Source: a virus (lineage: Duplodnaviria; Caudoviricetes). Taken from it: a stretch of 52,889 nt of DNA. Position numbers and translations under genes: made by a program. The stretch lies in the IMG/VR virus record IMGVR_UViG_3300027754_000127, positions 1-52,889 of that record; one strand, given 5' to 3'. Under the pieces are notes generated by a model. It was given only the letters and a program-made list of their open reading frames with translations, made no database searches and was not told the origin of the DNA. Shown here in pieces: positions 1-52,889 of the stretch (position 1 is the stretch's first letter; each line of letters opens with the position of its first letter).

Positions 1-205
1 GGATGGCATTCAACAATCAAAGCTGGAGATGATTCAACAATCAATGCTGGATGGCATTCAACAATCAAAGCTGGAGATGATTCAACAATCAATGCTGGAG
101 ATGATTCAACAATCAATGCTGGAGGTGGTTCAACAATCAATGCTGGAGGTGGTTCAACAATCAATGCTGGAGGTGGTTCAACAATCAATGCTGGAGATGA
201 TTCAG
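1..205 (+). repeat. 24-bp coding tandem repeat TCAACAATCAAWGCTGGA+N6
   Basis: About 8 units here and about 6 at 52740-52889. The variable hexamers are TGGCAT, GATGAT, GGTGGT and GGGAAA. Confidence 0.95.
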
Positions 206-750
206 TCATCACTGCAAAAGGCAAGGAAATTGTGATAGTGAATCGAAATATCTTTGAGGTAATTCTACCAAAACTAGGTGATATAATCCAAATATGCCCT
301 TATGGAATTTCTGGTCATTTAGTCAATGGATTAAAAGATGGCATTCCTCATATTATTGCAGATGGTATTTTGTCAAAAGTTGTTAGCAAAAAAGGTAATA
401 TCTACAAAGTAATCAATCATGGTGAAACTAAAAAAACTTATTTAATCAAATCGGGTGATAAATATTCTCACGGCAAAACTTTGAAGGAAGCTAAAGATAG
501 TTTAATTTATAAGCTGGCAGATAGAGACACAAGCAAATACGAAGATTTAACTTTAAAAAGTATTTTAACAAAAGATCAGGCAATTGTTTGTTATATAACA
601 ATCACTGGGGCTTGTGCATTAGGGACAAAGTATTTTGTAGAAAGACAAGAGAAGCTAAAAACCAAATATTCAATTAAAGAAATTATTGAGGCGACAAAAG
701 GTCAATATGGCAATGATTCTTTTGCCAAGTTTTTTAATTATAAATCTTAA
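1..750 (+). CDS. Octapeptide-repeat protein, C-terminal part (includes ORF 232..750)
   Basis: Frame 1 reads GWHSTIKAGDDSTINAG... directly into VIVNRNIF...ITGACALGTKYF, with a stop at 750. Confidence 0.8.
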   Translation, partial: GWHSTIKAGDDSTINAGWHSTIKAGDDSTINAGDDSTINAGGGSTINAGGGSTINAGGGSTINAGDDSVITAKGKEIVIVNRNIFEVILPKLGDIIQICPYGISGHLVNGLKDGIPHIIADGILSKVVSKKGNIYKVINHGETKKTYLIKSGDKYSHGKTLKEAKDSLIYKLADRDTSKYEDLTLKSILTKDQAIVCYITITGACALGTKYFVERQEKLKTKYSIKEIIEATKGQYGNDSFAKFFNYKS

Positions 751-982
751 AAAAAATATAAAAATGACAACATTAACAAAAAAACCAAACAAATGCTAAT
801 TATGAACAAATACAAATTTACTAAAAAATCTAAGCTGGAAGAATTGCGTGCAGATTTAGATTTAATTAAATTATCAGCTCCATCAAAAAAACGCACGCAC
901 GCCATGATTTTGATTAATGCCAAAATAATGGAACAAGAAAATGTTAATAATAAAAAATAACAACAACTTTTAAGATAAAATT

Positions 983-2350
983 ATGAACTATGAAGAATTT
1001 ATCAAGTCAAAACAACATAGCATTGGGGATTTTGGTTTTGAAGCAAATTATATACCTGAAATTGCTTTTGATTTTCAAGCGCATATTATAGAAAAAGCTA
1101 TCAAAAAAGGAAAAATTGCTATTTTTGCAGATACAGGATTAGGCAAAACACTAATCCAAGTTTCTATTGCTCAAAATTTAGTTAATCACACTAATAAAAA
1201 AGTATTGATTTTAACACCGCTGGCGGTTGCTTTTCAATTTATTTTAGAAGCTGAAAAATTAGGAATTGACGATATTGAATATTCTAAAGATGGTAAGCAC
1301 TCAAAAAAGATTGTAATTTGTAATTATGAGAGGCTACATTATTTTGACTCAAATGATTTTATCGGCGTAATTTGTGATGAAAGTTCAATTCTAAAAAACT
1401 TTGACGGAGCAATAAAAGGCAAGATTACTAATTTTGTTAAAAAAATACCTTATAGATTTTTAAGTACAGCAACACCAAGCCCTAATGATTTTATAGAACT
1501 AGGAACCTCAAGCGAGGCTTTGGGTTACATGGGTTATATGGATATGCTGGGAAAGTTTTTTAAGAATAATCAAAATTCAGTAGATTCAAATAATCGAAAT
1601 ATTGGAGAAAAATTCTACTTAAAACCTCACGCTGAAAAAGATTTTTTTTCTTGGGTAAATCAATGGTCAATCATGATTAAGATGCCTAGTGATTTGGGCT
1701 TTAACAATGAAAGATACAAATTGCCAAATTTAATCACAAATACTCATATCATAAAAAATCAATCAATGTTTGATATTGACGGGCAAATGTGTTTATTTAC
1801 ACCAATTTCAAAAACTATGACAGAGGTTAGATTAGAACAAAAACAAACAGAAAAACAAAGATGCGAGAAGGCTGTTGAGTTAGCTAGTGATAAAACTTCT
1901 GTTTATTGGTGCAACACTAATGATGAAAGTTCTTATTTGAGGGAAATGGATAAAGGAGCAGTAGAAATAATTGGTAGCCAATCTATTGAAAAAAAAGAAG
2001 AAATACTGATGGCTTTTGCAAAAGGTCAAATTAAAAGAATTATTACTAAAGCAAAAATTACTTCTTTTGGTTTAAATTGGCAACATTGCAATCACTCGGT
2101 ATTCTTTCCAACTTGGAGTTATGAACAGTATTATCAAGCTATTAGACGCTTTTGGAGATTTGGACAAGAAAATGATGTTGTTATTGATTTAGTTTTATCA
2201 GATGGACAAGAAAGAGTAATGAAGGCTTTGCAGCAAAAGACAAAAAAAGCAATAGAGCTTCATGAAAAATTAACTGAAAATGTTAATGGCGTGTTTGTTG
2301 ATTCAAAAAAAGAATTTAACAAACAAATTATTAAACCTTTATTTATATAA
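983..2350 (+). CDS. SF2 (SNF2-like) helicase
   Basis: Motifs DTGLGKT, CDESS, TATP, FGLNWQ and QAIRRFWRFGQ. Confidence 0.9.
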   Translation: MNYEEFIKSKQHSIGDFGFEANYIPEIAFDFQAHIIEKAIKKGKIAIFADTGLGKTLIQVSIAQNLVNHTNKKVLILTPLAVAFQFILEAEKLGIDDIEYSKDGKHSKKIVICNYERLHYFDSNDFIGVICDESSILKNFDGAIKGKITNFVKKIPYRFLSTATPSPNDFIELGTSSEALGYMGYMDMLGKFFKNNQNSVDSNNRNIGEKFYLKPHAEKDFFSWVNQWSIMIKMPSDLGFNNERYKLPNLITNTHIIKNQSMFDIDGQMCLFTPISKTMTEVRLEQKQTEKQRCEKAVELASDKTSVYWCNTNDESSYLREMDKGAVEIIGSQSIEKKEEILMAFAKGQIKRIITKAKITSFGLNWQHCNHSVFFPTWSYEQYYQAIRRFWRFGQENDVVIDLVLSDGQERVMKALQQKTKKAIELHEKLTENVNGVFVDSKKEFNKQIIKPLFI

Positions 2351-2352
2351 TT

Positions 2353-3375
2353 ATGAAAACAGAAAACAAAGTAAAAGACCAAGTTGTAACAGAAAATTAC
2401 GCTATTTATAATAGCGACTGTATGCTGGTAATGCCTACCTTAAAAGATGAAAGTATTGATTTGTCAGTATATAGTCCTCCATTCGCTGGATTGTACAATT
2501 ATTCAAGTTCAGAAAATGATTTTTCTAATTGCACAAGCAAAGAACAATTTTTAGATCAATATGAATTTCTAATTAAAGAAATTTCAAGAGTTACAAAGTC
2601 GGGAAGAATAACAGCCGTACATTGTGCAGATGTGTTTGATAATACTTGTCGACTTTGGGATTTTCCAAATGAGATAATTAAGCTGCATACAAAATACGGT
2701 TTTGAATATCGTAACCGAATAACAATTTGGAAAGAGCCTTTAAAGGTCAGAATGAGAACTATGGTACAATCTTTAATGCACAAGTTCATTGTTGAAGATA
2801 GTACAAAATGCTTTACGGCTATGCCTGATTATGTTTTAGTTTTCACAAAAAAAGGTGAAAATTTAGTTCCTGTTACTCATCAGTTTGGAATTAATCATTA
2901 TGCTGGTGAAATACCAATTTTACCTAATATATTAAGAGCGTGGAACAATGCCCACGGATCTAAATTAAATGAGGTTGAATTGTGGGATCATTTAAAAAAT
3001 ATAAATGAATCAAAATCAATAACTAAACTGAATCATTACATCTGGCAGCGTTACGCTTCGAGTGTTTGGGATGATATTAGAATTGATAATGTGTTACCGT
3101 TTAGAGATTCAAAAGAAGAAGATGACGAGAAACATGTACACCCTTTGCAACTAGATGTTATTGATAGGATTGTAGAATTATATTCAAATCCTAATGAAGT
3201 TGTTTTAACTCCATTTATGGGAGTAGGTAGTGAGGTTTTTAGTCCTGTTTCTATGGGTCGTAAAGCAATAGGAATTGAATTAAAAGATAGCTATTTTAAG
3301 CAAGCAAAATTAAATCTTGAGGAAGCTATTAAGAGATTTAAGAATAAAGAAATCAAACAGTCATCTTTATTCTAA
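2353..3375 (+). CDS. DNA N4-cytosine/N6-adenine methyltransferase (beta class)
   Basis: Catalytic SPPF near the N-terminus; SAM-binding TPFMGVGSE near the C-terminus. Confidence 0.9.
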   Translation: MKTENKVKDQVVTENYAIYNSDCMLVMPTLKDESIDLSVYSPPFAGLYNYSSSENDFSNCTSKEQFLDQYEFLIKEISRVTKSGRITAVHCADVFDNTCRLWDFPNEIIKLHTKYGFEYRNRITIWKEPLKVRMRTMVQSLMHKFIVEDSTKCFTAMPDYVLVFTKKGENLVPVTHQFGINHYAGEIPILPNILRAWNNAHGSKLNEVELWDHLKNINESKSITKLNHYIWQRYASSVWDDIRIDNVLPFRDSKEEDDEKHVHPLQLDVIDRIVELYSNPNEVVLTPFMGVGSEVFSPVSMGRKAIGIELKDSYFKQAKLNLEEAIKRFKNKEIKQSSLF

Positions 3376-3584
3376 TGCAAAGCAAAAAACAATCACTAAT
3401 TGAAGCTATCATAAATGTTGGCTCTGGCTTCCTGCTTTCAATTGCCACTTGGAAGCTGATAATCACGCCTATTTTTGGGATTGAGGCTAATAATGGACAA
3501 GTTGCAATTATTAGTGGCATATTCACTGTTTTATCAATAATCCGCTCTTATTTTTGGCGGAGAATTTTTAATAAGTTTAAATAA
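3375..3584 (+). CDS. Small two-TM phage membrane protein
   Basis: Two hydrophobic helices; the MQSKKQSLIEA...RRIFN pattern is common next to phage methylases. Confidence 0.7.
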   Translation: MQSKKQSLIEAIINVGSGFLLSIATWKLIITPIFGIEANNGQVAIISGIFTVLSIIRSYFWRRIFNKFK

Positions 3585-3593
3585 AATCAATAT

Positions 3594-3812
3594 ATGAAAG
3601 GTAAAATATTTAACGAACAAGAAACAATGGAACTTATGGCTCGCAATGCGGCAGGCAATGGTTTTGACGCTGGTTATTTTTACGCATTAGAAGGATTAAA
3701 ATTAGCAATTTTATCAACTGGAAAAACAGAGGCAACCATTAGTGTAAAACTTATCGATGAAATGATTTCTGAGACAAAAAAACAATTGGAGGCAACGAAG
3801 CATGAAGGGTAA
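3594..3812 (+). CDS. Hypothetical protein
   Basis: ORF within the operon; its N-terminus resembles that of the next gene. Confidence 0.6.
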   Translation: MKGKIFNEQETMELMARNAAGNGFDAGYFYALEGLKLAILSTGKTEATISVKLIDEMISETKKQLEATKHEG

Positions 3813-4359
3813 AGTTTTTACAGCACAAGAAGTGCAAGCATTGATTGCGGGGAATAAAACGCAATTCAGGGAGGTGATTAAGCCACAACCAATTCAGCCA
3901 GAAAGTTTTTCTGATGCTTATTTTGATTGCTACAACAAAGGCAATCAATGGAATTGGTGGACAAAAGACAATAAACAACTTCTAGGTCAAATTGTTAAAT
4001 GCCCCTACCAAGCAGGACAAAAGATTTTTTGCAAAGAGAGTTTTAATATATTTGCTGATCAAGTTTATTATAAACAAAGCTTAGTTGATGCTCAAAGATA
4101 TTTTTGGAAACCAGTCAAACACATGAAGCAAGAACACTCACGCCTAACACTGCTAATAAAAGAGATTAAAGTGGAAAAGCTTTCTGAGATTAGTGACGAG
4201 GATGCGATTGCGGAGGGAATTAATCCAAATACAACCACAAATATTAACAATTATTTTAGAAATCTTTGGAACGCAACCCACAAAAAACCAGAAGAGAAGT
4301 TTGAAGCTAATCCTTGGGTTTGGGTTCTTGAATTTGAACTGGTAAAGAATAATTTATGA
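3802..4359 (+). CDS. ASCH/PUA-like phage protein
   Basis: Motifs GNKTQFR, HMKQEHSRLTL, ISDEDAIAEG and NPWVWVLEF. Confidence 0.75.
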   Translation: MKGKVFTAQEVQALIAGNKTQFREVIKPQPIQPESFSDAYFDCYNKGNQWNWWTKDNKQLLGQIVKCPYQAGQKIFCKESFNIFADQVYYKQSLVDAQRYFWKPVKHMKQEHSRLTLLIKEIKVEKLSEISDEDAIAEGINPNTTTNINNYFRNLWNATHKKPEEKFEANPWVWVLEFELVKNNL

Positions 4360-4592
4360 ACTATGAATTTAAGATTGCAGGCGTAATTTTCAAGATTTAC
4401 AACCTACCTGCTGGCAAGAAAAGTGAAGCTAAGAGACGAGCTAGATTTTGGCTTAGAGATTGTTTCAATGTAGGAAAGGATGATAAGCTTTATTCATTCT
4501 CAAGCATTGAACAGTTGCCCAAAATCTAGCCGTGAGCAACGCCAACACAAAGACAAAGCTCTTCTTCGTGTTGGCAGGTGGGGCAGGTTTTG

Positions 4593-4739
4593 TTAGTCAT
4601 TGTATTTCCTTAGATAAATTAATAAAAATAAACAGGCCCCACCAATCACAGATCCAATAAACGCACCAATTCCACAAAAATAAAGTTGCGCCACAGTCAA
4701 AAGTATTGTCAAGATAATCAATTTAATATTTTTGTTCAT
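4593..4739 (-). CDS. 48-aa two-TM membrane protein (below the ORF-track cutoff)
   Basis: MNKNIKLIILTILLTVAQLYFCGIGAFIGSVIGGACLFLLIYLRKYND, preceded by a GAGGTGG RBS-like sequence. Confidence 0.55.
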   Translation of the reverse strand: MNKNIKLIILTILLTVAQLYFCGIGAFIGSVIGGACLFLLIYLRKYND

Positions 4740-4754
4740 TACCCACCTCGCCAA

Positions 4755-4949
4755 TTAAATAATCTTTTTTTGTTTGTTTCTACTTAATCCGTAAATTTTG
4801 CTAATTTTGCGGAAAGTCCATTGACTAAGTTTAAAAATCCTTTGTAAATCTTTAATTGTGTAAACATAGTTAAATTCATTTTTAGAATTGTAACCGTAAA
4901 TAAATTGATCCCGAAATTTGTCGTCAACTAATATGATTTTTTTTGGCAT
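4755..4949 (-). CDS. Small HTH-like DNA-binding protein
   Basis: YTIKDLQRIFKLSQWTFRKI resembles an HTH; it is divergent from the 5221 operon. Confidence 0.55.
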   Translation of the reverse strand: MPKKIILVDDKFRDQFIYGYNSKNEFNYVYTIKDLQRIFKLSQWTFRKISKIYGLSRNKQKKII

Positions 4950-4986
4950 AATCTTTTAATTTTAAGTTAAAAAAGAATTTTAAAAC

Positions 4987-5116
4987 ATTGTAATAAAATT
5001 GTCAAGTAATAATAAATATTGATATTTTCAATAAGTGATATAAAATAATCACCTTGATTTTAAAGGCTTAAACCGCTTTTTTAAAAAATTGTAATAAAAT
5101 TGCAATAAAATTGTGT
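4987..5116. promoter_or_regulatory. Divergent control region with three ATTGYAATAAAATTG repeats and a CCTT-N7-AAGG palindrome
   Basis: Repeats at about 4987, 5088 and 5099; leftward TTGACA at about 5000; palindrome at 5052-5066. Confidence 0.65.
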
Positions 5117-5220
5117 ACAATTAAAAATAGTTACCTTAGAATCCTCAATAACAAATTGAAATTAATTATTAAGTAAATTTGTTTAGTAAATCAGTTTATT
5201 AACAATCTAAATTATAAAAT

Positions 5221-5727
5221 ATGAAAATCACCCCCGAAAACATTAATTCTATGGTGGATTATTGCATTCAAAATAAAGTCCGTTTTTCTGCATTTTACTA
5301 TCCTGATAATTCTATTTTTAAAGATTCGAAAGAATCAATAGATTTTGAAATTACTTTACAAGGTCAAGAAAGAGGCGAGAGGAAAGTTAAAGTTTTTTCT
5401 ACACAAGAGATCAGATACGAAGTTGAGGTCTATGAGGGGAGTTATAGGGATAATGAATTTGTTATTGCCCAGCTAGAAAACGGCAAAGAATTTGAGGCCA
5501 ATAATTATCGGGAGTTAGAAAATAACATTGTTGATTTTTATTCTGCTAATGATGCGGATACATTTCCAGAGATAAACAATTTATCTTATATTGATGGTCA
5601 TAAAGTAAAGTTCCAAAAGAATGATGACTTGCAAGATAAAATTAATAAAGCCAAGAAAGAATTGGAAGAAAATGACGGATCAGATTTAATACAAGATTAT
5701 AGAGAAATAATAACAATATTAACTTAA
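5221..5727 (+). CDS. Hypothetical protein
   Basis: 168-aa ORF, first gene of the operon. Confidence 0.6.
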   Translation: MKITPENINSMVDYCIQNKVRFSAFYYPDNSIFKDSKESIDFEITLQGQERGERKVKVFSTQEIRYEVEVYEGSYRDNEFVIAQLENGKEFEANNYRELENNIVDFYSANDADTFPEINNLSYIDGHKVKFQKNDDLQDKINKAKKELEENDGSDLIQDYREIITILT

Positions 5728-5739
5728 AAGCTTAAAACA

Positions 5740-6615
5740 ATGACAAACGAAATTACAATTTACGATATTAAAATTCCAACTCAAAGAGAGGAGGTTTGTA
5801 ACCGAGACAATATTAACAGATTGCTTGATAATATTAAGGCACTTAAAAACAATGTCCTAAAGTTTGATACCAAAGAAGACATTAAAGAATCTAAACAATT
5901 CAAAACTAATGCAAATAAGTTCATTAAGGAATTTAAAGAGTTTTGTGATCCTCTAGAAGAAGAGGGTAGGATTATTGCCAAGACTAGAAGCGAAGTTAAG
6001 TTGACACTTGAAAAGATTGTTGAGGAAAAACTTGCTCCCCTTGTCGAAAGGGAGGAAAAGTTAAAAGTCATTAAGAATAATTTATTTATTCCTAGTCTAA
6101 ATATTGATTCTTGCGTTGCTAAAAAAACCAACTTGATTTTACTTAACAGCTATGATTGGTTCGGATTGAAAGATGAGGCTTTGCCTTTGATTAATCAATC
6201 AATAACTTTCCTTGATAATGAGCTTTTGGGTTTTGAAAAAGCCGCAAAAGAGAAGGCTGATGCAGAGGAAAAACAAAGATTAGAAAAAGAAAATCTAATC
6301 AAAGAACAAGCTAAACTTGAGGCAGAAAAAGCGGCGGCTAATGCAATTGCAGAAGCTAATAAAAGAGCCGAGAATGCAGAGGCAGAAGCTAAAAGAAAAG
6401 TTGAGCAGGAAGCTAAGGATAAAGCTAATGCAGAAGCTAAATTGAAAGCGGAAGAGGAAGTTAAAACTAAAAACAAAGACCACCAAGCTAAAATCCATAA
6501 TGAGATATTGGAAGATTTGCTGAAATATTTTGACAAAATAAATGAAGAGCAAGCCAAAGATATTATTAGATTATTTGCTTCTGGCAAGATTAGAAACCTT
6601 AAAATTACCTACTAA
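5740..6615 (+). CDS. Coiled-coil phage protein
   Basis: Long E/K/A-rich helical region of a type often found upstream of phage recombinases. Confidence 0.65.
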   Translation: MTNEITIYDIKIPTQREEVCNRDNINRLLDNIKALKNNVLKFDTKEDIKESKQFKTNANKFIKEFKEFCDPLEEEGRIIAKTRSEVKLTLEKIVEEKLAPLVEREEKLKVIKNNLFIPSLNIDSCVAKKTNLILLNSYDWFGLKDEALPLINQSITFLDNELLGFEKAAKEKADAEEKQRLEKENLIKEQAKLEAEKAAANAIAEANKRAENAEAEAKRKVEQEAKDKANAEAKLKAEEEVKTKNKDHQAKIHNEILEDLLKYFDKINEEQAKDIIRLFASGKIRNLKITY

Positions 6616-6651
6616 TGGACTGGCAACAATATTAACTTTAATTAAAAAAAT

Positions 6652-6930
6652 ATGAAAATAGTAATAAATACTTCCTTTGGTGGATTCTGTTTATCAAAAG
6701 AAGCCTATAAATTTTTAGGATTAGAATGCAAGGAAGATAAAATTGGTGATTTATTTGATAATGATAGAACCAATCCTAAATTGATTGAATGTGTGGAACA
6801 ATTGGGAGAAACGGCAAGTGGACCCTATAGTGAACTTAAAATAGTTGAAATACCTGATGGTGTTCAATACACCATTAAAGATTATGATGGAATGGAACAC
6901 ATTGCAGAATTACATAGAACTTGGAGATAA
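6652..6930 (+). CDS. Conserved phage hypothetical protein
   Basis: MKIVIN..FGGF.LS and IKDYDGMEHI pattern. Confidence 0.7.
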   Translation: MKIVINTSFGGFCLSKEAYKFLGLECKEDKIGDLFDNDRTNPKLIECVEQLGETASGPYSELKIVEIPDGVQYTIKDYDGMEHIAELHRTWR

Positions 6931-7163
6931 TTTTATGGACGAAGAATACAACGAATTACAACAATATTACTACGAAATGGCAGGCTCGTTTGAGTGTGCT
7001 GAAACTAAAGGAGAAAACAATGACTGACGCAACAGATGATTTAGAAGACCAAGAATTTAAAAGAAGTTTGCCACCTAAATATGATTCGCAAGGTCAGCCT
7101 TGGAGCAATTGGGATCGAATTAAACACGAAGAACTTAATAAAAAACCAATAAAGGAGAAAACA

Positions 7164-8030
7164 ATGAGTAAAGAATTACAAGTAATAAATTTTAATGAAG
7201 ACCAAGTTAAACTAATTAAATCACAGATTGCCCCAAAAGCAACTGATAGCGAATTGCAATTGTTCTTATATCAGGCAGAAAGAACTGGCTTAGATCCGCT
7301 TACTCGTCAAATCTATGCTATTCACAGAGCTTGCAAAGAGAATGTTAACGGCGCATGGGTTTGGGTTAATAAAATGTCAATCCAGACTTCAATTGATGGT
7401 TTCAGAGTTATTGCAGAAAGAAGCGGCGATTATGCTGGACAAGATGAGCCTATTTTTACAGAAGAGGGCGCAAAGCTAATTTCATGCAAGGTCGCAGTCT
7501 ATCGTTTCCGTGGCGATGTGCGCTATCCTGCTGCTGTTGGTGTTGCTTATTGGTCGGAGTATGTTCAAACCGATAAAGAGAACAACCCGTCTGGATTGTG
7601 GAAAAAGATGCCTCACACAATGCTTGCAAAAGTAGCAGAAGCTCTAGCGTTAAGAAAAGCATATCCACAAGATTTAAGTGGACTTTATACTGGTGATGAG
7701 ATGGCACAAGCTGAACCACCATTACAATCAGAGCCAGTTGATAAAACACCTAAAAACCAATTTAGTGGATTAGCAGAAGTCGCAGATGAAGATATGAAAG
7801 CAACCCAAAAAGCGGCAAATGAAGCTGATTTTAGGATAATTAAAAATTTGGTGGAAAACGCAGAAAGTTTAGAGGTTTTAGCTGAAATATGGACAGAAAA
7901 GAAAAAAGAAATAAACCGTCTCAATAAATATGCAAATGATTTATATCTAATGTTGGCAGATGCTAAAGATGTAATGAAGAATGCTTTTGAAGAAATAGCG
8001 AAAATGGATGAAGCTAGCAATTTTAACTAA
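7164..8030 (+). CDS. bet: Phage recombination protein Bet (single-strand annealing); alternative in-frame start at 7020
   Basis: TGLDPLTRQIY, SIDGFRVIAERSG and WKKMPHTMLAKVAEALALRKAYP motifs; AAGGAG RBS. Confidence 0.9.
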   Translation: MSKELQVINFNEDQVKLIKSQIAPKATDSELQLFLYQAERTGLDPLTRQIYAIHRACKENVNGAWVWVNKMSIQTSIDGFRVIAERSGDYAGQDEPIFTEEGAKLISCKVAVYRFRGDVRYPAAVGVAYWSEYVQTDKENNPSGLWKKMPHTMLAKVAEALALRKAYPQDLSGLYTGDEMAQAEPPLQSEPVDKTPKNQFSGLAEVADEDMKATQKAANEADFRIIKNLVENAESLEVLAEIWTEKKKEINRLNKYANDLYLMLADAKDVMKNAFEEIAKMDEASNFN

Positions 8031-8203
8031 ATGGCAAAGTAAATAATGACAAAAACAAATGAATTACCAAAAGTAGGGGAAAGATATAGGTATAAAGAAG
8101 TCCCAGAAGAAGTATCAAACTGTTGCGGATATGCAATAACCGAGAATACTGATCTTTGCGGTAAATGCGGTGAACATTGCGGGGTTGAAATTTTGGAGGA
8201 TGA

Positions 8204-8626
8204 GTGAAACTAGTTTTTAGCGGCCAAGAAGAAGATAAAAAAAAATTCTGTAATCAAGTTTATTTTGAATCCATAGCTTTTTGCCAAAAAGGGGAATTTG
8301 AAGTTGAATTTAAGAAGGTAACTGAAAGCGGGACATTAGAGCCATATGCTGGCTATTGGCGTTTAGCTACTAATCTTGCGCCGTATGTTCAAGAGCAATA
8401 TGGTGAAATATGTGATAAGGATTTTGTAAGTAATTTGGCTAAACTTGGGGCAGGTTATTCTAAAAAGGTTAGTAAATCAGTAGTTCCTAAAAGCCTAACT
8501 AAGGCAACTAAGGAAGAAATGGGGATATTGATTGAACAGCTTTACAAAATGTGTGAGTTCTTTGGGATGAGTGATTATGAATTAACTAGTTCAGAAACTA
8601 GGGCAATGTTTGAATATTATAAATAA
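8204..8626 (+). CDS. Hypothetical protein, possibly NinB/Orf-like recombination accessory
   Basis: Position downstream of bet; KSLTKATKEEMGILIE resembles the NinB C-terminus. Confidence 0.4.
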   Translation: MKLVFSGQEEDKKKFCNQVYFESIAFCQKGEFEVEFKKVTESGTLEPYAGYWRLATNLAPYVQEQYGEICDKDFVSNLAKLGAGYSKKVSKSVVPKSLTKATKEEMGILIEQLYKMCEFFGMSDYELTSSETRAMFEYYK

Positions 8627-8636
8627 AGGAAAAATT

Positions 8637-8843
8637 ATGAAAAATGACGGAATTGAATGGTTTATTTTGTTCTTTTTGGTGTGGATAACGGGGTGTATAA
8701 TATGGGGCCTTATGGACGAGCTACAGCAAAAAAGAGTAAATGGTCATGCAATAGAATGTATTGATGGTATTACTTATTTTGTTGGAAGAACAGTTACACC
8801 ACAAGTTGACCAGAATAATAAGCCAGTATTGTGTAATTTTTAA
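8637..8843 (+). CDS. Small membrane-anchored protein
   Basis: N-terminal TM followed by CIDGITY...VLC. Confidence 0.55.
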   Translation: MKNDGIEWFILFFLVWITGCIIWGLMDELQQKRVNGHAIECIDGITYFVGRTVTPQVDQNNKPVLCNF

Positions 8844-9008
8844 GTTAATTATAAAGATTTGAAAATGATTTATAAGGATAGAGCCTTGAAGGGAAAGGAC
8901 TTAGAGCGATATTTCTTGGTTAAAAATTATTGTGAAGAAAAGTTAAATTAATTGTTGCTATTAATAAAATTTGTTGCTAATATCCAATATTAACTTAATA
9001 AATTTACT

Positions 9009-9302
9009 ATGAATAATTTAAACAGAATCTTAAAACACATAAGAGTTTTTAACAAACTAACCCAACAACAGCTTGAAGAAAAAACAGGCATTGACAGGGC
9101 TTATGTTTCAGAAATTGAGAGCGGCAAAAAAGTTCCTTCAATTGAAGTTTTGGAAAAATACGCAACTGCTTTTGATATTCCTAAATCGGCTATTTTACTT
9201 TTTGCTGAGAACTATGAGGAAAAAGTCGGATTTAAAAATTCTCTCAAAAAAGGATTAACAGGAACGGCTTTAAAGTTTTTGAATTGGATCGTTAAAGAGT
9301 AA
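9009..9302 (+). CDS. XRE-family HTH transcriptional regulator
   Basis: LTQQQLEEKTGIDRAYVSEIESGKKVPS. Confidence 0.9.
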   Translation: MNNLNRILKHIRVFNKLTQQQLEEKTGIDRAYVSEIESGKKVPSIEVLEKYATAFDIPKSAILLFAENYEEKVGFKNSLKKGLTGTALKFLNWIVKE

Positions 9303-9482
9303 AGGGGATAGCTCAAGAGTTTTTTGGGCTTTTAGTAAAGTATTTAAATAAAATTATGTCAGTATCTAAATTTGTAATAGTCTTAGTAATCGTTTTTATC
9401 TTATCTCTAATAAGTGCAATGTTTGTAGTTGAAGGAAATAGAAAACCGAAAATGATAAAATGTATCTCAGAAAGTAAGACTT

Positions 9483-9728
9483 ATGAAACTTACAGATTTT
9501 TGGTTCGTAATGGAATTTATGATAATTAATCTCGCAGAAATCCGCCAAAAGAAAGAGGAAGAAGCAAGAATAAAAGTTGAAGCACAGGCAAAATTAAAAG
9601 AGATGAAGAGTGTTAGTGGTGATGATTATAATTATAAGTTTTTCCAGCTAGTGGATTTGTTTATGAGCCAGAATTATCCCTGCTGGTCGGTTAAGTGGGA
9701 TAAGTTTATTAACGAGAATTGGAGATAG
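9483..9728 (+). CDS. Hypothetical protein
   Basis: ORF; the start position is uncertain. Confidence 0.5.
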   Translation: MKLTDFWFVMEFMIINLAEIRQKKEEEARIKVEAQAKLKEMKSVSGDDYNYKFFQLVDLFMSQNYPCWSVKWDKFINENWR

Positions 9729-9825
9729 GAAATGATTGTAAAAATTAAAGTAGAAGCACAGGCAAAATTAGAAGAGCAATCGGAAGAGACTCAAAAAGCT
9801 ATTTCTGAATTATTGGGAGGGGAAA

Positions 9826-10146
9826 ATGAGTAAAAAATATTATTATACAGATGCTATAGTTGCTCTTTATATGATGAAGGAGTTTGGGGTTGAGTTTTAC
9901 GTCGATAGAAGTGACGGTATAAGCGGACTGAATAGTCACAACATACACACAGCTGATAAAACAAAAGTATCTTTAGAAGAATATTTTAAAGAAAATAATA
10001 ATAACATCTTTTTAATCCTAGAAGACTCACAGGACTTAGCGTTTACTGTAAAAAAAGAATCAGAACATATTTTTGAGCCAACAGAACCAGAAATTATTAT
10101 GAGAGACAACAAACACTTCTTTGCACCATTAAAAAAAGAAGTTTAA
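9826..10146 (+). CDS. Hypothetical protein
   Basis: ORF preceded by a GGAGG RBS. Confidence 0.6.
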   Translation: MSKKYYYTDAIVALYMMKEFGVEFYVDRSDGISGLNSHNIHTADKTKVSLEEYFKENNNNIFLILEDSQDLAFTVKKESEHIFEPTEPEIIMRDNKHFFAPLKKEV

Positions 10147-10171
10147 CAGAATCCCTTAGGGGTTAGATCGC

Positions 10172-10942
10172 TTGATCGCAATTATTAACTTAAAATTTAA
10201 AAACAAAGGAAATATGGATAGAGAAATAAATATTGAATTAGAAAATAAAAATTTATCGGATAGTTTTAAATCTAAATATTTTTTAGAAATGCAATGTAAA
10301 TCGGAGGCGGAACAAAATATTTTTTATAATAGTTTCCTATTGGATTATTTAACTAATGAATACAGTTTTTTAAAAAACTCCGAAGATATTAATATTAAAA
10401 GATGGGATGATTACCTCAATGATTTGAGGACTTTTATTAAAAATAAATTGGGTGGATATGAAATTAAGCATCGGAATAATTATCGGAATAATTTCAAAAG
10501 TTCTAAAGAACCAATATATCATGCTCATGATAAAACGGATTATATTAACCATTTTATTAGAGAGTTAAATAAAGATTTAACTCTACCAGTTCATCATATT
10601 TTTATTAAGGATAGCTTAGATGGGTTGGATAAATATTTACTATATTATGATTACAGTAACACACGTCCTGAATTTGTTACATTTTGCACTAGAGTAGTAT
10701 TCAAGAATAAAGATGTTTTAATATTCTTTTTAGAAGAAATCATAATGGGATTGATTCGTAAAGATGAGATAATATTAAAGATGTTGGGTCATTCAAGTGT
10801 TTATGATCAAGACATTAGAGAAAAAATATTGCGAGAAATTGTAGAAGACATGAATCGTGCTGATGACGCAAAAGATGAAAGAGATAGGGAGTTAGCAATA
10901 GAACATCAAAGAAAAAAGAAAGATTGTTTTTTTGGGCTTTAA
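10172..10942 (+). CDS. Hypothetical protein (likely start at 10213)
   Basis: AT-rich ORF with AAAGGA upstream of the ATG at 10213. Confidence 0.6.
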   Translation: MIAIINLKFKNKGNMDREINIELENKNLSDSFKSKYFLEMQCKSEAEQNIFYNSFLLDYLTNEYSFLKNSEDINIKRWDDYLNDLRTFIKNKLGGYEIKHRNNYRNNFKSSKEPIYHAHDKTDYINHFIRELNKDLTLPVHHIFIKDSLDGLDKYLLYYDYSNTRPEFVTFCTRVVFKNKDVLIFFLEEIIMGLIRKDEIILKMLGHSSVYDQDIREKILREIVEDMNRADDAKDERDRELAIEHQRKKKDCFFGL

Positions 10943-10967
10943 TTATTAATTTAAAATTTAAAATATT

Positions 10968-11207
10968 ATGGGATTTTTAAAAATAGAAAATGTTTTAATT
11001 ATTGGAGGTCTTGCTTTGTGGATAATTGAAACCGCTTATTTTGGTTGCGATCTTAAACCAATAAACAATGTGGAAAGGTTATTGGATTGCCTCAGTATGA
11101 TTATGATTGGGATTGGTATGTTCCTTAGTTGGGCAAATCAACCAAAAATTAACAAGATTACTATAAAACTCGACGAATCTTTTTTTATAAACTTAATGAG
11201 GCTTTAA
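10968..11207 (+). CDS. Small membrane protein
   Basis: Two hydrophobic segments. Confidence 0.55.
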   Translation: MGFLKIENVLIIGGLALWIIETAYFGCDLKPINNVERLLDCLSMIMIGIGMFLSWANQPKINKITIKLDESFFINLMRL

Positions 11208-11480
11208 ATGACAAATAACATAGGACACAACAACCCAGATCACTTAAAACAAATAGCCTCTGGTATTAAAACGTTATTAGAGGAGCAAGATAAAATTAAA
11301 CTTGATATCATAGATAAATACGCAGAAGCTAAAAGTGCTGGCTTTGACGCATCTTTGATTAGAAAAGTTATTGCAGAAGAAAGAAAAAGAGATAAAAACC
11401 CAGAATTATTTGATGAGCAGCAAGACTTGTTTGGTTTTTATGCTGAAAAAATTGCCCCAACACTTATAAAAAGGAAATAA
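11208..11480 (+). CDS. GapR-like (DUF2312) DNA-binding protein
   Basis: IGHN N-terminus and LLEEQDKIKLDIIDKYAEAKSAGFDASLIRKVIAE match the GapR/DsbA pattern. Confidence 0.8.
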   Translation: MTNNIGHNNPDHLKQIASGIKTLLEEQDKIKLDIIDKYAEAKSAGFDASLIRKVIAEERKRDKNPELFDEQQDLFGFYAEKIAPTLIKRK

Positions 11481-11767
11481 TGAAAGAAAATGAAATAATT
11501 ATAAAAAACTTATTGACTAAGGAAATTTTAGAAGTATTGAAAAAATATGGCATAACTAAGGATAATGATATAACAAAGGATTTTAAAAAATTAATTAATA
11601 AAATCCATTTTCCAGAATAACCTCTAACTAATTTTAAAACTGCTTAGGATTGAAGTGCTATAGTTTTTGCTGACTTGGTTAAGTTAGCTGGTTTTTTTCA
11701 TAGCCAAAGCAAAGAAAAATCCATTTTAATAATTAAAAAAATAATATTAATCAAAAAAGGAATAAAA

Positions 11768-12235
11768 ATGGCAAACTCTGTTAATCGTGTAATAATTTTA
11801 GGACATTTAGGTCAAAACCCAGATATTAAACAAAACCCAAACGGAGATCCAATAACCAATATTTCAGTAGCAACTTCTGAAAGCTGGAAAGGAAAAGATG
11901 GTGAAAAACAAACAAAAACTGAATGGCACAAAGTTGTTTTATTTGGCCGTTCTGCTAAGTTCTGTGCTGATTACGCTAAAAAAGGTAATCAAGTTTATCT
12001 TGAAGGTAAATTAACAACTCACAAATGGACTGATAAACAAGGTGTTGAAAAGTACACAACCGAAATTTCAGTTGATGGTTTTAGTGGGGATTTTAAGATT
12101 ATCAGTTGCAAAGATAAGGAAGATGGTAGTATTGAAATAACAACAAAGACAGTTGATAAACATAATGCGGCGAAGGCTAATTCTTATGTTAAGGAACAAG
12201 AAGACTTAGATTTGGACGACACAATTCCATTTTAG
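11768..12235 (+). CDS. ssb: Single-stranded DNA-binding protein
   Basis: SVNRVIILGHLGQNP and TEWHKVV motifs; C-terminal DDTIPF. Confidence 0.95.
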   Translation: MANSVNRVIILGHLGQNPDIKQNPNGDPITNISVATSESWKGKDGEKQTKTEWHKVVLFGRSAKFCADYAKKGNQVYLEGKLTTHKWTDKQGVEKYTTEISVDGFSGDFKIISCKDKEDGSIEITTKTVDKHNAAKANSYVKEQEDLDLDDTIPF

Positions 12236-12309
12236 AATGGTATTCATCATTGACAAATAAAGGTTAAATCATTAATATTAAAATTATTATTAATTTAACC
12301 TTCTCCAAA

Positions 12310-12774
12310 ATGAAACAATGTTTTAAATGTCAAACCACAAAACCACTAACAGATTTTTACAAACATCCTCGAATGTTTGATGGATATTTGAATAAGTGCA
12401 AAGAGTGTAATAAAAAAGATGTTAGAGGTAATAGGAAGGATAAAGTAAGTTATTACAGAGAATATGATAGGTTAAGAGGTAATAGAATTACTAAAGAAAA
12501 AATCAAAGAACGAGATTTAAAATATCCAGCTAAAAAACTTGCCCTAACCTTAATACATAACTTATTAAGAGCCAAAAAGATTTCTAGGCAACCTTGTGAG
12601 GAGTGCGGATCGGTTCAGTATGTCCACGCTCATCACGATGATTATTTAAAACCTTTCAATGTGAGATGGTTATGTGCCGCTCATCACTCACAATGGCATA
12701 AGAAATTTGGCGAGGCTAAAAATGGTAGTGTGAGAATTGAAGATTTAAAGATTAGAAGCATAACTCAATTCTGA
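12310..12774 (+). CDS. Zn-binding HNH-like endonuclease
   Basis: Three CxxC pairs and HAHHDDYLKPFNVRWLCAAHH. Confidence 0.75.
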   Translation: MKQCFKCQTTKPLTDFYKHPRMFDGYLNKCKECNKKDVRGNRKDKVSYYREYDRLRGNRITKEKIKERDLKYPAKKLALTLIHNLLRAKKISRQPCEECGSVQYVHAHHDDYLKPFNVRWLCAAHHSQWHKKFGEAKNGSVRIEDLKIRSITQF

Positions 12775-12798
12775 TTTTAACTAAACTAATTTAAATTT

Positions 12799-13119
12799 AT
12801 GACTAAAACACTAACTGAACTAACATCAGAATACTACGCTCTAATCAGTGGAGATCATCATAAGGATAGAGATTGCCATTTTTATATCCAAAAGACTTAC
12901 AGCTATAGTAACGAACCGTATTGGAAATTTCTTTATTATGGATATTGCTGGGAGGTGGAGGACTTTTTTACGGATGAGAGGAATATTGAAAAATATAAAT
13001 ATCTAAGAGATGATCATTCAGAATTCCCACGGAGACAAACTGAACAAGAAGCAGAGCAAGATATGCGAAACTTTTTGGAGTGGACAATAAAAAATGAACA
13101 GGAGAGAGAGATTGAGTAG
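12799..13119 (+). CDS. Hypothetical protein
   Basis: DHHKDRDCHFYI motif. Confidence 0.6.
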   Translation: MTKTLTELTSEYYALISGDHHKDRDCHFYIQKTYSYSNEPYWKFLYYGYCWEVEDFFTDERNIEKYKYLRDDHSEFPRRQTEQEAEQDMRNFLEWTIKNEQEREIE

Positions 13120-13532
13120 AATAATTTTTAAAAAACACGAAAATTCTAGGATTTATGAAGTTAATCCTTTACATAGGAAAACAAAGCCATATTGGAGATT
13201 TCTAGTTGCTAATAGTGCGTTTTATTATATGAAAGATAGAGGTCAAGGCGCAACAAACGGAACAATGTGGGCAGGAAGATATGGCGTGATTGACAAATAT
13301 GATTATGTAGAAATATTAAAAAACATAAGGTATGTACACCCAAAACCACAAAAAAGAATATTAAATAATGGGGTTTGCAGATGGTGGCTAGATTATAGAT
13401 TGTGTCAATTTAAAAAAAAGAAAATGCAAGCAATAACAATCAATAATTTACCTAAAATTTCCACGGAGACAAACTGAACAAGAAGCAGAGCAAGATATGC
13501 GAAACTTTTTAGAGTGGATAACAAAAAATGAA
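13022..13532 (+). repeat. 77-bp direct repeat pair (13022-13098 and 13456-13532; 4 mismatches)
   Basis: Direct comparison; the copies flank ORF 13094..13477. Confidence 0.95.
13094..13477 (+). CDS. Hypothetical protein lying between the direct repeats
   Basis: The ORF starts inside the first repeat copy. Confidence 0.5.
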   Translation: MNRRERLSRIIFKKHENSRIYEVNPLHRKTKPYWRFLVANSAFYYMKDRGQGATNGTMWAGRYGVIDKYDYVEILKNIRYVHPKPQKRILNNGVCRWWLDYRLCQFKKKKMQAITINNLPKISTETN

Positions 13533-13548
13533 AATCAGGTTACTAAAG

Positions 13549-13989
13549 ATGAGTAAATATAAAAATAAAAGAGTATCAGGATTTGATAGCTCTAAAGAGG
13601 CTAAGCGATTTGGGGAATTGGAAATCCAAGAAGCAATCGTAAAGAAAATTAAACCTTTGTCAGTTAATGACTGTTGGCAAGGGAAACGATTTAAAACTCC
13701 AGAATATAAAAGTTACGAGCAAGAATTGCTTTTAACTTTGCCAAAGATAAACCTACCTAAACCACCTTTTGAAATTTATTTTGAGTTTGGTTTTTCTAAT
13801 GTAATGTCGGATTGGGATAATCCAGTTAAACCACTTCAAGATATTTTGCAGAAGAAATATGGCTTTAATGATAAAGACATTTACAGAGCAGTTGTAGACA
13901 AAGTGATGGTTAAAAAAGGAGAAGAATATTTTAAAGTAAAAATATTTCAAAAGGTGGTTAATGACATTATAGTTGCTTTTAAAGCCTAG
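13549..13989 (+). CDS. RusA-like Holliday junction resolvase with a DUF1064-like N-terminus
   Basis: PLSVN...SDWDNPVKPLQDILQKKYGFNDKDI gives the RusA D-x-D-N...D pattern. Confidence 0.75.
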   Translation: MSKYKNKRVSGFDSSKEAKRFGELEIQEAIVKKIKPLSVNDCWQGKRFKTPEYKSYEQELLLTLPKINLPKPPFEIYFEFGFSNVMSDWDNPVKPLQDILQKKYGFNDKDIYRAVVDKVMVKKGEEYFKVKIFQKVVNDIIVAFKA

Positions 13990-14077
13990 AGAATTACTAT
14001 CCTTTTTAAGGAATATACACCGACTGTATATTCCGACCTTTTAGTCGGGGTTCTTTCTAATTAGAATTAAGGTTTAT

Positions 14078-14707
14078 ATGACAAACAAATCTCAAATACC
14101 AGATATTGCTGGTAAAAAATATTCAAAACTAACAGCCATCAGTTTTTGTTACTCTAAATCACAAATACATTATTGGCTTTTTAATTGTGATTGTGGAAAT
14201 AATAAGATTCTTCGTAAGAATGAAGTAAAGTGTGGAAGAACAAGAAGTTGTGGCTGTTTAATGCGTAAATATCCATCAGATACTACTAAATCAAAATCCT
14301 ACCATACTTGGCAATCTATGAGAGATAGATGTTTCAATAGTAAGAATTCAAGATATGCAAGTTATGGAGGTCGTGGAATCAAAGTTTGTGATAAATGGTT
14401 AAAGTTTGAAAACTTTCTAGAAGATATGGGACAGCCACCAAGTCCCAAACACTCAATTGATAGGATTAATAATGATGGTGATTATGAACCATCAAATTGT
14501 AGATGGTCTAACAATACTGAACAAACCAGAAACCAATCAAGTAATATTAGAATAGAATATTTAGGGGTCATTCGTAATTTAAGCGAGTGGTGTGAAATTC
14601 TAGGATTAAATTATAGCACTACCTACAATAGATTAATTACTCTTAATTGGGAGTCTTCTAAAGCTCTTTCGTTTCCAACAAGGAAAATGACAAAAACTAT
14701 ATTCTGA
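14078..14707 (+). CDS. HNH homing endonuclease
   Basis: CDCGN, SCGC, YGGRGIKVC and HSIDRINNDGDYEPSNCRW motifs. Confidence 0.9.
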   Translation: MTNKSQIPDIAGKKYSKLTAISFCYSKSQIHYWLFNCDCGNNKILRKNEVKCGRTRSCGCLMRKYPSDTTKSKSYHTWQSMRDRCFNSKNSRYASYGGRGIKVCDKWLKFENFLEDMGQPPSPKHSIDRINNDGDYEPSNCRWSNNTEQTRNQSSNIRIEYLGVIRNLSEWCEILGLNYSTTYNRLITLNWESSKALSFPTRKMTKTIF

Positions 14708-14913
14708 TTATTTATTTTTAGAGATATAACAACTAAATTATGACTATGAAAAGTATTGATATAGCTAAAGACATAGCCTATCTATGCAAATTTTGGAAAA
14801 AATAAATAAAAATAAAGAAATTGAAAATAATTAAAAAAGTTGTTGACTTTAATTTTTAAATCGAAATAATCATCATAATACTAAAAATAAATCGTGAATA
14901 AATATTTAAACAA

Positions 14914-15035
14914 AATGTTGTGGCGGAATAGGTAGACGCTTAATTTAGCAATATAAGAAAAACACTTTTACAGCGATTTTGCTGGAGTTATTGCTTTCGG
15001 TTTTTTCATGCAAAGTGCAAATCTTTGCCAACACT
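14914..15035 (+). ncRNA. tRNA(Leu)-like RNA with an expanded central/variable region
   Basis: D-arm TGGCGGAATAGGTAGACGC, T-arm-like GCAAAGTGCAAATCTTTGC and acceptor TGTTG/CAACA; about 122 nt. Confidence 0.55.
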
Positions 15036-15056
15036 AGTTTTATAAATATTTATAAG

Positions 15057-15129
15057 GCAATTTGGGTAGAGGCGTTTTTATAGAGCGTTAGGGTCATTCC
15101 CCTTGGCTAGTTCGATTCTAGCAATTGCA
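15057..15129 (+). ncRNA. Degenerate tRNA-like RNA (possible CAT anticodon)
   Basis: Acceptor GCAATT/AATTGC, T-arm GCTAGTTCGATTCTAGC and an AGGGTCATTCCCCT arm; the D-arm is atypical. Confidence 0.45.
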
Positions 15130-15213
15130 GTGGCAACAATTCTTAAAGAAATAGCTATCGGGGCTTATCTTAAACTAATAACCCTGATGGGAGCAACTAA
15201 ACAACAAAGAAAA

Positions 15214-15245
15214 TTTTAATGTATCCGAATTCGATTACATTAAAA
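15214..15245. terminator. Hairpin where the plus- and minus-strand blocks converge
   Basis: TTTTAATGTA...TACATTAAAA inverted repeat. Confidence 0.5.
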
Positions 15246-15671
15246 ACTAATCAGGAACAAATGCTTTTTCTATTTCAACTAAGAAGTGGACTAAACAAAC
15301 CAACTCCAAACCCACCAACTAAGCACTAAATCTAAAGGAATAAACATCCATATTTTTCTAGGGAGCAATTTGTTAATTTCAATATTGTTTCTTTTGATCT
15401 GAGCCAGTTCATTATCGTAATACCGCCCAACCAATAACATTATCATATATTGATTTTGTTGGATTGGTAAATTGTTTAAACGCAATCACATTAACATTAT
15501 CAGAATCTTTGGATCCGAGCGTGGAATCTTGATAATTTGATTTATCTAAAAAATTATTATTTTTCATTGTTTTTTATTCATTGGGAATTTCTTTTTATAA
15601 TCTGTGAAGTTCATATAATAGGCTATTAAGTTAATAATAGAGCTATTATAGAGATGATTATTTTTTGTTCT

Positions 15672-16067
15672 TTAGTCGCACCAGCTAGATTTTGTTTCTC
15701 CGTGATATTCTTTTGCTAATCCTTTGTCAATCATTAATTGCGATAGGCTTTTTCCATTAATAAAAACATTTCCCAAAACTCTTCCGCCGTATTTATCCCA
15801 CTTAACTATTTTATAGGTAATTTTATTTTTAGAGTTATTAATCAATCCATCAACAAATAATTTAGCCTCTTGTGCTTTAGATTTTTCTAAATCACAACTC
15901 CCTTTTATTTCTGGGGTGTCAATATCTATCAATCTTATTGATAGTGGTAAATTTGCTAAATCAGGCTTATTGTTTATAATTAAAATAGTATCCCCGTCAA
16001 TAACTTTAAAATTATCGGCATTAGCATTAGCGGATATGAGTAAAAGCAGAAATATATATTTTTTCAT
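15672..16067 (-). CDS. Thermonuclease (SNase) family protein with a signal peptide
   Basis: VIDGDT, IRLIDIDTPE and DKYGGRVLG motifs; hydrophobic N-terminus. Confidence 0.9.
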   Translation of the reverse strand: MKKYIFLLLLISANANADNFKVIDGDTILIINNKPDLANLPLSIRLIDIDTPEIKGSCDLEKSKAQEAKLFVDGLINNSKNKITYKIVKWDKYGGRVLGNVFINGKSLSQLMIDKGLAKEYHGETKSSWCD

Positions 16068-16159
16068 TTTTGTTTTTGATTAAATAAACCAAGTAAAAAA
16101 CCAAGCACAAAGCACTATAGTTAAAGGCATAAACATCCAGTATTGTTTGAAAAAATCTT

Positions 16160-16609
16160 TTATTTTATTGAGCATAAAGTTCTATCGCTGGTAATTTCTA
16201 AATCAAACTCTTCTGGCAAGTCTTTTTTTAATTCGTCACAAGTCTTTTTTGAGTCGATCAAAAAGAATTTATAAATTTTGTTTTTATGCTTAATGTCATT
16301 AACAATCTTTTCCCCTAAAGCTACGCATCCCAATAATTCATCAATAGTATTAGCTTGATGAACTTCTATATTAAATCGATTAGGAACATTTTGGATTGAG
16401 AAATATTGAAATTTTCCTGTGTAGTCTTTCTTTACTTTGTAAATGCCTTCAGGAATACATCCAGAATCATTTTGGGGAGTTTGTTTATTGTCTGGTTTGT
16501 TGCCGTTTTCTGGGCGTTCTAGGGTCAGGCATAGGCGATTTCCATTGAAGAGCCACTTACCTAAAGTACCCTCTTTGTGATAGTTAGTTCTTATTTGAGT
16601 TATTTTCAT
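16160..16609 (-). CDS. Putative endolysin (DUF5675, L,D-transpeptidase-like fold)
   Basis: TLERP...CIPEGIY...VPNRFNIEVHQAN....LLGCVALG; adjacent to the spanins. Confidence 0.75.
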   Translation of the reverse strand: MKITQIRTNYHKEGTLGKWLFNGNRLCLTLERPENGNKPDNKQTPQNDSGCIPEGIYKVKKDYTGKFQYFSIQNVPNRFNIEVHQANTIDELLGCVALGEKIVNDIKHKNKIYKFFLIDSKKTCDELKKDLPEEFDLEITSDRTLCSIK

Positions 16610-16986
16610 TTTTTATTTAAATTATCAAATTCTTTCCAGCAAAGTTGTTTTTCTTTATCCGTAGCTTTGCATTCGCATTTTTTAGTTGCTGCACTAGCTT
16701 CAATAAATTTAAATAATTCAATTGAGTTATTTTTAATTTTTTTCATTTCATTTTTTACCGATTCACTTTGGGGCAAAGGTAAAGCTAAATCACAATAATT
16801 ATTTATTATCATCGTCTGAACAGCCCCAGACCCAGCACAAGAATTTATCAACATAATCATCATGAACATTAAGAATAGCGATAATTTGCTTTTGTTTTTG
16901 TTGAATTTCATTGGTTGATTTTTGATTATTAATAACAATATCTTTTTGTATTGATTTTTCTTGCAATTGTTCAATTTTAATTTCAT
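16606..16986 (-). CDS. o-spanin-like lipoprotein (true start probably internal)
   Basis: Lipobox LINSC; overlaps the upstream i-spanin in a different frame. Confidence 0.65.
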   Translation of the reverse strand: MKLKLNNCKKNQYKKILLLIIKNQPMKFNKNKSKLSLFLMFMMIMLINSCAGSGAVQTMIINNYCDLALPLPQSESVKNEMKKIKNNSIELFKFIEASAATKKCECKATDKEKQLCWKEFDNLNKK

Positions 16987-17083
16987 TTTTACCAGCTTCC
17001 TTTGATTTGCTGGCTACCAAAAAAATAATAAATATTACAAATATTGCTAATCCTGTATATAAATATCGTTTTATTATACTCAT
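16799..17083 (-). CDS. i-spanin-like protein
   Basis: N-terminal TM, coiled coil and C-terminal cysteines. Confidence 0.65.
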   Translation of the reverse strand: MSIIKRYLYTGLAIFVIFIIFLVASKSKEAGKNEIKIEQLQEKSIQKDIVINNQKSTNEIQQKQKQIIAILNVHDDYVDKFLCWVWGCSDDDNK

Positions 17084-17267
17084 TATTTAAGTTAAAAATT
17101 TGTTTTTATCACATATTCAAAAAATAAAATTGCAGCAGTTATTGCAAAAATAACCAATGCAGCAGAAACCCCGATAGATAAACATTTTACCAAAAAAGAC
17201 ATGTCAGTTTTTGGGATTTTGTTCATAATATTGTTTGCTAAATTACATTCATCTTTTTTCATATTTG

Positions 17268-17834
17268 TTATAAATTAAAATTATAGTTAAAGCCCAAAGA
17301 AAATCCTTTTTTTAAATTAAATTCTTTTTTTGGAGCAACCAAACCAAAAGTAAATGAAAGGTTTTTGTTATAAAAATAATTTCCAACAACCCCATAAAGC
17401 AAACTAGATTGATTACTTTGACCAGCCAATGTATTTTTTAAATAAAGTTTTTTTTCAAAATTAACATTAGAGATAAATATACTTGGTATAAATTGCTTTA
17501 TTTGATAGCCCAACAAAAAAGTATCTACTATAATTTTGTTTTTGTTTAAATACACATCTCCGCTTTTTTTGCTAATAATTTCCTGATTGTGAGACCGAAG
17601 AAATAAACGATTAGTAAAAATACCAATTACAATAGGCAAATTTTGATCCATTTTATAACTTAAGCCCACATTAATACTGGGTGATTTAAAATACTCATTA
17701 TTGTTGAAATAATAATCTGGATCATCAATATTTAAAATATTTATAGATGCGCCAAGCACTAAATTAGTATTTTTACTATAAACTGGAAAACTAATAAAAA
17801 ACAATAAAAAACTTAAAAATAATTTATTTCTCAT
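17268..17834 (-). CDS. Outer-membrane beta-barrel protein
   Basis: Signal peptide, amphipathic strands and C-terminal FSLGFNYNF (BamA-type signal). Confidence 0.7.
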   Translation of the reverse strand: MRNKLFLSFLLFFISFPVYSKNTNLVLGASINILNIDDPDYYFNNNEYFKSPSINVGLSYKMDQNLPIVIGIFTNRLFLRSHNQEIISKKSGDVYLNKNKIIVDTFLLGYQIKQFIPSIFISNVNFEKKLYLKNTLAGQSNQSSLLYGVVGNYFYNKNLSFTFGLVAPKKEFNLKKGFSLGFNYNFNL

Positions 17835-18033
17835 TTTTTAATTTTTCTATTTCCTGTTTTATCAAAGTTACGACATCTACTGATAAAGCTTTAATATGTG
17901 CATTCATTCTCTCTATCTGATTCGACATTTTTGTTAATTCCTCTTTTGCAGCTGCTTTAATTGAATACTTAAGAAAAATCAAAAAACATATAATCAAAAT
18001 TAAAATTACAAATAAATCAATAATATTAATCAT
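17824..18033 (-). CDS. Small TM plus coiled-coil protein (holin-region candidate)
   Basis: One N-terminal TM followed by a charged helix. Confidence 0.5.
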   Translation of the reverse strand: MINIIDLFVILILIICFLIFLKYSIKAAAKEELTKMSNQIERMNAHIKALSVDVVTLIKQEIEKLKNEK

Positions 18034-18710
18034 AAATTATCCTTTGTTATTCTAAATAAATTTAATAATAAGCTGTTTTTTATTTGATCGGAACAAATTG
18101 ATGATGAATCATCCGCAAAAGATAAGCTAAAAATATAAACTAAATTATATCTAAAATCTTTGACCAAAATATAGTGAATTTTTGTTAATTTAAAATTGGT
18201 TAATTTAATTATTTGATTTAATAATAAAGGAGTATATTTATCACAAGCTGCTTGATTATCTTTTATATCGCAATTGTATAAAGTACCATCTTTTTCCTTA
18301 GAAAAATAATTATAATCATCAAATCCAATATCGTAATTATCTAAATAAGTTTTGTTTTTTAATATTAATGATGATGGGCAATAACCATCGTTTGGTTCAA
18401 GACATCCCAAAACCTCAACAAAACTCATTTTTTTTGTGTCAAGAGAAATTTTATTATCATCAAAAACCATCCAGCTTATAAAACTATTTTTTCCGCAAAC
18501 TTGTACAATTTCGCTCATTCTATTCCTTATAATAGAATGGTTTTTATTTTCTTGAAAATATTTGTTTTTTAAATAAAATTCTGCAAACAACATATAAAAA
18601 ATCATCAAAACTATTCCAGTTTTAACCAAACTTAAAATGTTTTGTTTTTTACAAAAATTAAAAATTCTTAAAATTAATTCTATTAATATTTTTATATTAA
18701 CTAAATTCAA
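18030..18710 (-). CDS. Membrane-anchored protein (possible T-type holin)
   Basis: A single TM followed by a Cys-containing soluble domain, in a lysis context. Confidence 0.4.
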   Translation of the reverse strand: MNLVNIKILIELILRIFNFCKKQNILSLVKTGIVLMIFYMLFAEFYLKNKYFQENKNHSIIRNRMSEIVQVCGKNSFISWMVFDDNKISLDTKKMSFVEVLGCLEPNDGYCPSSLILKNKTYLDNYDIGFDDYNYFSKEKDGTLYNCDIKDNQAACDKYTPLLLNQIIKLTNFKLTKIHYILVKDFRYNLVYIFSLSFADDSSSICSDQIKNSLLLNLFRITKDNL

Positions 18711-19246
18711 TTAAGCCTCCGCCACTTATTACAAAAATTAGGAGATTTTATTAATATTTTTTTTAGTTCAGCGGGTGTAGGGATATCTTTTGGTTTTTCT
18801 ATTAAACCAATCATTACTAATCCATTCATTGCCTGTTCAGAACAAATAATGCTATCAGAATTTTGATCTAAATTATGTATAAATTGATTTTTATCAAAAG
18901 GAGAAATAACGGCCCCAGTAGAATCGTACTTTTTGCCAACGCAAGATTTATTATATTTAGATAAATTTTCAACCCAGATATCATCAGGGCTATTTATAAT
19001 ATCTATACAATGTATTTTTGCGCCATTTGTTGCAAATTTTTTTATCCAATCTTCATATTTTATTAATTCTATTTTTTCACCACCAACATTTAAAACATAA
19101 TCGTTACAATAACTTGCGACATGCTCCACACTACTGCTGGTTGCAATCTGAATAATATATTTTAGAGGTTTGGTAAATAAAGTTTTAAATCGAAAAGGAG
19201 AACTTACGAACAAAACACTTATCTTGGTACTTGGTTTATTTAACAT
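18707..19246 (-). CDS. Permuted papain-like NlpC/P60 (YiiX/YaeF) amidase
   Basis: His before Cys: SSVEHVA...GKKYD...IICSE. Confidence 0.75.
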   Translation of the reverse strand: MLNKPSTKISVLFVSSPFRFKTLFTKPLKYIIQIATSSSVEHVASYCNDYVLNVGGEKIELIKYEDWIKKFATNGAKIHCIDIINSPDDIWVENLSKYNKSCVGKKYDSTGAVISPFDKNQFIHNLDQNSDSIICSEQAMNGLVMIGLIEKPKDIPTPAELKKILIKSPNFCNKWRRLN

Positions 19247-19261
19247 AAGTTATTATAATTA

Positions 19262-19795
19262 TTAAAACAATAAAATTTGATTCAATCTATAGCCGATTTT
19301 GAAATCATATTTTTCAATTTCTTCAATTGTTTTTAAAATTGCAATCGCTTTTCCGTGAATTTTTTTCGCTTTAAAATTTGCGTCAACTAACGCACCGATG
19401 TAAAGCCGAATCCCGATTAGAGCTGTCAAGTTTAACGGCATCTCAATCCCGTTTTGATACAACCATTTTGGATCGGCTTCGCCCTGCATTTTTTTAAAAT
19501 TTAACAAAGAAATTTGCTCATCAAGCAAATAACGAGTTTCAACGTCCACGCTAATTTTTGTTGAAGCACCATTTGCAAGTTTAATTGTAAAAATTTTCAC
19601 GGATTCGCTTGCGTGAAAATCATTTAATTCAGCAAGTTTTTTATCTTTTGCTTCTTTTAAATAATCAAACTTTTCATACTCCCCACCATTTTTAATCCAT
19701 TCTTGAATTTTTTGATAGTCGGTATTTTGTGAATCATTTGGAATAAACATTCCCGTTAATTGAAATCCGTTTTTTAATTCTTTTAAATTTTTCAT
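19262..19795 (-). CDS. Tail fibre assembly/chaperone (DUF4376-like)
   Basis: IPNDSQNTDYQKIQEW and LKEAKDKKLAEL; directly follows the tail fibre gene. Confidence 0.65.
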   Translation of the reverse strand: MKNLKELKNGFQLTGMFIPNDSQNTDYQKIQEWIKNGGEYEKFDYLKEAKDKKLAELNDFHASESVKIFTIKLANGASTKISVDVETRYLLDEQISLLNFKKMQGEADPKWLYQNGIEMPLNLTALIGIRLYIGALVDANFKAKKIHGKAIAILKTIEEIEKYDFKIGYRLNQILLF

Positions 19796-19802
19796 AAATT
19801 TT

Positions 19803-21029
19803 TTAAAGTTCGCTTATTGCAGAGTATTGAAAAAATAAATTTGTAAGTGTAGTTGCTGTTGTTGGACCAACATAAAAACCATCCTCAGCAGGATTATAAG
19901 AAGTTCCATCAATATCTATAGATCCAGTTGAAATTTTACCCGCAACTCCAGTTATTGGACTAAACAAGGTAATTGTCGGATTTGCTCGTTTTGTGACTTT
20001 AAAATAAACTGGACATAAATTCTGTTGAGCATTTTGACTGGAAAAGGCTCTTGATCCAATAGAAGTTAATGATCCTGCGACTGCTGATTGGTTATAAGTT
20101 TTCTCGTAATATCTTTGACATAACCTTAACTCATCAGCAAAAAATCTATGTTCAAAAGGAGTTGGTGCTAAATTTTTTTCAAGTTGGACCAAACTTAAAG
20201 TTCCAGTTCCAAATTCAATATTTAAATTTGTTCCGCCAGTTGCACTGCCAGTAATGCCACTTGCTCCATAAGAACCAGCCCCTATTTTTCCTTGAGCAGT
20301 GCCTGACCAAGAAAGGCAATAAGTATTTGAAACTAAATTATTACCCTCTATTACTTGTATTAGACTTCCTGCTGATATAGTAAGAGTTGTAATATTATTT
20401 GATGTTGCAAATGTATATGTGCAACCAGAGGCACCAGCTTTCCATCTATCATGACCATAAGACCCTGCGGTTAAAACTACTGTTCCACTCACAACTCTTT
20501 GGTTTATACTAAAATTGCCATTAATAATAACATTTTTGTTTGGCGTAAGGTAAGCAACGCCTTGGTTGGTGGCGGTGGCTGGTCTAATATCTTGAACCAA
20601 AACAAACGAAGTTCCATTATATCTAAACGTACAATCTTTTGTTGTTAGAATATCGCCAGCTGTTAAATCAGTTGAACCATCTTCTTTTTTAAGGTTTTTA
20701 GAACCAGCCCCATTAACATTTACAGTTGAAGCCCCAGAGTTAGCATTACCCGCACGGAATCTAATAGTCATTCCAGTAAAATAGGCTATTGTAGCACTTA
20801 CGGGATTGGTAAAAGAAGCAGCTAGAGTTAGAACATAAGCATCTGCTGCTCCGCTGTCTATGTAGAAGTTATTAGCGGCATATCTTGAAACTCCAATTGA
20901 AACTTGATTTAAAACTGCATCAGAAGAAGTTTGCCCAGAAGATGTTTGAACTGCCTCTAATTCTATTGTCATTTGGTTAAGTTCAGTGGCAGATACAGTA
21001 TTGCCATTTATTTTTGATACTATGTCCAT
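19803..21029 (-). CDS. Tail fibre / receptor-binding protein
   Basis: NVIINGNFSINQR, DRWK and TPFEHR...ELRLCQRYYEK motifs; follows the baseplate genes. Confidence 0.8.
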   Translation of the reverse strand: MDIVSKINGNTVSATELNQMTIELEAVQTSSGQTSSDAVLNQVSIGVSRYAANNFYIDSGAADAYVLTLAASFTNPVSATIAYFTGMTIRFRAGNANSGASTVNVNGAGSKNLKKEDGSTDLTAGDILTTKDCTFRYNGTSFVLVQDIRPATATNQGVAYLTPNKNVIINGNFSINQRVVSGTVVLTAGSYGHDRWKAGASGCTYTFATSNNITTLTISAGSLIQVIEGNNLVSNTYCLSWSGTAQGKIGAGSYGASGITGSATGGTNLNIEFGTGTLSLVQLEKNLAPTPFEHRFFADELRLCQRYYEKTYNQSAVAGSLTSIGSRAFSSQNAQQNLCPVYFKVTKRANPTITLFSPITGVAGKISTGSIDIDGTSYNPAEDGFYVGPTTATTLTNLFFQYSAISEL

Positions 21030-21030
21030 A

Positions 21031-21654
21031 TTATAAAATGTAATTAAAAACTATTGTTGTGTTTGCAGGCTTTAATTCTCTAAATAAACATTCCAAAACA
21101 GAACCTCCACCATCACAAAGCGTAAATGGAAGCACTAATGGAAATACTGAAATAGGGGCTAAACTTGTTGGCATATTTACAATCATTGTAAATCTTGCTT
21201 GCTTAGGGTTTGCAAATAAAGTAAATGGCAATGTTAATGGAAAAGTTCCATATTCTATGCCATTACTAATCTCAACTGTATATCCGAATAAAGCCGCTAA
21301 ATCTATAAAATCTTGCTCCGTTAAAACTCCTAAACTTCTTAATTTTATCAAAACTTGATTTCTCCTCTCATCGATAGAAAGGAAAGTAGTTTGATTAAAA
21401 CAATCATCTGGTAGCCCTACCGCACCCTCCCACAAAGCCATATAATTAGGGTCATTTGTAGTTAAGATATTAGTTCCATCCCAAACACTTTGAAATAAAG
21501 CATCAACTCTTTGAAACTCACCAGCCAAACCCATAAACATTTTATAAAGGTTTGATCCTATAATGTTTTTATTCGTAGCTAAACGGTCATTAAGGAAATA
21601 TTGCCCTAATGCCTGTTGGTGTTCTTCAACTGTATGTGCTTGAAAATTAGGCAT
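21031..21654 (-). CDS. Baseplate wedge protein (Mu gp48-like)
   Basis: WEGAVGLPD and LECLFRELKPANT. Confidence 0.85.
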   Translation of the reverse strand: MPNFQAHTVEEHQQALGQYFLNDRLATNKNIIGSNLYKMFMGLAGEFQRVDALFQSVWDGTNILTTNDPNYMALWEGAVGLPDDCFNQTTFLSIDERRNQVLIKLRSLGVLTEQDFIDLAALFGYTVEISNGIEYGTFPLTLPFTLFANPKQARFTMIVNMPTSLAPISVFPLVLPFTLCDGGGSVLECLFRELKPANTTIVFNYIL

Positions 21655-23199
21655 TTATACAAAATTTATTGTTCCAAGAGTCCCTATTTCATTCAATCCA
21701 ATAGTCGTATCTGCCGAAGGTAGTGATAATGTGTAAATAGGAACATTGCCGTTGCCGTCTATTGTTTGAGAAATTATTGCATTTAGGTCAGTAAGTTTAA
21801 CATTTTCTCCAACATTGTTTGAAATCTTAAAGAAATCAGTTAGTGAGCTAGTCAAAGCAGTTTGCATCGCTGTTGTGTTTGGGCTTAGGCTTGAAAAAGT
21901 AATGGCAATTGGAATGGCGGTTGGGGCAGATACAATCACATCATCATTATTCATATGAGCTGGCTTAATTTCTAAGATTTTATCTTTTACAGTATTAACT
22001 TCGGTCGAAGAAGGGATACTTAAATCATCATTATCACGAGTGAAAATTATTCTAACTTGCCCTTCTTCAACATAAGAATAAGAGGCTGTGATAGTGCCTG
22101 TGGCAGGGGTTGTTGGGCTTCCACTAACTACATAAGTAAAAGTATTAGCGTCTATAACAATAACTCTTTTTTGAACAACATTATATTGAGATTGAACAGC
22201 TCCAACTACTGTAACATAACTTCCATCAACAAGTCCGTGGGCGGTAGAAGTAGCAGTAGCTATTTGTCCGTTTCTTGTGATTGAAGAGATAGAAATTCCA
22301 GCAGAAGTAGTGTCAGGAGAAAATACCCAAACCCTCGTAACGCCAGTAATTGTCTTGGCTTGTCCGATTAAGGCATTAGTATTAAAGAATGAGAAAGGAA
22401 ATTGAATACGATATAAAACTCTTGCTCTGTATGAAGTAGCACTTTCTTGATCTGCTCCACCAGAAATCTCACCAAAATTAACAAAAGCACTATTATTTGC
22501 TCCAGAAATAGGGCTAGATAAAGTAAGAACTCCACCAGCAGTAATATTAGTAGCTGCTCCTTGAGTATTTGAATTAACCACTACACTAGCGGTTGTCCAT
22601 TGAGCAATTAAAGTGCCAGTAGGTGAGCCAGCAGTTCCAGCTTGAGTAAATTGAACTTGAGTTAAGGAAGTAACAGTAATTCTAACATTAGTAGCATTAA
22701 AATCAGTTGGTGTAGCACCAGTTATGGAAATAGTAATTCCGCTTGCTAATCCGTGAGCAGAAGCAAAATTTACAGTTACAGTTGACCCAGTCCTAGACAT
22801 AGAGGAAATTGAGACTGTATTTAATGCAATAGTTGTGTCGGATTGAGTAGTATAAACTAGGCCAGAGGCACTTTGTAAGGTAGTTCCAGAAGGAATTAAA
22901 GTTGTGGAAGTTCCGCTCAAAACAATAGTACCAGAAGAACCAACGGCGGGATTTTTAGTTATTCCATAAATATTACCCCATCTTGCGACATAAGCCTCCG
23001 AGGCAGTTTGAATAAAGAACTCATTAATCATCAGAGTAATCTTTTGATAATTATCGTAAATTCTACTAGCTACGGCTTTAAGTATTGAGGCTAAATATGA
23101 GGTAGGTAAAAATGCTCCGCTATCAGGAATCTGTGCGGTAAAGTCCGATACTAATCTATTATATACTTCCTTCTTATTTGAAGGTAAATTTGATGCCAT
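21655..23199 (-). CDS. Baseplate J-like protein (Mu gp47) with two inserted beta-domains
   Basis: GGADQES...YRARV and GVTRVWV motifs. Confidence 0.9.
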   Translation of the reverse strand: MASNLPSNKKEVYNRLVSDFTAQIPDSGAFLPTSYLASILKAVASRIYDNYQKITLMINEFFIQTASEAYVARWGNIYGITKNPAVGSSGTIVLSGTSTTLIPSGTTLQSASGLVYTTQSDTTIALNTVSISSMSRTGSTVTVNFASAHGLASGITISITGATPTDFNATNVRITVTSLTQVQFTQAGTAGSPTGTLIAQWTTASVVVNSNTQGAATNITAGGVLTLSSPISGANNSAFVNFGEISGGADQESATSYRARVLYRIQFPFSFFNTNALIGQAKTITGVTRVWVFSPDTTSAGISISSITRNGQIATATSTAHGLVDGSYVTVVGAVQSQYNVVQKRVIVIDANTFTYVVSGSPTTPATGTITASYSYVEEGQVRIIFTRDNDDLSIPSSTEVNTVKDKILEIKPAHMNNDDVIVSAPTAIPIAITFSSLSPNTTAMQTALTSSLTDFFKISNNVGENVKLTDLNAIISQTIDGNGNVPIYTLSLPSADTTIGLNEIGTLGTINFV

Positions 23200-23213
23200 T
23201 CGCTGTGGTGAAG

Positions 23214-23666
23214 CTATGTGTTATTTACAGTATTAATCCATAAGTCATAATATTGCACAAATTCTGTGTTATCATTTCTTATTGCAACGATCTTAATTCC
23301 TAAAGCCTCTTTGTCAACTATTTTATATACCTCAATATTAATTTCTTTTGCAATTCCTTTAGTTATATAATGTTCGAATCCCTCTTCCAAAATGTTTTCC
23401 AAAAGATTATTCACTTCATTATCTAAAGCAGATTGATAAACCGTCCAAACCAAAGAGCCTTGTTCAAATCCATCATCGTTTAGTTCGTTTCCAATCCAAC
23501 CACCTCTTGATCTTGGGTCTTCAATCGTTTCATCTCTTTTTTGGCAGAAAATTGTCATCAGAAATGAAGTCTCAAGTCCTTCCGTTAAGGTAAAATCACC
23601 ATTAGTGAAGGAAATATCATAATTTCCATTATCATCTTTAGTTAATTTTAAATCTTTTATTGACAT
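23214..23666 (-). CDS. Baseplate protein (Mu gp46-like)
   Basis: RGGWIGN...GSLVW. Confidence 0.8.
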   Translation of the reverse strand: MSIKDLKLTKDDNGNYDISFTNGDFTLTEGLETSFLMTIFCQKRDETIEDPRSRGGWIGNELNDDGFEQGSLVWTVYQSALDNEVNNLLENILEEGFEHYITKGIAKEINIEVYKIVDKEALGIKIVAIRNDNTEFVQYYDLWINTVNNT

Positions 23667-23753
23667 AAATAAAATTTTTTTTATATTTTAATTAAGAAGT
23701 TGGGGCGGAATTTCCCCACGATGGCTTCTTAGGCGTAGTAGACTTAAAAACTA

Positions 23754-24299
23754 CTACGATATTAATCCGTGAGCTTGCAATCTAGCTTTCAAAGCAATAA
23801 TTGCAGTTCTAGCTTCTGCATCAATAACAGCACCACCCGAAGGATTTGAAACTGACGCACCTTGGCTTCCAACTACTTTAATATTATTTACTTTTAAAAC
23901 TCCACCTAAATTTATATCTTGACTAAAATTACCCTCTGGCGTGGTAACGGTTATTTTCTGGTCGCCAGTCGCTTCAATTAAAATTGAGCCATCTTGTTTT
24001 AAATAAACTTTATTTCCCTTTGCTCCATAGATAATTTTTTCTCCTTGTTGAATTAAAGGGGCGTTATCTATGTCGTAAGGCATCACATAATTCATTCCAT
24101 ATTCGCAACCAATCTGAAAAACCACACATTGATCTCCAACAGCAGGGCAGGCATTATCTCCTGTTAGATAGATTAAAACCCCCTCTTCTATGTCTTGACA
24201 AGTTGGGTCTTGGAATTGAACTCGTATTCTTCCAAGTTCTCCAACAAATTCTAATTTTATAATTTCTGCTATACGGATATTATTCATCTTTTGGAACAA
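23754..24299 (-). CDS. Baseplate spike (Mu gp45/gpV-like)
   Basis: OB-like N-terminus, GEKIIY..KGNKVYL and C-terminal AVIDAEARTAI...HGLI. Confidence 0.75.
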   Translation of the reverse strand: MFQKMNNIRIAEIIKLEFVGELGRIRVQFQDPTCQDIEEGVLIYLTGDNACPAVGDQCVVFQIGCEYGMNYVMPYDIDNAPLIQQGEKIIYGAKGNKVYLKQDGSILIEATGDQKITVTTPEGNFSQDINLGGVLKVNNIKVVGSQGASVSNPSGGAVIDAEARTAIIALKARLQAHGLIS

Positions 24300-25509
24300 A
24301 TGCGGATTGATTTTTACCTCTTTTTCCTCTTTTGATTTTTATTTCAAAAACAGAATCGGTGTAAGATAAAGGATCGACTAAAGTCATTTCGCTTTTAGTT
24401 CCGCTCATATCTTTTTTATATTTTATGGACTTAATTAATAAATTTTTATCAACATCATTTTGAGAATCATAAACAGAAACTAACTGATTAATTCTCCACA
24501 AAGGATTCTTTGAAAAGTCTAAACCTTGAATTTCATTTAAGTTCTGTCTCCAGCCATAAACAGAACAATTATATTCAAATGATCTCGCTCTGCGAATATT
24601 ACATTCCCATTCTGCTCTTTTGGCGCAGTTTGCAGGGCTTAAATTTGAAACATTATCTAAAAATTTTCTAGTTTTTCTTATCTCACCATCATAAAAAATA
24701 CCTGAATACTGAACGGCGTTATCTTTTAAAGTATCGGGCAATTTTTCTTCCGCAGCAATAGTCTTGGAAACTGTTGGTGAAATATTTGTTCCACTAGAAA
24801 GAATTTTATACTCATAATATCTGCGAGAATCATCACGAACAACATTAGGGTCTATAATGTTATTTCTTAAATTAGGGTTGTTAGCAAAAGTATCATTCAC
24901 TAAAATTGTGAGTGCTTTTTCTTGTCCTATTTTTCTAATAATAACATTTCCACTTCCATCAGTTCCTATAACTAACCTTCTTTTATCAGCTAGTCTTTGG
25001 ATTAAATTATAAGCACTTTCATCTTTGCCAAAACCAATACTTTCGTTTGTTTGGAATTTCTCAATATCACCATATTCATTAATCACAGAGACTTGGGATT
25101 GTTGTAATTCTCTCTGAAGTCCAATAATTTTATTTTTAGAGACAATCTCATAACCTGTCTGAGTCAAAAGTTTTTCTAAAATCTCTAAAAATTCAATTGG
25201 GGTTTTGAAAGTTTTGTTTGAAACACGACTATCTGCAAAATCACAAAGTTTATCCCTGCCAGAAATTTGTAAATTAACGCTATCTTTAGAACAGGTTTTT
25301 CTTTGTTTCTCGATAAAACCAGTAAGCATTGTTTCGCCATCAATCTTAACTTTGATTGCTTTTCCTTGAGTAATCGACTCATTACTTTCGACAGGAATAT
25401 TGATTCCAATATCAAAAGAAAATCCAAAAGTATCTAGGTCAGTGTCAATATTAACACTTTTAAAAGTTTGGAAAACCTTGCCGTCAATGTCTACTGTAAG
25501 GATATTCAT
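24280..25509 (-). CDS. Baseplate hub (Mu gp44/gpP-like)
   Basis: ISGRDKLCDFADS and PLWRINQLV; gene order. Confidence 0.85.
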   Translation of the reverse strand: MNILTVDIDGKVFQTFKSVNIDTDLDTFGFSFDIGINIPVESNESITQGKAIKVKIDGETMLTGFIEKQRKTCSKDSVNLQISGRDKLCDFADSRVSNKTFKTPIEFLEILEKLLTQTGYEIVSKNKIIGLQRELQQSQVSVINEYGDIEKFQTNESIGFGKDESAYNLIQRLADKRRLVIGTDGSGNVIIRKIGQEKALTILVNDTFANNPNLRNNIIDPNVVRDDSRRYYEYKILSSGTNISPTVSKTIAAEEKLPDTLKDNAVQYSGIFYDGEIRKTRKFLDNVSNLSPANCAKRAEWECNIRRARSFEYNCSVYGWRQNLNEIQGLDFSKNPLWRINQLVSVYDSQNDVDKNLLIKSIKYKKDMSGTKSEMTLVDPLSYTDSVFEIKIKRGKRGKNQSAFVPKDE

Positions 25510-26747
25510 TGAGATAATGCGGTTATATTACCAGAAATAAAACAAGGGTCTTCTACTGCGTTAAGGGCATTTAACTCATCCGAACGAGTGCTGTCGCCGT
25601 AAAGATTATAAGCCAAAACAGCAGTTGGAATTAAGTTTGTTCTTAAAGAGACATAATAAGGCAAAGTAGCTCTTGCGTTCTGTAAAAGAAGTCTGTTTTG
25701 CGTTCTCATTTCTTGAAGGTCATAATAAACATCTTCATTAACAGAGTCGGGGTCTAAAGTCTCGAATGCTTCATTTAGCCTAGCAAGCATTGAGTCAATA
25801 TCGCTTTGGGAGGTAAAAGTAATATTGGTCGTAGCAAGGTAAGCTATTGTAAGGCACGCAACATCAGTATAATTAGCCAAAGCAATTTTATTGGTATTTA
25901 ACTGGGTAATTAAAGCGGAGCTTCCAGTGATTTTAGTTCTATCACTCGATCCAAATATCTGTAAAACAATATTGGTCATTATATTAAAATCATCCGTAAT
26001 AGTAGCAATACTATTATAAATAGTCGTAAATCTTCTAGCTAAGTTCGTTGGTGTTTGCATCAAGGTAATAATCGAGGAGCTTAAATCCTTAATGTCAGCA
26101 CTAAAAGCCGCTACTTCATCAGCCACTCCGTTCGTAGTAGAAACAACATTATTAATCGTTTGGGTATTTTCTTGAAGAGAATCTCTTCCTTGGTTCCAAA
26201 GTTCTATATTTTTATTGTAATAATCCAATGCTTGACCAAGAATTGATTCATTATTCCCAAAAGTTTTATCGTAAAGATTAGCCAAGAATCCTTGATTGCC
26301 TTCGGTAGAAGTTGGGAAGATATTTAAAGTGCTTTCTAAGAATGTAATCCTAAAACCAACAACTCCGTTTTCAGTGATAAAGTCTTCACTCATTGAAGCT
26401 GGCTGTGGAACTACTTTTTTCTTGCCTAATGTAGGGTGAGTTAAAACTCCAATGCCTTGTGTTTCAAGGGCTTTCATTAAAGCATTTCTTGATCTCTTAT
26501 AAGCAGAGGCGGTTGTTTCTTGAATCTCAATATCTAAAACATATTTGCCAGAATTTTTACCCAAGTCTTCAACATAGCGATTATCAGAATTAGGATATTC
26601 GTGGACTACTGTTTTTCTGCCAAGTTCAGGCATTTCTGCATTTCTTGCATAGAATCTAACGGTCTTTCCGCCGATTGCATAACTTGCTCTATAAAATGAA
26701 CTTAATACTGTCATCTTTGCCCCGCTATTACTGTTGATGGTCGCCAC
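25506..26747 (-). CDS. DNA circularisation protein (Mu gpN-like; likely start at 26714)
   Basis: GRKTVVHEYP...VEDLG, GVLTHPTLG and LAYNLYGD motifs. Confidence 0.85.
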   Translation of the reverse strand: MATINSNSGAKMTVLSSFYRASYAIGGKTVRFYARNAEMPELGRKTVVHEYPNSDNRYVEDLGKNSGKYVLDIEIQETTASAYKRSRNALMKALETQGIGVLTHPTLGKKKVVPQPASMSEDFITENGVVGFRITFLESTLNIFPTSTEGNQGFLANLYDKTFGNNESILGQALDYYNKNIELWNQGRDSLQENTQTINNVVSTTNGVADEVAAFSADIKDLSSSIITLMQTPTNLARRFTTIYNSIATITDDFNIMTNIVLQIFGSSDRTKITGSSALITQLNTNKIALANYTDVACLTIAYLATTNITFTSQSDIDSMLARLNEAFETLDPDSVNEDVYYDLQEMRTQNRLLLQNARATLPYYVSLRTNLIPTAVLAYNLYGDSTRSDELNALNAVEDPCFISGNITALSQ

Positions 26748-28462
26748 ATAGACATATTAGGTTGGCTTGTCTGAACACTAAAGAAGTCTGGCATATTTTC
26801 TGTTGTGATTTTTACTATTACTTCTTGTGGTTTTTGAGGAATATTATTTTGTTGGGCATTATTCTGCATTGATGGTGCGCTAAAATAGTAGTTCTTCCAG
26901 TCTCTCATAGCCTGTCTACCTAATTCTTTTTCTCCCATTGCTCCAGCTACTGCAACTTCGCCAAGCATACTAGCAGTTTTAAATGGGGCTTTTATTAGTT
27001 CACCAGTTCCGTCAACCATAACATCTTTTAATCCACCAGCCATTCCTTTTACAATCTTAAATAATTTGCTATCGCCGAAAGCATTATCCATTATTGTAAA
27101 TGATTCAGTAATAGTTTTGATTGAGGTTACTGATTGATTTATAGCATCAGTCAATCCCCTAATCGCACCTATTTGTAAGTCGTATGTGCTTATTCCTAAT
27201 GTAGAAGCGAGTTGTTGACCTGCCGTAGATAATCTGTTTTCTTCACCTTGCATCTTAAATGATTTTTCAATCATTTCTTTACCAAACTTTTCATTAATAA
27301 CTTTTATTAATTCTCTTAGCATCAAATCAGAGCTTAGTTTGCCAGTTGCCATTGATTTTATAAATTCAGTGGAGGCATTTTGCATTGTTATATCTTTCCG
27401 CCCTCCTTTTTGAGCTAGTCTAAAAAATGCTTCGTGCAACATCGGTTTAATACCAGGTAATTGCTGCGTTTGTAAGTTGATCTCTTGAGCCTGTAAAGTT
27501 TGTTTAGTCAGCATTTGTTGGAATGCGACCATAGTATCTTGAATAGCAGGTCCTTTCAAACCTAATAAACTTCCATAACCACCAATATTTTCTACCAATC
27601 CTCTAGCTAGTGAAGCATCAGTTTTTCCACCAGTTCCCAACATTTGAACATAAGAAGGAGCAATATCGTTAAAACTTAAACCATATTTATTTGATACTCC
27701 TTTTATGTAATCTATTTCAGATTGGGCCGTGGCTTTTTCCAGTCCTTTAACATTTGGAATTAAGGCAGATAACGAAGCTCGCAAGGAATCCATTTGAACT
27801 GTTGTATCGTGAACATATTTGACTGATCTTCCAACTGTGTAAGCTGCTCCTGCAAAACCTAAACCAGAGGCAACACTACTCATAGAACCAAAGCCATTAC
27901 CTAGTAATCCACCAGCAACTCCATATTTAACACCAAATTCTTTTGGGGTTTTTTCAATACTTTCAAATTTACCAAGTTGATTATTAAATGCAACTTTAGT
28001 AAATGCTCCAGATGGTGCTAACATAGCACTAGAAACATTCATTCTAGTGGCTCTTATCCTATTTCCAAAAATTCTTTCTTCCTGAATCTTGACTCGAGAT
28101 AAAGTATTTACTGCCTGTTTATTTAGGAGTTGTTTTTGAGATAAGGTTTTAAGATTTGTTGCTCCTGCAATAGCATTATCTTTTTCAGCTAACGAAGCGG
28201 CTTTTGTAGTCTTAGCAATGTTGCTTTTGAGGAATAAAGTCTTTGATAGCCCGATTCTTTCTTCGTGCATCCATTGCTTATGCTGCCTCCATTCTTCTTG
28301 TTGGATTTTAGAATAATTTATTCGTGCTTTACGAGTTTTTTCTTCTTGTTCGGTAAATTTCTTTGTAGACTTGCCAACAGAATTGAGACTGTCATTGAAT
28401 TTCTTGATATTATCAGAATAACCATCAAGGACTTCTAATATGTAGGATATTTTGTCGCTCAT
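26711..28462 (-). CDS. Tape measure protein
   Basis: Long helical protein with a tape-measure domain (QQMLTKQTLQAQEIN); gene order. Confidence 0.85.
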   Translation of the reverse strand: MSDKISYILEVLDGYSDNIKKFNDSLNSVGKSTKKFTEQEEKTRKARINYSKIQQEEWRQHKQWMHEERIGLSKTLFLKSNIAKTTKAASLAEKDNAIAGATNLKTLSQKQLLNKQAVNTLSRVKIQEERIFGNRIRATRMNVSSAMLAPSGAFTKVAFNNQLGKFESIEKTPKEFGVKYGVAGGLLGNGFGSMSSVASGLGFAGAAYTVGRSVKYVHDTTVQMDSLRASLSALIPNVKGLEKATAQSEIDYIKGVSNKYGLSFNDIAPSYVQMLGTGGKTDASLARGLVENIGGYGSLLGLKGPAIQDTMVAFQQMLTKQTLQAQEINLQTQQLPGIKPMLHEAFFRLAQKGGRKDITMQNASTEFIKSMATGKLSSDLMLRELIKVINEKFGKEMIEKSFKMQGEENRLSTAGQQLASTLGISTYDLQIGAIRGLTDAINQSVTSIKTITESFTIMDNAFGDSKLFKIVKGMAGGLKDVMVDGTGELIKAPFKTASMLGEVAVAGAMGEKELGRQAMRDWKNYYFSAPSMQNNAQQNNIPQKPQEVIVKITTENMPDFFSVQTSQPNMSMWRPSTVIAGQR

Positions 28463-28692
28463 CTGCCTCTCCTTTTAGATTCGTTTTCAGCTTTTTCTTG
28501 TGCGGCTTTTGCTTTTTGATGTTCAGTTTGATTGTCTTTTATAGCTATATCAAACCATTCAAAAAGTTCGGGAAAAGGCATATCTTTAATATCATTGTAA
28601 GAGAACGGACTATGTTTTAAAAAGCTATAAATAGATTCTTTAAACTTCCGCCTTTCTACTCTATTGGTGAGAAAGGCTGTGTGTCTAAAAAA
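28459..28692 (-). CDS. -1 frameshift extension of the tail assembly chaperone
   Basis: T TTT TTA slippery site at 28692-28686. The -1 frame (YNDIKDMPFPELFEWF) is open to a TGA that overlaps the tape-measure ATG. Confidence 0.75.
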   Translation of the reverse strand, partial: FFRHTAFLTNRVERRKFKESIYSFLKHSPFSYNDIKDMPFPELFEWFDIAIKDNQTEHQKAKAAQEKAENESKRRGR

Positions 28693-28958
28693 TTTGCGTG
28701 ATACTCCTTATGTAGAATTTTAGCTGTTCTATATTCCATTGATTCCACTTTAATTTTTCCTTCTTGGATAGGAGAAATATATCCTTTTTGACAAAGGAAT
28801 TTTAAAATAGTATAGGAATTTGTTTCATCAATAGAATCTATTTCACAAAACTTAAGAGCAAACATTTTAACTTTGTTTGTTTTCTGTAAAGTTCCATTTT
28901 TATCAAAGTATTCACTTTCAGATAAAAGCTCGTATTCTTTTTCTTTTAAAAGTTCCAT
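28656..28958 (-). CDS. Tail assembly chaperone
   Basis: Lies between tube and tape measure and carries the slippery site. Confidence 0.75.
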   Translation of the reverse strand: MELLKEKEYELLSESEYFDKNGTLQKTNKVKMFALKFCEIDSIDETNSYTILKFLCQKGYISPIQEGKIKVESMEYRTAKILHKEYHANFLDTQPFSPIE

Positions 28959-28959
28959 A

Positions 28960-29361
28960 TTAATTAGTTAAAATTGCTGGTTGAGATTCAAATGAAATAG
29001 AGATAACCCCATCAGGAGAGTCATTAAATTCAATTTTATTCATTACAGAAGCGTTGTTAAATAGAATAGTTTGTCCAACTCCATCTGGCTCAATGACAAT
29101 TTGATTGTTTCCATTATTAGCGTGCAAATTACTAATAAGAACTCTTGGATCAGAATCAGTATCAGAATCGGAAACTAAAATATCAAAACTACACATACCT
29201 TTTTTTGTTTCTAGATTAGCATAAGGAATAGTTTGAACAGTATTACCAGAAACTTGGGTTCTAGTTGTTGTTTCAGGTAATCCTAAATCATATTTTAGAC
29301 TTCCTTGAAGAAAGAAGATATTAGATCCATTAATGGATATTTTTTTATTTGTATAAGCCAT
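28960..29361 (-). CDS. Tail tube protein
   Basis: 133 aa, beta-rich, immediately after the sheath. Confidence 0.75.
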   Translation of the reverse strand: MAYTNKKISINGSNIFFLQGSLKYDLGLPETTTRTQVSGNTVQTIPYANLETKKGMCSFDILVSDSDTDSDPRVLISNLHANNGNNQIVIEPDGVGQTILFNNASVMNKIEFNDSPDGVISISFESQPAILTN

Positions 29362-29362
29362 A

Positions 29363-30898
29363 TTATAATTGTGGTGTTAAATCAAAAGTTAAAGAATCTA
29401 ATTGACCCATCAAGTTAAACACCATAGAGCCACTAACTGCACCAGTAGCAGTGTTCACAGTCACTACTAAATTTTGTTTAAATTCATTCAATAAAGTGTC
29501 CGAATATTGAAGAACATTGTAAGGAAATTTAGTAAGGTCAATATAAAGACCAACTATGTAAGCTCTGATTGTTTTTTCATTTGCATAACGAGCTAATGTA
29601 TTATCAGGAGTATCACCAGCAGTTAATCCAGCTTGTGCATAGTAATTTTTAAGATTGGTCATAATATAGGCTCTGGCAGTTGTTGCACAGTCGCTTTTAT
29701 TTAGAGTTTGGTAAGTATAACCGTCAGCAGTTGGAGTAGCTTGTTTATAAGCAGACATCCAAAGTTTATTAGTCACTGCAACAGTTCCACTTTCATCCAT
29801 ACTTAAAGTTGATATACCTAAATCACCCAAACCTTCAATTTCATCAAGGGTAAATCCTTTACCAGCAGCAATGGTAGCAAAGTTATTGAGCTTCATATTT
29901 GAGTAAGGAATACCAGCAGTAAAATATCCACCTCTGTTATTTTCACTCATCATAAATGAGCTAATAGAAGCGTTATTTTTAAGTCTTAAAGTTCTAAGAG
30001 CAGCAATATAAGCAGGAATTGTGTAATCTAATTCTGGCATTGAACCACCTTTATAATCAGCGTCATTTACAAGTTTAACACCAATATAAGTGATGACCTT
30101 AGAAGCTAAAGTTGCTGGAGCTGCAGCTGTTTGAAGATTAGCATAAGTATCAGTCTTAGCAACAATACCAACACCATCTAAAATTTGGTTTCTAGTGTTA
30201 AACTTAGCTTCTAAATGAGTTTTAATAGTGGATAAGAAAGCTACAGGAGAAATAATATCGTATCTTGAAGCATCAATTTTAGTTAAGATGCCAGTCAAGG
30301 TTGGATCAGTTGCACCAGAAGTAAAAACAGTAGTAGTTTGGGTAACTCCGCTTGGTAAAGATTCAACTTGAATAGTAATTCTATTTCCTTCTGTTCCTTT
30401 GTTTTTAGCGGTGAAGGTTACTGTTCCAGTAGAGTTTGCTGCTGTAACTGGCGAATTGCTATCAGCGGTAATCGCTGTAACTAGATCATTACCAATAGTT
30501 GTTGCAGTAGATGAAGTAGTTGTCGCAATAGCGTATCTGTTTTTAGTGTAAGAACCAACTGTCACATATAAAGTTCCTGCCGCAGGACTAGAAGCTGCAA
30601 AAGCAACCGAACCAGTAGCAGCAACACCAGAACCATTGTCAGAAACGATAATTGCATCTAGTCTAGTTTGTGAATTTATTGCTTTAAAAATGTCAATCAT
30701 CAAATGACCAATAGAACCTGCACCACAAAGTGCTTTACCAGTCCCTAGTTCGTTCGAGATATTTGTGACTAATGCTCCAGAAGTGAAAGACCCTGCACTT
30801 GTTCCTTGTGCAAGAATAAGTGGAATACGATCAGAAGGAGCTATGTTGGTAAGTTTAGAAACTAAATTAGCTTCCGTGATTGGGAAAGTGCCTGCCAT
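29363..30898 (-). CDS. Contractile tail sheath (Mu gpL-like)
   Basis: LCGAGSIGHLM, TAKNKGTEGN and SGATDP motifs. Confidence 0.9.
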   Translation of the reverse strand: MAGTFPITEANLVSKLTNIAPSDRIPLILAQGTSAGSFTSGALVTNISNELGTGKALCGAGSIGHLMIDIFKAINSQTRLDAIIVSDNGSGVAATGSVAFAASSPAAGTLYVTVGSYTKNRYAIATTTSSTATTIGNDLVTAITADSNSPVTAANSTGTVTFTAKNKGTEGNRITIQVESLPSGVTQTTTVFTSGATDPTLTGILTKIDASRYDIISPVAFLSTIKTHLEAKFNTRNQILDGVGIVAKTDTYANLQTAAAPATLASKVITYIGVKLVNDADYKGGSMPELDYTIPAYIAALRTLRLKNNASISSFMMSENNRGGYFTAGIPYSNMKLNNFATIAAGKGFTLDEIEGLGDLGISTLSMDESGTVAVTNKLWMSAYKQATPTADGYTYQTLNKSDCATTARAYIMTNLKNYYAQAGLTAGDTPDNTLARYANEKTIRAYIVGLYIDLTKFPYNVLQYSDTLLNEFKQNLVVTVNTATGAVSGSMVFNLMGQLDSLTFDLTPQL

Positions 30899-30926
30899 AA
30901 TATGTTTTTGTGATGAAAAACAATCT

Positions 30927-31121
30927 CTATTTTTTCTTGCCTTGAGCCAGAGATTTTAACTCAAAGTGATTTTTGTTTTCTTCAATAAATCTTAACTGTT
31001 CATACCAGAGAGAATCCGTAGGAACTCCATCTTGGTCAACTTGAATAAAAATTGAAGTATTAGCTTTATACCATTTTTTCTTGATATAAAAGTCTTTTAA
31101 AAATTTTAATTCTGCTTCCAT
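30927..31121 (-). CDS. Small pre-sheath protein (Mu gp38-like position)
   Basis: Gene order; GVP...W pattern. Confidence 0.55.
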   Translation of the reverse strand: MEAELKFLKDFYIKKKWYKANTSIFIQVDQDGVPTDSLWYEQLRFIEENKNHFELKSLAQGKKK

Positions 31122-31248
31122 AATATATTTTGTTGCGGCAATGTGGTGATTGCCTAGCTGTGGTGAAGTTGTTTGACATTTAAGATATATTTTTTAAACT
31201 TAGCAAGACAAAACTATTGTTAGTAATAACAAATAACCAATTGCCTCA

Positions 31249-32718
31249 GTGTTAAACCAAAAAACCCTAGATAAGATTATCCAAGATAGCCAGAATGAGT
31301 CTCTTCGTGGAAGTTTTAGAGATTATTTTAAAAAGTTCGCTTATCCTTTTATCCATCCTGGAAATAAATTAGTTGATACTTGGAGTATTGATTGCTTGTG
31401 TGAATATGGTCAAGCCTTAGCGGATGGTGATATAAAGAGATTAATCATAAACATTCCTCCTGGACTTTTAAAGTCCACAATTTTCTCTTCTGCGCTTCCT
31501 TCTTATATTCTAGGACGAACACCTTATGAGAAAATCTTTGCAATTTCAAATAAAGAAAATCTAGTTAATCGTAATATCGGTTGGACTAAAAGAATTACTG
31601 AAACAAGCGGTTTTAAAACTATGTTTCCAGAATTTAAACCAGACGACAGAAAGAATACTGAAACTCACTTTAGAACTACTAAAGGTGGAGAAATGCAGGG
31701 TTTTGCTACGGAAGGAAACATTACTGGTGAGCGTGCAAATTATCTATTCTTTGATGACTATATGTCTTCTACAATGATGCAGTCAGACACCACCAGAGAT
31801 AGATTGTTAAGTAAATATGATGATACTTTTGAACGAAGAGCGGATGTTATTAGAAACTGTATTGCTATTATTGAACAAAGGCTCGGTGTAAGCGATTTGA
31901 CAGGATTCTTACTTAGAACTAGAAAAGGTGAATATGAGCATTTATGCCTTCCTGTAGAATTTGAGGAGAAGAAGTTTTTTTATATTGGCAATTTCAAAAA
32001 AGAAGTTGATAAAGGGGATTTACTTGCTCCCGAGTTATTGACAAGGGAAAAAGTTGATCTACTCAAAAATAGAATTGTTGATACTGAAACTGGCATTGCA
32101 AATGGTAAGCAGATATATTTTACACAGTATATGCAAAAACCAGTTGCAGAAGGTGGAAATATGGTTGATATGAAATGGTTCCAAAGATTTGATCTTTCAC
32201 AAGTTCCTTTTATGGAGTTTGATAGTGTTTATGTAAGTGCCGATACTGCCCAGAAAGTAAAAGAAATAAATGACCCTTCTGGCTTCCTCAAATTTGGTGT
32301 CAAGGGTTCTTCAATTTATTTAATTGATAGATATAACAAAAGAGCGATATACCAAGATACAAAGGCAAATTTACTTATGTTTGCTGGCAAATTTCCTTCT
32401 GCTCATAAAATTTTAATTGAAGATGCAAATACAGGTTCTTCATTGATCCAAGAACTTCAAAAAGAATGCAGTTATGGAATCATTCCAATTTCTCACGGAG
32501 GAATTAAAAAAGAAATCCGTTTTTATAATTCTACTGGTGCAATGGCAAATGGAAATATCTACCTTCCTAAAGAAGCAACTTGGTTATTTGATTTTGAAGA
32601 GTCGTTAATGCAGTTTCCTAATGCTTCTCACGATGAAGATGCGGATTGTCTGGCTCAATACCTTCTGTGGTTTAAGAATAATTCAGTTGATTGGGAAAAG
32701 ATGTTTATGGTCTTCTAA
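31249..32718 (+). CDS. terL: Terminase large subunit (Terminase_6/6C type), inverted relative to the structural genes
   Basis: LIINIPPGLLKS (Walker A region), FFDD (Walker B), QYMQKP, SADTA and FPNASHDEDAD nuclease motifs. Confidence 0.92.
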   Translation: MLNQKTLDKIIQDSQNESLRGSFRDYFKKFAYPFIHPGNKLVDTWSIDCLCEYGQALADGDIKRLIINIPPGLLKSTIFSSALPSYILGRTPYEKIFAISNKENLVNRNIGWTKRITETSGFKTMFPEFKPDDRKNTETHFRTTKGGEMQGFATEGNITGERANYLFFDDYMSSTMMQSDTTRDRLLSKYDDTFERRADVIRNCIAIIEQRLGVSDLTGFLLRTRKGEYEHLCLPVEFEEKKFFYIGNFKKEVDKGDLLAPELLTREKVDLLKNRIVDTETGIANGKQIYFTQYMQKPVAEGGNMVDMKWFQRFDLSQVPFMEFDSVYVSADTAQKVKEINDPSGFLKFGVKGSSIYLIDRYNKRAIYQDTKANLLMFAGKFPSAHKILIEDANTGSSLIQELQKECSYGIIPISHGGIKKEIRFYNSTGAMANGNIYLPKEATWLFDFEESLMQFPNASHDEDADCLAQYLLWFKNNSVDWEKMFMVF

Positions 32719-32928
32719 AAGATGCTCTAAATCTTCTAGTCTAAAATTTCTATAGTTTGGCATTGCATCTTGTTCCATTGCTAATTTTATTCTTTTACTT
32801 TCTTTTTGTCTAGTTGTTCCAAACTTTTTATAGTAATTATCAATTAACTTCTTTGATAATTCTTTGTTGTCTAAGCGTTTCATATTAGAAAGTATTGTAA
32901 AGTTGCTTAAGATTAAGTTCATTAACAA
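32683..32928 (-). CDS. Hypothetical protein (likely start at about 32883)
   Basis: Short ORF. Confidence 0.45.
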   Translation of the reverse strand: MLMNLILSNFTILSNMKRLDNKELSKKLIDNYYKKFGTTRQKESKRIKLAMEQDAMPNYRNFRLEDLEHLLEDHKHLFPIN

Positions 32929-33148
32929 GAGTTTTTTCGTTTATTCTTGTTATTGTAGCTTTTAAACATTTGATCGCTTCTTCTTGTGGAACTTTCTCTA
33001 GTGTTGCCCAATTTTTACAGGCTTCTAATTCTTTTTTTCTTAAATCACTTTTTATTTCTTTTGAATAAGAAATTGAAGGGAAAAGTAAAAATGGAATGAT
33101 TAATAGTTTTTTCATAGTTTTAATTTTGTTGGTCAACATCTCCCGCAA
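32885..33148 (-). CDS. Small secreted protein (likely start MKKLLII at 33115)
   Basis: Signal peptide and two cysteines. Confidence 0.5.
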   Translation of the reverse strand: MREMLTNKIKTMKKLLIIPFLLFPSISYSKEIKSDLRKKELEACKNWATLEKVPQEEAIKCLKATITRINEKTLVNELNLKQLYNTF

Positions 33149-34481
33149 TATTCATAACTGATCCATTAAAATCAGGATTAAGAATATTAAAGTCAAATTC
33201 TCTAAAGGCAAATACATCATCAGGATCAATAGCATCAGTTTGATTAAACCAGCAAGATGCTTGAAAGGTGTATTGATGAACATAATACGACCCATTGGAC
33301 ATAACTTTTCCTCCTCTTACATACATTAATCCAGAATATCTAGTTTGAGATAAACCGCTTTCTGGTTGAAATCCTAGCAATGCTTTAAGAAAAAATGTCC
33401 TATATGATTGAGCTAAATCCTTTGTCCTTGCATAAAGCAATTCGTCATTAGATTCTCCGCAAGGAATAAAAATCAGAATAACAAGATTCTGATATATATT
33501 TTGCCTTATGTCATTTCCTGATTGATAAGTTGAGATGCCATCTGTTTTTGTATTTTGATCTTTACTACCATTTTCATCTTCAGTAACAACAAATATCCAT
33601 TTTCTTGATTGATTTGGTTCGCAATCACTTTGAAAAAATTGTAATGATCTTTCGAAATCTTCTTGTCCACCAATAGTTGGGTCAGTTCTTGTAGTCATTA
33701 CTCCTTGTGCTGGCGTTCCTAAAGTTGAATCGCAAGCATAGGTAAAAGAAGTTGTGGTAGGAACGGTTAAAATTGTTTTATATCCATTATATCCAGCTTT
33801 ATATGAACTTAATTGGGTGATTGTTCCAGTTGCAGGCGTAGTTGGGTTATTAGCTACTTCAAAAATAAAAGTGTTAGAATTAATCAACTGCCTAACTTTC
33901 ATCACTTTGCCAAAAGCGTGAGTTCCATTTTCTTCTGTTCCAAAAACTGTGTAAGTGAAGGTAGTGGTAGATGGAACGCTAACTAGGGTAGTTTTTTTAT
34001 TATAAACTTCTGGGGTAATTCCTGTTAATTCAACTTCAATATTAGAATTAAGAATATATCCGTGAGGGGTTTTAGTTGTAACGGTTGCAGTAGACCCAGA
34101 AATAGTGATTGATTCAATTTCTATGGAAGGTGCGGCGAGGCAATTATCTCTATCAGTGTAAAGAGTTTTTATTCCATTATAGTCAGTTTGATTAGCTCCA
34201 CTAATTTCAACAGTTTTAGTGCCTCTGATAAGTGGGTGCGGAGCAGAAGTAATGGCTAAAGCGTAGTCTCCGTTTCTGGTCAGAGAGGAAATGACGACTG
34301 GAACTTTTGATCCATTAATTAAAACTTTATTACCGACAGCTAATTGGTGGGCAACATTCGTAGTAGCGGTTGCAGTGCTTGCACTTCTTGTTAAGGAAGT
34401 TATGGAAGTATTTTTTGTGAAGTCTCCTGTGTATCTAGGAAGGACTGCTTTTAGTTGATTAACTATTTGTTCTGCTTGCAT
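33120..34481 (-). CDS. Tail completion/terminator-like protein with three nested beta-domain insertions
   Basis: Position after the gp10-like gene; repeated ITSLTR..A.AT...H.L..G motifs. Confidence 0.65.
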   Translation of the reverse strand: MQAEQIVNQLKAVLPRYTGDFTKNTSITSLTRSASTATATTNVAHQLAVGNKVLINGSKVPVVISSLTRNGDYALAITSAPHPLIRGTKTVEISGANQTDYNGIKTLYTDRDNCLAAPSIEIESITISGSTATVTTKTPHGYILNSNIEVELTGITPEVYNKKTTLVSVPSTTTFTYTVFGTEENGTHAFGKVMKVRQLINSNTFIFEVANNPTTPATGTITQLSSYKAGYNGYKTILTVPTTTSFTYACDSTLGTPAQGVMTTRTDPTIGGQEDFERSLQFFQSDCEPNQSRKWIFVVTEDENGSKDQNTKTDGISTYQSGNDIRQNIYQNLVILIFIPCGESNDELLYARTKDLAQSYRTFFLKALLGFQPESGLSQTRYSGLMYVRGGKVMSNGSYYVHQYTFQASCWFNQTDAIDPDDVFAFREFDFNILNPDFNGSVMNIAGDVDQQN

Positions 34482-34488
34482 TTACTAA

Positions 34489-34920
34489 TCAATTTGGGTT
34501 TTTAATTAATTTTTCTATTTTTTCCAAAAATTCATCTGGTATAGAATAAAAATCTAAAAAAGAATAACCATCGCTTATTTTTAATAAATAAAATTCATTT
34601 TTATTGATTGAGAATTTTATAAATTGACCATAAAAATCATCATCATTGTCAATCCAAACACTATAAACTCTATGTGGCTCGATTACTTCAACAGTATTAA
34701 AAACTTTCCCTTGCAATTCTTTAAAAATTACTCTTTTTGAAAAAGAAGCTACAAAGTCCCTAATCTCTTCAATTGAAGATTTAACAATTTCTACAGGGTC
34801 TTGTTTTTTATCTATAAGAGGATATTTTAACGATAATTTCGCAAGTGCTTCATTTCGTAATAGCTGCCCTTCTTTTATCTCATCTTCTATAAAATAAGTT
34901 TTTATCATAAATAATTTCAT
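34489..34920 (-). CDS. Hypothetical protein (moron-like)
   Basis: AT-rich ORF with its own upstream 12-bp inverted repeat. Confidence 0.55.
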   Translation of the reverse strand: MKLFMIKTYFIEDEIKEGQLLRNEALAKLSLKYPLIDKKQDPVEIVKSSIEEIRDFVASFSKRVIFKELQGKVFNTVEVIEPHRVYSVWIDNDDDFYGQFIKFSINKNEFYLLKISDGYSFLDFYSIPDEFLEKIEKLIKNPN

Positions 34921-34968
34921 ATTAAGGTTAATAATTAGTCATAATAAATAACTAATTATTAAAAGCAA

Positions 34969-35439
34969 CTACTTTTTTGAGGTGTCAATTCCTTGTTTGA
35001 TATTATTGATGATATTGCCACGAGATTGTTTGATAGGGCGGATTAGATTATTTCTTGGGGCAACATAAGCTCCTTGTCCATTAACTCCACCTTTTTCTTG
35101 GATTCCTGCGTAAGGAGTGTTGGCGGATATTTCCAGTCTGTCCGTTCCTAGAGTTTTTCCTCTCACGCTTCTCGCCAATTGTCCGTCCAATATTGCAGAG
35201 CTTTGACCTCCAGATGAATTTGAGGCTTGGTGGTTAATGTATCGTTTTTTTCTTTTAACGATGATTGGGTAAATTCTACCTGTTTTAGGTTTGTTCATTT
35301 CATCTTTGATAAGTCCGCCACTTGTGGAATTAGGAACCCCAGCTAATTCTATGGAACTTTTTTGTAGTCCTGATTTAATTCCTGCTTTGATGAGTTTATC
35401 TAAATTAAAAATAGATTTAGGAATCTTTAACTTGCTCAT
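34969..35439 (-). CDS. HK97 gp10-like tail completion protein
   Basis: KTGRIY...HQAS...GQLARSV...YAGIQEKG...APR. Confidence 0.8.
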   Translation of the reverse strand: MSKLKIPKSIFNLDKLIKAGIKSGLQKSSIELAGVPNSTSGGLIKDEMNKPKTGRIYPIIVKRKKRYINHQASNSSGGQSSAILDGQLARSVRGKTLGTDRLEISANTPYAGIQEKGGVNGQGAYVAPRNNLIRPIKQSRGNIINNIKQGIDTSKK

Positions 35440-35831
35440 ATTCTAGTATTAACTAAGTCAGAACTTCCTCTAATAGAGCATTTAAGGACTATCGTTTCAT
35501 ATTTGCCTTCAAGGTTTGGGATAATCTCTACAATCTCGTAATTATTTCCATCAAACTGCAAGATATGAGTTTTATTTACTTTGACTGAATCATAGCGAAT
35601 GTAGAAATGATCGGTAATTTTCCCAATCATATTCACGCCATCAAAAATCTCTTCTCCATTTACGGATTTTTGCATTGCCCACATAGAAGCAACCAAAGAA
35701 AGGTTCAGGTTTGGATCAACAGCGGTGGTGTTTGTAGCTTGTTTTGTCTTCTTATAAATTGAGATATAAGAACGCATATTTCCTATGCAGGTCTTAGATG
35801 GTTTTGATTTAATTCTAGCGCAATTTCCCAT
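35436..35831 (-). CDS. Head closure / head-tail adaptor
   Basis: IGNMRSYI, FYIRYD and GNNYEI; gene order. Confidence 0.8.
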   Translation of the reverse strand: MGNCARIKSKPSKTCIGNMRSYISIYKKTKQATNTTAVDPNLNLSLVASMWAMQKSVNGEEIFDGVNMIGKITDHFYIRYDSVKVNKTHILQFDGNNYEIVEIIPNLEGKYETIVLKCSIRGSSDLVNTRI

Positions 35832-36472
35832 TAGAAATCTACAATTTTATATTGGTCAAATAGTTGCATTGAAGCCATCATATCTGTCATATTGGCACAA
35901 TCTCCTCTGTTTTCGTATAAGTAAGAAATCATTTGAAGCAAAGCATTTTGAATATCGACGGGAATATCAGAATTAGAAATTCCAAATCCAGCAACAAAAG
36001 TAATAGCTACTACTTGTTTCTTAACATCAACTTCTGGAAAATTCTTATTATTCACAAGATAAATAGCTGAATAATCAGGAAGGTCGGTAAAATAATAATC
36101 ATTAGCGGACCAAGTTGTCAAAACTCCATCTATGTAATATTTAATGTGGGTGATTGATTGTAGTTTTGATCTTCTTAGAACAATTCCGTTGTCATTATAC
36201 TTAGGAAGTAAGGGGCTTACACCAGAATAATAATCAAGTGAATTGTGAGAAGGAAATTTGTCTAGGTAAGTTTTGTAAGTCTTGTTAATTAAATCTCTAC
36301 CAGTGGCTTTTTCAAAATATGCAGCAACCGATTTAATCAAAGCCGTGATTAAATTATCATCAACGGAAAGGCTACTAGGAACTTTCAAATAATCCTTAAC
36401 ACTTTGTAAGTCTAAAGGTAGAACCGAAGCCCCAGTAACCAATATATAGTTAATTGGTTGCTGGAATATCAT
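35831..36472 (-). CDS. Head-tail connector (gp6/gp15-like)
   Basis: VKDYLKV...DDNLITALI and ISYLYENRG. Confidence 0.88.
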   Translation of the reverse strand: MIFQQPINYILVTGASVLPLDLQSVKDYLKVPSSLSVDDNLITALIKSVAAYFEKATGRDLINKTYKTYLDKFPSHNSLDYYSGVSPLLPKYNDNGIVLRRSKLQSITHIKYYIDGVLTTWSANDYYFTDLPDYSAIYLVNNKNFPEVDVKKQVVAITFVAGFGISNSDIPVDIQNALLQMISYLYENRGDCANMTDMMASMQLFDQYKIVDF

Positions 36473-36473
36473 T

Positions 36474-36836
36474 TTAGTTTTTTGATTTTGTTGCCAAAGT
36501 AATTACTGCTGGATTAGTAGCTTGGATAGTTCCTGATACAATCTTTAAGAATCTAACCGAAGATAAATCTATAGTAGTTCCTAAAGTGTAATAACTGCTA
36601 GTCGTAACCGTAGAAGAAATTGCGCTACCAGTGCTTAAAACCTTAATTGGTTTGTAAGTTCCAGTAAGTGAATCTGATCCTTGAAAAGTTAAAGCAGTTC
36701 CAGTTAAATTTGCATCAGTAATTAAGCCAACTAATGTAGTGCCATAAAAGTCAACTGCATTAGAGACTGTTTGTCCAACAGCAATAGTAACACTAAGGTC
36801 AAAATTTGTTCTTGCTTGAAAATCTTTTGAAGCCAT
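36474..36836 (-). CDS. Putative head decoration/structural protein
   Basis: Beta-rich, in the head operon. Confidence 0.5.
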   Translation of the reverse strand: MASKDFQARTNFDLSVTIAVGQTVSNAVDFYGTTLVGLITDANLTGTALTFQGSDSLTGTYKPIKVLSTGSAISSTVTTSSYYTLGTTIDLSSVRFLKIVSGTIQATNPAVITLATKSKN

Positions 36837-37273
36837 TATGCTAATGTAATTTCAATTGTGAATACAGTTTTTACTGTGCCAGTAGAACCGCCATCAGTAG
36901 TTAGTGTAATTAAATCACCAGCAGCAACTGTATTTAAGGCAGTTGGAGTACAAGAATCAATATCGCCAGCAGCAGAACCAGAAAAAGCTACAGTAATTGA
37001 ACCATTAGTGATTGCAACACCATTAATATTGCTTGTAACGATAGAGTTTGCACCAGAAATAGCTCCGTTAATTACGGAATAAATCTTAGAGATAGTTCCT
37101 GCAAATGGAGCAACAACATAACAAGAAGAAGCAGTTGAAATATCAGCTAATTCTACATTAGTAGATCTTTTTTTAAGATTAACACCAGCAGCATTTTCTA
37201 CTGTTCCGCCCAATACAAGAATATTGTCTCCATTGGCTTTGGCTGGTTTAAGATAATTTTTAGTTTCTGGCAT
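36836..37273 (-). CDS. Putative head decoration/fibre protein
   Basis: Beta-rich and S/T/G-rich, in the head operon. Confidence 0.5.
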   Translation of the reverse strand: MPETKNYLKPAKANGDNILVLGGTVENAAGVNLKKRSTNVELADISTASSCYVVAPFAGTISKIYSVINGAISGANSIVTSNINGVAITNGSITVAFSGSAAGDIDSCTPTALNTVAAGDLITLTTDGGSTGTVKTVFTIEITLA

Positions 37274-37277
37274 ATAT

Positions 37278-37580
37278 TTATTTTTTATATTTCTTGTTAG
37301 TAATTCTAATTTCTTTTACTTCTTCAGTAGCTTCAGTTGATTGCTCAATTACTGGTTCTTCAACTTTATTTTCAGGAGAATTAAAAATAGCTTTATTTTC
37401 AAATTTTGGTAACATTTTTTCCTCTTTAACTTCCTCAGCGAATCCTTTATTATCAAAAGCCCATTTTAGAAAGTGGGGAGTTAATCTCGTATCTTTCTCT
37501 AAAACTTCACCCTCTTTAAAGTCAGCAACATTATGACCATCAATAGAGGCTTTAAAATTTTTTAAAATTCTTATTTTCAT
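37278..37580 (-). CDS. Hypothetical head-region protein
   Basis: ENK repeats; position after the capsid genes. Confidence 0.55.
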   Translation of the reverse strand: MKIRILKNFKASIDGHNVADFKEGEVLEKDTRLTPHFLKWAFDNKGFAEEVKEEKMLPKFENKAIFNSPENKVEEPVIEQSTEATEEVKEIRITNKKYKK

Positions 37581-37597
37581 AAATATATGAGTAAATA

Positions 37598-37619
37598 AGG
37601 GGGATTTTACTCCCCCCTA
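37598..37619 (-). terminator. Probable intrinsic terminator after the capsid/decoration genes
   Basis: AGGGGGA-N6-TCCCCCT stem followed by a T-rich tract on the minus strand. Confidence 0.65.
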
Positions 37620-37623
37620 TAAA

Positions 37624-38037
37624 TTAAGCATTATTAGTAGTAGGAGCATTCAAAGGATAACCTAAGATTGCAATTACACTAAAGATTGCTGCACCTGTAT
37701 TATTAGCTGGAGTAATGGTCATTCTATTGTATCTTTTAGAACCATTATAACCAATTTCACGCAGTTTGTTGTCTGCGGCAAATGTAAAGCTAGCTTGTGC
37801 TTCAGTTCCCAAAAGGAAATCATCAGCAACAGCAGCGTAAGTTACATTGTCGTCAGAATCTTCTACTAAAACAGTAAAGGTAGCATCAGCATCAGCCAAA
37901 GAACCAATAGTGATTACATATTTTAGAGCGTCAAAACCAACCAAATCAACAACTGTACACACTTGTGCAGTATTGTCGGTTACGGAAGCTGGGGCAAGAA
38001 CTTGCTTCTCTTGTAGAGTAGTATAAATATCGTACAT
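37624..38037 (-). CDS. Capsid decoration/cement-like protein
   Basis: VDLVGFD...VEDSDD...IGYNGSKRY; immediately after the MCP. Confidence 0.65.
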   Translation of the reverse strand: MYDIYTTLQEKQVLAPASVTDNTAQVCTVVDLVGFDALKYVITIGSLADADATFTVLVEDSDDNVTYAAVADDFLLGTEAQASFTFAADNKLREIGYNGSKRYNRMTITPANNTGAAIFSVIAILGYPLNAPTTNNA

Positions 38038-38055
38038 TTTATATATTATTTAAGG

Positions 38056-39231
38056 TTAAGCAGAAATTTTTAATTTAGCGAATGCTTCTGCAAGCTTCAC
38101 TAATCCAGCAACTCTACGAATGAAAGTATATTCAATGATGCCTTCTCTTTTTTGAGTAACTTCGTCTCTAATAACTCTCATATCCATACCAGTTCCAGCA
38201 GCATAACCTCTTGCGAAGTCAGCAAAAACAACTGGATAAGTGCCAGCAGCAATATCAGGTAAGTTAGGAACTTCTAGGTAAGCAAAGCCGTTGATAGTAT
38301 TTGGAATACCAGCAACTAGATTACCAGGCTGCCATAATGGTTTACCAACACCGTCTTCTTGAGCCAACAAAGTAGCTCTAGTTAAACGATTGAAAGCATA
38401 GATTGGATTATAACCAGTTTTCAATTGACCAGTTAAAAGAGTCATTGATCTCCAAGTGATTGCATCAGCTACGCCAGAATTTAATTCTTGAGTAACTACA
38501 CCAGAAGCCATATAACCTTGCAATTGAGTAGGACTAGCAGTTCCATTGGTAATTTGTTCACCCAAAAGAACAGCGAATGCTTCTGCAACATCTTGTTGAA
38601 TTTGGTCAGCAATAGAAACGCCAGCATCTTGTAATTCTTCAATAGTTACAGGAACAGTCACTTGCATTTTTTTCAAAGTCAAAAGCTGTTCACCATATTT
38701 AGAATTAGATAGACTATCTTGCTTACCTTCACCAACCATAGTTGCGGTCAAAAGAGTATTTCTAATTGGAAGTCTAGTGGTTTTAGCACCAACTTTCATA
38801 AAATTAATGACCTTGCTATAATTAGAAATTTCAGTAATTTTCTTAGTAATATCAGTTGAGAATGCTTCAGGAACTAAAGCACCGCCATCAATTAAAGAGT
38901 CAGTGCGAAGATATTTTTTATCAATTTCTGACATACCTTTAATGTCTGATCTTAAAAAAGCATCAAAAGCCTTCATTTCAGCTTTACCTTCTTCTGATTT
39001 ACCATTGTAATCAGCTCTTAGTAAAATAGCTTCACGAGCCTTTGCTTCATTTTCAAACTCTACACGAGCTTTTTTCTCAGTTTCAAGTTCTTTAACCAAA
39101 TCTTGGTTTTTCTTTTCTTGAGCTTCAATAAAAGAAGTAACTTGTGTAGTAACTTCTGTATTGTTAGTTCTTACTGATTCTTGGAGAGCTTTTACAGCTT
39201 CCATCAGATTTTGTGGTGAAAAATCTTTCAT
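38056..39231 (-). CDS. Major capsid protein, HK97 fold
   Basis: Coiled-coil delta domain; DGGALVPE, GKPLWQP and VVFADF motifs. Confidence 0.95.
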   Translation of the reverse strand: MKDFSPQNLMEAVKALQESVRTNNTEVTTQVTSFIEAQEKKNQDLVKELETEKKARVEFENEAKAREAILLRADYNGKSEEGKAEMKAFDAFLRSDIKGMSEIDKKYLRTDSLIDGGALVPEAFSTDITKKITEISNYSKVINFMKVGAKTTRLPIRNTLLTATMVGEGKQDSLSNSKYGEQLLTLKKMQVTVPVTIEELQDAGVSIADQIQQDVAEAFAVLLGEQITNGTASPTQLQGYMASGVVTQELNSGVADAITWRSMTLLTGQLKTGYNPIYAFNRLTRATLLAQEDGVGKPLWQPGNLVAGIPNTINGFAYLEVPNLPDIAAGTYPVVFADFARGYAAGTGMDMRVIRDEVTQKREGIIEYTFIRRVAGLVKLAEAFAKLKISA

Positions 39232-39240
39232 AATATTTAT

Positions 39241-40032
39241 TTAATTAAAATTTATTCCGCTTTTAAGCGAAGTTAATATGTTGCTAAACGCAATTTGATC
39301 CGCCGCATCACGCAACGCTTTAATACTTTCCTCAAGTTCAACATCACATTGATCTTTTTTGGAAAATTCTTTTACTTTTGAAATAAGTGTCTTTGCTTCC
39401 TTACTAGAAAACCCACTTTCTTTCAAAGTTGTTTCAATATCTTTAAGAGAGTTTATCTCACTTAAGTTTTTATCTTGTTTTTCAGAATTTAAAATGTCGT
39501 TAATTTCCATTTTTTCTGCTTCGTCTAGGTCTTCAATCATAGATTTAATTGCAGTAAGCCTTGCTTTGTCGTTCATTGGGAAAGTAACTACTGAACCTTC
39601 CATAAGTTTAGACTTTTTAATAACTCGGCATCTTTTTCCGTCCATAGTTTTCATCTCGCAGTCTTTCTGATCCACGCCATAACCAACGGAGAAGCCAGAA
39701 ATATCACCATTTTTAAGATTTGCATACTTTTCAGCAGCGTTAGGAACTAGATAATTCTGAGTGATTGGATCACGCATCAGGTTAAATTTAGCATCAACCA
39801 TCTTAAGACCGTATTGGTCAGGCTCAATTCTAAATTTTCCAATTGGTTTTTTTGTGTCGTGATCAGCTAAGAGAGGATAAAACTTTCCAGCTGGTTCTTC
39901 GGAGAAGGCTTTAGCGTCAAAGATGTCGTTTCCAAAGTCAATGTTGTTAAATGCGGCAACATATCCTTCAAAAGAACCATCTTCTTGCAGGCTTTTAATC
40001 TCTAGTGTGAATTGTTTATAGTTTATGTCCAT
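39241..40032 (-). CDS. HK97-family prohead protease
   Basis: FEGY, LLADHD, GFSVGY and EGSVVTFPMN motifs. Confidence 0.95.
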   Translation of the reverse strand: MDINYKQFTLEIKSLQEDGSFEGYVAAFNNIDFGNDIFDAKAFSEEPAGKFYPLLADHDTKKPIGKFRIEPDQYGLKMVDAKFNLMRDPITQNYLVPNAAEKYANLKNGDISGFSVGYGVDQKDCEMKTMDGKRCRVIKKSKLMEGSVVTFPMNDKARLTAIKSMIEDLDEAEKMEINDILNSEKQDKNLSEINSLKDIETTLKESGFSSKEAKTLISKVKEFSKKDQCDVELEESIKALRDAADQIAFSNILTSLKSGINFN

Positions 40033-40127
40033 AAGTGGTGAATATGGTTGAAATTATTTTAAATAAACATTGCTTTTAATTTCTTAGCAAGATAAATTTA
40101 CTATTGGTAATAACAAACTACTAATTT

Positions 40128-40358
40128 ATGGCAAGAACAGGAAAATCAGAAGAGTTTATTTTTGTAAAAAAATTTGATAGATTTTTCCCAATTCTTCATA
40201 AACAAGGTAAAATAAAAGAACCCAATAGAGATGCTTTTATGGAATATATTGGTCTTAATAAAAATAGCTGGAAAAACTTTAAAAAAACTGGGATTAAAAA
40301 GATTTATTATGTGGTTCTTGAATTATTAGAGAAAGCATATCCTAAAAAGCCCTTATAG
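40128..40358 (+). CDS. Small basic, possibly HTH DNA-binding protein
   Basis: RDAFMEYIGLNKNSWKNFKK helix pattern; divergent from the head operon. Confidence 0.5.
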   Translation: MARTGKSEEFIFVKKFDRFFPILHKQGKIKEPNRDAFMEYIGLNKNSWKNFKKTGIKKIYYVVLELLEKAYPKKPL

Positions 40359-40422
40359 TTAAGTGATATAACGATTGCCTTGTAAGCATTAGTTCCTAGT
40401 TTGATTCTGGGTGAGGGCAACA
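40349..40422 (+). tRNA. tRNA-Thr(TGT)
   Basis: Acceptor GCCCTTA/TGAGGGC; anticodon loop CTTGTAA. Confidence 0.8.
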
Positions 40423-40427
40423 ATTTA

Positions 40428-40503
40428 GTCAACTTAGCTGATGTGGTCATAGCGGCAGTTTGAAGAACTGTTGAACTTAGTTCGATTCTAAGAGTTGATA
40501 CCA
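40428..40503 (+). tRNA. tRNA-Phe(GAA)
   Basis: Acceptor GTCAACT/AGTTGAT; arm GCAGT-TTGAAGA-ACTGT; TTCGA T-loop; 3' CCA. Confidence 0.85.
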
Positions 40504-40504
40504 T

Positions 40505-40579
40505 TGCGGAGTAAATCATTGGCAGATTATTTGCCTCATAAGCAAAAAGTAGGTGGTTCAATTCCACCCTCCGCAACCA
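40505..40579 (+). tRNA. tRNA-Met/Ile2(CAT)
   Basis: Acceptor TGCGGAG/CTCCGCA; arm TTTGC-CTCATAA-GCAAA; 3' CCA. Confidence 0.88.
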
Positions 40580-40593
40580 AATAAATAAAAATT

Positions 40594-40971
40594 ATGAAAA
40601 CCCAATATAAATTAGAAACATTCACTAGCTTTGGTTTAGAATATTTCTGTAATATCAGTTTAGTTATGTGTCAAGCTAGAACAGAATTACCTAATTATGT
40701 TTCATTTTCAGAAGAAACTCTAAAGAAGTTGGTTGTTCAAATTGGCTGTATGGGTGAGTTTGTTATTGATTTAACTCATAAATCCTTCTGTCAAACGCCT
40801 TATCGTATAGATAATTCCCTAGAATTTGGAATAATTGAGGCTGTAAAGAAAAATATTTCTATTATTGATGAAATTGAAAAAAATGCTGCGGAAGCTTTTA
40901 TTATGGCAGACTTCACATTAAGTCCGAAAGAAAAGAAATTAAGAATTAAAACTAGAAGAGAAAATGTATAA
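40594..40971 (+). CDS. Hypothetical protein
   Basis: ORF downstream of the tRNAs. Confidence 0.5.
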   Translation: MKTQYKLETFTSFGLEYFCNISLVMCQARTELPNYVSFSEETLKKLVVQIGCMGEFVIDLTHKSFCQTPYRIDNSLEFGIIEAVKKNISIIDEIEKNAAEAFIMADFTLSPKEKKLRIKTRRENV

Positions 40972-41091
40972 TCTAACTCGTGAAAACATATTAAATTGGG
41001 CTAAAATGCTTGATGTGCAAGTCAATAAGTATTGGAGTAATAAGAAAATTAAAGCTATTTGCCTTGAAAAACTTAAAAAAGTTGGAGATGT

Positions 41092-41295
41092 ATGAAAAAC
41101 TTAGTCAAATTTGTTTGTAGTAATGGTCACGAACTTAGCAGGTCAAAAGATAAATTTCTTATGACATTTGATGTAAAAGAAATTACTCACCCAAAATTAA
41201 AAAGTCTTAATCTCAAGAATGGGGATTATCTTAAAAAATGTCCTGATTGTAATGCCTCGACAATAATAACTAAGACAATTTGTGAAGAAAATTAA
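41092..41295 (+). CDS. Small zinc-ribbon protein
   Basis: CSNGH...CPDC. Confidence 0.55.
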   Translation: MKNLVKFVCSNGHELSRSKDKFLMTFDVKEITHPKLKSLNLKNGDYLKKCPDCNASTIITKTICEEN

Positions 41296-42989
41296 CCTTT
41301 TGCGTTTTGAATTTGTCTCCATTTAGAATTTGCCCAGCTTCTACCAGAGTTTCCGCCCCAAAGCATCCAAGCAATGTAATGATTTGATGGTTCGCCGTTA
41401 GGTTTTTTGTTTTTTCCTTCATTTACTCCGTGTCTAGCAAAGTAAGATACCATTCTTCCGATAGTTTTAGGGGTAAGATTTTCTCTTGATTTTAACTGAT
41501 TAGCTCTTGCAACTCCGATAGAAGTGCCACCTCTGCCGTATTTTTCTCTTAATTCTAATCCACGAGCAGCATTTCTTGCCATTCTTTCACTTGGAACTAA
41601 ACTAAGTGATTTCTCTTCTTCCATATCTTCTTCCTCGACATCGTCCTCTTCTCCAATACCTTGACTCATACCATTAGCAGCAACACCAAAGTTTTCACCC
41701 TCATCACCTGCAACAGCAACTTGGTTTCCATCAATATAGACTGCATTTCCACCAACATTAGTCTTAGGGCGATCCATATACTTCCTAATTTCATTAATTG
41801 TAAATACACCGCCCTTTTTAAGGGTGGAAATTGATTCAAACATACGAACTTGTAGAGCCATAATGGAGGACTTATCATAACCAATCTTGACTATTTCTTC
41901 TCGTGGGTAGAAATTTTGGTAGATAAAATGATAGTAAAAGTCGCAATACTTGTCTAAAAGAGGTAAAATAGCCTTATCATAAAAATAAAGGTTAGCTTCT
42001 TTAGTGGACGCAGCAGCCGCAAACTCACCTTCAACGGATGGAAGAGAAACATTGAAATTATTATAAATAGCAACCCTCATTCTTCGCATTAACTTCTCAA
42101 AGTCCATATCTTTAAGGTTCATATCCAAAGGAACGGCAGTAAATGGTATTCCCATCAATAAAACATTTCCAGTATTATTTACGCCACAGAAATTATTTTT
42201 AATATAATGTCTACTTTTTTCTAATTGATCTTGGGTTGGCATTGTTGTTCCTTCTTTGGGAGAAAACATCATCTTGGAAGACATCCCATTTTTTAGCAAA
42301 TTGGTATTATGAACAGAAGCTTGTAAATACTGGTTCATTTCCAACTCTACACTTTGTAGAGGTGAGTCTCCGTAAAGACAATTGTTTATAGGATTTGTGC
42401 TTGGCTCTTTGAAGTGTACAAGAACTCCGAATTTATCATCAACGAAAGCTTCAATCAATTGATTATTGAAGTTACGAATTAATCTTTTTGTGAAATATCT
42501 TTGCGTTCCATTTGATGTATAGTAGTAATGGTCCACATAGCCATTTGATCCTGCAACAGCGGTGACGAAATCGGGACGAAGATTAAAAACTTCGTTTGGT
42601 TGGTAGATTATTTTAGTTCCATCAGCGTTAAGAACTCCTGAAAGATAAATATAATTATTTCCAGTAGCGAGGTAATGAATAAAAGCTTCTTTGCGGTAGT
42701 CTATTCCTGTTTGTTGGAAGTTTGGTCTGGAAAACTTCTTAACAAAAGCATTATCTTGTTCGGGTTCTAAACCTTCCTCGCTCTCTTCGTAAGGTAAAAG
42801 CCTAATAGCTGAAGCCTCAGAAGCAATTTTTCCAATAGCATCACCAACAGGAGCTATCTGTGAGTAGTATCTTAAACCAACAGAAGGATTAGCAGAAAAA
42901 GAAAATGAATCGTAGTAGTCTCCAATCATCAGTGCATCATAAGCACCTTTTTTCTCATAGCCAAATTTACTTAGAACTTTTTGGAACAT
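41292..42989 (-). CDS. HK97-family portal protein with a C-terminal extra domain
   Basis: PNFQQT, GNNY, LRPD, YGDSPL and TINEIR motifs; acidic linker, then a YIAWMLWGG domain. Confidence 0.92.
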   Translation of the reverse strand: MFQKVLSKFGYEKKGAYDALMIGDYYDSFSFSANPSVGLRYYSQIAPVGDAIGKIASEASAIRLLPYEESEEGLEPEQDNAFVKKFSRPNFQQTGIDYRKEAFIHYLATGNNYIYLSGVLNADGTKIIYQPNEVFNLRPDFVTAVAGSNGYVDHYYYTSNGTQRYFTKRLIRNFNNQLIEAFVDDKFGVLVHFKEPSTNPINNCLYGDSPLQSVELEMNQYLQASVHNTNLLKNGMSSKMMFSPKEGTTMPTQDQLEKSRHYIKNNFCGVNNTGNVLLMGIPFTAVPLDMNLKDMDFEKLMRRMRVAIYNNFNVSLPSVEGEFAAAASTKEANLYFYDKAILPLLDKYCDFYYHFIYQNFYPREEIVKIGYDKSSIMALQVRMFESISTLKKGGVFTINEIRKYMDRPKTNVGGNAVYIDGNQVAVAGDEGENFGVAANGMSQGIGEEDDVEEEDMEEEKSLSLVPSERMARNAARGLELREKYGRGGTSIGVARANQLKSRENLTPKTIGRMVSYFARHGVNEGKNKKPNGEPSNHYIAWMLWGGNSGRSWANSKWRQIQNAKG

Positions 42990-43037
42990 AAATCTTTATT
43001 ATGGTGAAATAAAGCTAATTTAATAAAGGTTTTTAAC

Positions 43038-43249
43038 TTATTTGCAAGGGAATTCTTTTATAACCCTCTTAATATCCAAACAAACTCTTTCAGGTGGATA
43101 ATCTACGCCTTCAGCTTTCAAAGCCATAATTACTAAAGTTAAAGCTCCAGTAAGACTAGCTTGTAAATCAGATAAAGAATCTATTACATCTTCACACGAA
43201 TTTATTTACTCGATACCAACTCGGTTAATTTCTCCTCAAAGTCGCTCAT
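43038..43249 (-). pseudogene. Frameshifted 70-aa ORF
   Basis: MSDFEEKLTELVSSK-stop; the shifted frame continues INSCEDVIDS...EFPCK. The span is 212 nt, one base short of a whole frame. Confidence 0.4.
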
Positions 43250-43262
43250 ATTTAATTAAATT

Positions 43263-43820
43263 TTATCTTCTTAATATCTCAAATAAGTGAATATTCTTAG
43301 TGATATTTTTCTGATTTACAGCCTGATTAGTTTTATATCCAATATATCTACCAGACCAATTAGAGAAATATTTATCACTCAATTTCTGATTTGACATTAC
43401 TAATTCAAATAATCTATGAGTAATTTCTCCTTCCATTCCATAGAAAAATATAGTTTTTATTGAGTAAATATCATAAAGTAAATCAAGAATTTTCCCAAAA
43501 ATCTCACAAATTAAATTCATATCTTTACAGAAAGATATTAAACATAATTGTTCTATGGTCTGACTTGGCTTTTTAACGCTTAAATTAAAATAACCTAAAA
43601 TATCTTCAGGGCGAAAATCATTTACATCAGCCTTTTCTTTTATTGCCAAATATGTTAAGTTATTCCAATCAGTTCCTATAAATAATTCTCCGTTCATTGG
43701 AACGCCACTTTCTGAATAATTTTCAAAAAAATTAGGAAATTCTTGTAGTTTGATATTAACAGCTTTTTCTAATGAGAGACATTGCTTATTTCTAAGTAGG
43801 ACGATTTTGAATTTTGACAT
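43263..43820 (-). CDS. Hypothetical protein, possible GNAT fold
   Basis: ILGYFNL strand and alpha/beta pattern similar to RimJ/RimL-like proteins. Confidence 0.4.
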   Translation of the reverse strand: MSKFKIVLLRNKQCLSLEKAVNIKLQEFPNFFENYSESGVPMNGELFIGTDWNNLTYLAIKEKADVNDFRPEDILGYFNLSVKKPSQTIEQLCLISFCKDMNLICEIFGKILDLLYDIYSIKTIFFYGMEGEITHRLFELVMSNQKLSDKYFSNWSGRYIGYKTNQAVNQKNITKNIHLFEILRR

Positions 43821-44362
43821 ATAGCGTAGATTTAAATTTCGGTTTTATTTGGGGATAAATTAATAATATTTACCACGAACTAATAGTCAAATTAATTAGT
43901 GATAACAAACTATTATTGCCATAGAGCCATATAAATAAAGGAAACAAAGACTATTGACAAATACAAAACAAAAGAAATATACTTGACAAAATCCTCAAAC
44001 AATGGGGGAATTCAAGGGGGAGGCAGCTAACTAGCTAGCATTTCTCGGAAGAGAAGCCGCAAAAACAAACAAACTGGAGGCAGCTTTATCCAGATAACTT
44101 CTTTCTTTTTTAAATCTTCCAAAAACTCCACCCTCAAACTCAAAAAATTTCTAAAAAATATTAAACTGAAATTCTATTTTCAAATTAGTTAAAAAACTGA
44201 TTTTGGAATAGGGGTGGGTATTCATCAATATTTAGGTCTGGTCTGGAAAAATTTATAAATATCTATTGGGTGTATATTGCATATAGGAGAGGGGGGTGTT
44301 TCGGCTTTTCAAACATAGGGGGTCCAATCATACGCACCAATCAACCCAATAAATACCTGCTT

Positions 44363-44390
44363 ATTTTACATAATGTAGATTATGCAACCA
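44363..44390. other. dif-like XerC/XerD recombination site
   Basis: ATTTTACATAA-TGTAGA-TTATGCAACCA, an 11-6-11 layout; the core matches the E. coli dif core CATAATGTATATTATG at 15/16. Confidence 0.8.
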
Positions 44391-44419
44391 CCATCAAGCC
44401 AATCAACTAAAGGCTCCAG

Positions 44420-45031
44420 TTACCTAACAACTTCGCAATCACTTGACAATAAAGCCTCGCAAGAATCAATCACCATTCGCAACTGCTCTTTGTTTAGCTT
44501 CTTAACTAATGACTTGATTGCCAGCCAAGCTGTATCTGCGTTAACCTCTATAATAATGTTATTGGTATTCTCCAAGCTTGATCCTTTGAACTTAACAACA
44601 TTACTAATCATTGTAGCAACTCCTCTTGAGTCACGCATTTCCCTAACCACTCTCCCACCTTCATTTCCACCCCTCTCTACTACTTCGCTGTTGAAATCCA
44701 AATAGTCTTTTATTCTTTGTGAAATATTTGCATCATCAAGTCCTTTTGCGTTCAAATGCTCCCTAAGATTGCGTTCTTCTTTCTCAATTAAAGCCACTAC
44801 ATTAGACTTTTTAAGATTCTCGCTTGCACTCTCTGCTGCACTTGTCAAACTATATCCCGCACTAATTGCCGCCTGTGTTGCACTAACTGCGGTAGGTAAT
44901 AATTGAGCAAATCTTTTCTGTTTTATAGTAACCCTTTTTTCGGTTCCTCTTATTTTTCTTATTGACTCCCTATTACTTGCACGCTTTGCCGCTTTTCGCT
45001 CTGCTTCAGTCTTGTATTTTTTTGGTGGCAT
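44420..45031 (-). CDS. terS: Terminase small subunit
   Basis: TIKQKRFA...SATQAAISAGYS....ASENLKK (Terminase_2 HTH). Confidence 0.85.
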   Translation of the reverse strand: MPPKKYKTEAERKAAKRASNRESIRKIRGTEKRVTIKQKRFAQLLPTAVSATQAAISAGYSLTSAAESASENLKKSNVVALIEKEERNLREHLNAKGLDDANISQRIKDYLDFNSEVVERGGNEGGRVVREMRDSRGVATMISNVVKFKGSSLENTNNIIIEVNADTAWLAIKSLVKKLNKEQLRMVIDSCEALLSSDCEVVR

Positions 45032-45062
45032 TGTTTATTTTACTTGATTAATAAAAAAATCT

Positions 45063-45193
45063 ATTTTCCTACATTTTCCTACATTTTCCTTAAAGTCAAG
45101 CATTTTCTTACATAATTAAAAAGATAATATAACCCTTTTGACCTTTAAATTAAAGGCTGTAAAGGCTGTTATTTTACTTTCATTTTCCTACAT
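45063..45193. repeat. Five CATTTTCCTA-type direct repeats upstream of terS
   Basis: Copies at about 45063, 45073, 45083, 45101 and 45181. Confidence 0.8.
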
Positions 45194-45249
45194 AAAAAAT
45201 TAATTATTTCATCCCTAAAAATAAAATTGAATTTTTATTAAATAAATAG

Positions 45250-45278
45250 TTGACAAGTAAAACAATTTACCCTATTAT
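45250..45278 (+). promoter_or_regulatory. Sigma70-like promoter
   Basis: TTGACA-17-TATTAT. Confidence 0.7.
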
Positions 45279-45366
45279 AACTCTAATCTTTTTTGATTAT
45301 CTTTTTGAAGCCTGCATTTAAAGGCTTTACCAAGTAAATTTATTTCTAAATAAATAAACAATTTAC

Positions 45367-45394
45367 TTGACACAATCAAAAAAAGATTTATAAT
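45367..45394 (+). promoter_or_regulatory. Sigma70-like promoter
   Basis: TTGACA-16-TATAAT. Confidence 0.7.
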
Positions 45395-45440
45395 CACTAA
45401 AGATTTAAAAACTTTTAACAACAACAAACAATTACAAATT

Positions 45441-45728
45441 ATGAAAATTGCAGAACCAATAACCTTCAAAAGAATTGATAATGATTCAAATGGTAATCCT
45501 CGTTATGTATTCCATTTTTTAGATCTCGCTTCAACATATGAAGAGGCTTTAAAAATTGCTAAAAAAATAGGAGGCAAGAGATTTAATAACAAACAATACG
45601 GCGGCGGCATTGTTATCCAATCTTACAACTTGGAACAGGCCTCTAAATCAATAAGAGAATTAGCAACTATTAATAACTCAAACAACTTTAAAACTTTAAA
45701 ATTATGGAAAACCTACAACAAAAAATAG
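45441..45728 (+). CDS. Early hypothetical protein
   Basis: NDSNGNPRY...YGGGIVIQSYN; first gene after the promoters. Confidence 0.65.
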   Translation: MKIAEPITFKRIDNDSNGNPRYVFHFLDLASTYEEALKIAKKIGGKRFNNKQYGGGIVIQSYNLEQASKSIRELATINNSNNFKTLKLWKTYNKK

Positions 45729-46132
45729 AAAATTTAAACAATCAATCAAATTACAATGAAGCGGCGGAATTGGCGGCCAATACTATGAAAATCAGAATTA
45801 AAAGAGAATGGCTGAAATATGATTATCATTTTGCAGGCGACAAATCGCAAAGGCATATTTTTAAAATCAAATTGTCAAGAAATAATAAATCTTTCTCTTT
45901 TAAGTTTGGGCAATCAATAAAAGACTACGCAAAAGAGCCTACCATTTATCAAATTTTATCCTGTCTTCAGAAGTGCGGGGTTGGAACTTTTGAAAACTTT
46001 TGCGGCGATTTTGGATATGATGAAGACTCAAGAAAAGCGGAGAAGATTTATAAATCAGTTTGTAGGGAGTTTTTAAACATGCAAAAACTTTTTAATGAGA
46101 AAGAGTTGGAAGTTTTGGCATTAATTCAATAA
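45704..46132 (+). CDS. Early hypothetical protein
   Basis: TFENFCGDFGYDEDSRKA motif. Confidence 0.65.
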   Translation: MENLQQKIENLNNQSNYNEAAELAANTMKIRIKREWLKYDYHFAGDKSQRHIFKIKLSRNNKSFSFKFGQSIKDYAKEPTIYQILSCLQKCGVGTFENFCGDFGYDEDSRKAEKIYKSVCREFLNMQKLFNEKELEVLALIQ

Positions 46133-46166
46133 TAATTTAAATAACTAAAAAAAATCAAAAATAATT

Positions 46167-46424
46167 ATGAAAAAATCAGAATTAAAAGTTTTAAAATCTG
46201 ATGCAGAAACATTGATTTTAAAAAAAGCAGGAAAACAAACGCTTGAATTATGGCAGACTACAAGGGGCAAGAAATTTGTTGTAAATACTGATGATTGGCA
46301 CAGCAACTGGGTTATTATTTATGATGATTTTACTTGGGCGGCTGATAATGAAAATATAAATGCGCCAATAAAAAATTTTTTACATAAAAACGGGGAAAAA
46401 CTTTTATCAACTAAAAAAATCTAA
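46167..46424 (+). CDS. Hypothetical protein
   Basis: ORF with an A-rich leader. Confidence 0.55.
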   Translation: MKKSELKVLKSDAETLILKKAGKQTLELWQTTRGKKFVVNTDDWHSNWVIIYDDFTWAADNENINAPIKNFLHKNGEKLLSTKKI

Positions 46425-46428
46425 AAAT

Positions 46429-46731
46429 ATGACAATTAGAAAAACTCTTAAAATCGAATTAAATGACGAACTAGGAACTTTTGAGAAGCAAATTAATCAT
46501 CGAAAAATCACCATAAAATGGTTAAAAGATAGAATCTTGAAATATGACTGGAAATATCAACACAATATTTTAAACCACAAAGATTTTTTGGTAATTTCAT
46601 TTAGTCGGGGTAATGATGCAAAAATTATTGATGGTTTTGATTTAGGTAATTTTATTAAAGAGTTAAAAAATCTTTGCAACGATCAAGAAAGCCCTTTTTT
46701 AAAAAAAACTAATCAAAATATTTGGCTCTAG
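46429..46731 (+). CDS. Hypothetical protein
   Basis: ORF. Confidence 0.55.
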   Translation: MTIRKTLKIELNDELGTFEKQINHRKITIKWLKDRILKYDWKYQHNILNHKDFLVISFSRGNDAKIIDGFDLGNFIKELKNLCNDQESPFLKKTNQNIWL

Positions 46732-46770
46732 GAGCTTTTACTTTTAACAACAACAAACTAAAAAAAATTT

Positions 46771-47799
46771 ATGAAAATAACAATTTTAACAAAAAATCTA
46801 AAAACTGCGCTTGAAAATTTAAGCGTAGTAATTGAAAAGCGGGTAAATCCACCAATTTTAAAAATGGTGAGATTTAAAACTTGGGAAAAAGATACAATTG
46901 AGCTAATGGCAAGCAATAAAGATCAAACCTTGAAAACTAGCCTGACTTGCAATATTTTAGAGGTGGGCGAGGGTTGTATTGATGCCGTTGGCTTGCTAGC
47001 GATATGCAAAAAAACAAAAGAAAGAATTTTAGAAATAGAAATTTTGGAAGAAGTTGCAACAATCAAAGCTGGTGAAGTTTTTTTGAAATTACAGGCTGGC
47101 TATTTTAGCGATTTTCCAATTTTAAGCGGTGATTTGCCAGAATTGGGAGAGGTGGCGGGGCTGGTTGGTGCTTTGGATTTTGTTAAAGAAGCAATTGCAA
47201 AAAACCCTGCAAGATATTATTTGAACGGAGCGAATTTAAAGAGCGTGGGCGATAATTTGGAGATTGTAGCGACTGATGGGCATATTTTGCTAAAAACTAT
47301 CCTAAAAAGTGATTTAAAACTTAATTGCATTATTCCACGGGAAACGGTTAAGACGATTTTAAAAGTTTTTGAAGGGAATTTAAAAATTGGTTGCGATAAA
47401 TCCAAAATCAAAATATCTAGCGGAGGTTATGAATTAATTTCCAAATTAATTGACGGCAACTTTCCTGAATATGAAAAAATTATCCCAAAAGGCGAAAAAG
47501 TTTTTCAATATGAAATTGATGGTAAAAAATTAAGTGAAGCAATCAAGCAAATAGAGCCAGAGGAAAAATTCAAAACGATTATATTTAAATTTGGGGAAAA
47601 ATTAGAGTTAGAAAGTAAATCAGGGAAAGCGTCTATTGATTGCGGCGGGGAAGAATTTTTGACAGCTTTTGAAGCAGGGCAAATTTTGAGAGTTTGTAAA
47701 ACCTTCAACAATTTCAAAATGAGCTTTATAAGCAGGGAATCTACGGCCTTGATTGAAAACGATTTCGGGCTTGGCGTGATTATGCCTTGTAGAATTTAA
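46771..47799 (+). CDS. dnaN: DNA polymerase III beta sliding clamp homolog
   Basis: RYYLNG, VATDGH, ISKLIDGNFPEYEKIIP and C-terminal VIMPCRI. Confidence 0.9.
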   Translation: MKITILTKNLKTALENLSVVIEKRVNPPILKMVRFKTWEKDTIELMASNKDQTLKTSLTCNILEVGEGCIDAVGLLAICKKTKERILEIEILEEVATIKAGEVFLKLQAGYFSDFPILSGDLPELGEVAGLVGALDFVKEAIAKNPARYYLNGANLKSVGDNLEIVATDGHILLKTILKSDLKLNCIIPRETVKTILKVFEGNLKIGCDKSKIKISSGGYELISKLIDGNFPEYEKIIPKGEKVFQYEIDGKKLSEAIKQIEPEEKFKTIIFKFGEKLELESKSGKASIDCGGEEFLTAFEAGQILRVCKTFNNFKMSFISRESTALIENDFGLGVIMPCRI

Positions 47800-47804
47800 C
47801 TTGC

Positions 47805-47828
47805 TGGCGGACAAGTAAAAATCCGCCA
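47805..47828 (+). terminator. Probable terminator after dnaN
   Basis: TGGCGGA...TCCGCCA stem followed by an AT-rich tail. Confidence 0.5.
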
Positions 47829-47856
47829 AATTTATTAACTTAAAAAAAATAGAAAA

Positions 47857-48333
47857 ATGAATAAAGAAAAAATAAGAGCTTACAACGCAGCATATAGAAT
47901 TTTAAATCGTGAACGAATCAAAGAAAATTTAGAAGCTTTAAAAACAAATTTTAGCAAAATTGATTTAATGCTTTACAAAGAAAATCTAATTGATGGCGGC
48001 AATATATTTTACAATCAACCGAGGATTTTTTCTTTTGAGTTTAAAAATTTGGCTGGTGAATATCTAATCAATAAAGAAAATCAAAAATTTGTTAGCCAGC
48101 AATTCTTAGGCATATTTTTTACCAGAAATTATCTTGAGACTTGCGAAAAATTACAGCTAAAAAAAGGCAGCGAGTTTTATAAAATTAATAGGGAAACCGC
48201 TTTAATTGAAGAGGATAGCACTATTGATTTAATCTTGAGGATTATCGAAAGCAACAAAAAAGCTGGCAGGGCAAGGCAGTATATTTACACTAAAACTGGA
48301 GAGCGTGTTAATATTGAATTAACAAACAATTAA
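47857..48333 (+). CDS. Hypothetical protein
   Basis: ORF. Confidence 0.55.
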   Translation: MNKEKIRAYNAAYRILNRERIKENLEALKTNFSKIDLMLYKENLIDGGNIFYNQPRIFSFEFKNLAGEYLINKENQKFVSQQFLGIFFTRNYLETCEKLQLKKGSEFYKINRETALIEEDSTIDLILRIIESNKKAGRARQYIYTKTGERVNIELTNN

Positions 48334-48512
48334 CTATTGTTTATTATAAAAAGCTAGTTAAAATATCTGATGGCTTTGTTTAAAACCTTTTGAGGCTTAT
48401 ATTTAAAGGCTTCAAATTTATTTTAATAAATTGTTATTTTTTTCTTGCAATTAAAACAATTTACTATTAATATATAAAAACCGCTTCAGTTATAATCTTT
48501 AATAAAAAAAAT

Positions 48513-48926
48513 ATGAAAATAAAAAAACAATTCTCCCTTGTTAATCAACATAATCAATGCCTCACTTATACCTATTTTGAAAAAAACGACCAGAAGAATT
48601 TGGGTTTAAATGGAACTTGCTATGAAACACACAAAACAAATTGGAAAGACCTTTATTGCTTTAAAAATGCCAAAAATCTAAGAAAAGAGTTTTTAAACGG
48701 AAAAATTTTTACAAGAATAGAATGCGGCTTAATGACAGTTTTTGGGGAGCCTACTAGCCCGTATATCTTCCAAAAAATCACCAATAACTGGGGTAAGAAA
48801 ATTTATAAATGGTTGATTGAAAATTATAAAAAGTTTGGGGGTAATGTTTTTTTGATTAGTGAAAAATTAACTACTAGGGACAGAAATTTAATTAATATTT
48901 TTCTTTTTGGAAAAACAACCCTTTAA
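48513..48926 (+). CDS. Hypothetical protein
   Basis: ORF downstream of a promoter-like TTGCAA-17-TAATAT. Confidence 0.55.
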   Translation: MKIKKQFSLVNQHNQCLTYTYFEKNDQKNLGLNGTCYETHKTNWKDLYCFKNAKNLRKEFLNGKIFTRIECGLMTVFGEPTSPYIFQKITNNWGKKIYKWLIENYKKFGGNVFLISEKLTTRDRNLINIFLFGKTTL

Positions 48927-48930
48927 AAAT

Positions 48931-49128
48931 ATGGAAATTGGAACAAATTTAAATAAAAAATTAGAATTAGTAAGACAAGACATTAAAGAAATTGATGTAA
49001 AACTTTCTGTTTTATACAAAATTGAATCTTTAAATTCCATAAGAATTAACGATTTAACAGAAAAACAAAATTCTCTTAAAGAAGAAAGAGATTTGCTAAT
49101 TATCCGTATTAACAACTTAACAAACTAA
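48931..49128 (+). CDS. Small coiled-coil protein
   Basis: Heptad pattern. Confidence 0.5.
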   Translation: MEIGTNLNKKLELVRQDIKEIDVKLSVLYKIESLNSIRINDLTEKQNSLKEERDLLIIRINNLTN

Positions 49129-49134
49129 AAAAAT

Positions 49135-49353
49135 ATGAAAATTAAAAATCAAGGAAAATTTAGTAAAGAAGCAATAGCAACAATGGCTTGCCATCTAGCT
49201 TTAGAAGAAGTAATGGATTTTGTTCAGGCAAAATTTCCTAACAAAGATCAAGAGTTTAAAAAAAAGCTAGTGTTGGCATTTATTAAAACTGATAGATTTT
49301 TAGAAAGAGGTCAAAGTTATATGTCTCTTTATTTAAATGAATTAAACAACTAA
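49135..49353 (+). CDS. Hypothetical protein
   Basis: ORF with the conserved A/C-rich leader. Confidence 0.55.
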   Translation: MKIKNQGKFSKEAIATMACHLALEEVMDFVQAKFPNKDQEFKKKLVLAFIKTDRFLERGQSYMSLYLNELNN

Positions 49354-49681
49354 AAAAATATGAAAAAAAATAACAATTGAATTTAAAAACTAAAACTATG
49401 AAAAAACTTATAAATAAATTCCTTTACAATTTAAGAGAGGCCCGCCGTTTTAAGCGGGTTGCAAAACAATTTATTGATCAACTCAAATAAATAAAAATAT
49501 GAATAAATTATTGATTATAATTGTTTTAATGGCTTTTTTCTGCATTAAACAATTGCACGATTCAAAAATATACAAAGTTGAGTTTTTAACTCAAAAGGAT
49601 GCAGAATCCGAAAAGTTTTATAACTCAATTTTGGATACTTGGAATATTAACAATTAATTTTAACTTTAAACAAAAACTAAT

Positions 49682-49933
49682 ATGAAAAATAAAATACTTA
49701 TCGACTTAATTGAAGAAGCTTTTAAAACAAAGTCATTTGAAGAAAAGTCATTGGAAGATTGGCAGAAATTACAAAAATTGTATCAGGAAGCCGCCAAACT
49801 TGAGGTAAGCCGTAAAGGTTGGTTTGCGTTCTCCTTAAATGAAGAATCAGAAAAGAGCAATATTTTTAATCAAGATATGCTAGAAAAAACAAAGGACTAC
49901 AAACTTCAACAACAGCTAAATAACAATTCTTAA
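49682..49933 (+). CDS. Hypothetical protein
   Basis: ORF. Confidence 0.5.
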   Translation: MKNKILIDLIEEAFKTKSFEEKSLEDWQKLQKLYQEAAKLEVSRKGWFAFSLNEESEKSNIFNQDMLEKTKDYKLQQQLNNNS

Positions 49934-50268
49934 TGACAAATAGAATTTTTTTAGCTCATGACATTATCAGAAACGACCAACAAATTGGACAAATATTTTT
50001 ATGCAATTATGAAGGTTTGCAATTTCCAAATATTGAATACAAAATCTTTGACAAAAGTAATTGGGGCAAGCGGATAATGTCAGAAGAATTGCCAAAATAT
50101 CTTGCCTCTTGCCGCCTAAAAGGAATAACAAAGCTAATTGCACAAGTTGAAGATAGCAACTTAGCCAGTATTAAGATTTTACAGAAAAACGGATTTATAC
50201 AAACTGCAAAATTTGATGAAGTGATTTGTTATATTTTGGATTTGAATTGGGTTGACTATGGCGCATAA
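49933..50268 (+). CDS. GNAT (RimJ/RimL-like) acetyltransferase
   Basis: WGKRIMSE and NLASIKILQKNGF. Confidence 0.8.
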   Translation: MTNRIFLAHDIIRNDQQIGQIFLCNYEGLQFPNIEYKIFDKSNWGKRIMSEELPKYLASCRLKGITKLIAQVEDSNLASIKILQKNGFIQTAKFDEVICYILDLNWVDYGA

Positions 50269-50320
50269 AATTATTATTTATTATTAAAAATCAATATTAT
50301 TAAAACTAAATTAGCAAATT

Positions 50321-50599
50321 ATGAAAAGTCGTTTTGAATATAAATGTATCCACTGCAAAAAGTTGATAGCGGCCTCAAATGTTCCACTTGAAGTGTCTAT
50401 TGTATGCTGGGAGTGTGATAATAAACATATTTTACAAATGAAAAAAAGAAAAGAAGAAAAACTAAATGTTGATCAAGATTATAAAAAAAATAAAGCAAAA
50501 GCTCGCCAAGAAATTATTGATAAAAAAAAGGCAGCTATAAAAGCTAAAAAAAGGTTTTATTACCAAAACCAATCAAGAAAATTTTTGATTGACTTCTAA
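50321..50599 (+). CDS. Mu Com-like zinc-finger protein
   Basis: YKCIHCKKLI-...-IVCWEC gives C-x2-C-x16-C-x2-C, the same spacing as Mu Com; basic C-terminal tail. Confidence 0.6.
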   Translation: MKSRFEYKCIHCKKLIAASNVPLEVSIVCWECDNKHILQMKKRKEEKLNVDQDYKKNKAKARQEIIDKKKAAIKAKKRFYYQNQSRKFLIDF

Positions 50600-50627
50600 T
50601 TTTTAGCCTATAATATACTTTTAACTT

Positions 50628-50702
50628 GTGCGGAAAGTTCAAATCAAATTTTTTATGGGGTATGGCCCGCACGCTGTATCCCGCCAAAATCAAATCGTGC
50701 GG
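50628..50702 (+). promoter_or_regulatory. Structured 5' leader: CCGCAC loop with two complementary GTGCGG boxes
   Basis: Stem 50657-50682 with G-U pairs; boxes at 50628-33 and 50697-702. Confidence 0.65.
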
Positions 50703-50704
50703 CA

Positions 50705-51223
50705 ATGCAAATCACATTTTCAGAAAAAGAATTAGAAGGCTTCCTTTGTAAAGGCAAGAACCTAGAAAAATATTTAGGATTAAAATTTATCGCTCGTCAA
50801 GTTAATATCCCGCCCGCTGGAATAATTGACATTTTGGCTTATCACTTAAGATCAAAATGTTGGGTTATAATCGAACTACAAAAAGCAAATTTAGATGCTT
50901 ACGGTCTTATTCAAGGATTATCTTATTTAAGATTTTACAAAGACATAAAATCACATATAAGAACTTCCAAAATAAAAAGAAAGAGAAATTTTTGCTTACT
51001 ATTGGTTGGTAATTATCTTGATTTTTCTTTAGAAAAAGTTGTCAGACATTTTGATCTTGATGATGATTTTATAGATGAAGAGTCTATTTATTATACATTA
51101 TTTAATATTGAATTTGATAAGGGAATTGGTTTTGATTATTCTTCTCAAAGTCAAGCGACTTATGAAGAAAAAATAAATGAATTATCGGGAAATGGGGAAG
51201 TTAATAGGGTAAGTCCTTTATGA
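50705..51223 (+). CDS. NucS-like PD-(D/E)XK nuclease domain protein
   Basis: SEKELE...ARQV...GIIDILA...IIELQK...QGLSY. Confidence 0.7.
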   Translation: MQITFSEKELEGFLCKGKNLEKYLGLKFIARQVNIPPAGIIDILAYHLRSKCWVIIELQKANLDAYGLIQGLSYLRFYKDIKSHIRTSKIKRKRNFCLLLVGNYLDFSLEKVVRHFDLDDDFIDEESIYYTLFNIEFDKGIGFDYSSQSQATYEEKINELSGNGEVNRVSPL

Positions 51224-51939
51224 AAGATAATTTAAAGAACACAGGATTTATAATTCTCGATAGAAAATTACAGGAAAACTGGCTTTGGTTGTCAGAGCCT
51301 TTTTCCAAAGCCCAAGCGTGGATTGATTTATTATTCTTGGCAAATCACAAGGAAAGCTCGTTTTTTTTGCGTGGAATAAAAATTGATGTTAAGAGGGGTC
51401 AATTAGCGAGAGGTGAAGATTCTCTAAGCAAAAGATGGAAGTGGTCAAGAAACAAGGTAAGAAGATTTTTAAAATTGCTTCAAACGGAACAACAAATAAA
51501 ACAACACACAAGCAATAAAATCAATATTATTGAAGTAATAAATTATAATTTATATCAAGAACGAAACAACAAAAAGGATAACAAAAAGACAACAGACGAA
51601 ACAGGAAACGATACACATACAAACAATGATAACAATGATAACAATGATAATAAAAAAGGTTTTACCCCCCCAACTTTAGAAGAAGTTAAAAACTATTGCC
51701 AAGAAAGATCAAACAATGTTGATGCAAATAAATTCTTAAATTTTTATGAATCAAAAGGATGGATGATTGGAAAGTCGAAAATGAAAGATTGGAAAGCTAG
51801 TGTTAGGACTTGGGAAAAACCAAAAGATCAAGAAGCGTCCAAATTCTCTCAATATCAACATGTAAAACCAACCAAGACCGACCACAACAAAGAAATTTTA
51901 CGCCAATTCATTAATGAAACAGGGGGAAACGATGAATAA
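51220..51939 (+). CDS. Phage replication initiator (replisome organiser)
   Basis: GFIILDRK, AWIDLLFLANH, RGQL, LSKRWKWS and C-terminal FTPPTLEEV...MKDWKASVRTW. Confidence 0.85.
   Translation: MKDNLKNTGFIILDRKLQENWLWLSEPFSKAQAWIDLLFLANHKESSFFLRGIKIDVKRGQLARGEDSLSKRWKWSRNKVRRFLKLLQTEQQIKQHTSNKINIIEVINYNLYQERNNKKDNKKTTDETGNDTHTNNDNNDNNDNKKGFTPPTLEEVKNYCQERSNNVDANKFLNFYESKGWMIGKSKMKDWKASVRTWEKPKDQEASKFSQYQHVKPTKTDHNKEILRQFINETGGNDE
51560..51651 (+). repeat. Putative origin iterons within the initiator gene
   Basis: Three AACAATGAT copies (51622-51648) and A/C-rich repeats in the linker, as in lambda O-type origins. Confidence 0.5.
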
Positions 51940-52594
51940 CCAAGAATTTGCAACAAGATTATTCGTAATTTTTGAAGATAGGGGTTTATCACTGCCAAGC
52001 ATAGACTGGGTAAAGTCATTATTTGAAAGATGTAAAGAAGTTCCTGACAAAGATTTATCTGGTGGATTTAACAAAGTGATGGATATTCCAGCCGTAGAAT
52101 GGAATAAAAATTATGGCTTTGGTGGGAAACCCCCAATTTCTGAATGGGTTGGATTTTTAACAGGACAAAAAACAAAGTCAATAGACACGATAGCGGCTTT
52201 AGAAGTGGCTAGAATTCTTGATTATGCAAGTTATTACTACGGCAACTCCGTTTGGTTTGATAATCCAACAACTAACGCCTGCGTTGAAGTTTATGGGGGT
52301 ATTGGCAAGATAGCTTGGGCGATTGATGAAACCAACGACAACAAAGAAGATGGGAAGTGGATTGCTAAAAACTTAAAGGAGATTTGGTTGCAATGCTACG
52401 ATGGAAAGAAGGAAAGAACTCAACCTTGCCTTGGCAGATCAAAACCTAAAATTTTTCACAAAGGAGAATTGATTGACCAACCAATAAAAATTGATTTTGT
52501 GGGTGATAAAACCAAGTATATTGCGATTGAAGAAAACCCGAAAGAAACAAATATTATCCTTTTACCAACCTTACCAACCTTTAAAAAAATATAA
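51914..52594 (+). CDS. Replication-associated protein (DUF6475-like; likely start at 51932)
   Basis: SVWFDNP...VEVYGG; follows the initiator. Confidence 0.55.
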   Translation: MKQGETMNNQEFATRLFVIFEDRGLSLPSIDWVKSLFERCKEVPDKDLSGGFNKVMDIPAVEWNKNYGFGGKPPISEWVGFLTGQKTKSIDTIAALEVARILDYASYYYGNSVWFDNPTTNACVEVYGGIGKIAWAIDETNDNKEDGKWIAKNLKEIWLQCYDGKKERTQPCLGRSKPKIFHKGELIDQPIKIDFVGDKTKYIAIEENPKETNIILLPTLPTFKKI

Positions 52595-52598
52595 AAAT

Positions 52599-52889
52599 AT
52601 GAACAAGTCAGAAATACAAACAAGAGTTTTTAAAAATGGTCAACCTTTAGATTTAACTAAATTTCAATGGGACGAAAAAGCCAAAACATTTTCAAGTGAT
52701 GAGGATAATCTGGTTCTAGATTTTGGATCAATTGATTATTCAACAATCAATGCTGGAGGTGGTTCAACAATCAATGCTGGAGGGAAATCAACAATCAAAG
52801 CTGGAGATGATTCAACAATCAATGCTGGATGGCATTCAACAATCAAAGCTGGAGATGATTCAACAATCAATGCTGGAGATGATTCAACA
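52599..52889 (+). CDS. Octapeptide-repeat (AGxxSTIN/K) protein, N-terminal part; continues across the circular junction
   Basis: ATG at 52599 opens MNKSEIQTRVFKNGQPLDL...STINAGGGSTINAGGKSTIKAGDDST, which stays open to the window end. The end overlaps the window start in frame. Confidence 0.8.
   Translation, partial: MNKSEIQTRVFKNGQPLDLTKFQWDEKAKTFSSDEDNLVLDFGSIDYSTINAGGGSTINAGGKSTIKAGDDSTINAGWHSTIKAGDDSTINAGDDST
52827..52889 (+). repeat. Terminal overlap, identical to 49-111; indicates a circular or terminally redundant genome
   Basis: Direct sequence comparison. The repeat copy number across the junction is ambiguous. Confidence 0.8.

What the first reader, a model, noticed from the sequence alone, without database searches (positions are those of the whole stretch)
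23197..43014. Conserved (U)CACCAC-loop hairpins at the translation starts of structural genes: a candidate translational late-gene regulon
Seen in sequence (plus-strand text; the mRNA is the reverse complement). Portal 42994-43014 CTTTATT-atggtga-AATAAAG. Protease 40029-40047 CCATA-agtggtgaa-TATGG, where the stem contains the start codon. MCP 39206-39226 AGATTTT-gtggtga-AAAATCT, in the first codons. Pre-sheath gene 31137-31154 GGCAAT-gtggtg-ATTGCC, plus a second weaker copy at 31156-31170. Sheath 30903-30922 TGTTTTT-gtgatg-AAAAACA. Tube about 29362-29382, bulged and weaker. Baseplate J 23197-23218 CAT..GCT-gtggtga-AGC.ATG, where the stem includes the start codon. The stems are unrelated in sequence while the loop is conserved, which is the covariation signature of a protein-bound RNA hairpin. 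All copies lie within about 50 nt of a start codon. Inference: a sequence-specific RNA-binding factor gates translation of head, sheath, tube and baseplate genes. I know of no description of this motif. The loop also resembles the 16S anti-SD (UCACCUCC) and a tRNA ACCA end; that link is speculative.
Basis: partly seen in the sequence, partly recalled or inferred. Interest (0 to 1): 0.9.

Follow-up and report, generated by a model that had tools for sequence, protein, structure and literature searches.

The report
Conserved-loop RNA hairpins at late-gene starts
This phage carries small RNA hairpins with one shared seven-letter loop at the start codons of its main head and tail genes; related phages keep them, and they are probably an undescribed switch controlling how these proteins are made.

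Summary
The window is a whole 52.9-kb myophage genome. On the late-gene sense strand, five perfect hairpins (5-7 bp A/U-rich stems, loop (U)CAYCAY) lie at the portal, protease, capsid, ORF64 and sheath starts. Weaker copies lie at tube, baseplate J and a second ORF64 site. Eight such hairpins occur on the sense strand and none on the other; shuffles give 1.2 +/- 1.0. Five of the 8 fall in the 6% of positions near starts (P=4e-5). A complete relative, G001, shares only the structural module yet has seven copies at the same genes plus terL, and stems differ while the loop stays. Sixteen other late-gene starts have none, nor does the more distant relative G003.

The hairpins are marginally stable (-2.5 to -3.7 kcal/mol for most) and span -49 to +26 around the AUG. 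Several pair the AUG itself.

Best reading: RNA operators that one trans-acting factor reads through the loop, controlling translation initiation in an SD-poor, probably Bacteroidota-infecting, phage. The factor, the direction of control and the host are unknown. Rfam and three of six literature searches aimed at the motif found no description. The anti-SD and tRNA links are unsupported.

The parts
42994..43014 (-). Portal hairpin, CUUUAUU-UCACCAU-AAUAAAG. It spans -25..-5 relative to the portal AUG at 42989.
   Evidence: dG is -3.4 kcal/mol. CM R1 gives 23.1 bits, but this is a seed. G001 has TTATTA-CTCACCACA-TAATAA at the same site.
40029..40047 (-). Protease hairpin, CCAUA-UUCACCACU-UAUGG. 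It spans -15..+4, so the AUG is paired in the 3' arm.
   Evidence: dG is -3.7 kcal/mol. It is kept in 6 of 7 relatives with protease identity >=61%; G002 has the changed stem TCATAA/TTATGG.
39206..39226 (-). MCP hairpin, AGAUUUU-UCACCAC-AAAAUCU. It spans +6..+26 (codons 3-9) and is followed by an in-frame AUG at 39204.
   Evidence: It is kept in 3 of 3 relatives with MCP identity >=76%. CM R1 gives 27.6 bits, but this is a seed.
31137..31154 (-). ORF64b hairpin, GGCAAU-CACCAC-AUUGCC. It spans -33..-16 relative to the ORF64 AUG at 31121.
   Evidence: dG is -7.6 kcal/mol. Orthologous stems are GGCAGT/ACTGCC, TTTAGT/ACTAAA, TTTTAG/CTAAAA and ATTTGGG/CTTAAAT.
31156..31170 (-). ORF64a, the upstream tandem copy of the loop (UUCACCAC). 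It is barely paired in this genome.
   Evidence: 2 bp here. In relatives the same place holds 4-9 bp hairpins: GGTA/TACC, TTAGATA/TATCTAA, AGAGTT/AACTCT and ATGTTTAAG/CTTAGACGT.
30903..30922 (-). Sheath hairpin, UGUUUUU-CAUCAC-AAAAACA. It spans -24..-5 and starts 5 nt after the ORF64 stop.
   Evidence: CM R1 gives 18.7 bits, E=0.024, and this site was not a seed. L017/L073 have CACCAC on the same stem; G002 has GTTTTT-CACCA-AAAAAC.
29366..29384 (-). Tube copy, UGAUU-UAACACCAC-AAUUA (one G.U pair). It spans -23..-5 and lies inside the last codons of the sheath gene.
   Evidence: It is not predicted to fold alone and CM R1 did not find it at E<=10. The sequence is kept in 5 relatives, but it also encodes the sheath C-terminus.
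23197..23218 (-). Baseplate-J copy, CAU(A)GCU-UCACCAC-AGC(GA)AUG. It spans -19..+3. The AUG lies in the 3' arm and the upstream gene's TAG stop lies in the 5' arm.
   Evidence: (-2.5 kcal/mol). Orthologues are AGCT-AACACCAC-GGCT (G001, L020, L032) and TTGGG-TTCACCAC-CCCGA (L027).
30927..31121 (-). ORF64, a 64-aa protein of unknown function and the first gene of the tail operon. It is preceded by the tandem hairpins. It is a weak candidate for the binder.
   Evidence: 16 close homologues. It is present in G001, G002 and L027 and absent from G003, but also present in the hairpin-negative L030/L031. The AF2 model has pLDDT 80.7 and no fold match at E<=0.001 (best 0.027 in the viral library, 0.7 in PDB).
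31199..31240 (-). Promoter-like block (TTG-N21-TAGTTTTG) followed by CTTGCTAAG, 33 nt upstream of the first ORF64 loop copy. The exact 9-mer recurs at 40083-40091, upstream of the protease.
   Evidence: The match is to the Bacteroidota -33/-7 consensus, which I recalled rather than measured. No transcription start site data exist.

Best explanation
The hairpins are cis-acting RNA operators in the translation-initiation regions of a fixed subset of late mRNAs: portal, protease, major capsid, ORF64, sheath, tube and baseplate J, plus terL in relatives.

Each is a short, marginally stable A/U-rich stem that presents the same single-stranded loop, U-C-A-Y-C-A-C. One trans-acting factor, most likely a protein, reads that loop. 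Because every hairpin lies inside the 30S footprint, and in three gene families pairs the AUG itself, binding would stabilise or open the stem and so set ribosome access to these starts as a group.

At internal cistrons (sheath, tube, bpJ) the upstream ORF ends in or just before the hairpin, so upstream translation would also melt it. This would add translational coupling.

Shown: the motif, its strand, its position, its conservation and its stem covariation. Inferred: RNA-level action, a protein partner, translation as the controlled step, and a Bacteroidota-type SD-independent host.
For: 1. Strand and place. 8 versus 0 hairpins on the two strands. In G001 the copy at divergent terL lies on terL's own sense strand.
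2. Position. All copies span -49..+26 around the AUG. The AUG is paired in the protease and bpJ hairpins, and in G002 terL by my reading of the output. Three copies end exactly 4 nt before the AUG.
3. Enrichment at starts. P is about 4e-5 in the window and 1.6e-6 in G001.
4. Orthologous conservation with changed stems:
   - The ORF64 5'UTRs were chosen by protein homology only. 12 of 13 distinct relatives have at least one CAYCAY-loop hairpin. Fisher combination over 9 distinct stems gives P=1.8e-7.
   - Portal, bpJ, protease and terL stems also differ between relatives.
   - In the CM-aligned set, 87% of cells are paired against 47% in shuffles and at most 51% when slid.
5. Specificity. There is no CAYCAY at 16 other late-gene starts, where at least one relative could be compared at 15 of them (73 relative sequences in all).
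6. Weak stems (-2.5 to -3.7 kcal/mol) that are nevertheless kept by compensatory change point to a recognised structure rather than a thermodynamic block.
7. The window and G001 share almost only the structural module, and L027 has 43% GC yet keeps the motif. The partner is therefore either conserved host machinery or encoded in the late module.
8. Context. Only 9 of 70 genes have an SD-like tetramer, and leaders are A-rich and G-poor. In F. johnsoniae, mRNA structure at the start tunes initiation (PMC6847099, abstract).
Against: - No binder was found. No RNA-binding domain turned up among the 51 proteins scanned against Pfam, PHROGs or both; not every ORF was scanned.
- ORF64 gave no informative fold or family, and it also occurs in a hairpin-negative phage.
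- There are no expression or 5'-end data (one search listed none).
- Distance to the AUG varies from 1 to 23 nt, and one copy is inside an ORF.
- Several orthologous sites lack the motif or carry degenerate loops: portal of L070/G002, sheath of the G001 type, tube of L027.
- The gene set follows no clear stoichiometric logic.
- The tube copy may be explained by coding constraint.
- The A2 and A4 alignments were selected for, or fitted to, the structure, so their pair counts are partly circular.
- The host is unknown.
Confidence: 0.5

Rival explanations
1. RNA processing or stability signal. A sequence-specific endoribonuclease (host or phage) recognises the loop and cuts the polycistronic late transcripts just before each marked cistron. 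This would yield short-leader mRNAs or set their half-lives.
For: - The copies sit at cistron boundaries, including internal ones.
- A cut in the loop would leave AUGs 1-23 nt from the new 5' end at every site.
- At the MCP a cut would remove the first AUG but keep the conserved in-frame AUG or AUGs right after the hairpin.
- T4 RegB is a precedent for a short motif in initiation regions of one temporal class being cut (PMC3014915, passages).
Against: - No nuclease gene is shared by the hairpin-positive genomes apart from a staphylococcal-nuclease-like ORF (15672-16067; 47% identity in G001), and nothing links it to RNA.
- Pairing of the AUG in three gene families is not needed for a processing site.
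- There are no 5'-end data.
Confidence: 0.15
2. Direct RNA-RNA or ribosome contact with no dedicated protein. The loop either pairs with a G/U-rich partner (5'-GUGGUGA-3') in an rRNA, tRNA or small RNA, or it mimics the 16S 3' tail (AUCACCUC) and docks where that tail binds.
For: - Most loop variants are transitions that would keep pairing to GUGGUG through G.U: CAUCAC at four sites, CACCAU, UACCAC at two sites, and CACCGC.
- The loop shares UCACC-C with 16S positions 1532-1538.
- In Bacteroidia that tail is held by bS21, bS18 and bS6 (PMC7797042).
Against: - There is no GUGGUGA in a plausible trans RNA of the phage. The three tRNAs and the intergenic regions were checked.
- There is no perfect 7-nt complement in the one 16S examined. 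That MAG's relevance is doubtful.
- The pocket contacts fall mainly outside the resembling stretch, and U1537 is mismatched.
- Transitions are the commonest substitutions anyway, and transversion variants exist: CACCAA, CACACG and UACCCG.
Confidence: 0.1
3. Transcription-level element: a late promoter part, a pause site, or a nut/put-like antitermination hairpin read by RNA polymerase or a NusG-type factor.
For: - It is strand-specific.
- Three copies (portal, protease, ORF64) follow promoter-like sequence by 33-42 nt.
- ORF64 has a tandem pair, as some antitermination sites do.
Against: - Internal copies (MCP, sheath, tube, bpJ) have no promoter context.
- Copies lie 1-23 nt from the AUG, or inside the ORF, so they cannot be promoters for the adjacent gene.
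- Processive antitermination needs only one site per operon.
- The loop is not GNRA-like, and no boxA was seen by eye; no boxA consensus was searched for.
- None of the copies is among the 12 terminator-like sites found.
Confidence: 0.07
4. No function. The hairpins are chance A/T-rich palindromes around a C-rich word that is partly fixed by coding (T/S-P-Q codons).
For: - The tube and MCP copies lie in coding sequence reading ACA/TCA-CCA-CAA.
- A/T-rich 5-bp hairpins near starts are common: 70 in the window.
- Single-site shuffle P values are modest, 0.001-0.4.
Against: - The excess over shuffles and the strand bias.
- Start-site enrichment in two genomes that share no early genes.
- The loop is kept while stems change at non-coding orthologous sites.
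- The motif is absent from 16 other late starts and from G003, L030, L033 and L007.
Confidence: 0.04

Closest known systems
Levivirus (MS2, PP7, Qbeta) coat-protein / replicase translational operator hairpin (recalled, not from a call)
   Same: A short, weak hairpin whose loop bases are read sequence-specifically and whose stem contains or abuts the start codon. Protein binding stabilises it and blocks initiation.
   Different: - There it is a single site in an ssRNA phage, with a bulged A and a 4-nt (MS2) or 6-nt (PP7) loop of different sequence, and the binder is the coat protein.
- Here there are 7-8 sites in a dsDNA myophage, a 6-9 nt loop with UCAYCAC, no conserved bulge, and the binder is unknown.
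Phage T4 post-transcriptional regulators: the RegA regulon and the gp43 and gp32 operators (PMC3014915, passages read; RegA details recalled)
   Same: A dsDNA phage controlling sets of its own mRNAs at initiation regions. The gp43 operator is a hairpin whose loop (UAAC) is kept between T4 and RB69 while the rest varies.
   Different: - RegA sites are unstructured A/U-rich stretches on early and middle mRNAs.
- gp43 and gp32 are single autogenous sites.
- T4 uses SD sequences.
- Here the targets are late structural genes in an SD-poor genome.
T4 RegB endoribonuclease sites (GGAG in initiation regions; PMC3014915)
   Same: A short word recurring in the initiation regions of one temporal class of phage genes, acting after transcription.
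   Different: - The RegB word is the SD itself. It must be unpaired, marks early genes and is cut.
- Here the word is C/A-rich, sits in a hairpin loop and marks late genes. Cleavage has not been shown.
Lambdoid N-utilisation boxB hairpins (recalled)
   Same: A small RNA hairpin with a conserved loop read by a phage protein, acting on groups of genes.
   Different: - boxB has a GNRA-like pentaloop, is paired with boxA, occurs once per early operon near the promoter, and acts on transcription.
- It is not tied to start codons.
SD-independent initiation in Bacteroidia (PMC6847099 abstract; PMC7797042 passages and section 29; PMC13000453 abstract)
   Same: A-rich, G-poor leaders with few SD sequences. 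In such hosts, mRNA structure at the start is a main tuner of initiation, so a hairpin there is a potent lever.
   Different: None of the parts of those papers that I read mentions a recurrent loop motif or hairpin regulon. That the host is a Bacteroidota member is my inference.

Membership tests
Any RNA family in Rfam 15 | Match to a curated covariance model | tested here: not met
   An E-value scan of the whole window on both strands at E<=1 found only three tRNAs.
Levivirus coat-protein operator | Hairpin that contains or abuts the start codon of the regulated gene | tested here: met
   The protease and bpJ AUGs are in the 3' arm. The portal, sheath and tube hairpins end 4 nt before the AUG.
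Levivirus coat-protein operator | Bulged purine in the stem, the family's loop consensus (MS2 ANYA; recalled), and an ssRNA phage genome | tested here: not met
   The stems are perfect and have no conserved bulge. The loop is UCAYCAC. The genome is a tailed dsDNA phage.
Levivirus coat-protein operator | Bound by the phage coat protein | not testable with these tools
   No RNA-protein prediction or assay was available.
Lambda-type nut (boxA + boxB) | GNRA-like pentaloop hairpin, promoter-proximal, one per operon, preceded by boxA | tested here: not met
   The loops are 6-9 nt and C/A-rich. There are 7-8 copies, including internal cistron junctions.
Intrinsic terminator | G+C-rich stem followed by a U tract | tested here: not met
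   None of the CAYCAY hairpins is among the 12 terminator-like sites in 28000-45500. The stems are A/U-rich and no U tract follows.
Shine-Dalgarno element | Complementarity to the 16S CCUCC core, 5-10 nt upstream of the AUG | tested here: not met
   The loop resembles the anti-SD strand and is not complementary to it. Spacing ranges from -19 to +23.
Bacteroidota sigma-A promoter (-33 TTTG / -7 TAnnTTTG; consensus recalled) | The two motifs at about 19-nt spacing upstream of a transcription start | tested here: not met
   The hairpins do not match. One such match lies at 31240-31209, upstream of the ORF64 hairpins.
T4 RegB site | Unpaired GGAG/U in an initiation region | tested here: not met
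   There is no GGAG at the sites. The feature is taken from PMC3014915.

The most novel reading that the evidence does not exclude
The loop (A/U)UCACCAC is a deliberate copy of the 16S rRNA 3' tail (GAUCACCUCC). By presenting it next to their start codons, the phage's late mRNAs would engage whatever holds or processes that tail in SD-blind Bacteroidia ribosomes. Candidates are the bS21/bS18/bS6 platform pocket or a tail-binding factor of the Era KH-domain type (recalled). This would be a reverse Shine-Dalgarno: the mRNA mimics the anti-SD instead of pairing with it, and so recruits or escapes host ribosome control late in infection.
Probability: 0.06. Interest if true: 0.85.

Novelty: new variant of a known kind. 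Interest (0 to 1): 0.62.

Why it matters
Translational operators are textbook in RNA phages and T4. A multi-copy hairpin with one shared loop, marking the head, tail and baseplate genes of a tailed phage, has not been described as far as Rfam and my searches show.

The phage's genes largely lack Shine-Dalgarno sequences, as in Bacteroidota. In that phylum start-site selection is still poorly understood, and no phage post-transcriptional regulon turned up in my searches.

If the loop is read by a conserved host component, the motif would show how phages take command of SD-blind ribosomes or RNA decay. If it is read by a late-module protein, it defines a new small RNA-binding family and a portable operator-repressor pair for Bacteroidota genetics. 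Either way it gives a compact, directly testable RNA element: 17-21 nt, with natural compensatory variants already in hand.

Tried and rejected
Tried without result:
- Expression data: no RNA holder was listed for 29301-39300.
- Close named relatives: none at the DNA level in the phage collection. The best sheath match there is <=38% identical, in Mu/SfV-like phages of Proteobacteria.
- Host by prophage search: 80 genome loci, all distant (<=41% over partial matches), mostly Proteobacteria.
- Binder search:
  - Pfam and PHROGs, 6 searches of 10 proteins each covering 51 distinct proteins, found no RNA-binding domain.
  - ORF64 has only 16 close homologues.
  - The ORF64 AF2 model has no Foldseek match at E<=0.001 in PDB (best 0.7, SH3-like hints) or in BFVD (best 0.027, uncharacterised small phage proteins including DUF7210).
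  - No PDB sequence match. The Atlas gave nothing above 0.86.
- An alternative recurrent loop in the hairpin-negative relatives G003, L030, L033 and L007: none.
- RbpB of B. thetaiotaomicron: the motifs tested in vitro were GUAGGAUA and UCCUGUGC, unlike this loop (preprint 10.1101/2021.04.27.441718, passages).
- Literature: six searches in all. Three were aimed at the motif and three at context. None turned up a description of a CACCAC-loop hairpin in a phage. This is no proof that none exists. Supplements were closed and were not consulted.

Rejected:
- Promoter for the adjacent gene: too close to, or inside, the ORF.
- Terminator.
- A 5'-terminal stabiliser as a general role: four copies are internal.
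- His-His codons (CAY CAY): not in frame at the MCP (TCA CCA CAA), and the upstream copies stand at offsets of 2, 5, 9, 11 and 21 nt from the AUG, which are not all multiples of three.
- Pairing with 16S: no 7-nt complement in L164.

Caveats:
- Alignment A2 was made from hairpins I selected, and A4 is fitted to the model, so overstate independence.
- MAFFT alignment A5 misplaces several 3' arms, so it was not used for counting.
- One search counts redundant contigs.

Full report
**What the window is.** The window is a complete record of 52,889 bp and one contig, with about 32% G+C. The late genes lie on the minus strand from about 15.6 to 45 kb.
- The large terminase lies on the plus strand (31249-32718, 7e-75).
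- The tube gene (28960-29361) is named by position only.
- The 'pre-sheath gene' is a 64-codon ORF, 30927-31121, here called ORF64.
- Three tRNA genes lie on the plus strand between portal and protease.
- Only 9 of 70 ORFs have a GGAG/GAGG/AGGA word at -20..-4. The leaders are A-rich (56% A at -3) and G-poor.
- This is the pattern described for Bacteroidia, where ribosomes ignore SD sequences and mRNA structure plus upstream adenines tune initiation (PMC6847099, abstract; PMC7797042, passages).
- The host itself is unknown. There is no close named phage and no close prophage.

**The observation.** Read on the minus strand, all eight sites are as described.
- Five are perfect hairpins of 5-7 bp with a 6-9 nt loop holding CAYCAY: portal, protease, MCP, ORF64b and sheath.
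- Three are weak: ORF64a, tube and bpJ.
- Relative to the A of each AUG the hairpins span:
  - portal -25..-5
  - protease -15..+4
  - MCP +6..+26
  - ORF64b -33..-16
  - ORF64a -49..-35
  - sheath -24..-5
  - tube -23..-5 (my redrawing)
  - bpJ -19..+3
- CAYCAY in the loop of a >=5-bp stem occurs 8 times on the minus strand and never on the plus strand. 300 dinucleotide shuffles give 1.18 +/- 1.03, maximum 4.
- Five of the 8, and 6 of all 14 CACCAC, lie in the 6.0% of strand positions within -50..+30 of a sense start (P=3.8e-5 and 9.5e-5).

**Relatives.** Searches with the MCP, sheath, portal and ORF64 proteins brought 101 IMG/VR loci.
- In the close clade the loop recurs at the same gene starts while the stems change.
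  - ORF64b: GGCAAT/ATTGCC (window), GGCAGT/ACTGCC, TTTAGT/ACTAAA, TTTTAG/CTAAAA, ATTTGGG/CTTAAAT.
  - ORF64a: GGTA/TACC, TTAGATA/TATCTAA, AACA/TGTT, AGAGTT/AACTCT, ATGTTTAAG/CTTAGACGT.
  - Portal: CTTTATT/AATAAAG versus TTATTA/TAATAA.
  - bpJ: AGCT/GGCT and TTGGG/CCCGA.
  - Protease: CCATA/TATGG versus TCATAA/TTATGG.
  - In one subgroup terL carries (G)TTAATAA-TCAYCAC-TTATTAA(T), ending 1 nt before its AUG.
- The ORF64 leaders were chosen by protein homology alone, so they give an unbiased set. 12 of 13 distinct relatives have at least one such hairpin, and the exception is the L030/L031 type. Local-shuffle P values for nine distinct stems combine to 1.8e-7.
- At 16 other late-gene starts no CAYCAY was found in any relative; at least one relative could be compared at 15 of them (73 unique sequences).
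- A covariance model built from 18 chosen instances found the sheath site, which was not a seed, at E=0.024 in the window. ORF64b scored E=1.5, bpJ E=5 and the tube site was missed.
- Over 40 further loci (511 kb), 25 of 30 matches at E<=1 are the known start sites in clade members. None is in L006-L015 or L030-L038.
- Pair counts on that alignment are 87% paired against 47% in shuffles and at most 51% when slid. The alignment is fitted to the structure, so the number is indicative only.

**Two whole genomes as a natural experiment.**
- G001 (55.5 kb, terminal repeats, rated complete) has hairpins at ORF64, tube, bpJ, portal, protease, MCP and terL, each on that gene's sense strand. All 5 of its hairpin CACCAC lie at starts (P=1.6e-6).
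- G001 shares with the window essentially only the head-tail module. Almost none of the plus-strand early genes has a match.
- L027, with 43% G+C, keeps the motif at ORF64 (twice) and at bpJ.
- G003 (49 kb, 95% complete; sheath 53% identical) has none.
- The partner that reads the loop is therefore either conserved host machinery or a product of the shared late module.

**What the anatomy says.**
- Orientation always follows the gene. This argues for RNA rather than double-stranded DNA.
- The stems are weak: -3.4, -3.7, -2.9 and -2.5 kcal/mol for portal, protease, sheath and bpJ, -7.6 for ORF64b, and the tube copy does not fold alone. The MCP minimum-energy fold (-3.1 kcal/mol) is not the drawn hairpin and is no better than shuffles. 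Yet the stems are maintained by compensatory change.
- That combination suits a structure that is recognised, like the coat-protein operators of RNA phages (recalled), rather than a passive block.
- Every copy lies in the region a 30S subunit must occupy. In the protease, in bpJ and (my reading) in G002 terL, the AUG pairs with an upstream CAU.
- At internal sites upstream translation would open the hairpin.
  - The TAG stop of the preceding gene lies in the bpJ 5' arm.
  - The tube copy lies in the last sheath codons.
  - The sheath copy begins 5 nt after the ORF64 stop.
- In the G001 subgroup, ORF64 and sheath are separated by 1-2 nt and the sheath hairpin is absent. This fits interchangeable ways of coupling.
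- The portal, protease and ORF64 copies lie 33-42 nt downstream of promoter-like sequence, including an exact repeated CTTGCTAAG. They are therefore 5'-UTR elements and not promoters.
- None of the copies is terminator-like.

**The loop.**
- The consensus is U-C-A-Y-C-A-C.
- Variants seen at orthologous sites are mostly transitions: CAUCAC at ORF64, sheath, tube and terL; CACCAU at the portal; UACCAC at the protease and bpJ; CACCGC at the portal.
- A few are transversions in degenerate sites: CACCAA, CACACG and UACCCG.
- This would fit either a protein that tolerates pyrimidine exchange or pairing to a G/U-rich RNA.
- I found no GUGGUGA in a plausible phage RNA and no 7-nt complement in one 16S sequence.
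- The resemblance to the 16S tail covers 1532-1538 with a mismatch at U1537. The published contacts are chiefly A1534, U1537, C1538 and U1541-U1544. I rate that link as unlikely but not excluded.

**The binder.** None was identified.
- ORF64 is the only late-module gene whose distribution nearly tracks the motif. It is present in the window, G001, G002, L027 and L187 and absent from G003. It is also preceded by the tandem copies.
- However, it also occurs in the hairpin-negative L030/L031, where its lysine patch is replaced.
- Its model is a small beta-barrel with two helices and no informative match.
- I regard it as a candidate to test, at roughly 15%.

**Verdict.** This is a real, conserved and apparently undescribed RNA hairpin motif tied to the start codons of a fixed set of late genes.
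- The most likely role is a loop-specific operator of translation initiation (about 0.5).
- Processing (0.15), direct RNA or ribosome contact (0.10) and transcription-level roles (0.07) remain open.
- It is a new variant of a known kind, the phage translational operator, and not a new category.

Noticed in passing
window 40349-40579 (+): Three tRNA genes (Thr-TGT, Phe-GAA, Met-CAT) plus small plus-strand ORFs are inserted, in the opposite direction, between the portal and protease genes. Two of the tRNAs encode their CCA ends.
   Followed up: partly
window 37598-37618 (-): A strong terminator-like hairpin, AGGGGGG-AGTAAAA-TCCCCCT, followed by a T-rich tail. It lies after the gene that follows the MCP and is conserved in relatives with compensatory changes (GGGGGC.../...GCCCCC types). 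It is probably an attenuator after the capsid genes.
   Followed up: partly
window 39256-39271 (-): A conserved G+C-containing hairpin (TTCGCT-TAAA-AGCGGA) lies in the last codons of the protease gene, about 25 nt before the MCP start. Relatives have ATCGCTTAATAGCGA at the same place.
   Followed up: no
window 31199-31240 and 40083-40120 (-): The protease and ORF64 upstream regions share a block of about 40 nt (TTTGTTATTACYAA...TAGT...TTTR-TCTTGCTAAG) with a Bacteroidota-like -33/-7 promoter. It probably marks two copies of one late promoter.
   Followed up: partly
window upstream of 983, 45441, 46771, 49933 (+): Early-gene leaders carry AACAACAACAAAC / (CAA)n runs just before the AUG. Several others (5740, 6652, 9009, 49682) carry ATATTAACTT(T)A. 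In G001 a palindrome TTAACTTAAAGTTAA stands upstream of both the protease and the terL/ORF64 region.
   Followed up: no
window 13049-13093 and 13483-13527 (+): The 45 nt upstream of two neighbouring ORFs (13094-13477 and 13528-13989) are nearly identical, which suggests a local duplication of a leader. The second ORF is one of the few early genes shared with G001 (70% identity).
   Followed up: no
window 28463-28480 (-): The tape-measure gene (26711-28462) is one of the few genes with a strong SD-like run (AAAAGGAGAGGCAG-ATG). Relatives keep similar runs (AGGAGA, AGGGGG). In an SD-poor genome this stands out.
   Followed up: no
window 39202-39231 (-): The MCP has a second in-frame AUG directly after the hairpin, and relatives have two (ATGATGG). 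AUG is reported to be under-represented near Bacteroidetes starts (PMC6847099 abstract), so alternative starts are possible.
   Followed up: partly
L017:529-551 (-), also in L071-L073: A perfect 8-bp hairpin, TAATTCTA-TCACCAG-TAGAATTA, lies on the antisense strand inside the portal gene of one relative group. Its loop is one letter off the motif.
   Followed up: no
G003 (L161), minus strand, about 42,000 bases from the contig's high end in reverse-strand counting: In the hairpin-negative relative, a tandem array of 15-nt units (AATATT + 9 nt such as AAAGCGCGG) spans a gene start.
   Followed up: no
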